Positions 1 through 64,000 of a stretch of 64,000 nt of DNA are shown here, in pieces. The stretch comes from Alphaproteobacteria bacterium (GTDB lineage Bacteria; Pseudomonadota; Alphaproteobacteria; SP197): the NCBI GenBank assembly GCA_965228895.1, contig OZ245842.1, positions 2,016,001-2,080,000 on the forward strand. Direction: 5' to 3'. A program made the translations under genes and the position numbers. Positions within the stretch are counted from its first letter, which is position 1. Each line of letters begins with the position of its first letter. The notes below the pieces were generated by a model. The model was given only the letters and a program-made list of their open reading frames with translations, did no database searches and was not told the DNA's origin.

Positions 1-1
1 C

Positions 2-253
2 GTACCGCATGTCGGCCAGCTCGGTGACGATCCCTCGGTCTGGCACGGTTTGGCCTATCATGGCGGCGGCGTTGCCTGGGCGACCTATAGCGGTCAGGCG
101 CTGGCGCGCATGATCGCCGGCAACGAGCCCGCCGATCGCTGGTTGAGCGCTGTGGTGCGCCAACCGCTGGTGAGGTTCCCCATGGCCGCTTGGCGCCTTT
201 GGTACCTGCGCGGCGCCTATGTGCTTTATGGCTTGAAGGACCGATACGGATGA
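2..253 (+). CDS. FAD-dependent oxidoreductase (DAO/PuuB-like), C-terminal fragment; 5' end outside window
   Basis: Open frame from base 2: VPHVGQLGDDPSVWHGLAYHGGGVAWATYSGQALA, matching the P.IG...GY.G.GV..A...G C-terminus of DAO-family enzymes. Confidence 0.7.
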   Translation, partial: VPHVGQLGDDPSVWHGLAYHGGGVAWATYSGQALARMIAGNEPADRWLSAVVRQPLVRFPMAAWRLWYLRGAYVLYGLKDRYG

Positions 254-942
254 GATGGCTGGTATTGTGCTCGATCCTGTTCTTGGCCGGATGTCCCGCC
301 CAGGGGCCGGCCGATGACACGTTCAATCTACGTTTTCGCTGGCTCAGCTACGTCCAGGGTGACGATATCCTGGCCCAGTGCACGCCGGGGGCGCCGGCAC
401 GCATTCGGCTCGTCTACAACGCCATCTTTACCGAAGAGGTCCGCACGTTTGACCTAACGGCGGTCGACCAGGGGGCAACCTCGATGGCGACCCGTCTGTG
501 GCGGGGGTCATCGGCGATAACGCTTAGGGAAGGCAAACTTAGTAGCGCCCTTGACCCTGCGGACGTGGGAGAGGCCTATATCGGGCCGGAAGAGACGCGT
601 GCGATCGTTAATGCGTTGGACGCCAGTGGTTTCTATGAACCGCCGCCCAACGGGCTGTTGTTGCGGTCCGACGACTTCTTCTGGGTGGGAATGGCCTGTA
701 TTGATGGTGAATTCATGGTCCAGGCCTATCCCAAGGACCAGTTTGGCCGCATCCGTTTTGCCGACCTTCTGGCCCAACTGGACCCCATCCAAAAATCTCT
801 GCCCCAGGCGAGGCCGCTCGATTTGCCGCCGCTCAACTCGGTCGGTAGCGGTGTGCCGCTTCGCCAGAAGGACGATTTGGAGGAGCTTTACTATCGAATC
901 GACGTGAAAGACGATCGTTTGGTTGCAAATTGGCGAACGTAA
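250..942 (+). CDS. Hypothetical lipoprotein
   Basis: ATG at 250 overlaps the upstream stop (ATGA); MRWLVLCSILFLAGC is a signal peptide with LAGC lipobox. Confidence 0.7.
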   Translation: MRWLVLCSILFLAGCPAQGPADDTFNLRFRWLSYVQGDDILAQCTPGAPARIRLVYNAIFTEEVRTFDLTAVDQGATSMATRLWRGSSAITLREGKLSSALDPADVGEAYIGPEETRAIVNALDASGFYEPPPNGLLLRSDDFFWVGMACIDGEFMVQAYPKDQFGRIRFADLLAQLDPIQKSLPQARPLDLPPLNSVGSGVPLRQKDDLEELYYRIDVKDDRLVANWRT

Positions 943-965
943 TTCAACCGTCACCAAATTTTTTG

Positions 966-1039
966 TGCACTGCAACAAAAATGAGATTGACGAACGGCAT
1001 AATCCTCCTCATATAGCTGGTAATGCTGCAGTGCAGCAT
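966..1039. promoter_or_regulatory. Putative PhaR (PHA-responsive repressor) operator sites upstream of the phasin gene
   Basis: TGCACTGCAACA at 966-977 and palindrome ATGCTGCA-G-TGCAGCAT at 1023-1039; TGC-N3-GCA boxes are typical of alphaproteobacterial phaP promoters. Confidence 0.6.
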
Positions 1040-1084
1040 AACAGATTCAACAGCATTCCAGCGTATTCCAGAGGAGGGATCGAC

Positions 1085-1612
1085 ATGGCTACTGCAAAGA
1101 CCAAACAGGCTGTGCCTGAGTTCGATACCGCGGTTGACGCGGGTACCAAAGTTGCCGAAACCGTGATCAAGGCCAACACCGAGGCCTGCAAGAAGGGTTA
1201 CGAGACCCTGGTCAGCATGGGCCGCGAGGCCGTTGATGCGGCTTCGAAGGCGAGTTCAAACGTGCAGGGTTTTGAGCAGGTCGCCGATTACCCCAAAGCC
1301 AACTTTGAAGCCGTTGTCGAGGCCGGTTCGGTCGTCGCGCGCGGCGTCGAGGAGTGCAATGGCCGGGTGATCGATATGGCGAAGTCGAACCTTGAGGACG
1401 GCCTTGCCGCGCAGAAGGCGCTGTTTGGCGCCAAGACGTTCCAGGAAGCCGTCGAAATCCAGTCCGGCTTTATGCGCAAGGCTGCCGAGCGCGCCATGAG
1501 CGAGAGCGCCGCGATTTCCGGTATGTGGATGAAGATGGCGAGCGATGCCGCCCAGCCGCTGGCTCAGCGGGTCAACAAGACCGTTGAAGAGGTCTCCAAG
1601 ACCGCTGCCTGA
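1085..1612 (+). CDS. Phasin family protein (PHA granule-associated)
   Basis: GGAGGG RBS before ATG 1085; Ala-rich helical protein with [11 protein letters not shown]...[17 protein letters not shown]...AAQPLAQRV phasin-like pattern. Confidence 0.85.
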
Positions 1613-1635
1613 TTTCAGGTGTGAGGACGTTCAAG

Positions 1636-1669
1636 AGGCCCGGAACGGCAACGTTCCGGGCCTTTTTTT
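1636..1669 (+). terminator. Rho-independent terminator
   Basis: AGGCCCGGAACG-GCAA-CGTTCCGGGCCT followed by a T run. Confidence 0.9.
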
Positions 1670-1769
1670 GTCCCCTGTCAACCCTTTCCAATTTGACATC
1701 AACACCCAATATTATGAGCCTGTCGCCTTGAAGCGACGGCACAATCTGGAACGGCACCCAATCCATCTG

Positions 1770-2096
1770 ATGGCGGACGACAACAGACGCGACGACGATC
1801 GCCCAGAAACGGGCATCGTCACAAAGACGCGGCAAAAAACCAAAAAACCGTCCATGTACAAGGTCATCCTCTTGAACGATGACTACACGCCCATGGAGTT
1901 TGTCGTGCACGTTCTGCAAAAGTTCTTTCACAAAGGCCATGACGACGCCGTGCAGATCATGCTGCATGTGCACCAACGCGGCGTCGGCATCTGCGGCGTC
2001 TACCCGTTCGACGTCGCCGAGACCAAAGTGACCCAAGTCATAGACTACGCACGACAGAACGAGCATCCTTTGCAAGCCACGCTGGAAAAGGAGTAG
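1770..2096 (+). CDS. clpS: ATP-dependent Clp protease adaptor ClpS
   Basis: [21 protein letters not shown]...[21 protein letters not shown]...HPLQATLE; directly upstream of clpA. Confidence 0.97.
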
Positions 2097-2103
2097 GCCG
2101 TCC

Positions 2104-4437
2104 ATGTTGTCGGCAAACCTGGAAAAGACACTGCGCGCGGCCCTGGCACTCGCTAACGAGCGCCAGCACGAGTACGCGACCCTGGAGCATCTGCTCCTGG
2201 CGCTGCTTGATGACGACGACGCGATCGCCGTCATGAAGGCGTGCAACGTGGAGGTCAAGGCGCTGCGCGAAGAGGTCGAGGACTTCGTCGACAACGACCT
2301 TCAGGGTTTGGTGGTTGACGGGTTTGTCGAGGCGAAACCGACGGCCGGTTTCCAGCGCGCTTTGCATCGCGCCGCCATGCATGTCCAGTCGTCGGGCCGT
2401 GACGAGGTGACCGGCGCCAATGTGTTGGTGGCGCTGTTCTCCGAGCGCGAAAGCCACGCCGTCTATTTCCTGCAGCAGCACGACATGACGCGCTTGGATG
2501 CGGTCAGCTATATCAGCCACGGCGTCGCCAAAGTGCCCGGCCAGTCCGAGCCGAAGACCGTGCGCGGTGCCGAGGATGAGGAGGAACAGGTCAAGCAGGG
2601 CGCCGAAGCGCTCGATGCCTATTGCGTCAACCTCAACGAAAAGGCCAAGAGCGGGCGTATCGATCCGCTTGTCGGTCGCGAGATGGAAGTCGAGCGCACG
2701 ATCCAGGTCTTGTGCCGGCGCACCAAGAACAACCCGCTTTATGTCGGCGATCCCGGCGTCGGCAAGACGGCCATCGCCGAAGGGTTGGCGAAACGGATCG
2801 TCGAGCACGATGTGCCCGATGTGCTGCAAGACGCCATCATCTATGCGCTCGACATGGGCGCGCTTTTGGCCGGCACGCGCTATCGCGGCGACTTCGAGGA
2901 GCGGCTGAAGGCGGTCGTGAGTGAGCTTGAGGCCGATCCCAACGCCATCATGTTTATCGACGAGATCCATACGGTGATCGGCGCCGGCGCGACGTCCGGC
3001 GGCGCGATGGATGCGTCGAACATGCTGAAGCCGGCGCTGCAATCGGGCACGCTGCGCTGCATGGGTTCAACGACGTACAAGGAATACCGCAACTACTTTG
3101 AGAAGGACCGGGCGCTGGCGCGCCGCTTCCAGAAGATCGATGTGGTGGAGCCCAGCGTTCCCGACGCGATCAAGATCCTTAAGGGCCTGAAACCCTATTA
3201 CGAGGAGTTTCACCAGATCCGCTATACCCAGGACGCGATCAAGGCGGCTGTCGAGCTGGCCGACAAGTACCTGCACGACCGCAAGCTGCCCGATAAGGCG
3301 ATCGACGTCATGGACGAGGTGGGCGCCGCCCAGATGCTGGTGCCGGCCAACAAACGGCGCAAGACGATCGGCGTGCGCGAGGTCGAGAACGTCATCGCGC
3401 GCATGGCCCGCGTCCCGCCGAGGAACGTTTCGCGCCAGGACAAGGCTTCCCTGGCGACCCTGTCGGAAGACCTCAAGAAGGTCGTCTTTGGTCAGGATTC
3501 GGCGATCGACTCGCTGGCCGACGCCATCAAGCTGTCGCGCGCCGGCTTGCGCGAGCCCGAGAAGCCGATCGGCAGCTATCTCTTCGCCGGCCCGACCGGT
3601 GTCGGCAAGACCGAGGTCGCGCGCCAGTTGGCGCACATCTCCGGTGTCGAGCTGGTGCGTTTCGACATGTCCGAATACATGGAGCGCCATACGGTATCGC
3701 GCCTGATCGGCGCGCCGCCGGGTTATGTCGGTTTCGACCAGGGCGGTCTTCTGACCGATGCGGTCGACCAGAACCCCCATGTCGTCCTGCTGCTGGACGA
3801 GGTCGAAAAGGCCCATCCCGATCTCTTCAACGTGCTCCTGCAGATCATGGACTACGGCAAGCTGACCGATCACAACGGCAAGAAGATCGACTTCCGCAAC
3901 GTCGTCTTGATCATGACCACCAATGCCGGCGCCGCCGACATGGCGAAGCCGCCGATCGGTTTCGGCCGCTCGCGCCGCGAGGGCGAGGACGAGGAGGCGA
4001 TCGAGAAGCTCTTCACGCCGGAGTTCCGCAATCGGCTCGACGCGGTCATCCGCTTTGACCCGCTCAGCCCCGAAACGATCGGCTTCGTCGTCGACAAGTT
4101 TGTCGGCGAACTGGAAGCCCAACTCGCCGACCGCGGTGTCACGATCGAGCTGTCCGACGAAGCGCGCACCTGGCTCGGCAAGCACGGTTATGACGAGCGG
4201 TTCGGCGCGCGTCCGTTGGCCCGTGTTATCCAGGAGCACGTGAAGAAACCATTGGCCGACGAACTGTTGTTCGGCGAGCTTCAGGGTGGCGGGCGTGTCC
4301 GTGTTGTCGTCGATGCCGCCGACAAGCTCGACTTCGAGCTGGTCACCCAGGATTTCCTGAAGGGCAAGACCAAGAACTCGAAACGCAGCACCCGCAAGGG
4401 TGACGGCGGTTCAGGCAAGGAACTGGTCAAGGGTTGA
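2104..4437 (+). CDS. clpA: ATP-dependent Clp protease ATP-binding subunit ClpA
   Basis: Two Walker A motifs ([16 protein letters not shown]), [28 protein letters not shown] loop. Confidence 0.97.
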
Positions 4438-4447
4438 CCTGACCCGT

Positions 4448-5620
4448 TCAGCCGCTCTCGTCGCGTCGGAACGGCGTGAACTCACGCAAGATGGCCTCGA
4501 CTTCCCAGTCGACGTGGCGCGTTTCTTCTTTCAGAAAACGCGCGACCGCGTCGCGCAGCCCTTCATGGGTGATCCAATGGGCCGAATAGGTGCGCACCGG
4601 TAGATAACCGCGCTGGATCTTGTGTTCGCCCTGGGCGCCCGCCTCGACGCGCTGGAGGCCGTTGGCGATGGCGAAGTCGACGGCCTGGTAGTAGCAGGCT
4701 TCGAAATGCAAAAACCGGTGATCTTCGATGCAGCCCCAATAGCGGCCGTAGAGCGTGTCGGCGCCGGCCAGGTTCAGCGCACCTGCGATCAAGCGGCCCT
4801 GACGTCGGTAGAGGAAAAGGACCACCTTGTCGCCGAGCCGTTCGGTCAGAACGTCAAAGAAGTCTCGCGTCAGATAGGGCGTGCCCCACTTGCGGTTGCC
4901 GGTGTCCATATAGAAGCCGTAGAAGGCATCCCAGTGCTCGTCGCCAATGGCTGAGCCGCGCAGCACCTCAAACTCGATATCGCTTTCCTTGATGGCGCGC
5001 CGTTCCTTGCGGATCGCTTTGCGTTTGCGTGACGAGAGCGCGCCCAAAAAGTCGTCGAAGCACGTGTAGTCCTGGTTCTCCCAATGGAACTGCACGCCGG
5101 TGCGCTGGAGATAGCCCAGATCACCCATGGTGTCCCATTCGTCCGGGGTGGTGAAGTTGACGTGGACGGATGAGAGATCAGCCTGGATCGCGATTTGCGC
5201 CAGCGCCAAGCCGAGAACCCGGCGTAGTGCCGGCGCGCCCGGACCATCACCTGCCAACAGGCGCGGGCCCGGCACCGGCGAAAACGGCACCGCGACCAGC
5301 AGCTTGGGATAATACTGCCCGCCGGCGCGCTCAAAGGCGTTGGCCCAGCCGTAATCGAAGACATACTCGCCCTGGGAATGCGATTTAATGTAGGCGGGTG
5401 CGGCCGCGACGAGTTGGTTCTCGGCGTTTTCGACGACGACATGGCTTGGCATCCAGCCGGTCTCGCGCGTTGCCGAGCCGCTGTCTTCGAGCGCCGACAG
5501 GAAACCGTGGCTGACAAAAGGATTGGCCGCGCCGGCGCACGCATCCCATGCCGCCCGGTCGATGTCAGCCATCGACCCCACGGTCCGGACGGTCAGGTTG
5601 TCGCGATCGCTATCGCCCAT
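4448..5620 (-). CDS. GNAT/FemAB-like N-acetyltransferase (COG3146-type)
   Basis: HSQGEYVFDYGWA, YYPKL..AVPFSPVPGPR, LYGRYWG, LHFEACYYQ, EAGAQGEHK motifs. Confidence 0.88.
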   Translation of the reverse strand: MGDSDRDNLTVRTVGSMADIDRAAWDACAGAANPFVSHGFLSALEDSGSATRETGWMPSHVVVENAENQLVAAAPAYIKSHSQGEYVFDYGWANAFERAGGQYYPKLLVAVPFSPVPGPRLLAGDGPGAPALRRVLGLALAQIAIQADLSSVHVNFTTPDEWDTMGDLGYLQRTGVQFHWENQDYTCFDDFLGALSSRKRKAIRKERRAIKESDIEFEVLRGSAIGDEHWDAFYGFYMDTGNRKWGTPYLTRDFFDVLTERLGDKVVLFLYRRQGRLIAGALNLAGADTLYGRYWGCIEDHRFLHFEACYYQAVDFAIANGLQRVEAGAQGEHKIQRGYLPVRTYSAHWITHEGLRDAVARFLKEETRHVDWEVEAILREFTPFRRDESG

Positions 5621-5746
5621 GTCTGCCGGTTTTCATCCACGTGTCGTTCTTGCTGTTCGCAGCCGGCGGCCCGGCGGATTACCGTCACATTCTAACATGG
5701 AGATCGGGGCCCGCATGTGACAGCGCGGTCACGCTTGGGCGAGACG

Positions 5747-7381
5747 CTAGTCGGGAAGCGGGCCGGATGCCGAGATGTCGCGGATATCTGTGAGGACGTG
5801 GATGAGGCTGGCGCCGTTGTGCTCGACGGCGGCATCGAAGGCTGGCCCGAACTCGGCGGTGGTGTGCACTGTCCAGGTCGCCGCGCCATAGCCCTTGCCG
5901 AGCATGGCAAAGTCCGGACTGACCATATCGACACCTTCGTAGTTGCCGGCGCCGGCATAGCGGTGTTGGTGCATCTTGATGGTGCCGTAGGTCGCGTTGT
6001 CGACGACGATGACGATGATGGGCAGATCGTACTGCACGGCCGTCGCGATCTCCTGGCCGGTCATCAGGAAGCCGCCGTCGCCGGCGAAGGCGACGACCTT
6101 GGCATGGGGTTTGGCGAGTTGGGCGCCGACGGCAGCCGGCACGCCATAGCCCATGGCGCCGGCCATCGGGCCGGCCTGGCTGTCAGGGAAACGATGGCGC
6201 GCATAACGATGCAGCCACGTAGCGAAGTTGCCGGCATCGTTGGTCAGCACGTGATCGGTATCGGCTAGGCGGTGATCGATATGGCGCATGACGTCGGCCA
6301 TGTCGACGGCCCCCAAGGCCTCGGGCGAATTGGCCTGGAAACCTTCAAACGCGGCGCGCAGACCTTCTTGCCACAGGACACGGGCCTCGTCGGGCGTCGT
6401 AACGCGGCTTGCGAGCCCCTGGAGGACCGATCCGACATCGGCGACGATCTGCAGGCCGGCGCCCGTGTTCGCCAAAACATCGGCGTCGGGGTGGATGTGG
6501 ATCATGGGCTTGCCCGTGTGGAGCAGCCGGTAGTCGTCGGACGTGACCGCGTCCATGCGGCTGCCGGCGACGATGACCAAGTCGGCCTCGTCCCAGGCGC
6601 GTTTCAGGTGGGGCGGGCGGCCCAAACCAAACAGGCCAACAAAGGCGGGATGGTCGTTGTTGATGGCGTCCTGACAGCGGAATGCGGTGACGACCGCCGC
6701 GCCGGACGCTGTCGCCAGCGCGGCGAGCTTGGCGGTCGATGCTTCGGCTTTCACGATCTCGCCGCCGATAATCAAGACGCGCTCGGCCCGGTCGATCATC
6801 GCCGCGGCCTCGTCCAGAACCTCGGGTGCCGCGGCCGCGACAGGGTGTGGTGCGCGCTCGGGTGTGGTGACATCGCCGGCGTCCGCCTCGGTCACGTCCT
6901 CCGGCAGGACGACAACGACCGGGCCGGGCCGGCCGGCCATGGCGAGCGACAGCGCATGAGCGGTGACCCGCGCAACATCCTCCGGACCGGCGGGTTCCAG
7001 GACCGCCTTTGTCATCGAGCCGAAGACCTGGCGATAGTCCATTTTCTGAAAGGACTCGTGGTCGAATTCGGCACGCGGCACCTGGCCGATAAAGAGCACC
7101 AGAGGGATCGAGTCCTGGTCGGCGGTATGCACGCCGATCGAGGCGTTGGTTGCGCCGGGTCCGCGGCTGACAAAGGCGCAACCGGGCCGCCGGCCGATCT
7201 TGGCATAGGCATTGGCGGCGAAGCTTGCGCCGGACTCATGGCGGTTCACCACCAGGCGGATGGCGTTGGCGTTCTTGCGCAGGCCCTCCAGCACCGCCAG
7301 ATAACTCTCGCCGGGCACACAGAAAACCGTCTCCACGCCGTGACTGACCAGCGTGGCAACCAACGCGTCGCCGCCGTTCAT
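5747..7381 (-). CDS. Thiamine-pyrophosphate-dependent enzyme (acetolactate synthase large subunit-like)
   Basis: FCVPGESYL, RHESGA, SRGPGATN, TPP motif GDGGFLM...DNATYG. Confidence 0.9.
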   Translation of the reverse strand: MNGGDALVATLVSHGVETVFCVPGESYLAVLEGLRKNANAIRLVVNRHESGASFAANAYAKIGRRPGCAFVSRGPGATNASIGVHTADQDSIPLVLFIGQVPRAEFDHESFQKMDYRQVFGSMTKAVLEPAGPEDVARVTAHALSLAMAGRPGPVVVVLPEDVTEADAGDVTTPERAPHPVAAAAPEVLDEAAAMIDRAERVLIIGGEIVKAEASTAKLAALATASGAAVVTAFRCQDAINNDHPAFVGLFGLGRPPHLKRAWDEADLVIVAGSRMDAVTSDDYRLLHTGKPMIHIHPDADVLANTGAGLQIVADVGSVLQGLASRVTTPDEARVLWQEGLRAAFEGFQANSPEALGAVDMADVMRHIDHRLADTDHVLTNDAGNFATWLHRYARHRFPDSQAGPMAGAMGYGVPAAVGAQLAKPHAKVVAFAGDGGFLMTGQEIATAVQYDLPIIVIVVDNATYGTIKMHQHRYAGAGNYEGVDMVSPDFAMLGKGYGAATWTVHTTAEFGPAFDAAVEHNGASLIHVLTDIRDISASGPLPD

Positions 7382-7384
7382 CGC

Positions 7385-7852
7385 TCAGGCGATCTCGAAA
7401 ATGGCGTCGACCTCGACCGCCACGTTCAGCGGTAGGGCAGGGGCGCCGACCGCGGCGCGGGCGTGGCGACCGGCATCGCCCAGTACCTCGACCATCAGGT
7501 CCGACGCACCGTTGATCACCTTGGGGTGGTCGTGGAAGTCGCCGCTAGCGTTGACGAAACCGCCCAGACGGACGCAGCGTTTCACCTTGTCCAGGTCGCC
7601 GCCACACGCCGCCTTGACCTGGGCCAGGATGTTGAGCGCGCACAAACGCGCGGCCTGGTAACCCTCATCGACGCTGAAATCCTGGCCGACCTTGCCCTGA
7701 TACTTGAGCTCGCCGTTCAACAGTGTGATCTGACCGGCGACAAAGACGTGGTTGCCGCTGACGACGTAGGGTACGTAATTGGCGGCGGGCGCCGCGGCCT
7801 CGGGCAGCTCGATGCCCAGTTCCTTCAGGCGTGCGTCAATCTGACCGGTCAT
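7385..7852 (-). CDS. RidA/YjgF family protein
   Basis: Start at MTGQIDARLKELG; AANYVPYV, INGASDL, GRHARAAVG, LPLNVAVEVD. Confidence 0.92.
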   Translation of the reverse strand: MTGQIDARLKELGIELPEAAAPAANYVPYVVSGNHVFVAGQITLLNGELKYQGKVGQDFSVDEGYQAARLCALNILAQVKAACGGDLDKVKRCVRLGGFVNASGDFHDHPKVINGASDLMVEVLGDAGRHARAAVGAPALPLNVAVEVDAIFEIA

Positions 7853-7907
7853 GGTGCTGTCCTCGCTGTCTGTCGGTAAGGTGTTGGCGCTCGAATAAGG
7901 AGTTTGC

Positions 7908-8825
7908 GTGGGCAAGTCAATCAACGCGCCATCCGCTCCCGAAAGCGAGGCCCAACGGGTCGTTCTCGGCATCGCGAGCGTCGCGACGGGCGCCGTCGGG
8001 TTTGGCTTGCTGCCGCTGTTCCTCTACTGGTCTTTCGAAGGCGGCATGTCGCCGGAAGCGGGCCTGATCTGGCGCTATGGCGGGGGCTTGGTGCTGATGG
8101 CGCCGCTGACAATATGGCTGGGCGCCAGGGCGTGGCGACATGGCGCGCGCGCGTTCTGCGCCGGCCTTTCCATAGGGCTCGGAACTGTCTCCCTATTTCA
8201 CAGCTATGCCAGCCTGCCGGTCACTCTGGTGATCCTTATCTTCTACACCTACCCGGCTTTCACCCTGATCTTCGCCCGGCTCTTTTTTGCAAGGCCGATT
8301 ACACCGCGTTTCTTGGCTGCGGTCGCGCTGGTTTTCCTCGCGGCGGCGCTGATCGTCCGCCCGGACGGGAACGCCGGCATCACGGTTCCCGCGCTCCTGT
8401 TCGCGTTTCTCGGGCCCGTCGGATTTGCCGGTTACCTGACGCTGGCGGCCGAAATCAGCCCGACGGCGCACATGGCCGCCAGGATCAATGCGGTCAACCT
8501 GGGCGCCTTGCTGGTGGCCCTGCCGCTGGCTGCCTTTGTTCTGGAGACACTGGTACCGGTCAACGAGATCGGATGGCTGGGCGCGCTATGTCTGGCTCTG
8601 GTCACGGGCGTGATGTCGAATGCGCTTAACCTGTTCGGTGCATCGCTGGCAGGCGGTGTCCGCGCCGCCATTGCCGGCAGTGCGGAACTGGTGACCGCCA
8701 TCTTGGTGGGGCTGGTGATCTTCGACGAGCGCTTTACCTGGCCCTATCTGATCTGCGCGGTATTGCTTGTGGCCGCTGTCGGCCTTTCTCTGCCAGGCCG
8801 GCAACAAGCCGAAGGTCTACGCTAG
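7908..8825 (+). CDS. DMT/EamA family transporter
   Basis: About 10 hydrophobic segments, IFYTYPAFT and AELVTAILVG..IFDE EamA-like motifs. Confidence 0.8.
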   Translation: MGKSINAPSAPESEAQRVVLGIASVATGAVGFGLLPLFLYWSFEGGMSPEAGLIWRYGGGLVLMAPLTIWLGARAWRHGARAFCAGLSIGLGTVSLFHSYASLPVTLVILIFYTYPAFTLIFARLFFARPITPRFLAAVALVFLAAALIVRPDGNAGITVPALLFAFLGPVGFAGYLTLAAEISPTAHMAARINAVNLGALLVALPLAAFVLETLVPVNEIGWLGALCLALVTGVMSNALNLFGASLAGGVRAAIAGSAELVTAILVGLVIFDERFTWPYLICAVLLVAAVGLSLPGRQQAEGLR

Positions 8826-9790
8826 ACGACCCGGTCAGGAGGCTCCTTGCCGGCAAAGAAGGCGTCAAGGTTATCGAGCGCCCGGAAACCCATGGCGTCG
8901 CGGGTTTCCCGGGTCGCGCTGCCCAGGTGGGGCAACAGGAAGGCATTGTTGAGCTCACGGTAGCCTGGATGAATGTTCGGTTCGCCGTCATAGACGTCGA
9001 GGCCGGCGGCAAACAGCTTGCCGGATTTCAGAGCTGCGATCAGCGCCTCATCATCGACCACGTTGCCGCGCGCCGTGTTGACCACAATGGCATCGTCGGG
9101 AAGTTTGGCCAGCCGCTCGGCGTTGATCACCTTGATCGTCTCCGGCGATGACGGGCAGTGCACCGACAGAATGTTGCTGACCGCCAGCAGACCGTCGAGG
9201 TCCTCGTGGTATGCGGCACCCTTTTCCTTGTCGGCGGGCAGGCGCGAGCGGTTGTGGTAGTGCACGTCCATGCCGAAGCCGCGGGCGCGGTCGGCGAGCG
9301 CCTGGCCAATCCGGCCCATGCCCAGAATGCCGATCCGGTTTCCGGTCACCTCGATGCCGCGCATGCCGGTCGGCGCCCAGGCGCCCCAGGTCTGGTCATA
9401 GATCATGCGCTCGCCCTCTGCGGCGCGCCGGGCGGCGCCCAGGATCAGCAGCATGGCGATCTCGGCGGTGGCATCGGTCAAGACGTCCGGCGTGTTGGTC
9501 ACGGTGATGCCGCGCGCGGCTGCCGCCTGGCCATCGATATGCTCATGGCCCACCGAAAACGTGGCGATCACCTTGACGCTGTCGTCCAGGCCGTTGATGA
9601 CGTCGGCGGTCATCTTGTCGGTCGGGCAGGGCAGGATGGCATCGACGCCGGCGCTCCTGGCCACCAGCTCATCGCCGGGATAAAGTTGATCATCCGGGTT
9701 GAGGTCAGGGCGATAGTCATTCTTTAGTCGGGTTTCGACGTTATCAGGCAGGCGGCGTGTCACCAGGACGCGTGGTTTCTCGGACATCAT
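8822..9790 (-). CDS. D-2-hydroxyacid dehydrogenase (glyoxylate/hydroxypyruvate reductase, D-glycerate dehydrogenase)
   Basis: TNTPDVLT, GILGMGRIG, NTARG, GLDVYDGEP, PHLGSAT. Confidence 0.92.
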   Translation of the reverse strand: MMSEKPRVLVTRRLPDNVETRLKNDYRPDLNPDDQLYPGDELVARSAGVDAILPCPTDKMTADVINGLDDSVKVIATFSVGHEHIDGQAAAARGITVTNTPDVLTDATAEIAMLLILGAARRAAEGERMIYDQTWGAWAPTGMRGIEVTGNRIGILGMGRIGQALADRARGFGMDVHYHNRSRLPADKEKGAAYHEDLDGLLAVSNILSVHCPSSPETIKVINAERLAKLPDDAIVVNTARGNVVDDEALIAALKSGKLFAAGLDVYDGEPNIHPGYRELNNAFLLPHLGSATRETRDAMGFRALDNLDAFFAGKEPPDRVV

Positions 9791-9843
9791 GTAACTTTCC
9801 AGGGAAGATTGACCGGCGAATCGGCCGGCACCTTATTAGACAG

Positions 9844-10659
9844 ATGAAAAAACGCCAACGCTCCTGCTTCAGCCCACTGCCGGTCTGTTTTGCGGCCGTT
9901 CTTGCGCTTGTCACGGCACCATTCGCTGCCCAGGCCGCGGATATGCTGCCGCACCGCGCGGTCTACGAAATGAGTCTGGGCAAGTCGTCGGGTTCCAGCG
10001 GCGTCGTCTCGGTGCGCGGTACGCTCCTGCTGACCTGGGAGGAGACGTGCGAAGCGTGGCTGGTCGGCCAGCGGCTATTTCTGAAGGTGTCGCGCGATGA
10101 CGCCACGTTCGCCACCTCGTCAGCCTTTGACACTGTCGAAAGCAAAGACGGTCTGGACTTCTCGTTCGAGGACCGGACGGTCCGCGAGCCGGGCGGCGCC
10201 GAGTTCGCCAGCGGATCGGCACGCCTGGCAAGCCAGGGCGGTGACGGCTCGCTGGTCCTGGACGAGCCGGAACCCGGCCAGTTTGTTCTGCCAAAAGGGA
10301 CGATGTTCCCGACCGCGCAATTGATCGACATCCTGGCGCGTGCCGAAGCCGGCGAGCGGATCATCAATCATCTGGTCTATGACGGCACGGACGGGGCGGT
10401 CTTGTTCGACGTCACGACCGTGCTTGCCGAACCCAAAACGCAGACGCTGGAAGGCGAAGCGGGCGGCGAGGCGACGATCTGGCCCATGCGCCTGGCCTAT
10501 TACCCGCACGACACGGTCGACCCGCTTCCGCAGGTCGAAATCGGCGCCGACGTCCAGGACAACGGTGTCGCACACCGGCTGGTTTTCGACTACGGCACGT
10601 TCACTGTGGAGAGCGAGTTGACCGAGCTAGAACCACTGCCGAGGCCAGACTGTCCATAA
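9844..10659 (+). CDS. eipB: Cell envelope integrity protein, EipB (DUF1849) family
   Basis: Signal peptide then LPHRAVYEMSL, TCEAW, GTMFPT, YDGT, NGV..L.FDYG.F and terminal Cys. Confidence 0.8.
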   Translation: MKKRQRSCFSPLPVCFAAVLALVTAPFAAQAADMLPHRAVYEMSLGKSSGSSGVVSVRGTLLLTWEETCEAWLVGQRLFLKVSRDDATFATSSAFDTVESKDGLDFSFEDRTVREPGGAEFASGSARLASQGGDGSLVLDEPEPGQFVLPKGTMFPTAQLIDILARAEAGERIINHLVYDGTDGAVLFDVTTVLAEPKTQTLEGEAGGEATIWPMRLAYYPHDTVDPLPQVEIGADVQDNGVAHRLVFDYGTFTVESELTELEPLPRPDCP

Positions 10660-10672
10660 CTGGCCGGCGGTA

Positions 10673-11569
10673 TCAGTCGGCCCACAGCCATGCCGCGCCG
10701 CGCACGCCGCTTGAATCGCCATGTTGGGCTGGCACCAGCGTCGTCTTGACGGTGTCGGAGAAGATATAGCGCTGCCACATCGCGGGCACGTTGGCATAGA
10801 GCCGTTCGACCTTCGACATGCCGCCACCCAACACCACCGCATCCGGGTCGATGAGGTTGATGACGCTGCCCAGGGCGCGTGCCAGCCGATCCTCGTAACG
10901 TCCCAGGCTCTCCAGCGCCGCAGCATCACCTGCCGCCGCTTGGGCGCAGATCGCTTCGGCGGTCATCGCTTCGCCGGTGTGTGTGTGATGATCGTGCGCC
11001 AGACCGGGACCTGAGAGGTATGTCTCGATGCAGCCGTTTCGGCCGCAGAAACAGGGCGGTCCGGGCCGCTCGTCGTCGCGTCTGTCGGGTAGGGGATTGT
11101 GGCCCCACTCGCCGCCGATCCGATTGCGACCTTCAAGCGGCCGCCCGTCGACGGCGATGCCGCCACCGACGCCGGTGCCCAGAATGACGGCAAAGACCAC
11201 TGCCAGGCCCTTGCCGGCGCCGTCCCGTGCCTCCGATAGCGCCAGGCAGTTCGCGTCGTTGGCAATTCTGATACTGCGCCCAAGGGCCTCGGCGAGGTCG
11301 CGGTCAAACGGTTTGCCGTTAAGCCATGTCGAATTGGCGTTGCGCATCAGACCGGTTGCCGGTGACAGAGAGCCCGGAATACCGACACCCACTCTGCCCG
11401 TCATGGCGACGTCGCGTTCAACCGCCAGCACGAGGTCGCGGATGGCGGCAAGCGTGCCGGCATAGTCGTCGCGTGGCGTGGCGACCCGCCGGCGCGCGAT
11501 CTCACGGTTGTCGTCGTCCAAGGCGACGACTTCGATCTTCGTGCCGCCCAGATCGACCCCCAACCTCAT
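10673..11569 (-). CDS. ROK family sugar kinase (manno/fructokinase-like)
   Basis: GVDLGGTK, ANDANC.ALSE, GTGVGGG, GEWGH..L, CFCGRNGCIE, HGDSSGVRGAAWLW. Confidence 0.92.
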   Translation of the reverse strand: MRLGVDLGGTKIEVVALDDDNREIARRRVATPRDDYAGTLAAIRDLVLAVERDVAMTGRVGVGIPGSLSPATGLMRNANSTWLNGKPFDRDLAEALGRSIRIANDANCLALSEARDGAGKGLAVVFAVILGTGVGGGIAVDGRPLEGRNRIGGEWGHNPLPDRRDDERPGPPCFCGRNGCIETYLSGPGLAHDHHTHTGEAMTAEAICAQAAAGDAAALESLGRYEDRLARALGSVINLIDPDAVVLGGGMSKVERLYANVPAMWQRYIFSDTVKTTLVPAQHGDSSGVRGAAWLWAD

Positions 11570-11572
11570 GCC

Positions 11573-12250
11573 CTAGTGACCATGGTCTGTGAGTTGGCGT
11601 TCGAGATAGTCCCGGATGTCGCGCCATGACTGGGCGTTGAAATCGCTATGTTCGACGGGACCCAAAAGGCCGGAGAGGCGACGGTTGCTGACGAAGTGGA
11701 TCCTGTGGACCTCATCGATGGCCGCAACCTCGTGATGATGGCTGGGTGAATCATCAATGAAGGCGACAAACCCGCTCGTGCGGGCCGCCAGGGCGTGAAC
11801 GGCCGGGGCCTTCGACCCCTCGTTGGTGATCAGGGGGTAGTTCATACCATGCCGCTCCAAGGCATGGCGGCGGTCATTACGATGGTGGTGCGGCAAATTG
11901 GTTAACACGACGACCTGCATCCTCTGATTGAGTATCGCGAGAGTCTCAGCCGCACCTTCGACAGCTCCGATATTGCGGGTTTCGTCGCGAAAGAAACCCA
12001 AGAGCAGAGCCTTTACGGCAGGACCATCCAACGGTGAGCGATCGCTCTGATAACGGATATTGCCGTTGAGCCGGTAGGACGACCAATCGAAGAACGCCCC
12101 GTTTTTCTCCATGTAGCGCTCAAAGGCTGCCATGAACCCGAACAGGACCTCGTCGGCGTCGGTAATCAAGAGCGGCGCGTCATCGCGCAGCGGCAGCGCA
12201 TCGATCTGCTTTTCCACGTCATGAGGCATTGACCGCTGGGCCCGCGTCAT
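11573..12250 (-). CDS. HAD-superfamily-like hypothetical protein
   Basis: LITDADEVLF (DxD), VVLTN, K, FIDD motifs; true start may be 12229. Confidence 0.7.
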   Translation of the reverse strand: MTRAQRSMPHDVEKQIDALPLRDDAPLLITDADEVLFGFMAAFERYMEKNGAFFDWSSYRLNGNIRYQSDRSPLDGPAVKALLLGFFRDETRNIGAVEGAAETLAILNQRMQVVVLTNLPHHHRNDRRHALERHGMNYPLITNEGSKAPAVHALAARTSGFVAFIDDSPSHHHEVAAIDEVHRIHFVSNRRLSGLLGPVEHSDFNAQSWRDIRDYLERQLTDHGH

Positions 12251-12489
12251 GTTTCTACTACCATAGCGGGAACGGGCGGCCGTTGAGGTGCAAAAAACGT
12301 GGCCGCGATCACAGCCGGTTGCGAAGATGAATTTCGAGCCATAGGTAGTGGTGTGCTATTTGTTCCGGTCGAGGTAGTTTATGGGAAATGCGGTGCGTTG
12401 CGGACTGCTTTAGTCTGCTATGCCCGCGACGGGCATGCATGAGCATTGCCAATACACGTAATGGTGAGAAACTGGCGCGGAAAGCATCT

Positions 12490-12855
12490 ATGGCCAAAAC
12501 TGTGCTGATTGTTGAAGACAATGAGCTCAACATGAAGCTCTTCAACGATCTTCTTGACGCAAGTGGCTTCAAAACCGTTCGGGCAATGAACGGCGAGGAA
12601 GCCTTTCGGTTGGCCAAGCAGCATGTCCCCGATCTTATCGTCATGGATGTTCAGCTTCCCGAGGCATCGGGCCTTGAGGTGACGCAGTGGATCAAAGCCG
12701 AGCCGACGACCGCTGACGTCCCGGTCGTGGCGGTAACGGCATTGGCCATGAAGGGTGATGAGGAAAAGATCCTAAGCGCCGGTTGCGATGCCTACATCGC
12801 CAAGCCCATATCGGTTCAGACCTTCCTCGATACCGTTAAGCGTTTTTTAGAGTGA
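12490..12855 (+). CDS. divK: Single-domain response regulator DivK
   Basis: [22 protein letters not shown]...[14 protein letters not shown]...AMKGDEEKI...[11 protein letters not shown]; upstream of pleD. Confidence 0.93.
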
Positions 12856-12868
12856 GCCGCGGGACTAG

Positions 12869-14260
12869 ATGACCGGTCGCATTCTCGTTGTTGATGATCA
12901 GCCGCTTAACGTCAAACTTCTGGAAGCGAAGCTCACCAGTGAGTACTACGACGTTCTGACGGCCTCCGACGGTCCGTCCGCGATTGAAGTCGCGACCACG
13001 GAACGTCCGGATCTCATCCTGCTTGATGTCATGATGCCGGGAATGGACGGATTCGAGGTTTGTCGACGGCTGCGCGCCGAACCGTCGACCATGCATATCC
13101 CCATTGTCATGGTGACCGCGTTATCGGAAACCGAAGACCGGGTTGTCGGATTAAGCGCCGGCGCTGACGATTTTTTGACCAAGCCGGTTGAGGACCTGGC
13201 GCTTCTGGCGCGCGTCAGGTCGCTGCTGCGGTTCAAGGTGACATTCGATGAATTGCGACTGCGTCTTAAGGCCGGGTCCGGCTCGACCGACGTTGACGAT
13301 ATCCTGCCGGATGACACGAGCCCGCAGCGCGGTCGCATTCTGCTGTTGGAGGACTTTGAATCGCGCGCCCGGATGATCAACGAGGCGCTGAGCGAATCGA
13401 ACGAGGTGACGGTGGAGCGCGATGACGCCGAGGCTTTGCGCCTGGCTGACGTCAGCGATTTCGACGTCGTGATCATCAGCCTGACGCTCGAGGATGTCGA
13501 CGGGCTTCGAGTCTGCTCCCAATTGCGCAGTCGGCCGGCAACGCGGTTGGTGCCGATCCTGGCCCTGGTCGAGGAGGGCGATCTTGAGCAGCTCGCCAAG
13601 GCGCTCGATTTAGGCGTGACCGACTACGTCATGACACCGCTTGATCGCAACGAGTTGATCGCGCGGGTGCGCACCCAGGTTCGGCGTAAGCACTATCAAG
13701 ATCGCCTGCGGATGAACCTTGAAGAGAGTGTCTCCGCAGCGTCGATGGACGAGCTTACCCGGCTGCACAACCGCCGTTATCTGGTCAGCCATTTGGCACG
13801 TGAATTCGAGCGGGCGGTCGAGAACAGAAAGTCGCTGTCTGTGATCATTCTGGATGTCGATCACTTCAAGAAGGTCAACGACACGCATGGTCACGCCGTG
13901 GGTGACGAGGTTCTGGCCGAACTTGCCCGCCGCATGATCGAGTGTACGCGATCGAGCGATCTCTCTGCCCGGCTTGGCGGCGAGGAGTTTGTCGTTGTGA
14001 TGCCGGATACCACCTTGCCGGTCGCTGAATCTGTCGCGGAACGTTTGCGGTTGGGTGTCGGCGAAACGGCATTCGCGATCCCAAAGGGCGATCTATTGAT
14101 CGAGGTAACGATCAGCCTGGGTGTTGCGGTGAACAAGGGGGCTGACGACACGCCCGAAGATCTGTTGGCGCGCGCCGACAGGGCGCTCTACCGGGCCAAG
14201 TCCGAAGGCCGCAACCAGGTTGCCTGTGCGTCAGAGGAATTGCTGTCGTCGGATGCCTGA
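12869..14260 (+). CDS. pleD: PleD family diguanylate cyclase response regulator
   Basis: Two REC domains plus GGEEF domain with RxxD (RSSD) I-site; follows divK. Confidence 0.95.
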   Translation: MTGRILVVDDQPLNVKLLEAKLTSEYYDVLTASDGPSAIEVATTERPDLILLDVMMPGMDGFEVCRRLRAEPSTMHIPIVMVTALSETEDRVVGLSAGADDFLTKPVEDLALLARVRSLLRFKVTFDELRLRLKAGSGSTDVDDILPDDTSPQRGRILLLEDFESRARMINEALSESNEVTVERDDAEALRLADVSDFDVVIISLTLEDVDGLRVCSQLRSRPATRLVPILALVEEGDLEQLAKALDLGVTDYVMTPLDRNELIARVRTQVRRKHYQDRLRMNLEESVSAASMDELTRLHNRRYLVSHLAREFERAVENRKSLSVIILDVDHFKKVNDTHGHAVGDEVLAELARRMIECTRSSDLSARLGGEEFVVVMPDTTLPVAESVAERLRLGVGETAFAIPKGDLLIEVTISLGVAVNKGADDTPEDLLARADRALYRAKSEGRNQVACASEELLSSDA

Positions 14261-14287
14261 GTGGGCTCTGCGTCGAACACGACCCAC

Positions 14288-14734
14288 CTAGAGATACTCG
14301 ATCAGGTAATCGACGCCGAAATCGCTGACGCCACCGGCGCCATCGCTTCGGACGGTGATCTCCCAGGTGACGCCAAAGATACCGTCGGTTAGGGCGTCCG
14401 CCTCAAAGGCATCGGGGATATCGGCGAACCATATGCAGGTTACGCCTTGGTCACGCGTGTGGCCCCGGCAGTAACGGATGTTGATGGGGTCGCCGACGTC
14501 GTCGCTGTCGATTTCGGCCAGCCGTTCAAAGAAGATGACGACCTCCGTCAGCGGTGTTCCCGGTGGGAAGCGCTCGCTCAGCGCCTCGCCGACCCCTCTT
14601 CGCGCGGCGGCACCGTTGTCGAGGATCAGGGGATAGAACGCAGCGAAATCGATCGCGCCGTTATCGGCGATCGTCGTGATCGGAAAGAACCAGACGAGGG
14701 CAGCGACGCAAGCGTGGCGGGCGTGCTTCATCAT
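14288..14734 (-). CDS. Hypothetical exported protein
   Basis: MMKHARHACVAALVWFFPITTIA signal-like N-terminus, acidic mature part with Cys pair; fills the gap between pleD and rpmG. Confidence 0.5.
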   Translation of the reverse strand: MMKHARHACVAALVWFFPITTIADNGAIDFAAFYPLILDNGAAARRGVGEALSERFPPGTPLTEVVIFFERLAEIDSDDVGDPINIRYCRGHTRDQGVTCIWFADIPDAFEADALTDGIFGVTWEITVRSDGAGGVSDFGVDYLIEYL

Positions 14735-14896
14735 GCGCAAGTGTCGCGCCCGATCGCGACAGCCCGCAACCGGCTCGTGGCGACTTGGCCGAATTGTGAA
14801 CATAAACCAGCAACGGCCAGCAATCGGCTGGCCGCAACATCAGGTCGTCTGGAGTAGGGGGCACCACGCCCGGAGCGTGGCGAGACACCACGTGGC

Positions 14897-15067
14897 TTAG
14901 TGCTTAAGCTTGGTTTCCTTGAACATCACATGCTTGCGCACGACGGGGTCGTACTTCTTGAACTGAAGCTTCTCCGTCTGGGTACGCGGATTCTTCTTGG
15001 TTACATAGTAGTAACCGGTGTCCGCGGTGCTCTCCAGTTTGATCAAAATGGTCGCCGGCTTTGCCAT
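14897..15067 (-). CDS. rpmG: 50S ribosomal protein L33
   Basis: Not in the ORF track (56 aa); manual translation [56 protein letters not shown]; AAGG RBS. Confidence 0.97.
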
Positions 15068-15150
15068 GGGACCTTCACCTTAAGCGCTTGGTCAATCGAG
15101 CGCTGGACCATACTGATAGGGGCCCGGCTGTCAAGCAATCTCGCCCTTCA

Positions 15151-16380
15151 TCAAAGGGCTCCGGTGGCCACCCGCCGGTGGCGGGTCACCTGACGATAGG
15201 CCGCGAAGACGCTATAGACCGCCGCGACCGCCAGCAAGGTGGCCGGAAAGGCGCCGGGACCCCAGGCGGACATCGCGCTGCCGACGGTCAGGGGACCGAT
15301 CATGCCGCCGATACCGAAGGTCAGGCTGAAGACGGCGTTGGCGGCAATCAGGGCGTTGCCCGTGAAGCGCTGACCCAGAAGCGTCATGCCGACGGTGAAC
15401 GTCCCGCCCATGGCGCCTCCCCAAAATATCATGGTCAGCCAGAGCGCCAGGCCGTCCAAGCTGTACCAGGGCGCCAGACCGCCATGGATCACATGCGGCA
15501 GCAAGGCGCAGGCAATGGCGATTACCGTGACACATCCGACCAGCATCCAACCACGGTCCACCCGGTCGGCCAGCCAACCGATCGGCATCTGCCAAAAGAT
15601 GGCACCGATCAGCCCGGTCCAGATCACCGCGTATCCGATGTTGCGGTAGGCGTCGCCCAGCATGTCCATCGTGTAGAGGTGGCCAAACGACATCAGCCCG
15701 CCGTCGACGAAGCCGAACATGGCACCGGACAACAGGACGGTTGGCGCAACAAGAAAGGCGCCCCACATGGATGCGCCGGAGGTGTCCGTGGCGTGCTTGG
15801 CGCCGGTCTCCAGGTTAATCGAGCGGGTCGGCAGCAGCAGGAGCATCGCCGGAACAATGCAGGCGGCAGCGATCAGGAAGGGCAGCCAGCCGCTGCTGTC
15901 GACGCTGCCGGCGATGATCGGGCCCAAGGTCCAGCCCGCCATGCCGACGGTGCTGTAGACACCGATCCAGCGCCCGCGCGAACGGTCATCCAGGATCCGG
16001 TTGATCCAGGTTTCGCCGGCAAGAAACAGCAACGCGTTACCCAGGCCGAAGCAGAACCTGAGCGGGAACCACACGATCACATCGCGAAAGGCTGGAAGTA
16101 GCAGGATGGTCACGAAGACCATGGTCATGCCAATCAGTGCCGCCCGAAAGAAACCGAGGCGCGGGATGATCCGGGTTGCCAGCAGCGAAATGATCAAAAT
16201 TCCGACGAACTGCGACGCGGCGTTAAGCCCGATGATCGATTCGTCGACGCCCTGATCGCGCAGAATTTCGGCGAGCAGCGGCCAGGTCATGCCGGTCGTG
16301 ATGGCCATAACGGCGAGCGAGGCGATCAGGGCAATCAGGCAGGACCGCCGCTGTTGTCCGGTCAGAACAATCTCACTCAT
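15151..16380 (-). CDS. MFS transporter (YcaD-like)
   Basis: About 12 TM segments, ETWIN...RGRWIGVY and QMPIGWLADRVDR motifs; start overlaps the NUDIX stop. Confidence 0.88.
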   Translation of the reverse strand: MSEIVLTGQQRRSCLIALIASLAVMAITTGMTWPLLAEILRDQGVDESIIGLNAASQFVGILIISLLATRIIPRLGFFRAALIGMTMVFVTILLLPAFRDVIVWFPLRFCFGLGNALLFLAGETWINRILDDRSRGRWIGVYSTVGMAGWTLGPIIAGSVDSSGWLPFLIAAACIVPAMLLLLPTRSINLETGAKHATDTSGASMWGAFLVAPTVLLSGAMFGFVDGGLMSFGHLYTMDMLGDAYRNIGYAVIWTGLIGAIFWQMPIGWLADRVDRGWMLVGCVTVIAIACALLPHVIHGGLAPWYSLDGLALWLTMIFWGGAMGGTFTVGMTLLGQRFTGNALIAANAVFSLTFGIGGMIGPLTVGSAMSAWGPGAFPATLLAVAAVYSVFAAYRQVTRHRRVATGAL

Positions 16381-17065
16381 GGTCGATTCGTTGCCGCATG
16401 CCGACATAGTGGAGGAAAGGGACAGGTGCGGCGTGATCTGCTTTGTGGCCCTGCTGCCAGCGCTGCTCGGCTTGCTGCAGCACAAACTCCGTGACATCGA
16501 CGATAGGCAGCCGAAAAGCCTCACGCAGTGGCAGCCAGTGCAGGTCTTCCAGTTCGCCGTCTTCGATCAGGTCACCTTCAGCTTCGTTCGCGTCGGCCAA
16601 AAAGAACCGCGTGTTGAAACGCTTGTGCGACATGGTCGGCGTCAGCGCGCGGGCAATGTAATCCAACGACATCAGATCGGGACCACCACCGGCATGGCGC
16701 AGGGCATGCCAGAAATCCGATTGCGGTGCCTGCTCCAGGACGTCGCTTATCGCTCGATCGATCAGCAGATAGCCGGTCTCTTCATGGGTTTCGCGCAGTG
16801 CCGCGATGGCGATCGAGACCGCATGGGCTTGCGTGGTTCGCCGTGTGAGTTTCTGCTGCAGGCCGCTAGGCAGGTTAAGGCCCTTGGGCACGACGCGGTC
16901 GTGCCGGTCGACCCGGCCGCCGGGAAAGACATAGATGTTGGGCAGGAAGCTCGCACGTTTGCGCCGCCGGCCCATCAGCACCTCGGGGTTGTCACCTCTG
17001 CCGCGAAGCAGAACGATGCTGGCGGCGTCGCGCGGCCGCACCCTGGGCGGCGTAGTCTCCGGCAT
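16373..17065 (-). CDS. NUDIX hydrolase
   Basis: RPRDAAS, VFPGGRVD, AALRETHEETG Nudix box, RFNTRFF. Confidence 0.9.
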   Translation of the reverse strand: MPETTPPRVRPRDAASIVLLRGRGDNPEVLMGRRRKRASFLPNIYVFPGGRVDRHDRVVPKGLNLPSGLQQKLTRRTTQAHAVSIAIAALRETHEETGYLLIDRAISDVLEQAPQSDFWHALRHAGGGPDLMSLDYIARALTPTMSHKRFNTRFFLADANEAEGDLIEDGELEDLHWLPLREAFRLPIVDVTEFVLQQAEQRWQQGHKADHAAPVPFLHYVGMRQRIDHE

Positions 17066-17154
17066 GATGGGAACCTAATGGGGTCGAGGAAGCGGCCATG
17101 CTCCTCAATTGCCGGGCGCGTGTCCAGCGCCCGATACGTTCGGCCTTGACGGCG

Positions 17155-17424
17155 TCAAGCTTCGCCGAGAATCGCGCGTCCGGTGTCGGTAAGGCGGCAA
17201 ACGAGCCAGTCGGGTTTGATAGGGTTGGCGATCCATGGTTCGGCCCAACCTTGGCGCACGCAGCTTCGAATCGTGCGCGGATCGACCTCGCGGCCGTCTT
17301 CGTCAAACAGGGGCAGTTTGCCGCCGGGCTGATCAAGCCCGCGCTGCAACCAGCGCCGCTGGACCGGCGTGGGCCGTGCGGCATCGTTGCTTGTACTTTG
17401 GTTCACAGCTGCATCTGCGCTCAT
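17155..17424 (-). CDS. Small hypothetical protein (alphaproteobacterial type)
   Basis: QRRWLQRGLDQPGGKLPLFD...GWAEPW..NP.KPDWLVCRLT; co-directional between rnr and NUDIX. Confidence 0.75.
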   Translation of the reverse strand: MSADAAVNQSTSNDAARPTPVQRRWLQRGLDQPGGKLPLFDEDGREVDPRTIRSCVRQGWAEPWIANPIKPDWLVCRLTDTGRAILGEA

Positions 17425-17508
17425 TCGGGCCCCCTTTTTGGCGCCACGTTCGGGCGCTCTCTTGTGCGCCGCATTGTAGCCGTAATTCTAACCGCTGGCG
17501 ACTCGGCC

Positions 17509-19755
17509 TCAATGACGCCGGTCACGCCGTTTCGTTTTGCCCTTTTTGCCGGATTTGCGCTTGCCGCCAGATTTTGAGCCACGTGGCGGGCGCCCGGATG
17601 CCTCTGAACCGCCTTCAACCAGATCAAAACTCAAACCGGCGGTGACCGGTTCGACTTCCGCGACCTTGACGGTGACGGGTTCGCCGAGATCGTAGCGCAC
17701 GCCATGGCCGACCAGTTGCTGGCGTCCCTCCATGTAGCGGAACGGACCGCCGTGGAGCCGGCTTGCCGGCAACAGACCGTCGGCGCCGGTTTCATCCAGG
17801 CGCACGAACAAGCCGAAGCGGCCGATGCCGGTCACGCGCCCGGTCATGGTGGCGCCAATCCGATCGGCCATGAACGAGACGACGAAGCGATCGACAGCGT
17901 CACGCTCGGCACGCACCGCGCGCCGTTCCATGGCCGAGAGATGAACGCCGACCTTGTCGAACGCGCTGCCAGCGTCTTCCGGCAGGGCGCCATCGCCCAG
18001 ATCGAATGCGCCGATCAAGGCGCGATGGACCAGCAGATCGGCGTAGCGGCGGATCGGCGAAGTGAAATGGCAGTAAGCCGACAAGGCCAAACCGAAATGA
18101 CCGATGTTTTCGGGCGCGTACTCGGCCTGCGCCTGGCTGCGCAGGACAGACTCGTTGACGGCGTCCTGCTGATCTGTACCGCTGACACGTGTCAGGATCT
18201 GGTTGAAGTCGCGCGGACGCAGTTGCGGAGATTTGCGCAGGCTCAAACCCTGGCTTTCCAGGTACTCGCGCAGCGCTTCGGCCTTTTCCGCCGAGGGCTG
18301 ATCGTGGATGCGGTACATCGCCGGCTTGCGCCGTTCTTCTAGCGCCTTGGCTGCGGCGACATTGGCCGCGATCATCAGTTCTTCGATCAGCTTGTGGCTG
18401 TCGTGGCGAACGCGCTGTTGGATCGTCGCGACCTTGCCGTTCTCGCCGACGATGACCTTACGCTCCGGACGTTCGATGTCGAGGGCGCCACGTTCAGCGC
18501 GGGCTTTGCGCAGGGCGTCATAAACGCCATAGAGGTGTGGGATGAGGTCGTCGGGGAGATCGCGTGTGGCGGCGCTGGGTTTGCCGTCGTGATGTCGTTG
18601 GACCTGGTCATACGTAAGCCGTGCGGCCGAACGCATGAGGCCGCGCACGAACTTCCAGCGATGCAGCGCCCCGTCGCTGCCGATCCACAGGTGAACGGCG
18701 ACGCAAGGTCGGTCTTCGTCGGGCCTCAGCGAACACAGGTCGTTGGAGAGACGTTCCGGCAACATCGGCACGACATGATCGGGCAGATAGACGGAGTTGC
18801 CACGGCGATAGGCCGCGCGGTCAAGCGCGCTGCCGGGCCGCACGTAGTGGCTGACATCGGCGATGGCCACAACGGCGTGCCAGGCCGCGCGGCCTGCCTT
18901 GTCCGGTTCCGCCCAGACCGCGTCGTCGTGATCGCGGGCATCGCTGTCATCGATTGTCACCAGCGGCATCTGCCGCAAGTCTTCTCGCTTGCCCAGTTTG
19001 GTCACCGGTTCGGCCGATGCAGCGACCTCCAACGCCTCTTCGGGAAATCGTGTGGGGATGCCGTGACTGGCGATCGCGATCAGGCTGATGGCTTCGGGAT
19101 CGGTGAGGGCGCCCAGCCGCTTGACGACGGTCGCCTGACCGAGCCCGCGGTGGCGTTGCGGGACGGTTTCGGCAAGCACAAGGTCGCCCGATTCAAGATC
19201 GATATTCGACGGTACCGAAGCGGCGAAGTTTCGCGCCATGCGCCGGTCGGTCGGCTCGATGCGGTCGCCGGCCGGTGTCTTGCGATAGACGCCAACGACA
19301 CGTTCGAGGTCGCGGTCGAGCAGGCGTTTGACCTTGCCGGTGAAGCTGCCGTCGTCGTTGCGGCGAAGCGTGACGAGCGCTCGGTCACCGATACCGGGAT
19401 CGGGCACGCGTCCGCGCGATGGGAGCAAACGGATGCGAGGTGGCGGACCGTCGCCTTGCCACATCATCGGTTCGGCGATGGGTTCGCCGTCGTCGTCAAG
19501 GCCGACAACCTCGATCGCGGCTTCGGCACCCAGCGTGCCGGGAACGCGCAGCCGTCGGCCGGCTTCCCGGCCAATCAAGCCTTCGTCTTTGAGCTCACGG
19601 ATCAGGCGATTGAGTTCGGCGCGTGGATGGCTGCCGGTTATCCGAAATGCGCGTGCGATGTCACGCTTGCTGACGCGGCCGGGGTTTTCGGTGATGAATG
19701 CGAGAATGTCGTCGCGTGACGGCAGGGATCCGGGTTCAGGTTTCCGCTTGGGCAT
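17509..19755 (-). CDS. rnr: Ribonuclease R
   Basis: VTIDDSDARDHDDA, RGNSVY, HFTSPIRRYADL, S1 domain and basic tail. Confidence 0.95.
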   Translation of the reverse strand: MPKRKPEPGSLPSRDDILAFITENPGRVSKRDIARAFRITGSHPRAELNRLIRELKDEGLIGREAGRRLRVPGTLGAEAAIEVVGLDDDGEPIAEPMMWQGDGPPPRIRLLPSRGRVPDPGIGDRALVTLRRNDDGSFTGKVKRLLDRDLERVVGVYRKTPAGDRIEPTDRRMARNFAASVPSNIDLESGDLVLAETVPQRHRGLGQATVVKRLGALTDPEAISLIAIASHGIPTRFPEEALEVAASAEPVTKLGKREDLRQMPLVTIDDSDARDHDDAVWAEPDKAGRAAWHAVVAIADVSHYVRPGSALDRAAYRRGNSVYLPDHVVPMLPERLSNDLCSLRPDEDRPCVAVHLWIGSDGALHRWKFVRGLMRSAARLTYDQVQRHHDGKPSAATRDLPDDLIPHLYGVYDALRKARAERGALDIERPERKVIVGENGKVATIQQRVRHDSHKLIEELMIAANVAAAKALEERRKPAMYRIHDQPSAEKAEALREYLESQGLSLRKSPQLRPRDFNQILTRVSGTDQQDAVNESVLRSQAQAEYAPENIGHFGLALSAYCHFTSPIRRYADLLVHRALIGAFDLGDGALPEDAGSAFDKVGVHLSAMERRAVRAERDAVDRFVVSFMADRIGATMTGRVTGIGRFGLFVRLDETGADGLLPASRLHGGPFRYMEGRQQLVGHGVRYDLGEPVTVKVAEVEPVTAGLSFDLVEGGSEASGRPPRGSKSGGKRKSGKKGKTKRRDRRH

Positions 19756-22408
19756 GGTCATCGGCCTTGCCGTCGGTGTCGGGCTTTGCCTTGGCCTTCT
19801 TCGCGGATGGCTTCTTCGCGGCTGTTTTCTTGGCTGTCGCTTTTTTCTTCGTTGTAGATTTCTTTGCCTTCTTTGGTTTCTTGGCGCCTTTCTTCGCGGC
19901 CTTTTCGGCGAGCAGGGTTACGGCCTGCTCCATGGTGATGTCCTCGATCTCGACCGATTTCGGCACCGACGCGAAGATGCGATTGTGTTCGATATAGGGC
20001 CCGTAACGGCCCTTTTTGATGACGACGGGTTTTTCGTCGTCGGGGTGGGCACCCAGTTCACGCAGCGGTTCCGCGGCAACCCGTCCGCCACGCGACTTGC
20101 CCTCGGCAATCACGGTGACCGCGCGGTTCAAACCGATGGTCAGGATGTCGTCGTCTTTGGGCAGCGAGACATACTTGTCGCCGTGTTTCAAAAACGGACC
20201 ATAGCGGCCGATGCCCGCGACGACCGGTTTCCCGTCTTCGGGATGCGCGCCGATATCGCGCGGCAGGCTGAGCAAGCGAAGCGCGCGGTCCAGGTCGACA
20301 TCGCCCGGCGCTGTGCCGCGGGGCAAGCCGGTGCGTTTCGGTTTCTTTTCCTTGTCTTCAGGATCGGCTTCGCCGAGCTGTACATAGTGGCCATAAGGGC
20401 CCTTGCGCAAGGAAACGGGCAGGCCCGTCTCGGGATCATCACCGAGCTGCTTGGGACCCGCGTTGGTTTCGTCATCGCCATCTTTGGCGTCGGCGATCAG
20501 CGGCCGGGTGAACTTGCAGTCCGGATAGTTCGAGCAGCCAACAAAAGCACCGAACTTGCCGAGCTTAAGCCCCAGCTTGCCGTCGGCACAGGCGGAGCAG
20601 ACGCGACTGTCTTCGCCGTTGCCGCGCGGCGGGAAGACGTGCGCTTCCAGAATCGTCTCGATCCGCGCAAGTACGTCCGAGCGCTGTAGTTCCGCCGCGC
20701 CTTCCACCGCCATATGGAAGGCGTTCCAGAACTCGCGCAGCACGTCTTTCCAATTGAGCTCGCCGTTCGAGATACGATCGAGCTCCGTTTCCAGGTCGGC
20801 GGTAAAGCCGTATTCGACGTATTGCGGGAAGAAGCTTTCCAGGAACGCGGTGACCAGGCGCCCGCGATCCTGCGGCACGAACCGTTTGCGGTCCAAGACC
20901 ACGTAGTCGCGATCCTGCAACACGCTGATGATCGAGGCGTAGGTCGAGGGCCGGCCGATGCCGAGTTCCTCGAGACGTTTGACGAGGCTTGCCTCGGTAA
21001 AGCGCGGCGGCGGCTCGGTGAAGTGCTGTTCGGGCCTGACGTCACGGCGTTCCATCGGTTCGCCTTCCTTGACGTCCGGCAGGCGCTTTTCCTTCTCGTC
21101 GTCGTCGCCCTGGTCGTCGCGGCCTTCAAGGTAGAGTTTCATGAAACCGTCGAAGGCGACGACCGAGCCGGTCACGCGCAGGACGACATCATGCTTGGGC
21201 GTGGCGATATCAACGGCAACTTGATCGAGGATGGCGGACGCCATTTGGCTCGCCAGCGCGCGTTTCCAGATGAGCTCGTAGAGGCGGCGCTGATCGGTAT
21301 CGAGATAACTGCCGATCGACTCCGGCGTGCGGTCGAAGCCGGTGGGGCGAATGGCCTCATGGGCTTCCTGTGCGTTCTTGGCCGACGAACGGAACTGGCG
21401 CGGCTGTTCGGGCAGATAATCTTTGCCGAACTTGGAGCCGATCAGGTCGCGCGCGCCGTTCAGCGCGACGCCGGCCATCGAAACGCTGTCGGTCCGCATG
21501 TAGGTAATCAGGCCGACGGTCTCGCCGCCAATATCAATGCCTTCATACAAGCGCTGGGCCATCTGCATGGTGTGGCGCGCGTTGAAGCCAAGCTTGCGCG
21601 ATGCTTCCTGCTGCAGGGTCGAGGTGATGAACGGTGGCTGCGGGTTGCGGCGGACCTGTTTGCGTTCGACATTGGCGACGGCAAACGTGCCTTCGCGAAT
21701 GCGTCGCGCTGCGGCCTCTGCTGCGCCGCGTTCGCCGAGCGCGAACTTGTCGAGTTTGGCGCCATCCAATTGGGTCAGCCGCGCGGTCAGGATCTTACCG
21801 TCGGCCTTGGCGAAGTCGGCCTCGACCGACCAGTACTCCCTCGGTACGAAGGTCTCGATTTCGGACTCACGCGCACAGATCAGCCTTAGCGCGACCGACT
21901 GCACGCGGCCCGCCGAACGGCTGCCTGGCAGCTTGCGCCACAGAACCGGCGACAGGTTGAAGCCGACCAGATAGTCGAGCGCACGCCGCGCCTGCTGCGC
22001 GTTGACCAGATCCATGTCGATATCGCGCGGATGCGACATCGCATCGTTGACGGCGTCTTTGGTGATCTCATGGAACACAATCCGCCTGACGGCCGTGCCG
22101 TTCAGCGCCTTCTGGTCTTTCAGCCAGTTCAGCAAATGCCACGAGATCGCCTCGCCCTCGCGATCGGGGTCAGTCGCCAGATAAAGGTTATCGGCGCCCT
22201 TGACCGCGCTGGCGATAGCCTTGAGCTGTTTCATCGAGCGCTCGTTCGTTTCATAGAGCATCTCGAAGTCTTTGTCGGGCAGCACCGAACCGTCCTTCGA
22301 AGGAAGGTCCGACACATGCCCATAGCTCGCGAGCACCGAGAAGTCGCTGCCAAGGTACTTCTCGATCGTCTTTGCCTTAGCGGGTGACTCGACGACAACG
22401 ACGTTCAT
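19736..22408 (-). CDS. topA: DNA topoisomerase I
   Basis: VVVESPAKAKTI, ATDPDREGEAI, SAGRVQS, LITYMRTDS, GIGRPSTYA, zinc ribbon and Lys-rich tail. Confidence 0.97.
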   Translation of the reverse strand: MNVVVVESPAKAKTIEKYLGSDFSVLASYGHVSDLPSKDGSVLPDKDFEMLYETNERSMKQLKAIASAVKGADNLYLATDPDREGEAISWHLLNWLKDQKALNGTAVRRIVFHEITKDAVNDAMSHPRDIDMDLVNAQQARRALDYLVGFNLSPVLWRKLPGSRSAGRVQSVALRLICARESEIETFVPREYWSVEADFAKADGKILTARLTQLDGAKLDKFALGERGAAEAAARRIREGTFAVANVERKQVRRNPQPPFITSTLQQEASRKLGFNARHTMQMAQRLYEGIDIGGETVGLITYMRTDSVSMAGVALNGARDLIGSKFGKDYLPEQPRQFRSSAKNAQEAHEAIRPTGFDRTPESIGSYLDTDQRRLYELIWKRALASQMASAILDQVAVDIATPKHDVVLRVTGSVVAFDGFMKLYLEGRDDQGDDDEKEKRLPDVKEGEPMERRDVRPEQHFTEPPPRFTEASLVKRLEELGIGRPSTYASIISVLQDRDYVVLDRKRFVPQDRGRLVTAFLESFFPQYVEYGFTADLETELDRISNGELNWKDVLREFWNAFHMAVEGAAELQRSDVLARIETILEAHVFPPRGNGEDSRVCSACADGKLGLKLGKFGAFVGCSNYPDCKFTRPLIADAKDGDDETNAGPKQLGDDPETGLPVSLRKGPYGHYVQLGEADPEDKEKKPKRTGLPRGTAPGDVDLDRALRLLSLPRDIGAHPEDGKPVVAGIGRYGPFLKHGDKYVSLPKDDDILTIGLNRAVTVIAEGKSRGGRVAAEPLRELGAHPDDEKPVVIKKGRYGPYIEHNRIFASVPKSVEIEDITMEQAVTLLAEKAAKKGAKKPKKAKKSTTKKKATAKKTAAKKPSAKKAKAKPDTDGKADDHAQAET

Positions 22409-22461
22409 CACGTGGCCCAATATGTCTTGGAAAACATGAGGGTTTTACTTTAACTTCTTGA

Positions 22462-23565
22462 TTAGGCGAGAGAAATCTTGTTCCCCGGGTGTCTCTCAAT
22501 GCGCCCTTCGAGCTCAAGTTCCATCAGCATGGTCTGAGCGTCAGAAGCGGTTACTTGGCATCGCCGTACGATTTCGTCAACCTCGACGGGCGTCGTGCCC
22601 AGGCAATCCAGGATCCGTTTCGCCATGCTTGCCGGTGCCGAATCCTGGTCGTTCTGGGCCGCTTCGCCAGTTGTCTCTTCGGCGGCGTCGAGCTGAATGC
22701 GGCGGGGTTCCGGGCGGGCCAGCGCCTCGACAATGTCCTCGATGCCTTCGGTCAGAATGGCGCCTTGACGAATTAGATGGTTAGGCCCTCTGGCACGTGG
22801 ATCGCGCGGTGAGCCGGGGACAGCAAAGACGTCGCGACCTTCCTCCGCCGCCAGCCGCGCGGTGATGAGCGCGCCGGATTTCCGAGTCGCCTCGACCACG
22901 ATGACCCCCTGGGCAAGGCCGGCAACCAGCCGGTTGCGCCTCGGGAAGTGTCCGGAGCGTGGTGTCAGGCCGAGTTGCTGTTCGGTAACAATTGCGCCAT
23001 CGGCTTTGAGTTCGCCGTAAAGCGTCTCGTTCTCGGGCGGGTAGATATGGTCGATGCCGCCGGCCAGCACGGCAACGGTGCCAGTCTGCAGCGCGCCCTT
23101 ATGCGCCGCCGTGTCGATGCCGCGCGCCATACCGGACACGACGACAAAGTCCTTTTCGCCGAGATCGCGGGCGAGATCTTCCGTCCAGCGCCGCGCAGCG
23201 GCGGAGGCATTGCGTGCGCCAACGATGGCGACCATAGGCCTGTCGAGCAGTGCAGCCTGGCCGATTACGGAGATCACCGGCGGCGGATCGCGTATCTCGG
23301 CGAGCTGCGGGGGATAGGTGTCTTCACCCCAGACGATCAGGCGTCCGCCCAGCTTCTGAAGCGCGTCGACTTCCTTTTCCGCCTCAGCGGTTGTCGCCAC
23401 CCGTTTCGTCTTCAGGCGTGCGCGTTGCATCAGCGCGGGAAGTTGATCGAGCGCGGCCTGTGCGGAGCCGCATTCGCCTAACAGCTCCTGGAAACGCATG
23501 GGGCCGATGCCGCCGCTTCGTGCCAGCGCCAGGCGCGCCAACCGCTCGGTCGCCTCCAGCACCAT
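22462..23565 (-). CDS. dprA: DNA-processing protein DprA
   Basis: VAIVGARNAS, VVSGMARGID, FPRRNR, SGALITA, AVPGSP. Confidence 0.95.
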   Translation of the reverse strand: MVLEATERLARLALARSGGIGPMRFQELLGECGSAQAALDQLPALMQRARLKTKRVATTAEAEKEVDALQKLGGRLIVWGEDTYPPQLAEIRDPPPVISVIGQAALLDRPMVAIVGARNASAAARRWTEDLARDLGEKDFVVVSGMARGIDTAAHKGALQTGTVAVLAGGIDHIYPPENETLYGELKADGAIVTEQQLGLTPRSGHFPRRNRLVAGLAQGVIVVEATRKSGALITARLAAEEGRDVFAVPGSPRDPRARGPNHLIRQGAILTEGIEDIVEALARPEPRRIQLDAAEETTGEAAQNDQDSAPASMAKRILDCLGTTPVEVDEIVRRCQVTASDAQTMLMELELEGRIERHPGNKISLA

Positions 23566-24182
23566 CAGCTTTTACCGATTTTCGGTTCCTCGCCGCGTAC
23601 CAGGCGCAGCATGTTCATGCGATGCTTGAAGAGTGTGAGAAGGGCGAGTACGCCGACCGCCTGCGTATATTGCATGTCATAGGTGAAATACCATACGTAA
23701 CCCACTGATAAAATGGCAGCAATAACGCTCGCCGGTGACACATAACGTGTGACGGCGACGATCACGAGCCAGGTCCCGAAGCCTGCCAGCCCGGCGGGCC
23801 AGGAAATGCCGAGAATGACGCCGAGCCCGGTCGCGATACCTTTGCCGCCTTTGAAACCCAGCCAGATCGGGTACATGTGCCCGACCATGACGGCGACGGC
23901 CGCGACGACCATGTAGTCGGGGCCGCCGAAGTCGAAGGCAAGCAGGACGGCGGCCGCACCCTTCGCGGCGTCGAGCAGCAGCGTTAGCGCAGCGAGTTCC
24001 TTGCGGCCGGTCCTCAGGACATTGGTCGCGCCGATGTTGCCGGAGCCGATCTTGCGTACATCGCCCAGGCCGGCAACGCGAGTGATGATCAGGCCAAACG
24101 GTATGGAACCCATGAGGTAGGCGAGGACAGCACAGGCGTAGATCGGCCAAGTGTATTCAAGCCCGCCCATCAGATCCGGCAT
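23565..24182 (-). CDS. plsY: Glycerol-3-phosphate acyltransferase PlsY
   Basis: GSIPFG, GSGNIGATNVLR, FKGGKGIAT, HRMNMLRL..GEEPKI. Confidence 0.96.
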   Translation of the reverse strand: MPDLMGGLEYTWPIYACAVLAYLMGSIPFGLIITRVAGLGDVRKIGSGNIGATNVLRTGRKELAALTLLLDAAKGAAAVLLAFDFGGPDYMVVAAVAVMVGHMYPIWLGFKGGKGIATGLGVILGISWPAGLAGFGTWLVIVAVTRYVSPASVIAAILSVGYVWYFTYDMQYTQAVGVLALLTLFKHRMNMLRLVRGEEPKIGKS

Positions 24183-24183
24183 G

Positions 24184-25527
24184 TCACGTCCCGTTGGCGT
24201 CCAGTTGGAACACCGTGCGCCCGTTCATGACCGTTCGCACGGTACGGCCCTGAACCGGCCGGTCGTCGAACGGTGAGTTCTTCGATTTGCTCTGGAAGGC
24301 CCGCCGGTCGATCTGCCAGGGACGGTCGAGATCGAACAGGCAGAGGTCGGCCGGGCGTCCTGTCTCGAGGCGCCCGGCGTTGAGCTCCATCAGGTCCGCA
24401 GGCTTGTTGGTCAGCAGCGCCAGCGCCTCAAGCAGGCCGATATGGCGGTTGTGGACCTGCTCCAAAGTCAGTGTCAGCAGGGTCTCCAGACCGACGATGC
24501 CGAAGGCGGCCTGGGCGAACGGCTGGCGTTTGCTGTCTTGATCGTGGGGCGCGTGGTCGCTGACGATGGCGTCAATCGTACCGTCGGCGAGGGCGGCGAC
24601 AACCGCTTGCCGGTCGGTTTCATTGCGCAAGGGTGGGCGAACCTTGGCGAAGGTCCGGTAGTCGCCGATCGCTGTTTCGTTGAGTGCGAAGTAGTGGGGC
24701 GCGGTGTCGCAGGTTACGTTGAGCCCGCGTGCTTTGGCCTGGCGCACGATGTCCAGGCTCTCGGCGGTGGTCAGGTGGGCGAGATGCAGGCGACCACCGG
24801 TCATTTCGGCGAGCCGCACGTCGCGGGCGGCCATGATCGACTCACTTTCGGCTGCCATCCCGGAGAGGCCGAGCCGGGTCGACGTCTCGCCGCTGTTCAT
24901 CTGGCCGGTGCCCGAGATGTTCAGGTCTTCGGCATGGTGGATGATCAGCGCGCTAAAGACGGTGCTGTAGGACAAGGCGCGGCGCAGCACCATGGCGTTC
25001 ATGATGCTGTTCATGCCGTCGCTGAAGGCAATAGCGCCAGCCTCCTGCAGCAGGCCGATCTCCGTCAGGTGTTCGCCGCGCCGACCTTTGGTCAAGGCTG
25101 CTATGGGATGGACCTTGACGATCGCCGTTTCGCGCGCGCGCCGTTCGATAAAATGCACCAGCGACACATCATCGATCGGCGGTTCGGTGCTCGGCATGCA
25201 GGCCATGGTGGTGATGCCGCCGACCGCCGCGGACCGGCTGCCTGTTGCGATGGTTTCCTTGTGCTCGAAGCCGGGCTCGCGCAGGTGGGCGCGGTTGTCG
25301 ACGAGACCAGGCGCCAGGCACAGGCCCGCACAGTCGATGCGCTCGATATCCTCGGCCAGACCGTCGCCCTTAACGTCCGGCCCGATATCCGCGATCGTCT
25401 CGCCCTCGGTAACGACGCCGCCGGTTTCGTCCAGACCGGACGCCGGATCCAGCAGCCGCGCATTCAGATAGGCGACGCGGCCGGGCCGGGTCTTCTTGAT
25501 CGATATGTCGGCGACAAAGTCAGCCAA
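24184..25527 (-). CDS. pyrC: Dihydroorotase (PyrC/PyrC'-type)
   Basis: PGLVD.RAHLREPG.EHKET, KVRPPLR, SDHAPH, GIVGLET; adjacent to pyrB. The first metal-binding His of HxH appears replaced (NRAH), as in ATCase-associated PyrC'. Confidence 0.88.
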   Translation of the reverse strand: MADFVADISIKKTRPGRVAYLNARLLDPASGLDETGGVVTEGETIADIGPDVKGDGLAEDIERIDCAGLCLAPGLVDNRAHLREPGFEHKETIATGSRSAAVGGITTMACMPSTEPPIDDVSLVHFIERRARETAIVKVHPIAALTKGRRGEHLTEIGLLQEAGAIAFSDGMNSIMNAMVLRRALSYSTVFSALIIHHAEDLNISGTGQMNSGETSTRLGLSGMAAESESIMAARDVRLAEMTGGRLHLAHLTTAESLDIVRQAKARGLNVTCDTAPHYFALNETAIGDYRTFAKVRPPLRNETDRQAVVAALADGTIDAIVSDHAPHDQDSKRQPFAQAAFGIVGLETLLTLTLEQVHNRHIGLLEALALLTNKPADLMELNAGRLETGRPADLCLFDLDRPWQIDRRAFQSKSKNSPFDDRPVQGRTVRTVMNGRTVFQLDANGT

Positions 25528-25539
25528 TGAGAGGCTCCG

Positions 25540-26505
25540 TCACTGATTGTGCGCGGGGTCGTCCAGATTTCGCGCCAGGACTTCCAAACAGGCCTGGCGC
25601 ACGGCGACGCCCAGTTCGACTTGGTCCAGGATGACACTGCGGTTGATATCGTCGGCGACCTCGCTGTCGATCTCGACGCCGCGGTTCATAGGGCCGGGAT
25701 GCATGATCAGCGCGTCCGGCTTGGCGACCGCCAGCTTTTCGTAGTCGAGCCCGAAGAAGCGGAAGTACTCGCGTTCCGACGGTACGAAACTGCCCTGCAT
25801 CCGTTCGGTCTGCAGGCGCAGCATCATGACGATGTCGACATCCTTCAGGCCTTCCAGCATGTCGTGATGGACCTCGACGCCATAGCGGTCGACGGCGGGC
25901 GGCAACAGAGTCGGCGGCGCGACCAGTCGGACCCGTGAACCGATGGTGTTGAACAGCAGGATGTTGGAGCGCGCGACACGGCTGTGTGCGATGTCGCCGC
26001 AGATGGCGACGGTCAGGCCGGTCAGCTTGCCGAGCCGGCGTCGAATAGTCAGGGCATCCAGCAGTGCCTGGGTCGGGTGCTCGTGGCTGCCGTCGCCGGC
26101 ATTGATGACGGCGGCGTTGACGTTTTCGGCCAAGAGTTTGACCGCGCCGGAATCGGGATGCCGCACGACCAGCACATCGGGATGCATGGCGTTCAGCGTG
26201 GCCGCCGTATCGATCAGCGTTTCGCCCTTTTTTATCGCGCTGGTCGATGGCGACATGTTGATGACGTCAGCGCCCAAGCGTTTGCCGGCCAGCTCGAACG
26301 ACGTGCGCGTGCGTGTCGAGCTTTCGAAGAACATGTTGATCTGGGTGCGCCCGCGAAGCGCGTCCATCGCCTTTTCCGCGCGCCGGTTCAGCGCGACATA
26401 ACCGTCGGCGACATCGAGCAACCCGTCGATTTCAGCGGCGGAAAGCTCCTCGATACCGAGCAGATGGCGGTGGGGGTAAAAGGAAGATGTCGGCGCAGCA
26501 TTCAT
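25540..26505 (-). CDS. pyrB: Aspartate carbamoyltransferase catalytic subunit
   Basis: [30 protein letters not shown]. Confidence 0.97.
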
Positions 26506-26542
26506 GCTGAGAAAAAGGTTCTAACGAACCGGCGCCGTGCCG

Positions 26543-27457
26543 TCACGCCAAAATCGCTAGAGCGAGCGGAATGGTCACCATGGCGAGCATTGTTGTGCCC
26601 GTGATCACACCGGCCATCATGCCGGCATTGCCGCTCATCTGGCGCGCCAGGACGTAGGCGGACGGCGAGGCTGGCAGTGCGGCAAACAGGATGACAACCT
26701 GACGTTCCAGGCCCTCGACGCCCAGAATCCATGCGGCCAGACCAGCCAGCGAAGGTAGAACGATCAGCTTGGCTGTGGCGGCGGCAGCGATTGGCCAGCG
26801 CGACTCGACCAGGGACTGCCAGCGAAGCGACGCGCCGACGCACAGCAGGCCGAGACCGAGCGCCGCTTCACCCATAATGTCGAACGTGGCATTGATGAAA
26901 TGCGGTAGCCCAAGCCCACTGACATTCAAGGCGATGCCCGCCAAGCAGGCGAGGACCAGCGGGTTGGTAAAGATGGCGCGGGCGATGAAGCGCCATGTCG
27001 TCGCGGTCGTTGAAGCCCAGCGTCCGAGCGCCAGGCAGCTGATGATGTTCACGGTCGGGATGTAGACCGCCAGCAAGACACCGAAGATGGCGAGCCCGGC
27101 TTGGCCATAGAGCGCCACGCTGGCGGCCAGGCCCGCATAGGTGTTGAACCGGATCGACGCCATCAAGAAGGTCGCGAAGTCCGGATCGCTCATCCTGAGG
27201 CGCGACTTGAAGAGCGGCAGGACCGCCGACAGGACAAGGGCGGGGACGATCAGGGCCAACATGGTCGGCACGATTTCGGCGCCGCCAAGCGCGTTGGTTG
27301 CCAGCCGCGACACCAACAACGCCGGGAATAGGACAAAATAGGTCAGGCGCTCGGCGGCCGACCAAAAACTGTCGCTTGTCGTGAGCCAGCGTCTGATGGC
27401 GATGCCCGCGGCGATGACCAGGAAGATGGGGACCAGCGCCACGAAGCTCTCAGCCAC
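26543..27457 (-). CDS. AEC family transporter
   Basis: AERLTYFVLFPALL, RFNTY.G, NPLVLAC, PASPSAYVLARQM.G; GTG start overlapping the ruvX end. Confidence 0.85.
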   Translation of the reverse strand: MAESFVALVPIFLVIAAGIAIRRWLTTSDSFWSAAERLTYFVLFPALLVSRLATNALGGAEIVPTMLALIVPALVLSAVLPLFKSRLRMSDPDFATFLMASIRFNTYAGLAASVALYGQAGLAIFGVLLAVYIPTVNIISCLALGRWASTTATTWRFIARAIFTNPLVLACLAGIALNVSGLGLPHFINATFDIMGEAALGLGLLCVGASLRWQSLVESRWPIAAAATAKLIVLPSLAGLAAWILGVEGLERQVVILFAALPASPSAYVLARQMSGNAGMMAGVITGTTMLAMVTIPLALAILA

Positions 27458-27926
27458 CGGGCGTCGGGCTCCCTTGCCGCAGCGCGTCAAGAACGCCTTG
27501 CAGGATGTAGGCGGCGGCGAGCTGGTCGACCTTCGCGCCGCGCTTGGCCCGACTCAGATCGGCCTCCAGCATCGCGCGTTCGACCGCCTGGGTGGAAAGC
27601 CGCTCGTCCCACAGCAGGAACGGCAGATCGATCGCCTTCAAAATGTTCCGCGCGATCTGCCGTGTCGCCTGAGCGCGAGGTCCTTCGCTGCCGTCCATGT
27701 TCAGTGGCAGGCCGGCGACCAGGCCGACCACGCATCGATCGGCGATGAGATCCAGCAGTTGTCGGAGGTCGTTCTGCCACTTGCCACGCCTGATCGTGTC
27801 GACGGGCGAGGCGATCAACCGCGTGCCGTCGGAGACCGCGAGGCCGATCGTTTTGTCGCCGATATCGAGACCCAGCAGCGCGCCGGTCGCCGGCAGCGCG
27901 TCGGCGAACGAACTGAGCTCGGTCAC
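27450..27926 (-). CDS. ruvX: Holliday junction resolvase RuvX (YqgF)
   Basis: LGLDIGDKTIGLAVSD, GLPLNMDGSEG, WDERLST, VDQLAAAYILQG; start estimated at GTG 27926. Confidence 0.93.
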   Translation of the reverse strand: MTELSSFADALPATGALLGLDIGDKTIGLAVSDGTRLIASPVDTIRRGKWQNDLRQLLDLIADRCVVGLVAGLPLNMDGSEGPRAQATRQIARNILKAIDLPFLLWDERLSTQAVERAMLEADLSRAKRGAKVDQLAAAYILQGVLDALRQGSPTPGG

Positions 27927-28154
27927 AGGCTTGCTGGTCTTTGAGGCGGGTGATAGGTTCCCGCGCCCTTGTGTCCCGTTTGCCACGATTTTCCGCGTTG
28001 TTTCAGTGACTTCGCGCTGGCGTGATGGTTCCGATGCCCGGCTTTCAAGGGGGCCGTACGACGGAAGCTGAATCACACCAGAAACCAATAGATAATGACC
28101 CCAAACGAAAGGCGTGGGTACGCGTTTCGTTTGGGGCCGTGGAGAGATTGTCAC

Positions 28155-28442
28155 ATGTCGCTTGATAAGGCCACCGTCGCCCGTATCGCGAAACTTGCCC
28201 GCCTTGACGTGGGCGAAGCCGATCAGGAACGTCTCGCCGGCGAACTGTCGGGCATCATCGATTGGGTCGAGCAACTGGACGAGGTCGACACCGCCGATGT
28301 CGAGCCGATGACCAGCGTTGTCGAGATGACGCTGAAGGCAAGGCCCGATGTTGTGAGCGACGGCGCGCGCCAGGACGACGTGTTGGCCAACGCGCCGAAG
28401 GCGGTGCATGGCTTCTATGTCGTGCCGAAGGTGGTCGAGTGA
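28155..28442 (+). CDS. gatC: Asp/Glu-tRNA amidotransferase subunit C
   Basis: [17 protein letters not shown]...VEPMTSV...NAP...FYVVPKVVE. Confidence 0.96.
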
Positions 28443-29911
28443 TGACGGATCTCGTCGACATCACGATCGCCGATGCGCGCGACCTTCTGAGTTCTGGCGA
28501 TACGTCATCGCGTGAGCTGGCCGAGGCGCAGATCGGCGCCATGGAGCGCCATCGCGACCTCAACGCGTTCGTCACCGAAACGCCGGATACCGCGCTTGCC
28601 ATGGCGGATGCATCGGACAAACGGCGTGCCCAAGGCGAGGTCGGTGCCCTGGAAGGCATTCCCGTTGCGATCAAGGACCTGTTCTGCACCAAGGGGACAT
28701 TGACCACGGCGGGATCGCACATTCTGGATGGGTTCAAGCCACCCTATGAATCGACGGTGACCACCAACATGTGGGCGGCGGGCGCGGTCATGCTGGGCAA
28801 GACCAACATGGACGAGTTCGCCATGGGGTCGTCCAACCTGACCAGCTATTACGGTGGCGCGATCAATCCCTGGCGCATGCCCGGTGATAACCGAAAGCTG
28901 GTGCCCGGCGGGTCGTCCGGCGGGTCGGCCTCCGCGGTTTCTGCGCGCATGGCGCTGGGTGCGACCGGCACCGATACAGGCGGCTCGATCCGCCAGCCTG
29001 CGTCCTTCACCGGCATCACCGGCTTGAAACCGACCTATGGCCGCTGTTCGCGCTGGGGCATTGTCGCGTTTGCCTCTTCGCTCGATCAGGCGGGGCCCAT
29101 GGCGCGTTCGGTGCGCGACTGCGCAATTCTGCTGGGCGCGATGGCCGGTCATGACGAAAAGGATTCGACCTCGGTCGATATCGACGTGCCGGACTACGAA
29201 TCTGGCATCGACGATGGTGTCAAAGGTCTCACCATCGGCATTCCCAAGGAGTACCGCGTTGACGGTATGCCCGGCGACATCGAGGATCTCTGGCAGAAGG
29301 GCATCCGCTGGCTCGAAGAGCAGGGCGCCAAGACGGTCGAGATCAGCCTACCGCACACCAAGTATGCACTGCCCGCGTACTATATAGTGGCGCCCGCCGA
29401 AGCCTCGTCGAACCTGGCGCGTTATGACGGCGTAAAGTACGGCTTGCGTGTCGAGGCCGATGATCTGACCACCATGTACGAGAAGACCCGCGCCGAGGGT
29501 TTTGGCGCCGAGGTGCAGCGCCGTGTCTTGATCGGCACCTACGTGCTGTCGGCTGGCTACTACGACGCCTATTACCTGAAGGCGCAGAAGGTCAGGACGC
29601 GTATTGCCGAAGATTTCAAGACGGCTTTCGGTTCGGTCGATGCGATCCTGACGCCAACAGCGCCGAACACCGCCTTCAGCGCCGACGATCCGCCGACCGA
29701 TCCGATCGAGATGTACTTGAACGATGTCTTCACCGTGCCCGCCAGCATGGCGGGCATTCCCGGTATCTCGGTGCCGGCGGGCCTTTCCAGCGAAGGCCTG
29801 CCGCTCGGCCTGCAGGTGCTCGGCAAGGCGTTTGACGAACCGACTGTCATCAAGGTGGCGCGCGCGCTGGAAGTCGCCGCGGCCTTCGATGCGCGCCCGG
29901 AAGGGATCTGA
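28442..29911 (+). CDS. gatA: Asp/Glu-tRNA amidotransferase subunit A
   Basis: Amidase signature GGSSGGSA...[24 protein letters not shown]. Confidence 0.97.
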
Positions 29912-29914
29912 GCC

Positions 29915-31369
29915 ATGGCCAACACCATCGAAGGCGCGACGGGCACCTGGGAATACGTGATCGGGCTTGAGGTGCACGCCCAGATCGTGTCGAAGTCGAA
30001 GCTCTTTTCCGGCGCGTCGACCGAGTTCGGCGCCGATCCCAATGCCCAGGTGTCACCGATCGATGCGGGCATGCCGGGCATGCTGCCGGTCATCAACATG
30101 ACCTGTATCGAACAGGCGGTGCGCACCGGCCTCGCGATCAAGGGCACGATCAACACGCACTCCGTGTTTGACCGAAAGAACTATTTCTATCCCGATCTGC
30201 CCCAGGGTTATCAGATCAGCCAGTACAAGCAGCCGGTGGTGTCGGAAGGCAGCCTGACGATCGACATGGAGGATGGCGAGACACGCGACATCGGCATCGA
30301 GCGTCTGCATGTCGAACAGGACGCCGGCAAGAGCCTGCATGACCAGGACCCCGCGTCGTCCTATGTCGATCTGAACCGCTCGGGTATCGGGCTAATGGAG
30401 ATCGTCTCGAAACCTGAACTGCGTTCGCCGGAAGAAGCCGGCGCCTATGTCAGAAAGCTGCGTTCGATCCTGCGCTATGTCGGCACCTGTGACGGCAACA
30501 TGCAGGAGGGCTCGCTGCGCGTTGACGCCAATGTCTCCGTGCGCAAGCCGGGCGGCGAATTGGGCACCCGCTGCGAGATCAAGAATCTCAATTCCATGCG
30601 GTTCATGCAGCGCGCTATCGAGTACGAGGCGAACCGCCAGATCGATGTCTTGGAGGCCGGCGGCGAAGTCGACCAGGAAACGCGCCTGTTTGACGTCAAC
30701 CGCGGGGAGACGCGAAGCATGCGCAGCAAGGAAGAGGCGCACGACTACCGCTACTTCCCTGATCCCGATCTGCTGCCGCTGCGTCTGGAGCAGGCGTGGA
30801 TCGACGGCATCGGCGAAACCTTGCCCGAGCTGCCGGACGCCAAGAAGGACCGCTTCATGGCCGAGTTCGCGCTGTCGCCCTATGACGCCGGCGTGCTGGT
30901 GGCCGAACAGGAGAACGCCGCGTTCTACGAGGCGGTCGCCGATGGCCGCGACAAGAAACTCGCCGCCAACTGGGTGATCAGCGAACTCTTCGGTCAGCTC
31001 AACAAGGCCGGCAAGACGATCGACGAAAGCCCCGTCTCCGCCGCCGCCATGGGCGAGCTGCTGGACCTGATCGCCGACGGCACGATCTCCGGGCGCACCG
31101 CCAAGGACGTCTTCACCGACATGTTCGAGACCGGCAAGGCAGCCGGCGTTATCGTTGAGGAGAAGGGCCTGAAGCAGGTTTCCGACACCGGCGCGATTGA
31201 GCAGGTCATTGATGAGGTCATGGCGCGCGAAGACGCCAAGGTCGCTGAGTACCGCGGCGGCAAGGACAAGCTGTTCGGCTTCTTTGTCGGCCAAGTCATG
31301 AAAGCCTCGGGCGGCAAGGCCAATCCCAAGGTGGTGAACGAGCTGCTTCGCAAAAAGCTCGATGGCTGA
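29915..31369 (+). CDS. gatB: Asp/Glu-tRNA amidotransferase subunit B
   Basis: [43 protein letters not shown]. Confidence 0.97.
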
Positions 31370-33650
31370 ACTGCCGGCCGGGGCACACACCGACACGCTG
31401 CTGGCGCAAGCGCTTGGTTGGCTGGAGCCGATGTCGGGCGGCGTGGTCCCGGCGATCGAACCAGCGACCACGTACAAACGCGACCCCGCCATGCCGGTGG
31501 ACGAGGGCCTGTGGTACAGCCGGCCGGATAATCCCTGTTACTGGCAGATCGAGGCGCTGATTGCCCGTCTTGAAGGCGCCGAGGCGGCGCTTGTTACCGG
31601 TTCGGGCTCGGCGTCGATGGCGATGGTTGTCGAAGCGCTGAAGACCGGTGATCACGTGCTTATCCCCGAGATGGCCTATGGCGGTCTTCATTTCCTGGCG
31701 ACCGACATGGCGAACCACTGGGGCATCCGGTTCGACAGTTACCCCGCCGGTGACCTTGAGGCCCTCACGTCGCTGGTGCGGCCCGGCGAGACCAAAGTCG
31801 TCTGGGTCGAAGCGCCGTCCAACCCCGAGCTCATCGTCACCGATATCGCCGGTGCGGCAGCGATCGCCCACGACGCCGGCGCGCGCCTCGTTGTCGACAG
31901 CACGTTTGCGCCGCCGCCTCTGTTTCGGCCCATCGATCTTGGCGCGGACCTGGTGCTGCATTCCGCGACGAAGTTTCTGAACGGCCACAGCGATGTCGTT
32001 GCCGGCTCAATCGCGACGGCGCGATGCGATGATTTTTGGGATCACGTCGCGCATATGCGGTTTCGCTCCGGCGCCGTGCTCGGGCCCTTCGAGACGTGGT
32101 TGATGCTGCGCGGCATGCGGACGCTTCATGTGCGTATGGAACGCGCACAAGCGAACGCGCAGGGGATCGCGGAGTTCCTGGCGCAACACGATCGGGTCCA
32201 GCGTGTCTACTATCCCGGCCTTCGCGACCACCCCAGCCATGATCTCGCGCGAAGTCAGATGGCGGGCTTCGGCGCCATGGTCGCGTTTGACGTCGATGGC
32301 GGCGTTGACGAAGCGGCGGCCGTGTGGGGCGGCACAAAGGTGTTCAAGAACGCGACGTCGCTGGGCGGGCCGGAGAGCCTGATCGAACACCGTCACATCT
32401 CCGACGGCTACGACACACCGGTGCCGCCGTCCTTGCTGCGGCTTTCGATTGGGTTGGAAGATAAGGACGATCTAATCGCCGATCTCGACCAGGCCCTGGG
32501 CAGGCCGGCCTCCAATCGCAAGCCGGGGGTTGCGACCAACCTTGCCCAAGGGTTGGGCTGGGAAAGCAAACCCCATGGTGGCGTGATCCTACCGGTCCAC
32601 ATGGCCGTGACCTATGTGCGCGACCCCGGCGCTTATGGCGAAGGCTACAGTTATGGACGGGATCACAACCCGAACTTCGAACAGCCGGAGGTACTGCTCG
32701 CCGAACTTGAGGACGGTGCGGCCGCGCGGGTCTTCGGTTCCGGCATGGCGGCGGCTGCCGCCGTCTTCCAGGCGCTGAGCCACGGTGATCACGTCGTCGT
32801 CCAGGACACGCTTTATTGGGGCGTCAGAGCGTTCCTCAAACAACTCGCCGTCAAGTGGGGCATTGCCATCGACTGGTTTCCGTCCGGCGACCTGGATGCG
32901 CTGCGCAGTGTTGTGCGCGCGGGTGAGACGCGGGTCGTCTGGATCGAGACGCCGGCCAACCCGGCGATGACAATCACCGACATTGTCGGCGCAGCGGCGA
33001 TCGCCCATGACGCCGGCGCGCGGCTGATCGCCGACAACACGTTTGCCACGCCGCTGGTGACGCGGCCACTCGACCTGGGCGCCGATATGGTCATGCATTC
33101 GGCGACCAAGTACCTGAACGGCCACAGCGACGTTGTCGCCGGCGCCCTGGTGACAGCGCGCGACGACGACTTCTGGCAGGAGGTCGCGGCGGTTCGCCAC
33201 CTGGCGGGCGCAATCCTCGGTCCGTTTGAAGCATGGCTCCTGATGCGTGGGATGCGCACGCTCCATGTGCGCCTGGAACGCGCCATGGCGAACGCCATGA
33301 CAGTGGCCGAACACCTGCACGGCCACGGCGCGGTCAGCCATGTCCTCTATCCAGGTCTTGCAAGTTTTCCCGGTCATGACATGGCGCGTAGGCAAATGAG
33401 CGATGGTTTCGGCGCCATGCTCAGCATCCGGGTCGCCGGCGGTGAAGAAGCGGCCAAACGTGCCTGGTCGGGATTCAAACTCATCAAGACGGCGACGTCG
33501 TTGGGCGGCGTCGAGAGCCTGGTCGAGCATCGGGGTAGCGTCGAAGGGGCGGACAGTCCCGTGCCGAAGGACCTGTTGCGGTTGTCGATCGGCATCGAAC
33601 ACGCAGACGACCTGATCGCCGATCTCGATCACGCCTTGGCGTGTGCGTGA
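31362..33650 (+). CDS. Tandem two-domain Cys/Met-metabolism PLP enzyme (cystathionine gamma-synthase/lyase family)
   Basis: 762 aa made of two ~380-aa copies, each with HSATK(F/Y)[26 protein letters not shown] and LRLSIG.E..DDLIADL. Confidence 0.9.
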
Positions 33651-33665
33651 GGTGAGGCCAGGCCC

Positions 33666-34433
33666 GTGCCCTTCATTCCAATCAGCGACGACAACGACCT
33701 CAGGCTGATCGGATTCCAGATTGTCACGGCGGTCCTGATTGCCGCCAACGTCATTGTTTTCCTCTGGCAGTTGACCCTGGACGATCAGAGTCTTTGGAGC
33801 TTCTGGTACAGTTACGGACTGATACCGGCGATTCTGACTGGCGAACGGGAGTTGATGCCGTCGCTTGAAAAGATCCCTGCTTGGGCCACGCTCTTCACCA
33901 GCATGTTCCTTCACTCCAGCTACTGGCATGTCGGTGGCAACATGCTGTTTTTGTGGATCTTCGGCGACAATATCGAAGATGCCACCGGCCATGTGCGTTT
34001 CGTTTTCCTCTTCTTGCTATGCGGCGCCGTCGCCGGTCTTTCGGAGGTCGTTGTCGACCCCGGCGGTATGGTGCCCGTGGTTGGCGCAAGCGGCGCCATA
34101 GCCGGCGTTCTTGGTGCTTATCTCGTGCTGCATCCCAGGCGACGCCTGTTGATCCTGGTCATGCGCACGGTGCCGGTCCGGCTGAATGTTGGCTTGGTGC
34201 TCGTCTTCTGGATCCTGTTTCAGATCGGTGCGGCGCTTATTGTTGGCGGCGATGAGGATAACGAGACCGCGTGGTGGGCCCATGTCGGCGGTTTCCTGGC
34301 CGGCATGGTCTTGATACCGTTGTTCAAACGGCGCGATATCCCCTTGTTCGACGGCCAGCCCTTTGCGTTTGCCATGTTCTATCGGCGGCACGACGTGCTC
34401 GAAGACCCAGACGAGAAGGAAGACCAATCGTGA
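33666..34433 (+). CDS. Rhomboid family intramembrane serine protease
   Basis: TSMFLH...H.GGNMLFLWIFGDNIED, GASGA, AWWAHVGG. Confidence 0.92.
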   Translation: MPFIPISDDNDLRLIGFQIVTAVLIAANVIVFLWQLTLDDQSLWSFWYSYGLIPAILTGERELMPSLEKIPAWATLFTSMFLHSSYWHVGGNMLFLWIFGDNIEDATGHVRFVFLFLLCGAVAGLSEVVVDPGGMVPVVGASGAIAGVLGAYLVLHPRRRLLILVMRTVPVRLNVGLVLVFWILFQIGAALIVGGDEDNETAWWAHVGGFLAGMVLIPLFKRRDIPLFDGQPFAFAMFYRRHDVLEDPDEKEDQS

Positions 34434-34846
34434 CAGAAGGCAAGCAAACGAAGCTCGATGCCTTCGTGACATTTATCTATACGCCGGACACCGTGCGTGC
34501 CTTCGCCTTCTACGAAGACATACTGGGTCTGTCGCTGATCCATGACGAAGGCGTCGCGCGCATCTATCGCATCGCCGGTTCGGGGTACTTGGGCGTCTGT
34601 CAGGAAGGTGAGGGGCGTCCGTGCGAGCCGCGCGGCGTCTGCCTCTCGTTGATCACCGACGATGTCGACGGGTGGTACAAGCGCCTGACGGCCAAGGGCG
34701 TGACCACCAAGGGCCCGCCTGCCTCACTGCCACAATACGGCGTCTACAGCTTCTTTCTGCGCGACCCCGACGGTCATCTGATCGAGGTGCAGCGCTTCGA
34801 CAATCCCGATTGGGCGATGACGAAGAAAAAGGACGTAACACGATGA
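34430..34846 (+). CDS. VOC/glyoxalase family protein
   Basis: FYEDILGL, DDVDGWY..L, FFLRDPDGHLIE; GTG overlapping the upstream stop. Confidence 0.85.
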   Translation: MTEGKQTKLDAFVTFIYTPDTVRAFAFYEDILGLSLIHDEGVARIYRIAGSGYLGVCQEGEGRPCEPRGVCLSLITDDVDGWYKRLTAKGVTTKGPPASLPQYGVYSFFLRDPDGHLIEVQRFDNPDWAMTKKKDVTR

Positions 34847-35457
34847 TCGATCTTTATTGGTGGGGCACACCCAACGGCCGCAAGGTTTCCATCATGCTTG
34901 AAGAGGTCGGCCTGCCATACGAGGCCCACCACGTCGATATCGGCGCGGGCGATCAGTACAAGCAGGCGTTTCTGGAGATCAGCCCCAACAACAAGATCCC
35001 GGCCATCGTCGACCCCGACGGCCCGGACGGAAAATCGATCTCGGTCTTTGAGTCCGGCGCGATCCTGATCTATCTCGCCGAGAAAACCGGCCAGTTTCTG
35101 CCGAGCGAACCGCGCGCGCGCCTGGACGTCTTGCAATGGCTGATGTTCCAGATGGGCGGCGTCGGGCCGATGTTTGGCCAGGCCAACCACTTCATCAAGT
35201 TCGCCAACCAGAAGGTGCCTTATGCCATCGACCGCTATCGGGGCGAGGCCATGCGGCTGCTGGGGGTGATGAACACGCGCCTGGGTGATGTCGACTATCT
35301 GGCTGGCGACTATTCGATCGCCGATATCGCCACCTGGCCCTGGGTCATGCGTGCCGAATGGTACGACACCAACTGGGACGACTTTCCGAACACCAAACGT
35401 TGGTACGACACGATCGCCGAACGCCCGGCGGTTCAGCGCGGGCTCGAGGTCGACTAG
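34843..35457 (+). CDS. Glutathione S-transferase, YfcG-like (disulfide-bond oxidoreductase)
   Basis: MIDLYWWGTPNG.K, SPNNKIPAI.D, FESGAILIYLAEK, YSIADIATWPW. Confidence 0.9.
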   Translation: MIDLYWWGTPNGRKVSIMLEEVGLPYEAHHVDIGAGDQYKQAFLEISPNNKIPAIVDPDGPDGKSISVFESGAILIYLAEKTGQFLPSEPRARLDVLQWLMFQMGGVGPMFGQANHFIKFANQKVPYAIDRYRGEAMRLLGVMNTRLGDVDYLAGDYSIADIATWPWVMRAEWYDTNWDDFPNTKRWYDTIAERPAVQRGLEVD

Positions 35458-35550
35458 AGCGCGTCGGACGGGATTTGTGCTGTTACCCCACCCACGGACG
35501 ATCAATCCGCAACATTGACGCGGCCTGTCGCCATCACTAGAAACGGCGGC

Positions 35551-35641
35551 GGAGAGGTGGCCGAGTGGTCGAAGGCGCTCCCCTGCTAAGGGAGTATGGG
35601 TCAAAAGCCCATCGAGGGTTCGAATCCCTTCCTCTCCGCCA
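35551..35641 (+). tRNA. tRNA-Ser(GCT)
   Basis: Acceptor GGAGAGG/CCTCTCC+GCCA, D-loop CCGAGTGGTCGAAGG, anticodon arm CTCCC-CTGCTAA-GGGAG, long variable arm, GGTTCGAATCC. Confidence 0.97.
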
Positions 35642-35794
35642 CTCCTAACTTATTGATGTTTATGGTTTAACAGGACTGCCTCGTACGCCGGGCGCTGGCG
35701 GCTTTTCTTTGCTGCGCCTGCTCGACACAATGCGCGGGCGCCGCTCCGGTTACGGGTGCGGACAAAAGAATGTCCAGAATGCGGGAGGCCAGAC

Positions 35795-36736
35795 GTGACA
35801 ACGACGACCGATGAAGACCTTGCCATCGCGTATGAAGCCATGAAAGCCGTGCCGTTTCTGGCGTCGGTCAATCCGGGCGCGTGCACGATCGAACGCCTGC
35901 ACGGTCTGACCAACAAGGTCTACCGGGTCGACACGCCGGACGGCAGCTACTGTCTGAGGGTGCCCGGCGACGGCACCGAAGGTTTCATTGATCGTTCGGT
36001 CGAACGGGTCAACGCACGCGCGGCGGCCGCGGCCGGTGTCAGCCCCGAGGTGCTCTATTTCGGCGACGACGCGCTGATGGTGACGCCGTTTCTCGGCGAC
36101 ACGACGACGATGTCGCAGGAGCTACTGCAGACGCTGCCGGGTGCGCCGTCGCGCGCCGGCGAGGCTTTTCGTAAGCTGCACACCTCAGGCGAGACGTTCG
36201 AGTTCCGGTTCGAACTGTTCGCGATGATCGACGAGTATCTGGCGCATCTCGACAAGCTCGGCGTGACCGAGCTGCCCGACGGTTACCACGAGGCGGTTGC
36301 CGAGGCGCAGGCGGTGCGCGAGGCGCTCGACGCGCATGAGATGCCGCTGGCCGCCTGCCACTGCGATCCCATGGTCGAAAACATGCTGGATGACGGCAAG
36401 CGCATGTGGATCATCGACTGGGAGTATTCGGGCATGAATGATCCCTTGTGGGATCTCGGTGACTTCTCCGTCGAAGCGGGCTTCAACGCCGAGCAAGACC
36501 GCGAGATGATGGAAGCCTATTTCGGCCGCGCGCCGACGGACTTTGAGACGGGCCGCATGGTGCTCTATAAGGCGATGTGCGATCTCCTGTGGACGCTGTG
36601 GGGCCTCATCCAACACGCCAACAAGAACCCCGTCGACGATTTTTGGGCCTATGCCATCAACCGTTTCGAGCGGTGCAAGAAGCTGATGAATGATCCGTCG
36701 TTCAAGGGCCACGTCGCCGCGGCTCGCGCGGGCTGA
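35795..36736 (+). CDS. Choline/ethanolamine kinase family phosphotransferase
   Basis: GGGAGG RBS before GTG 35795; GLTNKVYR, LRVPG.GT...IDR, Brenner motif CHCDP..EN, IIDWEYSGMNDP.WDLG. Confidence 0.88.
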   Translation: MTTTTDEDLAIAYEAMKAVPFLASVNPGACTIERLHGLTNKVYRVDTPDGSYCLRVPGDGTEGFIDRSVERVNARAAAAAGVSPEVLYFGDDALMVTPFLGDTTTMSQELLQTLPGAPSRAGEAFRKLHTSGETFEFRFELFAMIDEYLAHLDKLGVTELPDGYHEAVAEAQAVREALDAHEMPLAACHCDPMVENMLDDGKRMWIIDWEYSGMNDPLWDLGDFSVEAGFNAEQDREMMEAYFGRAPTDFETGRMVLYKAMCDLLWTLWGLIQHANKNPVDDFWAYAINRFERCKKLMNDPSFKGHVAAARAG

Positions 36737-36777
36737 GTAAGGCACGGGCGGACGCAACACGAAGGTGTCGTTGCCGC

Positions 36778-36795
36778 TGTCACTATGTGACAATC
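36778..36795. promoter_or_regulatory. Palindromic operator upstream of the ABC importer operon
   Basis: TGTCAC-TAT-GTGACA(ATC); 17/18 identical to 48709-48726; TTGACA hexamer 11 bp downstream (36807-36812). Confidence 0.65.
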
Positions 36796-37158
36796 GCGCG
36801 CATTTCTTGACAGACAACCTGACAGGACCGAACATTCGAGGGCAGAAAAACGCAACGTCTTCTGCCGTCGTGCCAAGGTTGGCCATGACAGGATGCCAAG
36901 CGGTCGGACATAGGTTTCGGCCCGGGGAATGGGGGAGGTTTGGCGGACACGGCCGCATCGTTGTTGACGTGCGAGTCACGTAGAGCAGGGGCTGAGATCT
37001 CCTGTCGCGATTGGTTGGTTCCCGAACCCGTCGGTTACCAGGCTTTTTATCGAAGCAGTGTTGTTTTGCAGCGGATGTTGCCGTTTTCGGCGACGCCCAC
37101 GCGTGCTGTCGCGTAGGCGTGCGCCTCCGTCAGCTCAACAGAGGGAGTGAAGAGCACC

Positions 37159-38247
37159 ATGTCGAAGAAGAATAAATCGAACCCCGTTGCGGGGAAGGGG
37201 ACGTCACGCCGCCAGGTTCTCAAGGGAGCCGGTGGCTTGGCCACGGCCGGCGCGGTCAGCGCCCTGGGTTTCCCCGCGATCGCGCAGTCCAAACCCGATC
37301 AGCTTGTCATTGCCTCGGGCGGCGGTGCTCTCGATGAGGCCTACAAGGCCGCCTATTTCGACTCGTTTACCGAGAAGACGGGCATCGAGATCATCACCGC
37401 GCCCTATGCCGGCCTTGCCAAGGTGAAGTCGATGATCGAGGCCGACAACGTCGATCTCGATGTTCTGAACATCGACGCCGCCGAGGCGCCTGTGGCCGGC
37501 AACAACGGCTGGTTGGAGCCGATCGACTGGGGGCTGACCGACCGCAGTGCTGTGCTGCCGGCGGCAGCCTGGGATGACCATGTCTATGCCGAGGTCGCGG
37601 CCAAGGTCGTCGCCTGGAACACCGACAGCTTCGGTGACAACCCGCCGCAGGGTTGGGTCGACATGTGGGACATGGAAAAGTTCCCGGGTCGGCGCAGCTT
37701 GTGGAAACAGGCGTTCCAGACACTGGAGGTCGCGCTCATGGGTGACGGCGTGCCGAAGGACCAGATCTACCCGATCGATGTCCAAAAAGGCCTTGCCGCG
37801 CTCGACAAGATCAAGCCGGAGTTGATCTGGTGGGAATCCGGCGGCCAGTCCGCCCAGTTCCTGATCGACGGCGAAAGCGATGTTGGCTCGACCTGGAACG
37901 GCCGCGTCTATCAGCCGAAAGTCGACGGCGCGCCTGTCGACTACACGTTCAACGACGCACTCTTCGTGTCCGGTGCGTGGTGTGTCGTGAAGGGCGCCGG
38001 CAATGTCGGCTGGTCGATGGAGTTCATCGCCCACACGCTGGAACCCGAACGTCAGGCGATCTATTCCGAGAACATCCCCTACGGGCCGGTGGTGCCGGCG
38101 GCGTTGGAGTACATTCCCGCCGACCGTTTGCCGCTGCTGCCGAGTTCGGCCGAAAACATCGACAAGGGTGTGTGGTCGGACTTCCAGTTCTGGGCCGCAA
38201 ACGGTGAAGAAGTCATCAACGAGTTCAACGAGTGGCTTCTGAGCTAA
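37159..38247 (+). CDS. ABC transporter substrate-binding protein (PotD/PotF-like), Tat-exported
   Basis: Tat motif SRRQVLK, FPAIAQ cleavage region, DMWDMEKFPGRR, LEVALMGDGV, WNGR. Confidence 0.88.
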   Translation: MSKKNKSNPVAGKGTSRRQVLKGAGGLATAGAVSALGFPAIAQSKPDQLVIASGGGALDEAYKAAYFDSFTEKTGIEIITAPYAGLAKVKSMIEADNVDLDVLNIDAAEAPVAGNNGWLEPIDWGLTDRSAVLPAAAWDDHVYAEVAAKVVAWNTDSFGDNPPQGWVDMWDMEKFPGRRSLWKQAFQTLEVALMGDGVPKDQIYPIDVQKGLAALDKIKPELIWWESGGQSAQFLIDGESDVGSTWNGRVYQPKVDGAPVDYTFNDALFVSGAWCVVKGAGNVGWSMEFIAHTLEPERQAIYSENIPYGPVVPAALEYIPADRLPLLPSSAENIDKGVWSDFQFWAANGEEVINEFNEWLLS

Positions 38248-38285
38248 TCATCACATGCCCGCGACAAAAATAAGCGGCGGGGTCG

Positions 38286-39164
38286 ATGGCAAGTGAGAGC
38301 CATATGACGACAAAGGCCTCGGGCAGGGTGTGGAGCCCTGCCCGAGGTTACTTTGTGATCTTGTCGCTGCCGGTTCTGTTCCTGCTGCTGTTCTTCCTGT
38401 GGCCGCTGTTCACGGTGGTCACCCGCAGTTTCGGGGTCGACGAACCGTTCTTCGTCCATTTCCTGACCGTCTTCGAGCGCTCGTCCTATATCCGGGTCCT
38501 GGGCTACACCTTCCAGGTTGCCGCCACCGTAACCGTGCTGTGCCTCTTAATCGCCTACCCGGTGGCGGCCCTGATCGCGCGCCTTAAGGGTGGCTGGTTG
38601 CAGATTTCGTTTGCCCTCATCCTGGTGCCGTTCTGGACCAGCACGGTCATCCGCACCTATGCGTGGATGGTGCTGTTTCAACGCAAGGGCGTCATCAATG
38701 GGTTTCTGATCGATCTCGGCCTGGTCGATACGCCGTTAAGGCTGATGCACAACAACATCGGCGTGCATATCGGCATGGTGCACATCATGCTGCCCTTTAT
38801 GCTGCTGCCGTTGATCAGCGCGTTCCGCAACATCGATCCCAGCTACATGCGCGCCGCCGGCGTGCTCGGCGCCAATCCGATCCGTGCCTTCTGGCATGTC
38901 TATTTGCCGCTATCCATGCCGGGCGTCAGCGCCGGCGTGGCGCTGGTCTTCATCACCTCGCTAGGCTTCTACATCACACCGGCGCTATTGGGCGGCGCCC
39001 AGAACATGATGGTCGCCGTCCTGATCGAGCAGCAGGTCTCGATCACGGTGAACTGGGAACTGGCCTCCGCGCTGGCCTCGTTGTTGCTGATCCTGACCGT
39101 CGCGCTCTACATCGTTTATGACCGCGTGGCGCGCCGCGCGGGCGCCGGTGGGGTATTGGAATGA
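38286..39164 (+). CDS. ABC transporter permease (PotB-like)
   Basis: PFWTSTVIRTYAW, LPFMLLP, AAGVLGA..., GFYITPALLGG. Confidence 0.9.
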   Translation: MASESHMTTKASGRVWSPARGYFVILSLPVLFLLLFFLWPLFTVVTRSFGVDEPFFVHFLTVFERSSYIRVLGYTFQVAATVTVLCLLIAYPVAALIARLKGGWLQISFALILVPFWTSTVIRTYAWMVLFQRKGVINGFLIDLGLVDTPLRLMHNNIGVHIGMVHIMLPFMLLPLISAFRNIDPSYMRAAGVLGANPIRAFWHVYLPLSMPGVSAGVALVFITSLGFYITPALLGGAQNMMVAVLIEQQVSITVNWELASALASLLLILTVALYIVYDRVARRAGAGGVLE

Positions 39165-39973
39165 CGCGGTGGGCGACGGCAGGGCGCGTTGCGAAGATCG
39201 TCATGATCGGGTTCGCGGCACTTGTGCTGCTCTATCTCGTCATGCCGACCTTCGTCATCGTGCCGATGTCGTTCTCCGACAAACTCTACCTGAGTTTCCC
39301 GCCGACCGAATGGTCGTTCCGCTGGTACGAGGCCATGGCCGATCGCGTCGACTACCCGCAGGCGCTGTGGAACAGCATCAAGATCGGTGTGCCCGTCGCG
39401 CTTCTGGCGACGACCTTCGGCACGTTGGCGGCGCTCGGCGTCGTGCGCGGCCGGTTTTTTGGCGCCCGTCCGATGTCCGCGCTTGTCATCGCACCTTTGA
39501 TGCTGCCCCAGATCATTCTGGCCATCGGCCTCTATCCGGTGATGGCGAAACTCGGCATGGCCGGCACCTATCCCGGTGTCGTGCTCGGCCATACGGTGAT
39601 CTGCATTCCACTTGTCTTCATCACCGTCGCGGCATCGTTGAAAGGCTACCACCCGGCCTATGAGTACGCGGCGATGACCATGGGCGCGGGGTGGTGGCGC
39701 ACGTTCTGGTACGTCACCTTTCCGATGATCCGGGTCGGCGTCATTGTCGGGGCGATCCTTTCCTTCACCTTCTCGTTCGACGAATTGATCATTGCGCTTT
39801 TCCTGACCAGTCCGGAGACCCGAACCTTGCCCCGCCTGTTGTGGGAAGACCTTCGCCAGTACGTCACGCCGATCATCGCGGCGGCGACCACTCTTGTCTT
39901 GTGTATCTCGTTCGCGCTGTTCGGCGCGCTCGCGGTTCTGCAAAAACGTATGCAACGGGACCAGACGCCATGA
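39161..39973 (+). CDS. ABC transporter permease (PotC-like)
   Basis: PMSFS...FPP..WSFRWY, AAMTMGA, FSFDELIIALFL, TLPR. Confidence 0.9.
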   Translation: MTRWATAGRVAKIVMIGFAALVLLYLVMPTFVIVPMSFSDKLYLSFPPTEWSFRWYEAMADRVDYPQALWNSIKIGVPVALLATTFGTLAALGVVRGRFFGARPMSALVIAPLMLPQIILAIGLYPVMAKLGMAGTYPGVVLGHTVICIPLVFITVAASLKGYHPAYEYAAMTMGAGWWRTFWYVTFPMIRVGVIVGAILSFTFSFDELIIALFLTSPETRTLPRLLWEDLRQYVTPIIAAATTLVLCISFALFGALAVLQKRMQRDQTP

Positions 39974-41049
39974 CCGGGCAGGGCGCGCGGATCGAATACC
40001 GGGACATCGCCAAGTCCTACGGGGCGGTACAGGCGCTGACGCCAACCACGCTCGATATCGAGCCTGGTGAGTTCTTCTCGATCATCGGACCCAGCGGTTC
40101 CGGCAAGACAACCCTGCTGGGCGTCACCGCCGGCTACATACCGCCCACCGGCGGGGAGATACTGGTCGACGGCAAGAACGTTGTCGGCGTGCCGCCGTTC
40201 CAGCGCAACATCGGCATGGTTTTTCAGAACTACGCGCTCTTCCCGCATATGAGTGTCGGTGACAACGTGGGTTTTGCGCTCAAGATGCGCGGTGTGCCGA
40301 AGTCAGAGGCCGCCGAGCGTGTCGCGCGCATGCTGGACCTGGTGCGTCTTGGCGACATGGCCAACCGCAGGCCGAGCCAGTTATCCGGCGGCCAGCAGCA
40401 GCGCGTCGCGTTGGCGCGCGCCGCCGTCTACGACCCGCTTTTGCTTCTCATGGATGAACCGTTGAGCGCGCTCGACAAGAACCTGCGCGAAGCCATGCAA
40501 GACGAGATCAAGCAGTTTCAGGCAGCGCTCGGCTCGACCGTGCTCTACGTCACCCATGATCAGGCCGAAGCGGCCGCGATGTCGCACCGGATCGCGATCA
40601 TGAATCATGGCCGTGTCGCTCAGGTCGGCTCGCCACGCGATCTCTACGAACATCCGGTCGACCGATTCGTCGCCAGCTTCCTCGGTGAAGCCAACCTTTT
40701 CGACCTGACCGAACTCACCGCCCACGGCAACGGTGCGCGCGCCGTGACGACCGAAGGATTTGTGCTGCATTCGGCCACGGCGCCCAACGGCGATGCCCAA
40801 TGCGCCTGCGTACGGCCGGAGACCGTCAACGTGTCCGATAGGCCGGTGGAAGCCGACAACAGCGTTGAGGGGCGGATCGTCGACGCAACGTATACGGCCG
40901 GCAGCCTGCGCTACCGCATCGAAATTGCGCCCGAGGTGATCATGACGAAGCGGACGCCGTCGGTCCGGGGCGAGGCATTGATGCCTGAAGGAACAAAGGT
41001 TCACGTCTCCTGGCGGGCCGAAGACACCTTGCTCGTGAACAACGACTAG
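39970..41049 (+). CDS. ABC transporter ATP-binding protein (PotA-like)
   Basis: GPSGSGKT, VFQNYALFPHM, LSGGQQQR, LLMDEP, VTHDQ, TOBE-like C-terminus. Confidence 0.93.
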   Translation: MTGQGARIEYRDIAKSYGAVQALTPTTLDIEPGEFFSIIGPSGSGKTTLLGVTAGYIPPTGGEILVDGKNVVGVPPFQRNIGMVFQNYALFPHMSVGDNVGFALKMRGVPKSEAAERVARMLDLVRLGDMANRRPSQLSGGQQQRVALARAAVYDPLLLLMDEPLSALDKNLREAMQDEIKQFQAALGSTVLYVTHDQAEAAAMSHRIAIMNHGRVAQVGSPRDLYEHPVDRFVASFLGEANLFDLTELTAHGNGARAVTTEGFVLHSATAPNGDAQCACVRPETVNVSDRPVEADNSVEGRIVDATYTAGSLRYRIEIAPEVIMTKRTPSVRGEALMPEGTKVHVSWRAEDTLLVNND

Positions 41050-41060
41050 GGAGCCAACAC

Positions 41061-41834
41061 ATGCCCTTCACCGACAAGAAGGCGGTGGTGACCGGCGGCG
41101 GCCGTGGCATGGGCCGCAGTCATGCCGAGGCATTTGCGGCACGCGGCGCTGCGGTGGGGGTCATCGACCTTGATGGCGCATTGGTTGATCAGGCGGTCGC
41201 CACGATCCGCGAAGCAGGAGGCGTTGCTCATGGTGTCAAATGCGACGTCGCCGACGTCGCCGCGATCACCGAGGCGATCGCAAGTCTTGAGCGGTCTCTG
41301 GGCGGCATCGACATTCTGGTGAACAACGCCGGTATCGATGAAATGCGCGATATCGAGGAGATCGATGAGGCGAGCTTTGACCGTATGTTCGGCGTGCACG
41401 TCAAGGGGACGTTCTTTGCGACCCGTGCCGCCGTGCCCGGCATGAAGGCGCGAGGTGCCGGCAAGATCGTCGTGACGGCCTCGACAGCAGGCATGACAGG
41501 GATTGCGGGTGACTCCCACTATTCAGGCGCTAAAGCGGCTTTGATGGGCTTGACCAAGGCGTGGGCTAAGGAGCTGGCGCCCTTCGGCATCCATGTCAAT
41601 GCGGTGGCGCCCGGCGCGACCATGACCGAGATGGTCATGACCAAACTGCCGACGCGCGAAGAATCCATGGCGCGTGTGCGCCAGCGCCTGGATGCGGGCG
41701 CGGTGCCGTTGGGTCGTTATGCGGATCCATCGGAGATAACCGCCGTCGTTTTGTTCCTGGCCTCCGACGAGGCAAGTTTTATCACCGGACAGGTCATCAG
41801 CCCCAATGGCGGCGAAGTGATCGTCGGTATCTAG
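41061..41834 (+). CDS. SDR family NAD(P)-dependent oxidoreductase
   Basis: TGGGRGMG, NNAG, YSGAK, VNAVAPG. Confidence 0.92.
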   Translation: MPFTDKKAVVTGGGRGMGRSHAEAFAARGAAVGVIDLDGALVDQAVATIREAGGVAHGVKCDVADVAAITEAIASLERSLGGIDILVNNAGIDEMRDIEEIDEASFDRMFGVHVKGTFFATRAAVPGMKARGAGKIVVTASTAGMTGIAGDSHYSGAKAALMGLTKAWAKELAPFGIHVNAVAPGATMTEMVMTKLPTREESMARVRQRLDAGAVPLGRYADPSEITAVVLFLASDEASFITGQVISPNGGEVIVGI

Positions 41835-41850
41835 GCAAGGGAGAACTACC

Positions 41851-42933
41851 GTGGAACTCGGACTCTTTTCGCTTCAGACCCAGCGCGATGTCGCGAAGCC
41901 CATTAAGGAAGTCTACGACGAAACGATTGACCTCGTCCGTCTTGCCGAGGACATCGGTTTCGACACCGCCTGGTTGACCGAGCACCATTTCGGCAATTAC
42001 AGCATGTGCCCGTCACCGCTCATTATGGCGTCGAACCTGGCGGCGCTGACGACGCGCATCAAGCTGGGCATGGCCGTGCTGGTGCTGCCGCTCTACAACC
42101 CCCTGCGGGTGCTTGAAGAGATCGGCATGGTCGATCAGCTTTCCGACGGGCGTCTGGTGATCGGCTATGGCTCCGGCTATCAGGCCTTTGAGTTCGAGCG
42201 CTTCGGCCTCGACCTCGCCGAAAACTGGGCCATTACCCACGAGACCATGGACATTCTGGAGATGGGTATAGCCGAGGGGCGGGTCGCCTATGACGGCACG
42301 TACTACAAGATCCCGGAGACACCGATCGGCATTCCGGTGATGCAGAAACCGCATCCTGAGGTCTTTACGGCGGGCAACGAGCCGGCTTATCTCGCGCGGG
42401 CGGCCAAGGCCGGCTACATCCCCTTCGTTACCGTCGGCGGCAACGGCACCGATGCCTTGATTGCCGTGCGCGAACACATCGCCAAGAACTTCGCGCAGGC
42501 GGGCCAGACTGGTCCATTGCCGTTCGCCATCAACCGCTCGGTCTATGTCACGGACAGCAAGGACGATGCGCGCGATGTCGCCGAACGGGTGCTCTATACC
42601 GCGCGGCTGGTCATGGCGTTTCGCGGCGGTTACGAAAAACTCGACGGCATCGAGGTCATCCCGCAGCCTTATGAAAACGAGCCTGATCTCGACACGATTA
42701 TCGAGAACCTGCCGATCGGCGATCCGGAGAGCTGCGCCGAACAGATTGCAGGCGAAATCAAGGCGACCGGTGCTTGCCACTACAGCATGTTCGTCCAGTT
42801 CGGCGGCCTCGACCACAAGCGGGCGCGACGCTCATTGGAGCGAATTGGCGCCGAGGTCCTGCCGCTTGTCGACAAGGCTGTCGGTGGTCTGAAGGAGTTC
42901 GGTCCAAGTTCGGTTATGTCGGCGGCACGCTAG
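41851..42933 (+). CDS. LLM-class (luciferase-like) flavin-dependent oxidoreductase
   Basis: AEDIGFDTAWLTEHHF, LPLYNPLRV.EE, DQLSDGRL..G.GSGY. Confidence 0.9.
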   Translation: MELGLFSLQTQRDVAKPIKEVYDETIDLVRLAEDIGFDTAWLTEHHFGNYSMCPSPLIMASNLAALTTRIKLGMAVLVLPLYNPLRVLEEIGMVDQLSDGRLVIGYGSGYQAFEFERFGLDLAENWAITHETMDILEMGIAEGRVAYDGTYYKIPETPIGIPVMQKPHPEVFTAGNEPAYLARAAKAGYIPFVTVGGNGTDALIAVREHIAKNFAQAGQTGPLPFAINRSVYVTDSKDDARDVAERVLYTARLVMAFRGGYEKLDGIEVIPQPYENEPDLDTIIENLPIGDPESCAEQIAGEIKATGACHYSMFVQFGGLDHKRARRSLERIGAEVLPLVDKAVGGLKEFGPSSVMSAAR

Positions 42934-43056
42934 GGTTTTGTGCCTGCGCAGACCAGTGCCGGCCGACGCCCCCGCCCGGCAACCAATGGCAGCATCCTCG
43001 GGTCGGCCGGGCGGGGGCGTGGGCCGGTGATGCCTCGGTCGCCGCCAGGCAAAAAG

Positions 43057-44763
43057 TCAGCAGTGGAGGATGGCGTCGGAAGCCTTTTCACCAATCATGA
43101 TGGTGGTCAGGTTGGTGTTGGCGCTGACGACGCTGGGCATGACCGAGGCGTCGGCGACGCGCAGCCCCTCGACACCAATCACCTTCAGGTCGGGATCGAC
43201 CACGCTGTTGGGATCGTCGGTGCGTCCGATGCGGCAGGTACAGCTGGCATGCCAGCTGCCGCAACCATGATCGCGCACCCAATCGCGCAGCGCGTTGTCA
43301 TCGGCAATCAGGCGATGCACGTCGATGCCCGGGCTGATGAACCGCGACATCATCTGACCACGCGTCAACGGGAAGTCGAGCAGAAGCGCCGCGGCCTTCG
43401 TCTTGAGCCAGTTGCTGGCCGAAACGACCGCGAGGTCGCGGGCCTTTTCGCTGAACGTCGACGGGAACATGCCTTTGACGCCGCCGCTGACGGCAGCGTT
43501 CGACATGAAGCGATAGGCGAGCCGCACGGCGTCGGCGAGCCGGTCGAGATCGCGGTCATCGGAAAACTGGTTGAAGTTGATGATGGGTTCGGCATCCGGC
43601 TCGCGCGCCTTCAACGTCACCTCGCCTTGCGAATACGGCTTGTTGACGCAAACGACAAAACCGCCGAGCAGATGGCCGAGCGGATGCCAACCGCCACGGT
43701 TGTTGGCCAGCGCAAACATATCGCCGGGTGCGCAGTCGGCATGGCCGGACGAGTACCTGAGGCCCAGGTGGATGTGCCGGCGCATGGAGGCAGGCATGCG
43801 CCAGGAGCGCTGGATGTGGCTCACCAAGGTCACGGTTGGGTGGTCTTGCAGGCCCTGGCCGACGCCCGGCCGGTCGGCGACCACGTCGATCCCATGTTGG
43901 CGCAAATGGTGGCCCGGCCCGATGCCCGAGCGCATCAGCATGGCGGGGCTGTGGAATGCGCCGCAGGAGACGACGACCTCGCGTGCGTCGACGGTGATGT
44001 CTTGATTGTCACGTCTGAGCGCGACGCCGGTTACGCGCTTGCCGTCGAAGAGCACGCGATCGACACGGCAATCCGGCCAAATCTCAAGGTTGGGTCGGGC
44101 CCGTGTCTCGGCATCGAGATAGGCAAGCGCCGTCGACACGCGGTGGCCGTCCGGACCGCCGGAGGGGTGGTTGTTGATGGCCATGGGAAACAGGCCGTCG
44201 TCGAACTCGCCGTTGTGATCGACAAGCTCTGTGAATCCGTGATCGAGCATGGCGTGGCGCGCGGCTTTGGCGAAACCCGGCCAATCGGGCTCGCGGATGC
44301 GGCGGATCGGCAGCGGCCCTTCCTTGCCATGCATGGCGCCGTCATAATCCAGGTCGGTTTCGCAGCGCCTGTAATAGGGAAGGACGTCGTCGAAACTCCA
44401 GCCGCTTGCACCGCGATCGACCCAGTCGTCGAAATCCCACGGCAGACCACGGATCGCCATCATGCCGTTGATGCTGGAGCCGCCGCCCATCAGCCGGGCC
44501 TGTTCGTAGCGCCGGGGTACGAAGGTCTCCGGCGCGTTGCTGCCCAAGCGTTCGTAGTGAACTCTCAAGTCACGCCAATGCCAGACCGAGTTGAAATAGG
44601 CGACGCTGGGATAAGCGTCGAGCACGGCAGGCGGCATGGCGCCCGGCGGTGTGTCGGTGCCGGCTTCCAGAAGCAACACGCGGTTATCGGAATGAGCCGA
44701 CAACCGGTTGGCCAGAACGGCGCCGGCCGACCCGCCCCCGACAACAACAAAATCGTGGGTCAA
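43057..44763 (-). CDS. GMC family FAD oxidoreductase
   Basis: GGGSAG..LANRLS, GGGSSINGM, MLMRSGIG, WHASCTCRIG, LRVADASVMP, NTN.TTIMIGEK. Confidence 0.92.
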   Translation of the reverse strand: MTHDFVVVGGGSAGAVLANRLSAHSDNRVLLLEAGTDTPPGAMPPAVLDAYPSVAYFNSVWHWRDLRVHYERLGSNAPETFVPRRYEQARLMGGGSSINGMMAIRGLPWDFDDWVDRGASGWSFDDVLPYYRRCETDLDYDGAMHGKEGPLPIRRIREPDWPGFAKAARHAMLDHGFTELVDHNGEFDDGLFPMAINNHPSGGPDGHRVSTALAYLDAETRARPNLEIWPDCRVDRVLFDGKRVTGVALRRDNQDITVDAREVVVSCGAFHSPAMLMRSGIGPGHHLRQHGIDVVADRPGVGQGLQDHPTVTLVSHIQRSWRMPASMRRHIHLGLRYSSGHADCAPGDMFALANNRGGWHPLGHLLGGFVVCVNKPYSQGEVTLKAREPDAEPIINFNQFSDDRDLDRLADAVRLAYRFMSNAAVSGGVKGMFPSTFSEKARDLAVVSASNWLKTKAAALLLDFPLTRGQMMSRFISPGIDVHRLIADDNALRDWVRDHGCGSWHASCTCRIGRTDDPNSVVDPDLKVIGVEGLRVADASVMPSVVSANTNLTTIMIGEKASDAILHC

Positions 44764-44767
44764 CGGG

Positions 44768-45727
44768 TCACCGGAACAGGAAACCGTCGGGAAGGGGATC
44801 GCAGTCCTCGACCATCAGGGTCGAGAACGCGCTCAGATAGGCTTCGCCGGCAACACGCGGACGTATGGCCGCGCGACCGTTTTCGTGGAGCACCTCATCG
44901 ATGCGACACCGGTAGTGCGCGCCCAGCACACTCTCCGCGATGAAGTCGTCGCCAACGTTGAGCTTGCCGGCGGCGTGCAGTGCGGCAAGGCGCGCACTGG
45001 TGCCGGTACCGCACGGCGATCGGTCGAACTTGTTGCTTTCCAAAACCACGAGGTGACGGGCATGTCTGTCATCGTCATCGCGAAAAAACAGGACCGAGCC
45101 GACCGGCTCGTCGACGGCTGCGTTGAGCGACGCCTTGATCGCGTTGCCCAAGCGGCAGAGTTCACCGGCGTTGTCGGGTTCGATGGGCCAGTTGCGCCCG
45201 GCCGTATCGACCAGCGCGAAGCGGCCGCCGCAGCAGGCTATGGTGGCGTCGACGGGGCCTATGCCATCGACGTCGACGGTTATGCCGTCAGTCTCGACAT
45301 AAGCAGGGACGTTGGCGATGGACGCGGTGACCGCACCGTCCATTGCTTTGCTCACGTCGACACCGACAATGCCGGCGGGTGTCTCCAAAGTGAAATGGCC
45401 TGGGCCGGATGTAAGATCGACTTGGCCGGTTGCCGCGAGCGTACGCGCAAGGCCGATGGTCGCATGGCCGCACATGTCGAGATAGACATAGGACGAGATG
45501 AAGAACGCACCGAAGTCGGCCTCACGGCTGTCGGTCATCACGGCGGCGACCATGGCCGCATGGCCGCGCGGCTCGTGTATCAACTGGCCCCGGAGACGGT
45601 CGTGGCGGGCCTTGAAATCGTCGCGACGCGCCAGCACGGTGTCGCCCTCCAACGGTGGCAACCCACCCATAATGGCGCGCGTCGGATGACCCACCGTGTG
45701 GGTGTCGATGACTTGAAAGGCCTGCAT
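44768..45727 (-). CDS. Proline racemase / hydroxyproline epimerase family protein
   Basis: IDTHT.G.PTR, EPRGH, both catalytic Cys motifs MCGH and DRSPCGTG. Confidence 0.88.
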   Translation of the reverse strand: MQAFQVIDTHTVGHPTRAIMGGLPPLEGDTVLARRDDFKARHDRLRGQLIHEPRGHAAMVAAVMTDSREADFGAFFISSYVYLDMCGHATIGLARTLAATGQVDLTSGPGHFTLETPAGIVGVDVSKAMDGAVTASIANVPAYVETDGITVDVDGIGPVDATIACCGGRFALVDTAGRNWPIEPDNAGELCRLGNAIKASLNAAVDEPVGSVLFFRDDDDRHARHLVVLESNKFDRSPCGTGTSARLAALHAAGKLNVGDDFIAESVLGAHYRCRIDEVLHENGRAAIRPRVAGEAYLSAFSTLMVEDCDPLPDGFLFR

Positions 45728-45824
45728 GGTTCTCCGATGCCGGCAAGCGGCGGTTCCACGGCAGGGTATGCTAAGGAGCCGCTACACATGGATCAAGGCA
45801 ACAAGCATGAGGGAGCAGGATTGC

Positions 45825-46607
45825 ATGCGTGAAAACAGGATTCGGAAGATTTGGGCCGAGGGCGGCACGGTCTTTAACGGCTGGCTGGCGACGCCCAGCA
45901 GCGTCACCGCCGAGGTCATGGCGCGCCAGGACTGGGACAGCGTCACAATCGACCTGCAGCATGGCCTGGTCGACTATCCCGCGGCTGTCACCATGCTGCA
46001 GGCGATCTCGCAGACCGACACGGTGCCGCTGGCGCGCGCGCCATGGAACGAGCCGGTCATGATCCAGAAGCTGCTGGATGCCGGCGCTTACGGCATCATC
46101 TGCCCGATGATCAACAGCCGCGAGGAGGCCGAGCGTTTTATCGGCGCGTGCCGCTATCACCCGGACGGCTACCGCAGTGTCGGTCCGATCCGTGCGGCCA
46201 TGTATGCCGGCGCTGATTACATCCCGAACGCCAACAAGACCGTCTTGGCATTGGCGATGATCGAGACGGCGCAGGCTGTCGAGCGGCTGGACGAAATCCT
46301 GACCACACCGGGTCTGGACGGCATCTTTGTCGGCCCGTCCGATCTATCGGTCAGCTTGGGCGAAGCGGCCGGCTTCGATCCTGAGTTTCCCGTCGTCATG
46401 CAGGCGATCGAAAAGATTGCCGAGCGTTGTCAACATCATGGCATACCCGCCGGCATCCATACGGGATCGGTCGCCTATGCGCTCAAGATGCAGGCGATGG
46501 GTTACTGCTTCATCACGCTGCTCAGCGAACTGCGTTTGATCCAGTGGGCCGCCGGCAATGCCATCGCGGCGTTCCGCGCCGGTGAGACGCAGGTCGATGC
46601 CCCTTAG
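45825..46607 (+). CDS. HpcH/HpaI aldolase family protein
   Basis: IDLQHG, LDAGAYGIICPM, G.RS.GP, MIET, FVGPSDLS. Confidence 0.9.
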   Translation: MRENRIRKIWAEGGTVFNGWLATPSSVTAEVMARQDWDSVTIDLQHGLVDYPAAVTMLQAISQTDTVPLARAPWNEPVMIQKLLDAGAYGIICPMINSREEAERFIGACRYHPDGYRSVGPIRAAMYAGADYIPNANKTVLALAMIETAQAVERLDEILTTPGLDGIFVGPSDLSVSLGEAAGFDPEFPVVMQAIEKIAERCQHHGIPAGIHTGSVAYALKMQAMGYCFITLLSELRLIQWAAGNAIAAFRAGETQVDAP

Positions 46608-47865
46608 TGACGGGCCGGGTAGGGCCGGCCATGTCACCGTGGTCGGCGCCGGCATCGTCGGCATCTGTACGGCGAGCTGGCTGGTCCGCGCCGGCTTCGA
46701 CGTCACCGTGCTCGACGAGGATGAGCCGGGCATGCGGTGTTCGTTCGGCAACGCCGGGGGCATCTGTCCGGGCTCGTGCGTGCCGCTTGCTATGCCCGGT
46801 ATGGCACGCAAGGTGCCCGGCTGGCTGCTCGATCCGGAAGGTCCGTTGTTCATCCGGCTCGCTTATCTGCCGCGCGCGCTGCCGTGGCTGCTGCGCTTTG
46901 TGGCCGCCGGACGGCCAGACAGGATCGGCGCGATTGCCAATGCCATGCGCGCGCTCCACGAACCGACCATCGATCGCTACCGTTCACTGGTCGCGTGGGC
47001 GGGGTGCGAGTCCTTGCTGGTCGAGCGCGGCCAGCTCTTTCTCTACGAAAGCCAAGCGGAACTCGATGGCGACGCCCTTGGCCTGACGCTGCGCCGCGAA
47101 CGCGGCATCGAAGCAGAAGTTCTGTCGGCCGACGAACTACGTCAGTTGGAGCCCGCACTCGACCACCGCTTTCGCCACGCGGTCTTTCTGCCAGGTCAGG
47201 CGCAGTGCCTGAATCCCCACCGATTGGTGCGCGAACTTGCCGCCCAATTCGTTGCCGACGGTGGCCGTATCGATCGGTCGCGCGTGATGGCCTTTCATGC
47301 CCAAGACGGCGCGATTGAATCGCTGGAGACGGCGGATGGATCCCGCGGGGTCGAGACAGTCGTTCTGGCGGCAGGCGCCTGGTCGGCGAGGTTGTTGGCG
47401 ACCCTTGGAATCCGCGTGCCGCTGGAGGCCGAGCGGGGCTATCACGTTACGGTGGCCGCCGAGACTGACCGTGCGCCGCGTATCCAGGCGGCATGGTCGC
47501 GTCGCAAGTTTGTCGTCACACCACAGGAAGGTGGTATGCGCTTTGCCGGCACCGACGAATTCGCCGGTCTTGACGCGCCACCCGATGAAAGGCGCGCGAT
47601 GACCCTGTTGCGTCACGGGCGCGATATGGTGCCCGGGCTTGACGATGCGACCTACACGACATGGATGGGGCATCGTCCGGGAACGCCGGACAGCCTGCCG
47701 GTCATCGGCAGGGATCCGCGGTACGCCAACCTGATTCACGCCTATGGTCACGGCCATACCGGTTTGATGGGCGCATCGGTCACCGGTCACGTAATCGCCG
47801 ACATGTTGGCGGGCCATACGCCGGAGATCGACTTGGCCCCCTATGGCATTGAGCGTTTCAGCTGA
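46597..47865 (+). CDS. D-amino acid dehydrogenase (DadA-like FAD oxidoreductase)
   Basis: VVGAGIVG, SFGNAG, AAGAWS, ERGYH, WMGHRP.TPDSLPVIG, GHGH.G. Confidence 0.88.
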   Translation: MPLSDGPGRAGHVTVVGAGIVGICTASWLVRAGFDVTVLDEDEPGMRCSFGNAGGICPGSCVPLAMPGMARKVPGWLLDPEGPLFIRLAYLPRALPWLLRFVAAGRPDRIGAIANAMRALHEPTIDRYRSLVAWAGCESLLVERGQLFLYESQAELDGDALGLTLRRERGIEAEVLSADELRQLEPALDHRFRHAVFLPGQAQCLNPHRLVRELAAQFVADGGRIDRSRVMAFHAQDGAIESLETADGSRGVETVVLAAGAWSARLLATLGIRVPLEAERGYHVTVAAETDRAPRIQAAWSRRKFVVTPQEGGMRFAGTDEFAGLDAPPDERRAMTLLRHGRDMVPGLDDATYTTWMGHRPGTPDSLPVIGRDPRYANLIHAYGHGHTGLMGASVTGHVIADMLAGHTPEIDLAPYGIERFS

Positions 47866-47871
47866 CCTTGG

Positions 47872-48693
47872 TCAGGTTGATCGTTGATAGGCAAGCGAAA
47901 CCGCTTGCGCGGCTTTCAGGATGATCGGCTTCAGATCGCGTCTCGCCTTCGCCAAGGTGAAATCGTCGACATCAACCGTTAGCGCGACGGCGGCCACGGG
48001 CTGATTGGCGTAATCGAACACAGGCGCGCCAAGCGCGATGGCGCGGGGATGACACGCGCGATCGGTCAGGCTGTAGCCGAGTTCGCGGGTCTGCGACATC
48101 GCCGCCATGATGGCGTCCGTTTCGACAATCGTATGTTTGGTGATCGGGAGCCGTGGGCTGGTGGCGATCAGGTCGAAGGCGCTGCGTTGGGGCATGAAGG
48201 CCAGAATTGCCAGACCGGTTGGCGAACAGAAGGCCGGTTCGCGTACGCCCACCGACGGACCCTTCACCAACGAGAGTCGCTTTTCGGCCCCGGCCATGCT
48301 GATCAGGACGACACATTCGTTACCGTTGAGCACGCTCAACTCGAGCTGATGACCGCATTCGTCGGAAACATTCTGCAGAATAGGGAAGGCGCACGTGACC
48401 AGGGGGTCGTTGCCCAGATAGGCAACCGACCAGCTCAACACCTTGGACGAAAGCCTGTAGTGTCGGGTTCGCCGGTCCTGTACCAGATAGCCGGCGCTGA
48501 CCAGTGTCGTCAGAAGCCGTCGCGCGCCGCTGATCTCCAGACCGCTTAGCTGGACGATTTCGGTGAGCGACAGCTCACGGTGTCCAACGTCGAAGCACTC
48601 CATCACCCGCAAACCCTTAAGGAGGGTCTTGGCGAGGTTCGACGATGAGGGTCTACCGGGACCCAAGTCAGGCTCTAGCGTCAGGTCGGGCAC
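47872..48693 (-). CDS. IclR family transcriptional regulator
   Basis: KTLLKGLRVMECF...LSLTEI...RRLL.TL...GYL HTH; PAFCSPTGLAILA, ALGAPVFD; GGAGA RBS before GTG 48693 (alternative ATG 48714). Confidence 0.9.
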   Translation of the reverse strand: MPDLTLEPDLGPGRPSSSNLAKTLLKGLRVMECFDVGHRELSLTEIVQLSGLEISGARRLLTTLVSAGYLVQDRRTRHYRLSSKVLSWSVAYLGNDPLVTCAFPILQNVSDECGHQLELSVLNGNECVVLISMAGAEKRLSLVKGPSVGVREPAFCSPTGLAILAFMPQRSAFDLIATSPRLPITKHTIVETDAIMAAMSQTRELGYSLTDRACHPRAIALGAPVFDYANQPVAAVALTVDVDDFTLAKARRDLKPIILKAAQAVSLAYQRST

Positions 48694-48706
48694 GTTGTTC
48701 TCCGCA

Positions 48707-48726
48707 ATTGTCATTATGTGACAATC
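48707..48726. promoter_or_regulatory. Palindromic operator in the iclR / glmL divergent region
   Basis: ATTGTCA-TTATG-TGACAAT inverted repeat; near-identical to 36778-36795. Confidence 0.65.
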
Positions 48727-48848
48727 ATAGTGCATATTTGTTGCGATGTCTCGGCTGCGGACCTAGCCTTTTGAACCGCAATGCCGCCTGCGTTGCGGCT
48801 GGGGGTTGTGTCCAGGCGTCCGATATTCGGGCTGACACGGGAGCTGAC

Positions 48849-50288
48849 GTGACAAACGCGAGGCGGACCAAGGATAGGGCTGACGTGTTCCTCAGCGGGG
48901 AACGTAGCTGGAGCCGTGGCCTTCTGATCGATGTGGGCTCGACGTTCACCAAGGTCATGGTGATCGCGCCAAGTGGCGCGATGGTGGGACGCGCACAAGC
49001 CCCGACGACGATTGACGATGATGTGATGGAGGGGGTCACCGCTGCCCTCGGCCACCTGCCTGAGGACGCGCGCGACGACATCGACTGGGCGCTTGCCTCA
49101 AGCAGCGCGGCGGGCGGCCTGCGTATGGCGTCGGTCGGGCTGACCGCCAATCTGTCCGGTCGTGCCGGCGCGTTGGCGGCGTTCGGTGCCGGCGCCAAGG
49201 TGATCGCCAACGAACATGGCTTCTTGGATGACGAGGCCGTCGGCAGGATCGATGCGGAAACGCCCCATCTCGTGCTGTTGTCCGGCGGTTTAGACGGCGG
49301 CAACCGAGAGGCGCTGCTGCACAATGCCCGCAAGTTGACGGCGCTGAAGTCGGCGCGCGGGTTCATCGTCGCGGGCAATGTCGACGCTGCCGGCGAAGCC
49401 GATGCTTTGCTCAAAGTTGGCGACCGCGACGTGCGTGTCGTCGATAACGTCTTCCCACGTGCCGGCGAGATCGCGATGACCGCGACACGCGAGGCTGTGC
49501 GCGACCTCTTTTTGCAACACATCACCCAAGCCAAGGGCCTGGATGGCCTGATGGAGACTTTCGCGACGGAATGCGAACCGACTCCCCTGGCGGTCAGCCG
49601 CGCTCTCGCGCATCTGCCCGGGGAGGGCGGGCCGGTGGTGTTTGTCGATTTGGGTGGTGCGACGACCGACGTGCACTCGTTGGGCGGCGTCCGTGACGAC
49701 CACAGAGCGGTCGAAGTGCCCGATCCCGAAGTGATGCGCACGGTCGAAGGCGACTTGGGCATGCGTTGGGGCGCACCGGGTACGGTCGGTGCCATGTCAT
49801 CGGCCGACAGAGCCGCCGCTGAGGCAGTCCTGGGCTGTGATCTCGAACGAGAGGCCGACAAGCGGCGTGAGTCGCCGTCCTTTTTGCCTCAGACCGACCA
49901 TGACCGCGCCGTCGACCGTGTCTTGGCCCAGGCTGGGGTCGCGACGGCGATCGAGCGCCATGCCGGCAAGGTGGTCGTCCGCCATCGGCCGTGGGGCGAC
50001 CGCTATCAGGTGACGGGCAAGGATCTTCGCCAGACGCGGATGCTGGTCGCGACCGGCGGTGCGTTTCGCTATGGCCGTGACCCCCACTTGATGGTCTGTA
50101 CGGCCCTCGATGCGATTGAAGGCGCCCAGTCGCCACGCACCCCGGCCATCGCCATCGACAATGCCTATGCCCTCTATGTCATCGGCTTGCTCGCCCGCCT
50201 GGCGCCGGACTTGGCGCGACAGGTTGCGGCCCAAGCCATCGTTACGCCCAATCCATCAAGCCGACATCAGGAGGCACGCGCATCATGA
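48849..50288 (+). CDS. GlmL/MutL family (glutamate-mutase-associated) actin-like ATPase, probable B12-enzyme reactivase
   Basis: IDVGSTFTK, SSSAAGGLRM, GGLDGGN, IVAGN, PTP, VDLGGATTDVHS, RTVEGDLGMR; GGGAG RBS before GTG 48849. Confidence 0.85.
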   Translation: MTNARRTKDRADVFLSGERSWSRGLLIDVGSTFTKVMVIAPSGAMVGRAQAPTTIDDDVMEGVTAALGHLPEDARDDIDWALASSSAAGGLRMASVGLTANLSGRAGALAAFGAGAKVIANEHGFLDDEAVGRIDAETPHLVLLSGGLDGGNREALLHNARKLTALKSARGFIVAGNVDAAGEADALLKVGDRDVRVVDNVFPRAGEIAMTATREAVRDLFLQHITQAKGLDGLMETFATECEPTPLAVSRALAHLPGEGGPVVFVDLGGATTDVHSLGGVRDDHRAVEVPDPEVMRTVEGDLGMRWGAPGTVGAMSSADRAAAEAVLGCDLEREADKRRESPSFLPQTDHDRAVDRVLAQAGVATAIERHAGKVVVRHRPWGDRYQVTGKDLRQTRMLVATGGAFRYGRDPHLMVCTALDAIEGAQSPRTPAIAIDNAYALYVIGLLARLAPDLARQVAAQAIVTPNPSSRHQEARAS

Positions 50289-52036
50289 CAGGCAAACTTG
50301 AAGCCTATCTTCCCCAGGATTGTCCTGACGGTCTGGCCTTGCTCGAAGAAGGTCGGCGGCTCGGCGATGACGTCACGGTGGGTCGCAGCCTTCTGTGCGA
50401 AACCCATGGCGTTCGTTCGGAGGTCGAATACAAAAAGAAAATGGTCGAGGAGGGGCGCCTGATGACGTCCCTCAACATCGGCATGCAGACCTGGGCCGAT
50501 ACCGCCCGTGCGTTTGAGAAGATCTGGGACGAATCGGACAGACGTGGCTTTCGCATTGACCGCTATCAAATGCAGATGGATCGGCGTATGGGCCTGCCGC
50601 CTGAGCTTTGGGACCGCGCGGCCAAGGAGACCGGTCCGATGCTGGAAACCAAGGAGGACTGGTACGCGACCGCCCACACGGTGCCGATCCAGCCGCAGCT
50701 TGGCGACATGATGATCGGCTCGCCCATGTCGGTCAGCAACGCGCGCAACGCACTTGAGGCCGGCGTCAACTATATCGGCAACATGTCGCAGTTTGCCTGG
50801 AAGTATCCGGGCTGGCCGGGCGACGATGTCGAGCAGATGGCTGAAATGGTCAAGGCCTTGGGCCTGATGGCGGCCAAGCGCGACGACGACGCGATGATGC
50901 AGTCCTATCTGGAAGACGGCTATCCCGCGACCTTCAAGGACTATTGCTCCTATATCGGCTGGGCGCTCTTTGAGCGTTACCTTATCGATGACGTGATCGG
51001 TGCGCGCCTGTCGATCGCCTATGGCGGCCTGACCCACAATCCGGTCAGCAAGACAGCGGTGATCCTGGCGCTTGAGAAGATTAAGCCGGAAGGCACGTAC
51101 AACTCTTTCTATCATTGCAACACGACGGCCCATTCGCCGGAGATCGACGAGAACTTTGCCGTCGTCTCAATCGATGACCTCTACATCATGTTGGCCCAGC
51201 TCAAGACCAAGAGCGGCGCGGCCACGTTGTCGATCCCCGTTACAGAAGCGCTACGTGTGCCGTCCTGGGAAGAAATCGTTCAGGTTCAAACGGTCGCTCA
51301 TCGAGTCGCGCGCGACGCGCCACGGCTGATGGAGAGTTTCAATTGGGATCATATCGAGGCGATCAGCGAACGCATGATCGATGGCGGGCGCCGATTCTAC
51401 GCCAACATTTTGGAAGGCCTCACCGATCTGGGTGTCGACATGCGCGATCCCATGCAGCTCCTGCTGACGATCCGCCGCATGGGCGCGGCGACGATCGAGA
51501 ATCGTTGGGGTGTCGGCGAACTGCCGATATCGGATGCGGAAATGTATGTGCCGGAAGTGCCGACCGATACCTATCTCGACTATGTCGAACGGCGTTCGCG
51601 GGTCAAAAAGATTTTCAGCTCGGCGGGCATTCCCAAAAAGGAGCAGATCAGGCTCGTGGTCGGCTCCACCGACATCCATGAGTACGCGATGTTCCTCATC
51701 GTCGAGGGACTCACCATGGCCGGCATTCAGCCGGTTGTTGCCGGCACCAGTGTCGATCCCGATGAGTTTGCCGATTTAGCGCTGGAAGCGGGCGCCACGG
51801 CGATCCTGGTCTCGACCCACAACGGCATGGCGTTGACCTATGCGCGGCAATTGCATGACGAGGTTGTTGCCCGCGACCTCGATGTGACCATCGCGATGGG
51901 CGGCACGCTCAATCAAGATGTCGATGGCGAATCGACGCCGGTGGACGTTAAGGACGACCTGCGCGCGATGGGCGTCCACGTTTGCAGCGATGTCTCCGAT
52001 CTCTTGAACCTGATCGGCGCGACGTCACCAAGTTAG
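50285..52036 (+). CDS. Cobalamin-binding protein; putative single-chain AdoCbl-dependent mutase of unknown substrate
   Basis: C-terminal DIHEYA-x41-STH-x26-GG B12 motif; N-terminal barrel-sized domain with PVTEALRVPSWEE; ATGA overlap with the glmL-like gene. Confidence 0.75.
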   Translation: MTGKLEAYLPQDCPDGLALLEEGRRLGDDVTVGRSLLCETHGVRSEVEYKKKMVEEGRLMTSLNIGMQTWADTARAFEKIWDESDRRGFRIDRYQMQMDRRMGLPPELWDRAAKETGPMLETKEDWYATAHTVPIQPQLGDMMIGSPMSVSNARNALEAGVNYIGNMSQFAWKYPGWPGDDVEQMAEMVKALGLMAAKRDDDAMMQSYLEDGYPATFKDYCSYIGWALFERYLIDDVIGARLSIAYGGLTHNPVSKTAVILALEKIKPEGTYNSFYHCNTTAHSPEIDENFAVVSIDDLYIMLAQLKTKSGAATLSIPVTEALRVPSWEEIVQVQTVAHRVARDAPRLMESFNWDHIEAISERMIDGGRRFYANILEGLTDLGVDMRDPMQLLLTIRRMGAATIENRWGVGELPISDAEMYVPEVPTDTYLDYVERRSRVKKIFSSAGIPKKEQIRLVVGSTDIHEYAMFLIVEGLTMAGIQPVVAGTSVDPDEFADLALEAGATAILVSTHNGMALTYARQLHDEVVARDLDVTIAMGGTLNQDVDGESTPVDVKDDLRAMGVHVCSDVSDLLNLIGATSPS

Positions 52037-52097
52037 CGTGAAGAAAGCCCCTTCGACTGGCATATCGAGCGGTTGACAACCAACGTATGGGGGCTGG

Positions 52098-52544
52098 TTA
52101 GCCGTTCGCAAGCTGCAAGCTGGCCCGGCCATGCACGACAACACGTTTCTTCGTGGCGCGTGAGGGACGCTTGGTTCTCCGTACGGTCGACGACACATCG
52201 ACCACGGTATCGTCGGCATGTTCCGTTTCACCATCGCCAAACGTGACGAGGTTGGTTGGTTCGGCGACGGCAAGCAGGTCGGCAGCAAAGGTCGAACGGA
52301 TCTGCGCAAAGGCAAGGCGGGCCGTTGGCCAATCGGCTGACCAGGTAACCACCGGTGTTGACGTCCCGTCCGCCGTCTTGGCGATGACGGCAGTCATGCG
52401 CTTGTCGTCCAGGGACCAAGTGTAGCCATGGGCCGGTGGCTGACCATCGAGCGGGTTGCCAAGGCAATCTTCCAGCAGCGCCCTGAAGCTTTCCGAGCGA
52501 CCATCGCGGATACGAAGCTCTATCTGCCAAGACGTTTCGTGCAT
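52098..52544 (-). CDS. Hypothetical protein, weak similarity to ABM/quinol monooxygenase-like domain (possibly degenerate)
   Basis: MHETSWQIELRIRDGRSESFRALLE...YTWSL...FAADLLAVAEPT.LVTFG resembles the ABM dimeric alpha/beta barrel pattern. Confidence 0.45.
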   Translation of the reverse strand: MHETSWQIELRIRDGRSESFRALLEDCLGNPLDGQPPAHGYTWSLDDKRMTAVIAKTADGTSTPVVTWSADWPTARLAFAQIRSTFAADLLAVAEPTNLVTFGDGETEHADDTVVDVSSTVRRTKRPSRATKKRVVVHGRASLQLANG

Positions 52545-53930
52545 GCTTGCCCTCTCGCGTGTCTGCCCTCGACCGCTATCCCTGTGCGGAATGGTCGCGC
52601 TCGATCTCGAATCGAACAAGTAACAGCGCGTCACATATCCGTTGATCATCGTGCGAAGCGGGTGCCGGCCATAAGTCAGCGAGGTCGCGGTTGGTGGCGT
52701 GCGCGGCCATCGTCTCTCGCGACTCGCGGGAAGCATGACGCCTTGTTGCCACACACCGACGTTTCGTCATCGGATGCCGAAACGCCGTCTTGAAGGGTGC
52801 TCGCAAATCGGTGCGTCAGGGCTGGCGATGTCGAATTACTTGCGTCTGCTGGTCCGTTTTACTTGCGCCTTGCCGTTGGATAAGGATCAACGGTTATGCC
52901 GCCGACATCGCACCGGTCCAGGCAGGTTTCGTTCCCTTTTTGAGAAAATAGGTCTGTATTCTTGTCCTGATACGGTACGCCGACGGGATCGAGACGGATC
53001 CGGCCGACCGTGAGCGAAGTTCTTTGCCGAGATCTTCGGACCTGATCAAATCTCATGCCCCCGCCGACGCGTGTAGGATCGCGTATCATCGCAGCCATTT
53101 GTCCCGGTGCGGGACTTCTCTATCGATATGCGTGGTGCGTAGGTGTCGATTATGCAACCATAGATAGAATTTACTGTTCAAGTCGCTCTGTTCAACAGAT
53201 GACAACAGGAGCGATGTCCGGTGTCCGTCATGCGTTGGTTGCTGTTGCGGCAATCCGAGTGGCACGAGACCATGTCGGTAACGGCTGACATCTAGCGCCG
53301 GAAATGTGCTTACGTAGCCGATTTTATGCCATCAACTTTCTGTGATCTCTCGACGCGGACGATTGCGACGCCTTCCGGCTGACGTCTGGCAATTCGCCGC
53401 TGCTTTAAGCGCACTTGCTTGGCTAAAGGGGTTGCGATCGATGGTGGCTGCGTGCTTCGTTCGGTCGGGCCAGGCGATAGAAAGATTCGTTAAATCAATG
53501 GGTTGGTGTGTTGACGCTTTGTTGTCAGGGGCACGCAACTGAATTTGCAGGCGCGGGGATGTCAGGGGTTTGGGAAGGCCATGGTCAGGTTTTGATGGCG
53601 GTGGCGTCAGGATCGGCCAATCGACTGCCGCGTTGTCGCCACCAGCCACATACATGTCGCGTGTTCCGTGAAGAGCCGATCGCAAGAGCGCGAATGTCCA
53701 AGGTTTCCAAAGGTAGCCGAGCCCCCCGCCGACACGATCGATGATACCGATCGTGCGGACGCCAAAACCGACTGTCCGCCATTACGTAGTTTTACTTAAG
53801 TATATGACCGGATTCTTGGAACTGTAGGTTGCGATCTAACATGTGCTATGGAGAAACCGGGTCGTATGAGCCGATTTCCAATCGAAATGGATAGTACGTT
53901 CTCTGTCGGTTGGAATATAGGGATCCGGAA

Positions 53931-53946
53931 TGGCACGGTTCATGCA
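53931..53946 (+). promoter_or_regulatory. Candidate sigma-54 (-24/-12) promoter
   Basis: TGGCACGGTTCATGCA versus consensus TGGCACGNNNNTTGCW; GG/GC spacing exact, one mismatch. Confidence 0.45.
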
Positions 53947-54472
53947 TCGGAGGGGGTATGACCATGTGGCCTACATTGCAAGCCTTCAGGCGGGCACGTT
54001 GCGATCGGGGGGAAGACGAGCACCTCGAATGCGGTGTGCCGCCTTTGTTCACGCGCATTGCTGCCTATCCCTGTGGGCAACGCCTGTTACGAATGGATTA
54101 ACTCCTGTGGTCGATGTCTATTCATTGGTAGTGTTCATCTCAGCCATTCGAGCACTCAGCCAACGATAAAGAGGTGGTTTTTGCTGAGATGAAATTTCCA
54201 CATCTGGATGCACGTTAGTCAGAATAGAAAGTTTTTACCCACTAAGCATAGTTGTTCATCAGACGAATAGCTGGGATTGTATCAGAGTGGAAGGTAATAG
54301 ATATGTCGATCGGGTAGGAGGACTTTTTCGAGTTGTTTCGGAAGCAAAATAAAAAGCACATAGCTCCCGAAAGTCGTTGTGGGGTCGCAGAGTAAGTAAA
54401 GCTGGTCCGAACGTTGTGATTAGAAGGTCTAAATCGATGGTTCGGACTGACAGTCCAAAAAGGGGAAATCCC

Positions 54473-55156
54473 ATGAGTACCACGTTTATTGTCGACTCCA
54501 ACCGCCTCTCAAGGGAGGGCATGGTTCGTCTCTTGAGCGATACAAACTTCGATGTCCTGGGTCACGCCGGTGACATTAGCGGTCTTGATGACGGCTTGGC
54601 CGAATCCAGCCCGCCCGATCTGCTGCTGCTCGATTTGCCGCGCGAGACGGAGGGCCTGAAAGAGCGTCTTATCGAGCTGCGTGAGCGCGCGCCCAACATG
54701 AAGGTCGTCGTGCTGACCACCTCGGTTCAACCGCGGCCGCTTGCCGAGTACTTCAGTGCCGGCGTCGATGGTTATCTGTTGAAGGATATCTCGACCGAAG
54801 CCCTGATCGGATCGCTCAATCTGGTTCTGGCTGGCGAGCGGGTGTTCCCGTCACAGCTGATCCCGCTCATTCTCCGTGGCACCTCGGCGATGCCGACCAT
54901 GGCGAACACGGCGACAGCGGAAGGCGCCAATCTGTCAGACCGCGAGCTTCAGATCCTCGGCTGCCTCGTCGAGGGTGCGTCCAACAAGATGATCGCGAAC
55001 CGCCTGAGCGTGACCGAAGCGACCATCAAGGTTCACGTCAAAAGCATCCTGCGCAAGATCAACGCACAGAACCGCACGCAAGCGGCCATCTGGGCGCTGA
55101 ACAACGGCATTGCTGCGGATGCCGGCTTGATGATGGGACCCTCATCGCCCAACTGA
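54473..55156 (+). CDS. NarL/LuxR family response regulator
   Basis: REC (IVDS, LLLLD, VVLT, GYLLK) plus HTH LSDRELQILGCLVEGASNKMIA...TIKVHVKSILRK...NRTQAAIWA. Confidence 0.92.
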   Translation: MSTTFIVDSNRLSREGMVRLLSDTNFDVLGHAGDISGLDDGLAESSPPDLLLLDLPRETEGLKERLIELRERAPNMKVVVLTTSVQPRPLAEYFSAGVDGYLLKDISTEALIGSLNLVLAGERVFPSQLIPLILRGTSAMPTMANTATAEGANLSDRELQILGCLVEGASNKMIANRLSVTEATIKVHVKSILRKINAQNRTQAAIWALNNGIAADAGLMMGPSSPN

Positions 55157-55181
55157 GGGGATCCCACACTTGTGCGCTAAT

Positions 55182-55216
55182 GAGAATGCCGCCTCAAGGG
55201 GCGGCATTCTCTTTTT
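55182..55216 (+). terminator. Rho-independent terminator
   Basis: GAGAATGCCGCC-TCAAGG-GGCGGCATTCTC-TTTTT. Confidence 0.85.
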
Positions 55217-55514
55217 GGGCATCCGCCACCAACGAGCGGCGGCCGAGACGGCCTCGCTTGCACAAAGCAGCCGTCTGGCAACGTCACAGCTGTGCTTGGC
55301 GGGCGCGACGCCATGCCCCATGCGGGCTCTGGCCAACCGATACACCGATATCGTTTCGATGATCTCTTCGGCGTTCGCGCGGCGCGGCGATGGTCGAAGA
55401 ATCACTTCGCCGGCGATCTCGTCTTGCGGGAGTTAACCGCTCTACCGAGAGCGCCGGCGAAAGTTTGGCAGGAGAAAGCGCCAGGCCGAACCCGGCGCTG
55501 CTTACTCTCCGGTC

Positions 55515-56057
55515 TTATCCACCCAGGCCGAAGACCTGCGATGTCCACGTGTTGATTGCGTTCCCGGACCCACCGCCGAAGCCGTAGCTGCCGCCGAACG
55601 ACGGATAACCGCCGCCACCGGTCGTCGCGGCCACCAAGCGGAACGTCCAACTTGTGACGGTGATACCGGAGCTGGACCCGAAGCCGAGCAACAGCTGGCC
55701 GCCGTCGCCGCTTCCGGTGCCGACATTCTCGAAGAAGAGACCGCCCAGATCGAGGTCGCGACCGCGGAACTGCGGAATGATCTCGCCGCTGGCGCTGGTC
55801 ACGATCGGCACACGGCCGCCGCGGTTGTTCTGGGTGATGGTCAGCAGGGATCCGTCCGAAGCGCGCATGATGTTGTCGGGCGTCGCATTGAACAGCTGCT
55901 CGTTAATGATGGCCTGCCGCGCCGCCGTGCTCATGCCGACACCGCCGTCGGGCGTGTCGAACGAGAACGGCTCGTTGTTCAGTTGGGCGTTGGCCGATGC
56001 CACATGGAGCAGAGCTACTGCACCAATCATGGCTGCCACGGCTAAACGAAATCGCAT
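55515..56057 (-). CDS. Secreted Gly/Ser-rich hypothetical protein
   Basis: AGGAGAG RBS; signal peptide ending ASANA; two G-rich/W-T repeats near the C-terminus. Confidence 0.75.
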   Translation of the reverse strand: MRFRLAVAAMIGAVALLHVASANAQLNNEPFSFDTPDGGVGMSTAARQAIINEQLFNATPDNIMRASDGSLLTITQNNRGGRVPIVTSASGEIIPQFRGRDLDLGGLFFENVGTGSGDGGQLLLGFGSSSGITVTSWTFRLVAATTGGGGYPSFGGSYGFGGGSGNAINTWTSQVFGLGG

Positions 56058-56206
56058 CGGTTCTCTCCTGCCTTACAATGACGGGGCCGAACCTTTTGGC
56101 CCCCCTCATCGCAAATTAAGCCGTAATCTGGACCAAATAATCAAGTGGATTGCGCCAACCCGGTCTACAATCCCGCCTAATAACCTTGATCCACCCCTTT
56201 AGATCG

Positions 56207-56884
56207 TCAGTTCAGACTGGTCTCCAAAGACCGCGCGGCGGGCACGAATGCTTGAATTGCGGCGAAAACAGCAGCTTCTGTTCTGTTTCTAAGCTGCAAT
56301 TTACCCAAAAGGCTCCGTACCACGTACTTCACGTTGGCTTCGGTCATATCCAGTTCTTCGGATATCGTCCGGTTGCTCTTGCCTTCGCCAAGCAACGCCA
56401 GCACCTGCTGTTCGGTCGGCGTCAACGACGACAGAAGCTGCAGGCGCAGTTCGGTCACCGTAAACGACGGCGTCATAAAAGGCGGCACCAGGCAGTAACC
56501 ATCGAGGCTGAGCCGCGCGACCTCGGCCGTCAGCGGCAGTTGCTCATCAACGAACAACCAGGCATCAACCAACGACAAGAGGTTTGTTGCCTGCAGGAGG
56601 TCATCGCGCCTGAGCGCCACGACAATGGTCGCGCGCCGCGAGACCCTCAGCAGATCGGCATACTCCATATCATTCAGCTTGGTGTGCCAAACGATCACGA
56701 CATTGGGCCGGCCATTCTCGGAATTCTGCGTTGGCAAGTCCGACAGGCGCTTGGCCTGGTTGAGCTGAATGCCGTGCTCTTCGGCCATCGCCCGTTGAAG
56801 CTGGAGTTCGGGCGTAGAGCCCTCGGCTACAATGGCGACGTTGAGGGGTCGTGCAGCACTTGTTTCACTTGTTTGCATCCTCAT
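56207..56884 (-). CDS. LuxR-type HTH regulator with degenerate receiver domain
   Basis: C-terminal LTPTEQQVLALLGEGKSNRTISEEL.MTEANVK..V..LLGKL...NRTEAAVFA; no phosphoacceptor Asp recognisable (VVIVWH). Confidence 0.85.
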   Translation of the reverse strand: MRMQTSETSAARPLNVAIVAEGSTPELQLQRAMAEEHGIQLNQAKRLSDLPTQNSENGRPNVVIVWHTKLNDMEYADLLRVSRRATIVVALRRDDLLQATNLLSLVDAWLFVDEQLPLTAEVARLSLDGYCLVPPFMTPSFTVTELRLQLLSSLTPTEQQVLALLGEGKSNRTISEELDMTEANVKYVVRSLLGKLQLRNRTEAAVFAAIQAFVPAARSLETSLN

Positions 56885-57260
56885 GCAGTCCCTGTTCAGA
56901 ATTGGTCCCTAATTCTTGCATCACGTTGGTTCGCGCAAAGTGGTGCCTGGTTTTTTTATGCGGCACCTTTGTTGGGCAGATGACGAGCGCGGATGTCTTG
57001 CGACACCTGCGACCGGGTAACAACACGTTGGCTGAGCAAGACGCCTTGTTCATGGCGGCGTCAGGTCAACCGACAGAGCACGGTCTTGAGGCAGATCGCG
57101 CTCGCTCTATCGATCGGGCCGTTCGGCTTTTGACGAGTTTCCAAGCTTCTTAACCGCCCAATGCTACATGGGTGTTGAGAGATGCCAACACCACGACCTG
57201 CAGTTTGTCAAAAATCCGTGACTACACCACGGGTAAAAAGGTCTACGACTTTGGATGAGT

Positions 57261-57276
57261 GTTAACTAAATATTAA
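57261..57276 (-). promoter_or_regulatory. CtrA-type binding site
   Basis: + strand GTTAACTAAATATTAA reads TTAA-TATTTAG-TTAAC on the - strand, the full TTAA-N7-TTAAC consensus, about 220 bp upstream of the CsgG/HfaB gene. Confidence 0.65.
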
Positions 57277-57493
57277 GAACCCGATTACCCTTTAGATAGT
57301 AGCCTATCCTTTTTAATTACGAGGAGAGAAGGGGGTAATCCCTTTTCCGGTGCGATTAGTACTTCTTAACTCTTACCTTTTCTGACCCCTTCCGTAAGCT
57401 TCAACGCACGAGATTTCACGTCATTGCCGGAGGCGATCCGGCGTACCCGGTTCCGACTGCGAGCGTTACCGGGTTTGAGGAGGGTCCAGCAAA

Positions 57494-58312
57494 ATGCGTC
57501 TATTCGTTCCTGCGGCAATTGCGGCTGTTGCTCTTGTTGTAACGGCTTGCAGCACCGGTCCCTACCCGAAGGAAGGCGTACAGCCTGCCTTCAGCTTCCC
57601 GGTTACCAGTAATGACACGCCTTACAGTCAGTGCCTGCGGGCGCTGAGCGAGGTTCAGGGTAACAATCTGCCGGTATTTGCTGTGGGCGAAGTCGCCGAC
57701 AAGACGGGCCAGATCAACTATGACGAAAACGGCTATGCGCTGTCGCAGGGCGTTTCCGAAATGGTGATCAGCGCGCTCGCCAAGACCGACAAGGCGAACC
57801 TGGTTGAGCGCTTGGACCTGCGCATCCCTCTCGCCGAAGTCCAGTTGGCCGAACAGGGCCGCCTGTCGCGCTCGGCTGATGAGTACACCGATCTTCCCGC
57901 CAGCGATTTTGTCATCGCCGGCGCTCTGACTGAGCTCAACTACAACATCGTCAGCGAAGGCGCCCAGCTGTTCATCGACGGCATTGGCGGCGGCGCCCGC
58001 ACGGTGGTCATCAACGTGGCGCTCGACATGCGCGTGATCAGCTCGCGTACCTTCGCTGTGCCCTTTGTGGTGAGCCTGCAGAAACAGATTTACGGGTTCG
58101 AAGTCGAAGCGAACGTGTTCCGCTTCTTCGGCGACACCCTGGTTGAGTTTGACGCCGGACGGATCAGGAATGAACCGCTCCAGCTCGGCGTCCGTTCCGT
58201 CGTTGAAATGGGTGTTTACCAGATCATGACGGAATTCCTTGGTCTGCCCGCGAGCGAGAGCTGCCGTCTCGTTGAGACAGACCATATGGCGTCGTACCTC
58301 GAGCAGCTCTAA
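57494..58312 (+). CDS. CsgG/HfaB family outer-membrane lipoprotein (holdfast anchor HfaB-like)
   Basis: Lipobox VTAC; PVTSNDTPYS.CL, AVGEVADKTG, SQG.SEM.ISAL.K, LVER.D, GALTELNYNI, ALDMRVI, QKQIYG.EV, EPLQLGVRSVVE. Confidence 0.82.
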   Translation: MRLFVPAAIAAVALVVTACSTGPYPKEGVQPAFSFPVTSNDTPYSQCLRALSEVQGNNLPVFAVGEVADKTGQINYDENGYALSQGVSEMVISALAKTDKANLVERLDLRIPLAEVQLAEQGRLSRSADEYTDLPASDFVIAGALTELNYNIVSEGAQLFIDGIGGGARTVVINVALDMRVISSRTFAVPFVVSLQKQIYGFEVEANVFRFFGDTLVEFDAGRIRNEPLQLGVRSVVEMGVYQIMTEFLGLPASESCRLVETDHMASYLEQL

Positions 58313-58335
58313 ATCCTGAAAGGAGAATGGTAGTT

Positions 58336-59433
58336 ATGAATACGTTCGGTAAAGCGACCCTTCTGGCCGGCGCCTCCGCCGTTGCCATGGGTCTGGCCAC
58401 CACCCAGGCTTCCGCTTTTGAGGATGTCGATTGGGACTGGTACGCCAACATCTACGAGAAGATCTTCATCAAGGTTAAGATCGATCCCACATTCGATCCC
58501 TCGGGTCTGGTTCAGGTCGAGAAGCTTCAGATCTTTGTTGGCGACGTGAAGGCCAACGCTTGGGTCGACGCTGTCCTGCACAAGCCTGCCGCGCCTGGCT
58601 ACGAGATCAAGACTCTGACCTCGAGCACGACCGGTGAGTTCTCGGGCACGTTCGAAGGCGGCTTCAAGGGCGTTACCAAGGGCGTGGTTCTCGACGAAGA
58701 GATCGCCTACCTGAAGAAGGGCAAGAAATGCTCGGGCAACTGGTGGGATCGCAAGTGCGAAGACGTCCTGATTCCCAAGTACGTCGATGACAAGGATCCG
58801 TTCTATGGCGTGACCTACGGCAAGCTCGGCGGCACGTTCGGCGGCGAGTTCAGCTCGTACACCGAGTATGACGTGATCATTCCGGATCCGTTCACTCTTG
58901 ACCAGCTGCCGTTGGTTGAGATTGCGGCGACCGCGATCGGCAACGCCGAGAGCATCGACTCCGACGTGGCCGTGATGGTCCACGAAGGTCAGTTCGTCGT
59001 TGGTGATGGCGACGACGGTCACCTCCCGTATTGGGTTGGCGACGCCAACGCCCACACATCGCTGGCTGATGCGCTTCTCTACATGGCCCTCGACGGTCAG
59101 CTGGAGAAGGCCACCATCTCGGCCAATGCTGGCTCGTACTACATCCAGCAGGCTCAGGCTGACATCTCCGCGACTGCTGTTGCCAACTCGAACAGCATAA
59201 ACGTTGATGCCGCCTCGCGTGACGATGCGATCGTGATCGCTGACCTCACCCAGTTCGCGTATGCCGATGTCTCGGCCAACGCTTACCTGGGCGTGCACTA
59301 TCTCGACAACTATGTCGACCTCGGCACGATGGTTGATGCTGACGGCGTCCGCCAGGCTGTGACTTCGGTTACCGCCACGGCCGTTGGCAACGTCTCCAGC
59401 ATCACGGTCTGCGCCGTCAACTGCGGCGACTAA
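58336..59433 (+). CDS. Secreted beta-rich repeat protein (HfaD-like ATAxGN repeats); candidate fibre/anchor major subunit
   Basis: Signal peptide ending QASA; repeats AATAIGN, SATAVAN, TATAVGN and Q...(G/A)DV.ANA; AAGGAG RBS. Confidence 0.75.
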   Translation: MNTFGKATLLAGASAVAMGLATTQASAFEDVDWDWYANIYEKIFIKVKIDPTFDPSGLVQVEKLQIFVGDVKANAWVDAVLHKPAAPGYEIKTLTSSTTGEFSGTFEGGFKGVTKGVVLDEEIAYLKKGKKCSGNWWDRKCEDVLIPKYVDDKDPFYGVTYGKLGGTFGGEFSSYTEYDVIIPDPFTLDQLPLVEIAATAIGNAESIDSDVAVMVHEGQFVVGDGDDGHLPYWVGDANAHTSLADALLYMALDGQLEKATISANAGSYYIQQAQADISATAVANSNSINVDAASRDDAIVIADLTQFAYADVSANAYLGVHYLDNYVDLGTMVDADGVRQAVTSVTATAVGNVSSITVCAVNCGD

Positions 59434-59489
59434 GACTGTGTGAGGTGTAAGGTTCGGGTGACAGTTTGATCATCCGCAAGTGTTGGGAA

Positions 59490-59519
59490 GCCGGGATGCA
59501 GCAGGTGCTGCATCCCGGC
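59490..59519. repeat. Perfect 14-bp inverted repeat (intercistronic hairpin, no U-tract)
   Basis: GCCGGGATGCAGCA-GG-TGCTGCATCCCGGC. Confidence 0.85.
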
Positions 59520-59579
59520 GACCCTCCTCTCCCGCAAACACTCTTGGATCGGCAAATCCTGTTCGGAAGGAGAAGAATG

Positions 59580-59990
59580 ATGGTAACAAAGTTTCGGAAC
59601 ATCGCCGCCGCCCTGGCTGCTACGGCCGCTATCGGCGCAATTGCTGCGCCTGCCGGCGCGCAGATGTTCGAGGGCGCCTATCAGAACAACAACCGCGACG
59701 GCCTGAGCAGCGCTGTGGTGATGAAGCAGGTTGATGAAGGCCTGTTCTCGCAACAGCAGCCGGTTGTTTCCGGTGGCAGCAGCGGCGGCGGCGACATTCT
59801 GCTGTGCGGCTCCGACGAGTCACAGTCGTCCGCCACCGCCAACTCGTCCTGCATCATCATCGGTGACGGCGCCACCGCCATCATCGACATGGGCCAGGAC
59901 AGCCTTGGCGACCAGGACGCCAACGCGGAATCGAACCAGGAAGTCAACGGCGATCTGTCAGACGCCCTGGAGTCCCTTAGCGGCGGTTGA
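59580..59990 (+). CDS. Small secreted S/G/D/Q-rich protein (HfaA-like C-terminal motif)
   Basis: AGGAG RBS; signal peptide ending PAGA; SSATANSSCIIIGDGATAIIDMGQDSLGDQDANA. Confidence 0.72.
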   Translation: MVTKFRNIAAALAATAAIGAIAAPAGAQMFEGAYQNNNRDGLSSAVVMKQVDEGLFSQQQPVVSGGSSGGGDILLCGSDESQSSATANSSCIIIGDGATAIIDMGQDSLGDQDANAESNQEVNGDLSDALESLSGG

Positions 59991-60103
59991 TGCTTGTGGG
60001 CGTTCGACGTCTATGGCTCACATAGTTTTTCTCGTCTCCTGACCCACGTTCAGGGCCGAGCCTGAGAGATAAAAGGGCATCCCAGGATGTCAAAGCGGGA
60101 TAG

Positions 60104-60142
60104 CGCCCGCCCGAACGTCGAAAGACGATCAGGCGGGCGTTT
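60104..60142 (+). terminator. Probable terminator hairpin
   Basis: CGCCCGCC..CGTC-GAAA-GACG..GGCGGGCG-TTT. Confidence 0.5.
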
Positions 60143-60370
60143 CGCATTCACAGCCTTGAAACAAATTCAACGACGTATGGCGATATGCGTAGGGCGTGAC
60201 TGGTGTCATAGCCCATTGCGAACGAATGACGCATGGTGGTCGCGATCAGATCGAACACTGGGCGATGGCCGCCGGTTACCCAACCTTGTCCCGGTCACTG
60301 ACCTGATCGACGTCGCATAAGGGTCTCCTTGGGTTCTTTTGCAGCCTGCACCTGGGAAAGTGCATAAATC

Positions 60371-61813
60371 ATGCTTTTTTTGACAGATAGCTTGGGATCC
60401 GTCAGCGATCACGCCACGGAACGGCGTTGGTCGGGAACCGACATTGCCACGGCTGCCCGGCAGCGCCATAAGGCGCTTGTCGACGGTGGGGTCGGGCCAG
60501 GCGACACGGTCGCTTTGTGGCAGGCGGGCTCGGGCGCTTTTTTTGCCGATCTTCTTGGCGCTTGGGCTGCCGGGGCGGCGGTTGCCGTCCTCAACCCCGG
60601 CCTGACGCCAGAGGAGATCGACAAGGTGGTCGGCCACATTCATCCGAAAATGGTGCTGGTCGATGGCGAACTCGATAGGGGCCGCTCGATCTTCACGATC
60701 CCGGTTATCGACTTCGGGGCGTCGGTTGGGCCGGACATGGCGTCCCGGACGGACCGGCGCCCTGCTCTCGACGATCCCGCCCTTATGTTGTTTACGTCCG
60801 GCACGACGGGTACGCCTAAGGGCGTCGTGCACACGTTCCGCTCGCTTGTCGCGCGACTGGCGCTGAACGAGACCTTTATGGGACGGGCCGATATGCGCCG
60901 GACGTTGTGCACACTGCCGACCCATTTCGGCCACGGCTTGATCGGCAATTGCCTGACACCGCTGCTTGATGGCGGCGATGTCGTGTTGATGGCCGGCAGC
61001 GACGCGCGTGCGGTGATGCAGCTTGGCGCGACCCTTGACCGGTACGCGATCACCTTCATGAGTTCGGTGCCTGCCTTGTGGAAGATGGCACTCAAGATGT
61101 CGAAGCCGCCGCAGGACGCAACGCTCCGTCGTGTTCACATTGGATCCGCGCCGTTGTCCGCCGATCTTTGGTCCAAGGTCGTCGATTGGTGCGGCACCAG
61201 GAACGTCGTCAACATGTATGGCATCACCGAAACCGCCAACTGGATCGGCGGTGCGTCTGCCGAAGACTTCGAGCCCCAGGACGGCCTGGTCGGCAGGTTG
61301 TGGGGCGGCCAGGCGGGCGTTCTGGGCGAGAGTGGTGACGTGCGAAGTGAAGGCGAGGGCGAGATCCTCATTCAGGCTCCGTCTCTTATGGCCGGCTATT
61401 TTGACCTTGATGATCTGACATCCCAGGTCCTCAAGGACGGTTGGTTTCATACCGGCGATATCGGCCGCCTTGAAGGCGGCGTCATCCGTCTGACGGGCCG
61501 TGAGAAGTACGAGATCAACCGAGCCGGCATGAAAGTCCATCCCGAGGACATCGATTTGCTTCTGGAGCGTCATGAAGGCGTCGTGGAGGCGTGTGCCTTC
61601 GGCGTCCCTGATCCGATCGTCGGCGAGGTCGTCTGCGTTGCCGTGGTGCTTGACGATGGAAAGGACATCAATGACATCAAGGCGTGGTGCGCCCAACGGC
61701 TGGTTCGCGAAAAGAACCCGGAGAAGTGGTTTGTTCTGGATGCGATACCCAAGACAGACCGAGGCAAGATAAATCGAAAGGTAGTCGCCGACGCCTGCTT
61801 TTCGACGATTTGA
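60371..61813 (+). CDS. Class I adenylate-forming enzyme (acyl-CoA/acyl-ACP ligase)
   Basis: FTSGTTGTPKG, YGITE, GWFHTGDIG, GR.K..INRAG.KVHPEDI, PKTDRGK. Confidence 0.92.
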   Translation: MLFLTDSLGSVSDHATERRWSGTDIATAARQRHKALVDGGVGPGDTVALWQAGSGAFFADLLGAWAAGAAVAVLNPGLTPEEIDKVVGHIHPKMVLVDGELDRGRSIFTIPVIDFGASVGPDMASRTDRRPALDDPALMLFTSGTTGTPKGVVHTFRSLVARLALNETFMGRADMRRTLCTLPTHFGHGLIGNCLTPLLDGGDVVLMAGSDARAVMQLGATLDRYAITFMSSVPALWKMALKMSKPPQDATLRRVHIGSAPLSADLWSKVVDWCGTRNVVNMYGITETANWIGGASAEDFEPQDGLVGRLWGGQAGVLGESGDVRSEGEGEILIQAPSLMAGYFDLDDLTSQVLKDGWFHTGDIGRLEGGVIRLTGREKYEINRAGMKVHPEDIDLLLERHEGVVEACAFGVPDPIVGEVVCVAVVLDDGKDINDIKAWCAQRLVREKNPEKWFVLDAIPKTDRGKINRKVVADACFSTI

Positions 61814-61886
61814 ACCCGTAACCGCGGCGGCCCGGTCCGCGGCTTATGTGCAACCCACCATTACCTTGCCCACTCGGAGTTTCCCC

Positions 61887-62474
61887 ATGCCAGCGAACAC
61901 ACCTCGCCCCAAACCGATCAGGCTGGTGACCGACCGGTTCTTGCTGCGAACGTTACGGCCGCAAGACGTCACGCCGTCGCTTTTGGCGTGGATTGCCGAT
62001 CCTGAAGTCATGGAGCCGATCAACCAGCGGCCCATTCAGATCTCCCGCGAGCGGATGGCAGGCATCATCGCTTCATGCGACGGCGTCGAAGATACCTACA
62101 TCGGCATCTTCGAGCGCAAGTCCAGCACGTATATCGGCAACTACATGCTCCACTTCGATCGAAAGGAGCTGACGGTGACCTTCGACGTTCTTATTGGCGA
62201 TAAGTCCTTCTGGGGCCAAAAGGTTGTCCTTGAGACCCGTCCGGTGCTGTTGGACCATGTTTTCAAGTACGGCTTTGAGAAGGCAGTTGGCCGCCCGCCG
62301 GCGCGAAACTTCGCGTCGGTTTTCAACTACAAGACGGAAGGTTGGCGATTGGAGGGCATCCTGAAAGGTCAGCTGAAGCACCGCTATGGCGAGGGTCGGC
62401 TGGATCAGTATGAGTTTGGACTTTTGAAAGACGAGTGGCTCGCAATGCGTAAGGAGAGGCGTGATGACGATTAA
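61887..62474 (+). CDS. GNAT family (RimJ/RimL/PseH-like) acyltransferase, copy 1
   Basis: TDRFLLRTL, IGN, LIGDKSFWG, N.ASV..Y...GWRLEGILK. Confidence 0.82.
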   Translation: MPANTPRPKPIRLVTDRFLLRTLRPQDVTPSLLAWIADPEVMEPINQRPIQISRERMAGIIASCDGVEDTYIGIFERKSSTYIGNYMLHFDRKELTVTFDVLIGDKSFWGQKVVLETRPVLLDHVFKYGFEKAVGRPPARNFASVFNYKTEGWRLEGILKGQLKHRYGEGRLDQYEFGLLKDEWLAMRKERRDDD

Positions 62475-62703
62475 CCTTGATTGTGCTCGAGAAATCCTTG
62501 CGGCCGCGCTCGAGATAACGACCGATCGTGTCCCGGGTTCCGCACGGCTGGGCGACCCCGAGGCTTGGGACAGCTTGGCCCATTTGCGGTTGATCCTGGC
62601 GATCGAGGAAAAACTGGGGCGCGAACTCGGCGCCGAACAGATCATCGAGATCGAGTGCCTCGAGGATGTCGCGGGATTGCTGGACGGTCATGCCACCGAC
62701 TGA
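62464..62703 (+). CDS. Acyl carrier protein
   Basis: About 79 aa and acidic; WDSLAHL phosphopantetheine site; AAGGAGAGG RBS. Confidence 0.88.
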   Translation: MTINLDCAREILAAALEITTDRVPGSARLGDPEAWDSLAHLRLILAIEEKLGRELGAEQIIEIECLEDVAGLLDGHATD

Positions 62704-63337
62704 CAAGAAACCGGTCCCGGTCAGACTTACCACCGAACGCTTTCTTTTGCGTTCACTGGAACCGGGTGATGCGACGGAGCGGTTCGCCGCCTGGCTGGCC
62801 GACCCGGAGGTGATGAAGCCGCTCAACAAGCCGTCAAGCCAACTGACCGTCCAGCAGCTGCAGGGAATCATCCTGGCCTGCGACGGAATCAATACCTTTC
62901 AGATCGGCATTTTCGAGCGTCGGTCAAAAACGCATATCGGCAACTTCTACGTCTACCTTGATAACGTGCATCAATTGGCGACCTTTGACGTGTTGATCGG
63001 TGACACCGGCTTTTGGGGTAGCAAGGTGGTCAACGAGTGTCGCGCTGCCTTGCTCGATCATTTCTTCCGCGTGCGCGGTGTCGAAAAGGTCATCGGTCGA
63101 CCGCTCGCGCGAAACTTTTCCTCTGTTTTCAACTACAAGACCCAGGGCTGGCATCTGGAAGGTATTCTGAAAAGCCACTGGAAATCGTTCTATGGTGAAG
63201 GCCGGCTCGACCAGTACAAATTCAGCATGCTGAAGGATGATTGGCGGTCCCGACAAAAGGCCAACCAGCCCACACCCAAACAACCCAAACAGAAAAAGGG
63301 CGGTCGCAAAAAGACTGTGGTCGGCTCAAGTCGTTGA
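62690..63337 (+). CDS. GNAT family (RimJ/RimL/PseH-like) acyltransferase, copy 2
   Basis: TERFLLRSL, LIGDTGFWG, ARNFSSVFNYKTQGWHLEGILK; clear paralog of 61887-62474. Confidence 0.82.
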   Translation: MPPTDKKPVPVRLTTERFLLRSLEPGDATERFAAWLADPEVMKPLNKPSSQLTVQQLQGIILACDGINTFQIGIFERRSKTHIGNFYVYLDNVHQLATFDVLIGDTGFWGSKVVNECRAALLDHFFRVRGVEKVIGRPLARNFSSVFNYKTQGWHLEGILKSHWKSFYGEGRLDQYKFSMLKDDWRSRQKANQPTPKQPKQKKGGRKKTVVGSSR

Positions 63338-64000
63338 GCAGGCATTCCACCCGACCTCTGATGCGCTACCCGTCTATCATCAACCGCAGATCTACGTCGC
63401 ATGTCTCAGAATGCCCACAGTTGTGTCCCACAACCGCACGGTGCCGGCCTGGCGGCCGGATCGGACCTACCGTGTCAAACGGAAGCTACACCGATGATCT
63501 GGAAGGGCCGTCGATTGGGTGCGTGGGCAGGTTTGTGGGTTCTGTTATGATGAGAGGTGCGGGGCATCCGTGTAGGATCAGAGTTAAGGAGAGCGTGTGA
63601 CGAGGTATCGACACAGGCCTTCGGCGAATAAGTTAGGCAGCACGCCATCACAACGCCGGTTGTTCGGGCGCCGTACGTTTGTGCTTGTGCTGCTGTCCGG
63701 TCTGATCGCCGCTGCAACGGTTGGCTCCTTTGTCACGAGTAGTGTCCGCGCTGTGGAGCCGTACTTCTGTATCGAGTTGGTGCTGTCACGAAACTGGCCG
63801 GCTGCGCAGTTCTACTGCGATGCCGCATCGATGCCCGACGACATCGGCATCGTACTGGCTGAGGGCATCGCTTACTACTTTGGTGCGCAAAACGCCGGCG
63901 ATGTGGCCCATGCCGGACGACTGTGGCGAAGCCTGCCACCATTGGCGAATGTAGGCGAGTGGCGCAATGTCGCCGGCGTCTATGACGCGGAAATCGACAT

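Follow-up and report, generated by a model that had tools for sequence, protein, structure and literature searches.

The genes at 35.8-52.0 kb of the window, i.e., the whole stretch of 64,000 nucleotides that was analysed, raise the question of whether an adenosylcobalamin-type enzyme and the importer, oxidoreductases, racemase homologue and aldolase encoded near it serve one catabolic pathway, and for which substrate. Every gene family named for this region in the preliminary description was found by profile and tRNA searches. The features are as follows.

35551..35641, plus strand: tRNA-Ser (GCU) (ARAGORN; Rfam tRNA, 60.4 bits)
35756..36736, plus strand: choline/ethanolamine-kinase-like (APH-fold) kinase (PF01633, 76.8 bits; PF01636)
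36778..36794, no strand: candidate operator copy 1, TGTCACTATGTGACAAT, palindrome TGTCAC-TAT-GTGACA, ~365 nt before the start of the binding-protein gene
37159..38247 (alternative start 37147), plus strand: SBP_bac_8 periplasmic solute-binding protein (PF13416, 109.5 bits)
38286..39164, plus strand: ABC permease, PotB/PotH-like (PF00528; NF007044, 185.7 bits, under the cut-off)
39161..39973, plus strand: ABC permease, PotC-like (PF00528), with a 4-nt overlap with the preceding permease gene
39970..41049, plus strand: ABC ATPase with TOBE domain, PotA-like (PF00005, PF08402; TIGR01187, 348 bits)
41061..41834, plus strand: short-chain dehydrogenase/reductase, SDR (PF13561, 192 bits)
41851..42933, plus strand: luciferase-like flavin-dependent monooxygenase, LLM (PF00296, 208 bits)
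43057..44763, minus strand: GMC-family FAD oxidoreductase, choline-dehydrogenase-like (PF00732, PF05199)
44768..45727, minus strand: proline-racemase-family enzyme, ProRac (PF05544, 283.7 bits)
45807..46607, plus strand: class II HpcH/HpaI-type pyruvate aldolase (PF03328; ORF open from 45726)
46597..47865, plus strand: DadA-like FAD-dependent (D-)amino/imino-acid dehydrogenase, DAO family (PF01266, 223.7 bits; ORF open from 46558)
47872..48735, minus strand: IclR-family regulator (PF09339, PF01614), divergent from GlmL-B12
48709..48725, no strand: candidate operator copy 2, TGTCATTATGTGACAAT, in the IclR/GlmL control region, overlapping the 5' end of the called iclR ORF
48885..50288, plus strand: GlmL/MutL-type ATPase (PF13941, the MutL Pfam, 396 bits; ORF open from 48645)
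50285..52036, plus strand: single-chain adenosylcobalamin-type enzyme of 583 aa with a C-terminal B12-binding domain

The genes had been described as a single run after tRNA-Ser. The GMC and ProRac genes are on the minus strand, and the plus-strand ORFs of equal length opposite them have no family match in the profile search; the minus-strand pair thus divides the cluster into five transcription units. The island is bordered on the left by tRNA-Ser(GCU), which is found beside the cluster in the closest relative (G402) as well; no further repeat of the tRNA 3' end was found within the window. The enzyme scores are mostly under the curated NCBIfam equivalog cut-offs (GMC on NF002550, 368 vs. 605 bits; DadA-like on NF001933, 236.8 vs. 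383; GlmL on NF040745, 359 vs. 475; ProRac on every equivalog model, 223-232 vs. 376-556), so the enzyme names used here apply at the family level, not to orthologs. GlmL does exceed the cut-off of TIGR01319 (229 vs. 204 bits).

Both catalytic cysteines expected of ProRac from the preliminary description were located, Cys86 in MCGH and Cys239 in SPCGTG, which indicates an epimerase/racemase type. A genome-wide profile search found this to be the sole proline-racemase-family gene. That the only such gene encodes a two-Cys enzyme near a DAO-family dehydrogenase speaks for a proline-type substrate; its scores below all equivalog cut-offs speak against one. The nearest solved structure to the HpcH-type aldolase is the Sphingomonas hydroxyketoacid aldolase 6r62 (205 bits), and the start of the DadA-like gene overlaps the aldolase stop. 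The cluster contains neither a DHDPS-type deaminase nor an aldehyde dehydrogenase, and a genome-wide search found neither OrtAB nor a glycyl-radical enzyme; the downstream route proposed below is therefore a guess.

The B12 protein is confidently predicted to consist of a GlmE-like TIM barrel (residues 12-436) followed by a GlmS-like B12-binding domain (residues 450-581). Among the matches listed in the model-structure comparison, GlmE is the nearest to the barrel, followed by lysine 5,6-aminomutase, and GlmS is the nearest to the C-terminal domain. The family alignment shows the His-on motif D463-I-H465-E-Y-A, with D463 and H465 invariant, and no conserved Lys in the B12 domain. The missing Lys makes a PLP aminomutase of the OAM/LAM kind less likely and would fit a secondary-amine substrate. 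GlmL likely starts with the GTG at 48885, overlaps the start of the B12 gene by 4 nt and is translationally coupled to it; its presumed role is to reactivate or chaperone the B12 enzyme. In 45 of the 94 family loci, the two genes are no more than 200 nt apart. A PduO-type adenosyltransferase is encoded in the genome, which also carries three cobalamin riboswitches. The B12-enzyme family is widespread, and we know of no description of its reaction.

One could suppose that the B12 enzyme of this regulon is a carbon-skeleton mutase of the glutamate-mutase or 2-methyleneglutarate-mutase kind, a tentative alternative that we regard as rather unlikely. The substrate would then be an acyclic or branched amino/oxo dicarboxylate, e.g., a glutamate/3-methylaspartate analogue, and the ProRac-like epimerase, DadA and HpcH would turn the rearranged product into a 2-oxo acid and then cleave or decarboxylate it. 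Such a rearrangement was the idea of the preliminary description, and the His-on motif is typical of mutases. To our knowledge, His-on B12 enzymes are all mutases or aminomutases and none are lyases, which, together with glutamate mutase as the nearest fold, favours a carbon-skeleton shift over C-N cleavage. GlmL scores best on the methylaspartate-mutase GlmL model (359 bits vs. 267 on the ornithine type). Furthermore, 2-methyleneglutarate mutase has the same order of barrel and C-terminal B12 domain and a GlmL-like neighbour, and its partner isomerase has the fold class of proline racemase. Against a mutase, the B12 protein does not match the GlmE Pfam family in sequence, HHalign aligns the B12 domain alone, and methylaspartase or mesaconase-type genes are absent from all contexts scanned.

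The neighbours of the B12 family elsewhere also argue against a dicarboxylate mutase. They include P5C-reductase-like, proline-racemase, class-III aminotransferase, SDR and 2OG-hydroxylase genes. In three deep clades, 3 of 11, 12 of 23 and 3 of 6 loci have a P5C-reductase-like gene no more than 200 nt from the B12 gene; ProRac genes directly adjoin B12-family genes in unrelated clades (L071, L099); and 2OG-dependent hydroxylase genes stand beside several family members. In Firmicutes, GlmL-B12 is found within HplG/OrtAB hydroxyproline operons, together with a P5CR-like gene and ProRac, and the glycyl-radical enzyme of these operons matches HplG (1088 bits vs. 455 for HypD). According to a review (PMC13450708), HplG opens the ring of trans-4-hydroxy-D-proline to give 2-amino-4-ketopentanoate. 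The recurrence of P5C-reductase-like, ProRac, 2OG-hydroxylase and HplG/OrtAB neighbours suggests cyclic or hydroxylated amino acids, not dicarboxylates, and isomerising C-N cleavage of a hydroxy-imino acid suits these contexts at least as well as a carbon-skeleton rearrangement. The same contexts strengthen the link, drawn earlier, of the racemase and D-amino-acid dehydrogenase to chemistry of the hydroxyproline type.

The 17-nt palindrome of the candidate operator has exactly two matches in the 5.5-Mb genome at up to 2 mismatches (0 for the reversed control pattern; expectation from window shuffles, 0.02), and it is conserved at both sites in orthologous loci. G401 and G402 both have copy 1 ahead of the binding-protein gene, and copy 2 lies within a ~35-nt block conserved in six loci, the flanks of which diverge. 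The IclR has no second copy of its type in the genome and adjoins GlmL-B12 in L003, L004, L005, L006, L048, L050 and L068. An IclR of 41% identity does so in L055, a more distant cluster that shares the operator, IclR, binding protein and GlmL-B12, with one operator copy before GlmL and one between the binding-protein gene and IclR. The importer operon and the GlmL-B12 control region share this candidate operator, which is unique to them in the genome. In the arrangement of the window, this link covers the importer operon and the IclR/GlmL region; the ProRac/GMC and HpcH/DadA promoters carry no copy, none being present in their divergent region (45728-45806).

The ATPase, LLM, ProRac, GMC, HpcH, DadA, IclR, GlmL and B12 genes are all kept in L005, L048, L050 and L068 (B12 protein identity 77-80%), i.e., in four of the six loci that combine 4 kb or more of upstream sequence with a B12 protein of at least 74% identity. 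Identities across the conserved loci are 72% for the ATPase, 72-74% for GMC, 76-80% for HpcH, 66-73% for DadA-like and just 56-61% for LLM, which is 60% identical in G402 although its neighbours there are at 87-97%. The binding protein and both permeases are likewise retained in G401, and G402 retains everything from the tRNA through ProRac. The arrangement of L050 is that of the window. In the other three full loci, ProRac and GMC are co-oriented within a single long operon, the SDR is lost, and the importer, LLM, ProRac, GMC, HpcH and DadA genes are collinear on one strand, with short gaps, downstream of an operator-bearing promoter. The presence of the set in two gene orders indicates retention through rearrangement. 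The four full loci are rather closely related, and L048 and L068 probably represent one population, so synteny by descent contributes. Orthologous GlmL/B12 pairs accompany LLM, GMC, ProRac, HpcH, DadA, IclR and the importer in both orders, and the objection that such pairs never co-occur with these enzymes therefore fails. Comparison of the loci thus supports that the genes behave as one functional unit.

That independent modules were merely juxtaposed and held together in one lineage by descent seems improbable to us. These would be importer/LLM/SDR, ProRac/GMC with HpcH/DadA for a hydroxyproline-like compound, and a separate IclR-GlmL-B12. The set is missing in two of the six close loci with sufficient flank (L052 and L057; B12 protein 74-80% identical), where GlmL-B12 stands without the other enzymes, as in many further contexts, and the full set is confined to loci whose B12 protein reaches 77% identity; the five transcription units and the operator-free ProRac/HpcH region also favour separate modules. 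At 55-62% identity, GlmL-B12 sits with CoA ligases, CoA transferases, enoyl-CoA hydratase and class-III aminotransferases, so the B12 step is not tied to ProRac/DadA/HpcH; with quite different partners across 55-80% identity, the gene combination is lineage-specific and not a fixed pathway. Juxtaposition is countered by the operator that joins the importer operon and GlmL-B12 across the genes between them, by the collinear order behind that operator in L005, L048 and L068, by the survival of the set through inversion and SDR loss, and by ProRac genes adjoining B12-family genes in unrelated clades.

The preliminary description of a Tat-exported PotD-like importer agrees with the Tat-type signal of the binding protein, which bears the twin-arginine motif SRRQVLK, and not with its type: the likeness to PotD is distant (37 bits), and among solved structures the nearest are 4i1d, the GABA sensor/Atu4243 (4eq7) and two opine binders, MotA and AgtB. 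Its counterparts in G401 and G402 show 79-93% identity. A binding protein of this PotD/GABA/opine type is unlike the kind known for hydroxyproline uptake, a point against that substrate. The ATPase ATG at 39970 overlaps the stop of the permease gene. The single unit proposed earlier is supported by the conserved set and the shared operator, except for two genes. The kinase (best NCBIfam match a GntI-like kinase, 144 vs. 357 bits) lies upstream of operator copy 1, is kept only in G402 (85%) and does not occur in the 9.8 kb that precede the binding-protein gene in G401; it is probably not a core member. The SDR, present in L050 (83%) and G402 (87%) and missing from the three collinear clusters, is by its distribution a variable, non-core member.

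Instead of a ring compound, the substrate could be open-chain, either a vicinal amino alcohol or an omega-amino acid; examples are 4-amino-3-hydroxybutyrate, carnitine-like compounds and hydroxylated diamino acids. Its conversion to a methyl ketone by an ethanolamine ammonia-lyase-like B12 enzyme would suit the GABA-type binding protein, the choline-kinase-like and choline-dehydrogenase-like genes, the class-III aminotransferases in 15 of the 94 family loci, and the class-III aminotransferase and 3-oxoacid CoA-transferase subunits paired with GlmL-B12 in L055 (for an acetoacetate-type product). We consider this very unlikely, since known B12 eliminases are base-on and differ in architecture from the His-on enzyme here, none is among the 50 structure matches listed, ProRac and DadA would be left without a role, and the kinase is not conserved.

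We therefore lean, by a little, towards a regulon for an imino/amino acid that employs radical B12 isomerisation. The region from the binding-protein gene through the B12 gene (~36.8-52.0 kb) would be one catabolic unit under its IclR, which would act via the palindromic operator before the importer operon and before GlmL-B12. We infer the substrate, the step order, what the B12 enzyme catalyses and what LLM and GMC contribute; on our best reading, a proline-type, probably hydroxylated, imino acid would be catabolised. A zwitterionic amino/imino acid would enter by the ABC importer, whose binding protein belongs to the GABA/opine-binding branch. The compound would be a proline-type ring with a hydroxyl, imported as such or tailored by LLM or GMC, and ProRac would invert C2 to give the D-isomer. 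Beyond this optional tailoring no step falls to LLM or GMC, which counts against the scheme. The adenosylcobalamin enzyme, maintained by GlmL, would perform a radical 1,2-rearrangement on the ring or its product. In the preferred version, a 4-hydroxyproline-type vicinal amino alcohol would undergo isomerising ring-opening to a 2-amino-4-oxo acid, making the enzyme a B12 counterpart of the glycyl-radical enzyme HplG; this specific hydroxyproline-to-aminoketone route is, taken by itself, unlikely. Oxidation by the DadA-like flavoenzyme would then turn the D-amino/imino acid into a 2-oxo acid. The class II HpcH aldolase, joined by the SDR in clusters that have it, would cleave the 4-oxo/4-hydroxy-2-oxo acid to pyruvate and a C2 fragment.

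The ORF listing and family scans of the window recovered every gene family that had been named in the preliminary description, in the following layout.

Features of the cluster (coordinates in the window)
35551-35641, plus strand, tRNA-Ser(GCU)
35756-36736, plus strand, choline-kinase/APH-like gene
37159-38247, plus strand, ABC solute-binding protein (SBP)
38286-39164, plus strand, permease 1
39161-39973, plus strand, permease 2
39970-41049, plus strand, ATPase
41061-41834, plus strand, SDR
41851-42933, plus strand, luciferase-like monooxygenase (LLM)
43057-44763, minus strand, GMC oxidoreductase
44768-45727, minus strand, proline-racemase-family (ProRac) protein
45807-46607, plus strand, HpcH aldolase
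46597-47865, plus strand, DadA-like flavoprotein
47872-48735, minus strand, IclR regulator
48885-50288, plus strand, GlmL, the presumed reactivase
50285-52036, plus strand, B12 protein, 583 aa

The GMC and ProRac genes are present as described, but family hits place them on minus-strand ORFs, which had been overlooked. The plus-strand ORFs 42940-44943 and 44708-45832 were rejected as genes: neither has a family hit, and the true genes are encoded on the opposite strand. Translational coupling or near-coupling links permease 1 to permease 2, permease 2 to the ATPase, HpcH to DadA, and GlmL to the B12 gene; taken with the gene strands, this divides the cluster into five transcription units. Neither promoter-like sites (2 vs. 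3.9 expected) nor terminator-like sites (23 vs. 13.7 expected, sd 3.4) were clearly above the expectation from shuffled sequence, and the tRNA was the sole match in an Rfam scan. A 15-bp perfect stem-loop (38315-38349), which directly follows the SBP gene and spans the annotated start of permease 1, may be an mRNA-stabilizing or attenuating hairpin between the two genes. Right downstream of the B12 gene (52001-64000), the GC content falls from about 0.63 to 0.56-0.60, and the genes there have no relation to the cluster; they encode two LuxR-type regulators, a CsgG-like protein, an AMP-dependent ligase and two GNAT acetyltransferases, alongside several ORFs that lack family hits.

Most of the cluster enzymes score below curated ortholog cut-offs, thus their names denote families only. 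The ProRac homolog, the genome's only member of its family, matches PF05544 with 283.7 bits and has a Cys/Cys pair, Cys86 and Cys239, aligned with the catalytic cysteines of solved members. It falls below the equivalog cut-offs for proline racemase (232 vs. 556 bits), for hydroxyproline epimerases (223 vs. 376 and 219 vs. 450) and for 3-hydroxyproline dehydratase (202 vs. 540). The DadA-like protein has a DAO Pfam match of 223.7 bits and misses the NCBIfam cut-off of NF001933 (236.8 vs. 383 bits). GlmL belongs to its family by PF13941 (396 bits) and TIGR01319 (229.4 bits, above the cut-off of 204), and is below the equivalog NF040745 (359 vs. 475 bits). The IclR protein matches both PF09339 and PF01614. 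The SBP carries a twin-arginine motif, in agreement with its earlier description as Tat-exported, whereas the PotD likeness proposed for it is a distant one: the nearest solved proteins are GABA/opine binders.

The sequence matches of the B12 protein are limited to the last ~120 residues, the B12-binding domains; residues 1-450 have no Pfam match at E ≤ 1e-3, the barrel matches no solved chain in sequence, and the family profile finds only B12 domains in PDB. A confident AlphaFold model (pLDDT 91.4, pTM 0.90), based on 33 relatives, retrieves B12 isomerases in Foldseek, and contains both a GlmE-type TIM barrel and a GlmS-type Rossmann fold. The motif DxHxxG...SxL...GG is the cobalamin-binding signature of class I (His-on) adenosylcobalamin isomerases. 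Among the 33 sequences, D463, H465 and G539-G540 are invariant, and the signature Gly position is [AG] across the family and Ala in the B12 protein. The Pfam B12-binding score of 26.5 is under the cut-off of 32.1; the predicted fold agrees with a B12-binding domain. The confinement of sequence matches to the B12 domain, the modeled fold and the His-on motif together suggest a fused GlmE/GlmS-like enzyme, and the predicted fold and motif point to a His-on isomerase. The two-subunit (E2S2) build is absent, as the protein is one 583-aa chain and all full-length relatives measure 575-610 aa.

Known isomerase families were compared with the B12 protein one by one. The MM_CoA_mutase barrel domain of the methylmalonyl-CoA mutase family was not found in it, and it matches neither the glutamate-mutase barrel family PF06368 (Met_asp_mut_E) nor PF09043/PF16554, the barrel families that characterize lysine 5,6-aminomutase (KamDE) and ornithine 4,5-aminomutase (OraSE). 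Both aminomutases anchor PLP on a lysine in the B12 domain. In the B12-family alignment no Lys beyond residue 440 is invariant or nearly so, and a PLP-dependent aminomutase was rejected on this ground. The OraSE system likewise has a GlmL-related accessory protein (NCBIfam NF040744). In Eubacterium barkeri, 2-methyleneglutarate mutase is a single chain of ~610 residues with a C-terminal B12 domain and an adjoining GlmL-like gene, and its partner isomerase is of the diaminopimelate-epimerase fold class. On this description the architecture would be alike; the source names of 240 relatives do not mention 2-methyleneglutarate mutase, and the Firmicute loci examined, including three members from 400 genomes, show no nicotinate-fermentation context.

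Two chemistries remain for the B12 protein, namely a glutamate-mutase-like carbon shift and a 1,2-shift of a ring nitrogen. A carbon-skeleton mutase is possible but unlikely. It would accord with the features shared with the GlmE2-GlmS2 glutamate mutase, i.e., a TIM barrel plus a Rossmann B12 domain, a His-on Asp-x-His and an adjoining GlmL-family ATPase. The two differ in that glutamate mutase has two subunits whereas the B12 protein is one fused chain with the barrel first, in that DIHEYA stands in place of DxHxxG, and in that the cluster neighbors are not methylaspartate-pathway genes. GlmE was not found in the window's genome. A 643-aa protein from the same phylum (locus L142, 1474-3405, minus strand) fuses an N-terminal B12 (GlmS-like) domain to a C-terminal GlmE domain, the opposite order to the family studied here. 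HHalign of the B12 family against the GlmS-GlmE fusion aligned only the B12 domain, and the GlmE active-site residues thus could not be mapped.

An exhaustive HMMER search of 1.84 billion representatives found 513, 298 and 114 proteins at E ≤ 1e-3, 1e-10 and 1e-30, respectively, the 114 being clusters at 50% identity. Family members come from soil, marine and gut bacteria; sampling of the window's class recovered them in 15 of 401 genomes, and that of a Firmicute class in 3 of 400. The barrel has no Pfam or NCBIfam model. Public names of 240 relatives are generic ("methylmalonyl-CoA mutase cobalamin-binding subunit," "cobalamin-dependent protein," "hypothetical"), and the ESM Atlas returned only unnamed or B12-domain-labeled clusters. 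A literature search, outside which the primary paper on the glycyl-radical enzyme (GRE) HplG fell, found no account of the family, nor of any B12 step in hydroxyproline-type metabolism. The window's genome encodes a PduO-type adenosyltransferase, three cobalamin riboswitches and a second family member (G000:C1:1561366-1563084, locus L002) that is 35% identical and has no GlmL; a gene for a 437-aa zinc-type alcohol dehydrogenase directly follows it, and an AphA-like regulator gene lies upstream.

Conservation of the gene set was assessed by querying 14 loci from genomes, 80 from metagenomes and 15 regions of sampled genomes with the window's proteins. Six loci combine a B12 protein of at least 74% identity with 4 kb or more of upstream sequence. 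The preliminary description had taken the genes for one pathway, and co-occurrence supports this in four of the six (L005, L048, L050 and L068; L048 and L068 are probably one population), which keep the ATPase, LLM, ProRac, GMC, HpcH, DadA, IclR and GlmL. Over their limited length the shorter loci are in agreement (DadA, IclR and GlmL in L004; IclR and GlmL in L003 and L006). Two arrangements exist among the four full loci. That of L050 is the window's, while in L005, L048 and L068 the ProRac-GMC pair is inverted, so that importer, LLM, ProRac, GMC, HpcH and DadA are collinear, and the SDR is absent. When extended into the source genomes, one related genome (G401) keeps the SBP and permeases and lacks the kinase, and the closest relative (G402) keeps the tRNA-Ser, the kinase and all genes up to ProRac. 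These comparisons therefore define a core of 12 genes with the kinase and SDR as accessories; the kinase was rejected as a core member by its absence in G401.

The LLM is only 60% identical between the window (41851-42933) and G402 (L135 2388-3467), where its neighbors are 87-97% identical, and 56-61% identical to the other conserved loci, which looks as if this gene alone had been replaced by a different allele or had diverged very fast. Two observations hint at possible mobility of the cluster as an island. It begins at tRNA-Ser in the window and G402, and in G401 its flanks carry a phage-type integrase gene and, on both sides, T2SSE-type ATPase genes (L134 4115-5503 and 6441-7961; L005 12273-13703). 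Within the window itself, neither a repeat of the tRNA 3' end nor an integrase was found.

The kinase/SBP and IclR/GlmL spacers have in common TGTCAyTATGTGACAAT, a 6-3-6 palindrome. It has two matches in the window at ≤ 3 mismatches (0.02 expected), and exactly those two in the whole 5.5-Mb genome at ≤ 2 mismatches (none for the reversed control). In G401 and G402 it recurs ahead of the SBP gene, and the IclR/GlmL spacer contains it in L003, L050, L048, L068, L004 and L006, with a 5-mismatch variant, visible only in alignment, in L005; in this spacer it sits within a 35-nt conserved block with diverging flanks. The more distant locus L055 (60% identity to the window for the B12 protein, 41% for IclR and 42% for the SBP) has three copies, located ahead of GlmL and in the SBP-IclR interval, and different intervening enzymes (a class-III aminotransferase and two CoA-transferase subunits). 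The cluster thus has the elements of an IclR-type regulon, an IclR regulator and a shared predicted operator at putative targets. This is good in silico evidence that the importer operon and GlmL-B12 belong to one predicted regulon, which does not cover the ProRac/HpcH region. The 79-nt ProRac/HpcH divergent region of the window has no copy, as one would expect if independent modules merely lay side by side. Consistent with such modules, the remaining two test loci keep GlmL alone of the window's set, L052 beside TauD, amidase, TatD and M24 peptidase genes and L057 beside FGGY kinase and sulfotransferase genes. Given the predicted operator shared by two of the units and the gene set kept in four of the six loci, we regard independent modules as improbable.

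For the wider family, 94 members were arranged by FastTree, a quick method whose deep branches should not be over-read, into five groups.

Neighbors of the B12 gene in the five groups
Clade A (Firmicutes), 11 rows: GlmL 9; P5C reductase (P5CR)-like 6; ProRac 3
Clade B (with the window genome's own paralog), 23 rows: GlmL 0; P5CR-like at ≤ 200 nt in 12
Clade C, 6 rows: P5CR-like adjacent 3; ProRac adjacent 1 (L099)
Clade D (the window), 25 rows: GlmL adjacent 15; IclR 10; ProRac 4; DadA 5
Clade E, 29 rows: GlmL adjacent 23; SDR directly upstream 22; class-III aminotransferase 8

Genes for a CoA ligase, CoA transferase, hydratase or aminotransferase are found in other clade D loci, and in a fragment outside the tree (L071) a ProRac of 55% identity immediately precedes a clade D B12 gene. 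In clade B, a PhyH-type 2OG hydroxylase, B12 and a P5CR-like gene form a triad in sampled genomes of the window's class (L039 8318-11747; L042 8380-11878); in L039 a PEP-mutase/isocitrate-lyase-family gene comes after it. Clade A has the operon form activase-GRE-(SNF)-GlmL-B12-OrtA-OrtB-P5CR-EamA. Activase, a 785-aa GRE, GlmL and B12 are contiguous in the Firmicute loci L150 (9052-15714) and L120 (3321-14387); L120 has HplG-like, OrtAB and P5CR-like genes, and the neighborhood in L150 instead includes an IclR and a 2-oxoacid:ferredoxin oxidoreductase. The Firmicute GRE scores 1088 bits over its full length against HplG (7vua) and 455 bits against HypD. HplG converts trans-4-hydroxy-D-proline to 2-amino-4-ketopentanoate, the substrate of OrtAB (PMC13450708). 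The literature searched gave no description of a role for the B12 protein in HplG operons. The recurrent partners are makers or reducers of cyclic imines (P5CR-like, DadA-like), imino-acid epimerases (ProRac), hydroxylases (PhyH, TauD, perhaps LLM) and transaminases of non-alpha amines. Together with the hydroxyproline operon of gut Firmicutes, they point to hydroxylated or cyclic C5-C6 amino-acid substrates. Set beside such partners, an open-chain amino alcohol is a very improbable substrate.

Aerobic hydroxyproline catabolism employs 4-hydroxyproline 2-epimerase, D-hydroxyproline dehydrogenase, the DHDPS-family pyrroline-4-hydroxy-2-carboxylate deaminase and alpha-ketoglutarate semialdehyde dehydrogenase. 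The resemblance to its opening steps noted previously holds, as a two-Cys ProRac-family enzyme stands beside a DAO-family dehydrogenase. Beyond these steps the cluster differs: none of its 14 genes matches the DHDPS or aldehyde-dehydrogenase families, so that both the deaminase and the aldehyde dehydrogenase are missing; LLM, GMC, HpcH aldolase and B12/GlmL genes are added; ProRac is below the epimerase cut-offs, and the transporter is of another type. The HplG pathway is similar in that Firmicute B12-family members share operons with the HplG-like enzyme, OrtAB, P5CR-like and ProRac genes, and in that its ring opening is the isomerization of a vicinal amino alcohol proposed here for the B12 protein. 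It differs by the cofactor, which here would be adenosylcobalamin, and by the proposed use of DadA and HpcH downstream in place of thiolase. Tblastn with Firmicute queries (E ≤ 1e-15, at least 60% coverage) gave no hits for GRE, OrtA or OrtB in the window's genome.

A 1,2-shift of the ring nitrogen would give a coherent route for the window. The nitrogen would move onto the hydroxyl-bearing carbon, and ring opening on collapse would yield an amino-ketone, formally an isomerization with a net reaction equal to that of HplG. The ProRac epimerase would supply the D-isomer, the B12 enzyme would convert it to D-2-amino-4-oxopentanoate, DadA would yield 2,4-dioxopentanoate, and SDR and HpcH would release pyruvate and a C2 unit. 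This route is read from gene context and assigns no step to LLM or GMC; to our knowledge, ring-opening C-N chemistry is also unprecedented for this B12-enzyme architecture. For these reasons we consider the specific hydroxyproline-to-aminoketone route doubtful, and give only moderate odds to the general reading, one imino/amino-acid regulon with a radical B12 isomerization, which is somewhat favored.

A joint proposal of a new adenosylcobalamin enzyme class and a new aerobic B12-dependent hydroxyproline-type route is rather doubtful. The class would be single-chain, His-on and PLP-independent. By shifting nitrogen in a radical 1,2-rearrangement, its members would ring-open hydroxylated imino acids or deaminate amino acids that contain a vicinal amino alcohol, and they would serve as the oxygen-tolerant B12 counterpart of HplG. 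The route would lead from a hydroxyproline-type compound via its D-isomer to 2-amino-4-oxopentanoate, and then through acetylpyruvate or 4-hydroxy-2-oxopentanoate to pyruvate and a C2 unit.

The finding, a putative orphan regulon around this uncharacterized B12 enzyme family, is real, conserved and experimentally tractable. The known isomerase or eliminase reactions of adenosylcobalamin enzymes number no more than about a dozen, and additions to them are rare. The family, compact, confidently modeled and with its own presumed reactivase, is a candidate for a further one. The window offers an experimental handle through its SBP, a regulator with a defined putative operator and a full set of partner enzymes, which should allow the substrate to be identified. 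If that substrate is of the hydroxyproline type, the finding would add a B12-dependent branch to the turnover of collagen- and plant-derived imino acids, and would account for the B12 genes within gut HplG operons.

Follow-up and report, generated by a model that had tools for sequence, protein, structure and literature searches.

The closest described relatives of the locus considered here are components of the Caulobacter holdfast anchor (Hfa), in which surface targeting of HfaA and HfaD requires HfaB, and HfaA forms SDS-resistant multimers that depend on HfaD (both reported in PMC6707917). HfaA and HfaD have long been termed amyloid-like although without a structure. Curli are likewise secreted through a pore of the CsgG family, and many CsgG matches outside curli systems are regarded as probable paralogues (PMC3521004). 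Our literature search found no paper describing the gene arrangement analysed below; PMC13723633 deals with another subject.

We analysed a window of 64,000 nucleotides from an alphaproteobacterial contig (OZ245842.1). An initial annotation had proposed that its positions 54473-59990 encode a CsgG/HfaB-type lipoprotein followed by two Sec-exported proteins that share a repeat. All six ORFs were located at the positions claimed, and each element of this description was verified. The forward strand carries G (57494-58312), a CsgG/HfaB-family outer-membrane lipoprotein channel (PF03783, E 2e-24); D (58336-59433), a predicted major subunit with a signal peptide and three Hfa-type rungs, assigned from an AlphaFold model, a conservation profile, a rung HMM and covariation; and A (59580-59990), a small secreted HfaA-like protein with a single repeat, predicted from profile comparison with HfaA to be a minor subunit or adaptor. 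The third secreted protein and two LuxR-type regulators said to lie upstream are also present. These are S (55515-56057, reverse strand), a putative accessory protein with a signal peptide, a G/S-rich C-terminal half and no Pfam or NCBIfam family; R1 (54473-55156, forward strand), a NarL/LuxR-type response regulator with receiver and HTH domains (Response_reg 5e-11, GerE 3e-20); and R2 (56207-56884, reverse strand), a LuxR-type regulator divergent from G with a GerE match (1e-14) and no Response_reg match in Pfam. Between the convergent R1 and S, a 13-bp hairpin with a U-tract (55182-55211, forward strand) is terminator-like by pattern match.

G and A each adjoin D in 54 of 58 loci, which carry an R1-like gene in 50 cases, S in 27, an R2-like gene in 20 and a distant S2 in 18. 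Synteny of G-D-A was found in 13 of 401 sampled genomes of the class, the window's own counted, and is patchy, occurring in two of 24 other genomes of the same family. The cluster is common to many marine and freshwater alphaproteobacteria, and its cultured carriers include Thalassospira, Pelagibius litoralis, Oceanibaculum pacificum and Tianweitania. In two Tagaea genomes, D genes occur but nothing matches the G family.

G is the sole CsgG-family gene of the genome. Its lipobox reads LVVTAC, and the lipobox cysteine is present in all 31 homologues checked. The protein matches E. coli CsgG structures (E 3e-13) but scores only 48.6 bits against the CsgG model (cut-off 505); its best NCBIfam model is that of HfaB (NF037935), at 167 bits against a cut-off of 300. 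In a quick tree with one CsgG outgroup, which does not establish monophyly of the G group, the HfaB rows formed their own 15-row clade (SH 97), separated by a branch of 1.62 (SH-aLRT 99). Judged by its sequence, G is a member of the CsgG family that is closer to HfaB than to CsgG and belongs to a separate clade. By homology it would form a CsgG-like ring in the outer membrane through which the Sec-exported D, A and probably S pass unfolded. No close relative of G was found when viral contigs were searched for one.

Within D, the repeat is laid out with the Q-half first and the ATA-half last. The Q..(G/A)D..A halves lie at residues 65, 219 and 306, and the ATA-x-G/A-N halves at residues 198, 279 and 347; A carries one ATA-to-Q unit. 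D also has a conserved N-terminal strand, a variable β-hairpin insert (residues ~82-188) and a helix insert (239-252). Neither protein has a meaningful family match in Pfam or NCBIfam, although the Pfam HfaA family (PF27294) is recorded for three of 106 D homologues. An HMM of the D rungs was run on 134 proteins of the loci, on reversed decoys made from them and on the genome's 5,075 predicted proteins; the matches at E < 0.01 comprised only D, its orphan paralogue, the A family (the window's A plus two of 72 rows), HfaA (5 of 11) and HfaD (1 of 11), and no decoy. Profile alignment by hhalign gave D scores of 32.3 with HfaA and 31.4 with HfaD, against maxima of 17.3 and 20.1 in 30 column shuffles; a comparison of the D profile with one long Caulobacter-type HfaD was not significant (E 0.19). 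The nearest named Atlas clusters to D are HfaD (0.85 and 0.83), which we take only as a lead. The repeat noted initially, with about three units in D and one in A, is real, but it is the HfaA/HfaD repeat and so not a new one. By this homology the cluster is no entirely new kind of machine but a remote, so far unstudied, sister branch of Hfa, the Caulobacter holdfast anchor.

The two branches have in common a CsgG-type lipoprotein accompanied by one-repeat and multi-repeat secreted proteins, with D matching HfaD in its layout and A matching HfaA in its single unit. Beyond the repeat they differ. The order is G-D-A in the loci examined, and A-B-D in true hfa loci, as the initial annotation had remarked. 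The N-terminal strand and both inserts of D do not align with HfaD, nor the N-terminus of A with HfaA. An additional S and LuxR genes are present, D is hypervariable, and G lies outside the HfaB clade. The HfaA model (NF037934) matched nothing in the genome at E 10 and only two of 72 A-family members, weakly (best E 4e-5), while the HfaD model (NF037936) matched nothing in the genome and none of 106 D members at E 1. For HfaE, the queries were three proteins encoded near true hfa loci in which the HfaE paper's PHPASQV-type motif occurs, plus one look-alike; the best tblastn match in the genome had an E value of 0.085, and there was no HMM match. Queries for HfsA, HfsB, HfsF, HfsG and C-like and K-like Hfs proteins gave no tblastn match, the best score to the HfsF model was 35 of 700 bits, and the only hfs-type genes are generic HfsE- and HfsD-like ones. 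Thus, neither plain HfaA/HfaD orthologues nor an ordinary hfs locus is detectable, and the proposed distinction from csg and canonical hfaABD holds; the homology of D and A to HfaA and HfaD is confined to the repeat.

The likeness to curli lies in the CsgG-family pore, the logic of major and minor subunits, and a LuxR-type regulator beside the operon. Unlike curli, the locus lacks the curlin repeat, CsgE and CsgF, an absence that extends to the whole genome: the best PF07012 match lies outside D and A (E 0.82), and neither CsgE nor CsgF was detectable. The analogy of the regulators to CsgD is weak, as R1 scores 72.7 bits against a CsgD-type model with a cut-off of 250 and is better fitted by the NarL model. 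From synteny, R1 and R2 would control G-D-A and S, and a search upstream of G gave no conserved regulator-binding motif (information content 11.2, compared with 9.8-10.3 in shuffles). R1 is 99.6% identical in both congeners.

The Fap exporter differs from the G-type channel, and D and A have no Fap family match in Pfam. Each FapC monomer carries three imperfect repeats; every repeat forms a single layer, and the linkers that connect them vary in length (PMC12392863). D likewise has three imperfect repeats. The AlphaFold model of D is nearly all β (pLDDT 78.8), but no significant structural match accompanied it. FapC ranked top in three PDB fold searches at values below significance (Foldseek E 0.06; Z 3.3, rmsd 6.0), viral structure models yielded no significant match, and the sequence profiles of D and A retrieved no PDB chain at E 1, so that we found no solved relative of either.

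The relationship of A to HfaA was supported by hhalign (P 79%, E 1.5e-5, 41 columns; score 33.8, against a maximum of 18.5 in 30 column shuffles). Part of that probability reflects low complexity, since A's profile aligns with a reversed copy of itself at P 73%. Alignments of A with D (E 0.045) and with HfaD (E 0.07) were not significant. An HMM built from HfaA and searched against the six-frame genome matched A alone (E 0.046). An iterated A HMM drew in HfaA, but iteration can contaminate a profile, and only the non-iterated tests are counted here. Two other assignments were dropped: TafF, a haloarchaeal family that matched six of 72 A members weakly (best E 0.068), and a CsgF-like role for A or S, whose profiles gave E 0.69 and 0.22, respectively, against a CsgF from another genome (G033). 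The mature N-terminus of S resembles that of A (hhalign E 5e-4, 23 columns), and the AlphaFold model of S, with a pLDDT of 43, is too poor to use. A has one matching rung and shares an N-terminal motif with S, and it may act as a minor nucleator or adaptor that joins the fibre to G.

Evidence for how D might assemble came from covariation in an alignment of 281 D sequences. Couplings in register link all three rungs, rungs 3 and 1 among them, with z > 3 for 17 of 48 between rungs 1 and 2, 15 of 48 between rungs 2 and 3, and 18 of 48 between rungs 1 and 3; off-register comparisons gave one to five of 45-47, and the background is 0.9%. Much of the coupling is between identical residues (S-S, N-N), which could also be explained by repeat homogenization or by transitive coupling through rung 2. 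Between rungs 1 and 3, 13 of 48 couplings remained once same-residue terms were dropped, and 14 of 48 were recovered in each random half of the sequences. The in-register coupling of rung 3 to rung 1 suggests that D subunits stack head-to-tail; together with the model, it is some support for the possibility that D forms an in-register stacked cross-β polymer, for which the fold match is weak. The three rungs are predicted to fold into a β-solenoid, and rung 3 of one subunit would then rest on rung 1 of the next in a continuous cross-β fibre.

D also stands apart in its variability. In two congeners it is 47% and 77% identical, against 98.5-99.6% for the channel and regulators. Its insert ranges from 27 to 135 residues, with a mean identity of 22% as compared with 47% for the core. 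Variation of D and A is correlated beyond that of G and R1 (partial r 0.59 over 16 related loci, kin that are not independent). The long hairpin would point outward as an exposed, rapidly exchanged face. RNA contigs from three runs in two studies cover D; such contigs cannot rank genes, and missing coverage of A and most of G carries no weight. Small-share sequencing runs beyond these three were left out of account for habitat. A 13-bp stem-loop without a U-tract (59490-59519, forward strand) follows D. Comparison of D-A spacers revealed a strong hairpin just past the D stop codon in 64 of 71, compared with 25 of 120 co-directional spacers taken from the genome, and one congener (G001) has three compensatory pair changes in it. 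It may serve as an mRNA 3′ stabilizer or attenuator and would hold D mRNA above A mRNA.

Taken together, the homology of G, the model of D and the rung covariation support the initial proposal of a type VIII-like module building a β-solenoid surface fibre, which is the most likely interpretation. We think it probable that this type VIII-like sister of Hfa works as curli do and secretes D, which would be the bulk component of a variable β-solenoid fibre, with A as a minor adaptor. Such a fibre would likely serve in adhesion, as matrix or as a shield, with no holdfast polysaccharide pathway dedicated to it. More tentatively, at somewhat under even odds, the cluster may represent an undescribed lineage, the third, of fibres secreted through CsgG-type pores, with members in many alphaproteobacterial families. 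Its product would be a functional amyloid that diversifies under pressure like that on flagellin and does not depend on holdfast polysaccharide. The three-rung cross-β core would carry an exchangeable outward β-hairpin of 27-135 residues and be swapped between relatives together with its cognate one-rung nucleator, behind a near-invariant pore.

The fibre has four competitors. Short D/A oligomers might instead hold an exopolysaccharide or capsule of non-hfs origin at the outer membrane without forming a long fibre, as the closest characterized relatives do (PMC6707917; 10.1101/2022.07.20.500906). The shared repeat and layout of HfaD are compatible with this, and a general Wza/Wzc locus lies ~820 kb from G-D-A. 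HfsG is absent from all 50 carrier genomes, but since nine of 12 true-HfaB genomes also have hfaABD without HfsG, the missing hfs genes are compatible with an anchor role. We nevertheless judge tethering unlikely: HfaE is absent, three of the 50 carriers retain true HfaB alongside G, and the 40 neighbour clusters shared most widely among 75 loci include no polysaccharide export family (an assessment based on representative sequences, only some of them scanned against Pfam). The hypervariability of D and the hairpin presumed to stabilize its message also better suit a bulk exposed subunit.

Less likely again is that stacks of D form an S-layer-like coat, mesh or sheath against phage or grazers rather than a projecting adhesive fibre. 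Swapping of D alleles between congeners with near-identical G would fit such a role, as would the difference from a near-identical strain, in which at least 24 of 71 changes fall inside D (14% of the stretch compared), and the several D alleles within one RNA run. The in-register cyclic couplings, however, describe one-dimensional stacking, fold searches with the D model gave no lattice match, and a coat sits poorly with the patchy presence within the family.

That D and A remain unpolymerized as soluble proteins, either secreted or periplasmic, with rung couplings that are a relic of repeat history, appears very improbable. The monomer core of D is confidently modelled and the couplings are partly same-residue, but rungs within one D protein are only 35-37% identical, the signal survives without same-residue terms, the linkage to a CsgG-type pore is fixed, and the known CsgG-family cargoes described in the sources cited polymerize. 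Least credible, and largely refuted, is that G, D and A are orthologues of hfaB, hfaD and hfaA that have diverged and changed their order. The best model of G and the repeat homology speak for this, but against it stand the sub-cut-off HfaB score, the long branch to a separate clade, co-occurrence with true HfaB and the lack of HfaA/HfaD model matches in the genome at E 10.

As sequences are numerous enough to predict the stacking register and carriers are in culture, the question of whether Hfa-type repeats form fibres becomes testable by cryo-EM. If the fibre reading is true, it would assign a role to a widespread class of orphan CsgG paralogues, present a case in which a single, near-invariant pore exports highly divergent cargo, and provide a natural fibre scaffold tolerant of large inserts.

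The window lies in a genome of 5.53 Mb, assembled as one contig and 98.7% complete, and all six ORFs of the initial annotation were borne out in the window as described: LuxR-type regulators R1 (54473-55156, + strand) and R2 (56207-56884, − strand), a secreted G/S-rich protein, S (55515-56057, −), a CsgG/HfaB-family lipoprotein, G (57494-58312, +), a secreted multi-repeat protein, D (58336-59433, +), and a secreted single-repeat protein, A (59580-59990, +). The genome has no CsgG-family gene other than G, which scores 167 bits against the HfaB model and 48.6 bits against the CsgG model (cut-offs 300 and 505, respectively); E. coli CsgG structures align with G (E = 3e-13). No meaningful Pfam or NCBIfam family was found for D, A or S, nor was an operator motif found for R1 or R2. 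Relatives of D number 105 in one search and 304 clusters at 50% identity (E up to 0.001), and where named they are called 'hypothetical protein'. Named relatives of the locus are alphaproteobacterial in every case that groups sensibly, Pelagibius rows being the nearest named neighbours of G by tree path. Several locus records titled Flavobacteriaceae or Bifidobacterium we infer to be mislabelled, as their G is placed among alphaproteobacterial rows.

Scanning 185,579 species genomes gave 58 D loci. G and A are each present in 54 of them, R1-like regulators in 50, S in 27 and R2 in 20, and at 18 loci the position of S is taken by a distant S-like gene (hhalign P 63%, E 7e-5). Two of the four loci lacking G begin at a contig end, and the others are Tagaea loci with two tandem D genes (L025:7830-10081 and L026:7947-9997), whose whole assemblies gave no HfaB-model match. 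Among 401 evenly drawn genomes of the class, 47 have an HfaB-model match (16 above cut-off) and 13, the window's own included, have a G of the window's type with adjoining D. Within the family, the system occurs in both congeners and in none of 22 other genomes. In one genome there are five copies of G, three of which lie in tandem G-D-A repeats. In genome G352, one 20-kb region (L135:4917-16051) holds a tandem array of three G, four D and four A genes, with the hairpin after each D.

To relate the locus to the Caulobacterales holdfast anchor (Hfa) system, true hfa loci were extracted and mature-region profiles compared with A and D; four of five HfaA/HfaD genes scanned from these loci match the models, two above cut-off. 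The HfaA profile is matched by A (P 79%, E 1.5e-5, 41 columns; for comparison, A against its own reverse gives P 73%) and by D (E 2.4e-4), and the HfaD profile by D (E 9e-4, 69 columns), each scoring higher than 30 column shuffles and than reversed targets. The match between HfaA and HfaD themselves is comparable (P 78%). No significant match was obtained for A against D or HfaD, and the D profile against one long HfaD gave E 0.19. An HMM of the rung, the Hfa-type repeat unit present three times in D, retrieved 5 of 11 HfaA and 1 of 11 HfaD proteins, with all decoys ranked below. Atlas matches, which are leads only, connect D to HfaD clusters and A to an HfaA cluster at rank 14. Judged from these comparisons, the homology of D and A to Hfa proteins is real and confined to the repeat.

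Hfa orthology fails for this locus, because G falls outside the HfaB clade in our tree, the system co-occurs with true HfaB, and Hfa partners are missing from the genome. True HfaB is found besides G in 3 of 50 carrier genomes (drawn from the 58 loci, excluding near-duplicates and fragments). A search of the window's genome found no HfaA, HfaD, HfaE, HfsA/B/F/G, CsgE, CsgF or curlin, so that the absences noted initially for csgE, csgF, curlin and hfs genes extend genome-wide, and the description 'distinct from csg and canonical hfa' holds. The HMM comparison suggested at that stage yielded the repeat-level match and no orthologous HfaA or HfaD in the genome. HfsG is found in none of the 50 carriers, which separates little because merely 3 of 12 true-HfaB genomes have it. 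By the defining tests, the system belongs neither to curli nor to Hfa.

A further HfaB-like clade (220-234 bits; L117:4378-5172, L119:4239-4952, L124:6039-6731, L118:5753-6463) is preceded by a different secreted family of 230-260 aa starting NG.LE.RPWQFDT, and one genome (G058) has both this clade and the window-type system. In L070, L113 and L123 (genus g15), HfaB scores above the model cut-off, with HfaA/HfaD not detected within ~5 kb.

The AlphaFold model of D (106 sequences; pLDDT 78.8, pTM 0.64) is nearly all beta apart from a single helix at 239-252; it has a long hairpin at 89-183, and residues 1-49 are of low confidence. Each of the three rungs runs from Q-half to ATA-half, and the hairpin insert is poorly conserved and 27-135 residues long. 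FapC tops three structural searches with this model, at a match below significance. Mean-field covariation (281 sequences, effective 186) gave in-register couplings at z>3 for 17/48 positions between rungs 1 and 2, 15/48 between 2 and 3 and 18/48 between 1 and 3, against 1-5 off register. The in-register signal survives stricter reweighting and two random halves, and with same-residue terms removed 14, 11 and 13 of 48 remain, respectively. As a linear three-rung stack has just two internal interfaces, the equally strong rung 1-3 coupling points to a contact between subunits, although repeat homogenisation or transitive coupling could reproduce part of the signal. Such reasoning from rung covariation to subunit contacts has been applied to CsgA before. 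Couplings also link the rungs' first strands to a conserved N-terminal strand (A37-Q60, z 13; I45-M214; V31-H216), which therefore probably lies against the solenoid as an additional layer or a latch.

An orphan D paralog with a signal peptide lies ~33 kb beyond D (G000:C1:2108969-2110219, the window's own genome; L003:790-2040; E 1.9e-20 to the D HMM), with neither G nor A adjoining. It is flanked by what we take to be an NYN-domain-like gene on one side and folK-rpoZ-spoT-like genes on the other, and is possibly a second cargo of the single G.

Between D and A lies a perfect 13-bp stem with no U-tract (59490-59519). A hairpin with z < -2 falls within 110 bases of the D stop in 64/71 loci, compared with 8/71 inside D and 25/120 co-directional spacers of the window's genome; its sequence varies, and congener G001 shows three compensatory changes. 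Hairpins of this kind increase upstream mRNA in fimbrial operons, so their position after D would fit D being the major subunit and A the minor one. The contigs listed for three metatranscriptome runs (two studies) fall mainly over D; one (58165-58613) spans the G-D boundary and the last stops at 59486, although such contigs cannot rank expression and may include DNA carry-over.

Identity to the proteins of the two congeners is 98.5-99.6% for R1, R2 and G, 93-94% for S, 71% and 88% for A, and 47% and 77% for D; for G001 the DNA alignment is interrupted across most of D. In 169 pairs of loci (64 loci, pairs not independent) whose G proteins share at least 88% identity, D has a median identity of 54%, and 129 pairs fall below 70%. 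Part of this gap is a general slow-pore/fast-cargo feature, since four HfaB/HfaD control pairs show it too (97/96, 83/61, 77/61 and 81/54). In 16 related loci (median identities G 93, R1 82, A 57, D 52), D and A co-vary with G and R1 controlled for. Comparison with a near-identical strain over 8,001 bases shows 71 differences, of which D holds at least 24.

The mature N-termini of S and A have a motif in common (E 5e-4, exceeding 30 shuffles), which gave no match to CsgF; our guess is a targeting or pore-binding role. A short orphan S paralog (113 aa, G000:C1:3535119-3535460, E 1.6e-26) retains this motif and one C-terminal W motif. Directly after A (60371-63337) are genes for an acyl-CoA ligase, two RimJ/L-type GNATs and an acyl carrier protein, which could acylate a surface glycan; they match only the congeners among 75 loci compared, and diverge further than the G region does. 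From 63597-64000 of the window to G000:C1:2086573 run genes that recur at other G-D-A loci, encoding a Sel1-repeat protein (12/58), an unnamed Cys-containing lipoprotein (15/58) and TPR proteins (25/58), together with a TPR-GT41 glycosyltransferase homologue and, as at Pelagibius loci, cytochrome c and IalB-like genes. The locus may continue farther downstream, and the predicted fibre could be glycosylated. Upstream (48645-52036), a MutL/GlmL-like protein (PF13941) and a B12-binding mutase-like protein are kept in the congeners and are unrelated to G-D-A.

No paper describing the locus was found in the literature searched, which covered subscription journals sparsely. The G-D-A system is a real, conserved and uncharacterised sister of the Hfa system, and we consider it reasonably likely that it works like curli.
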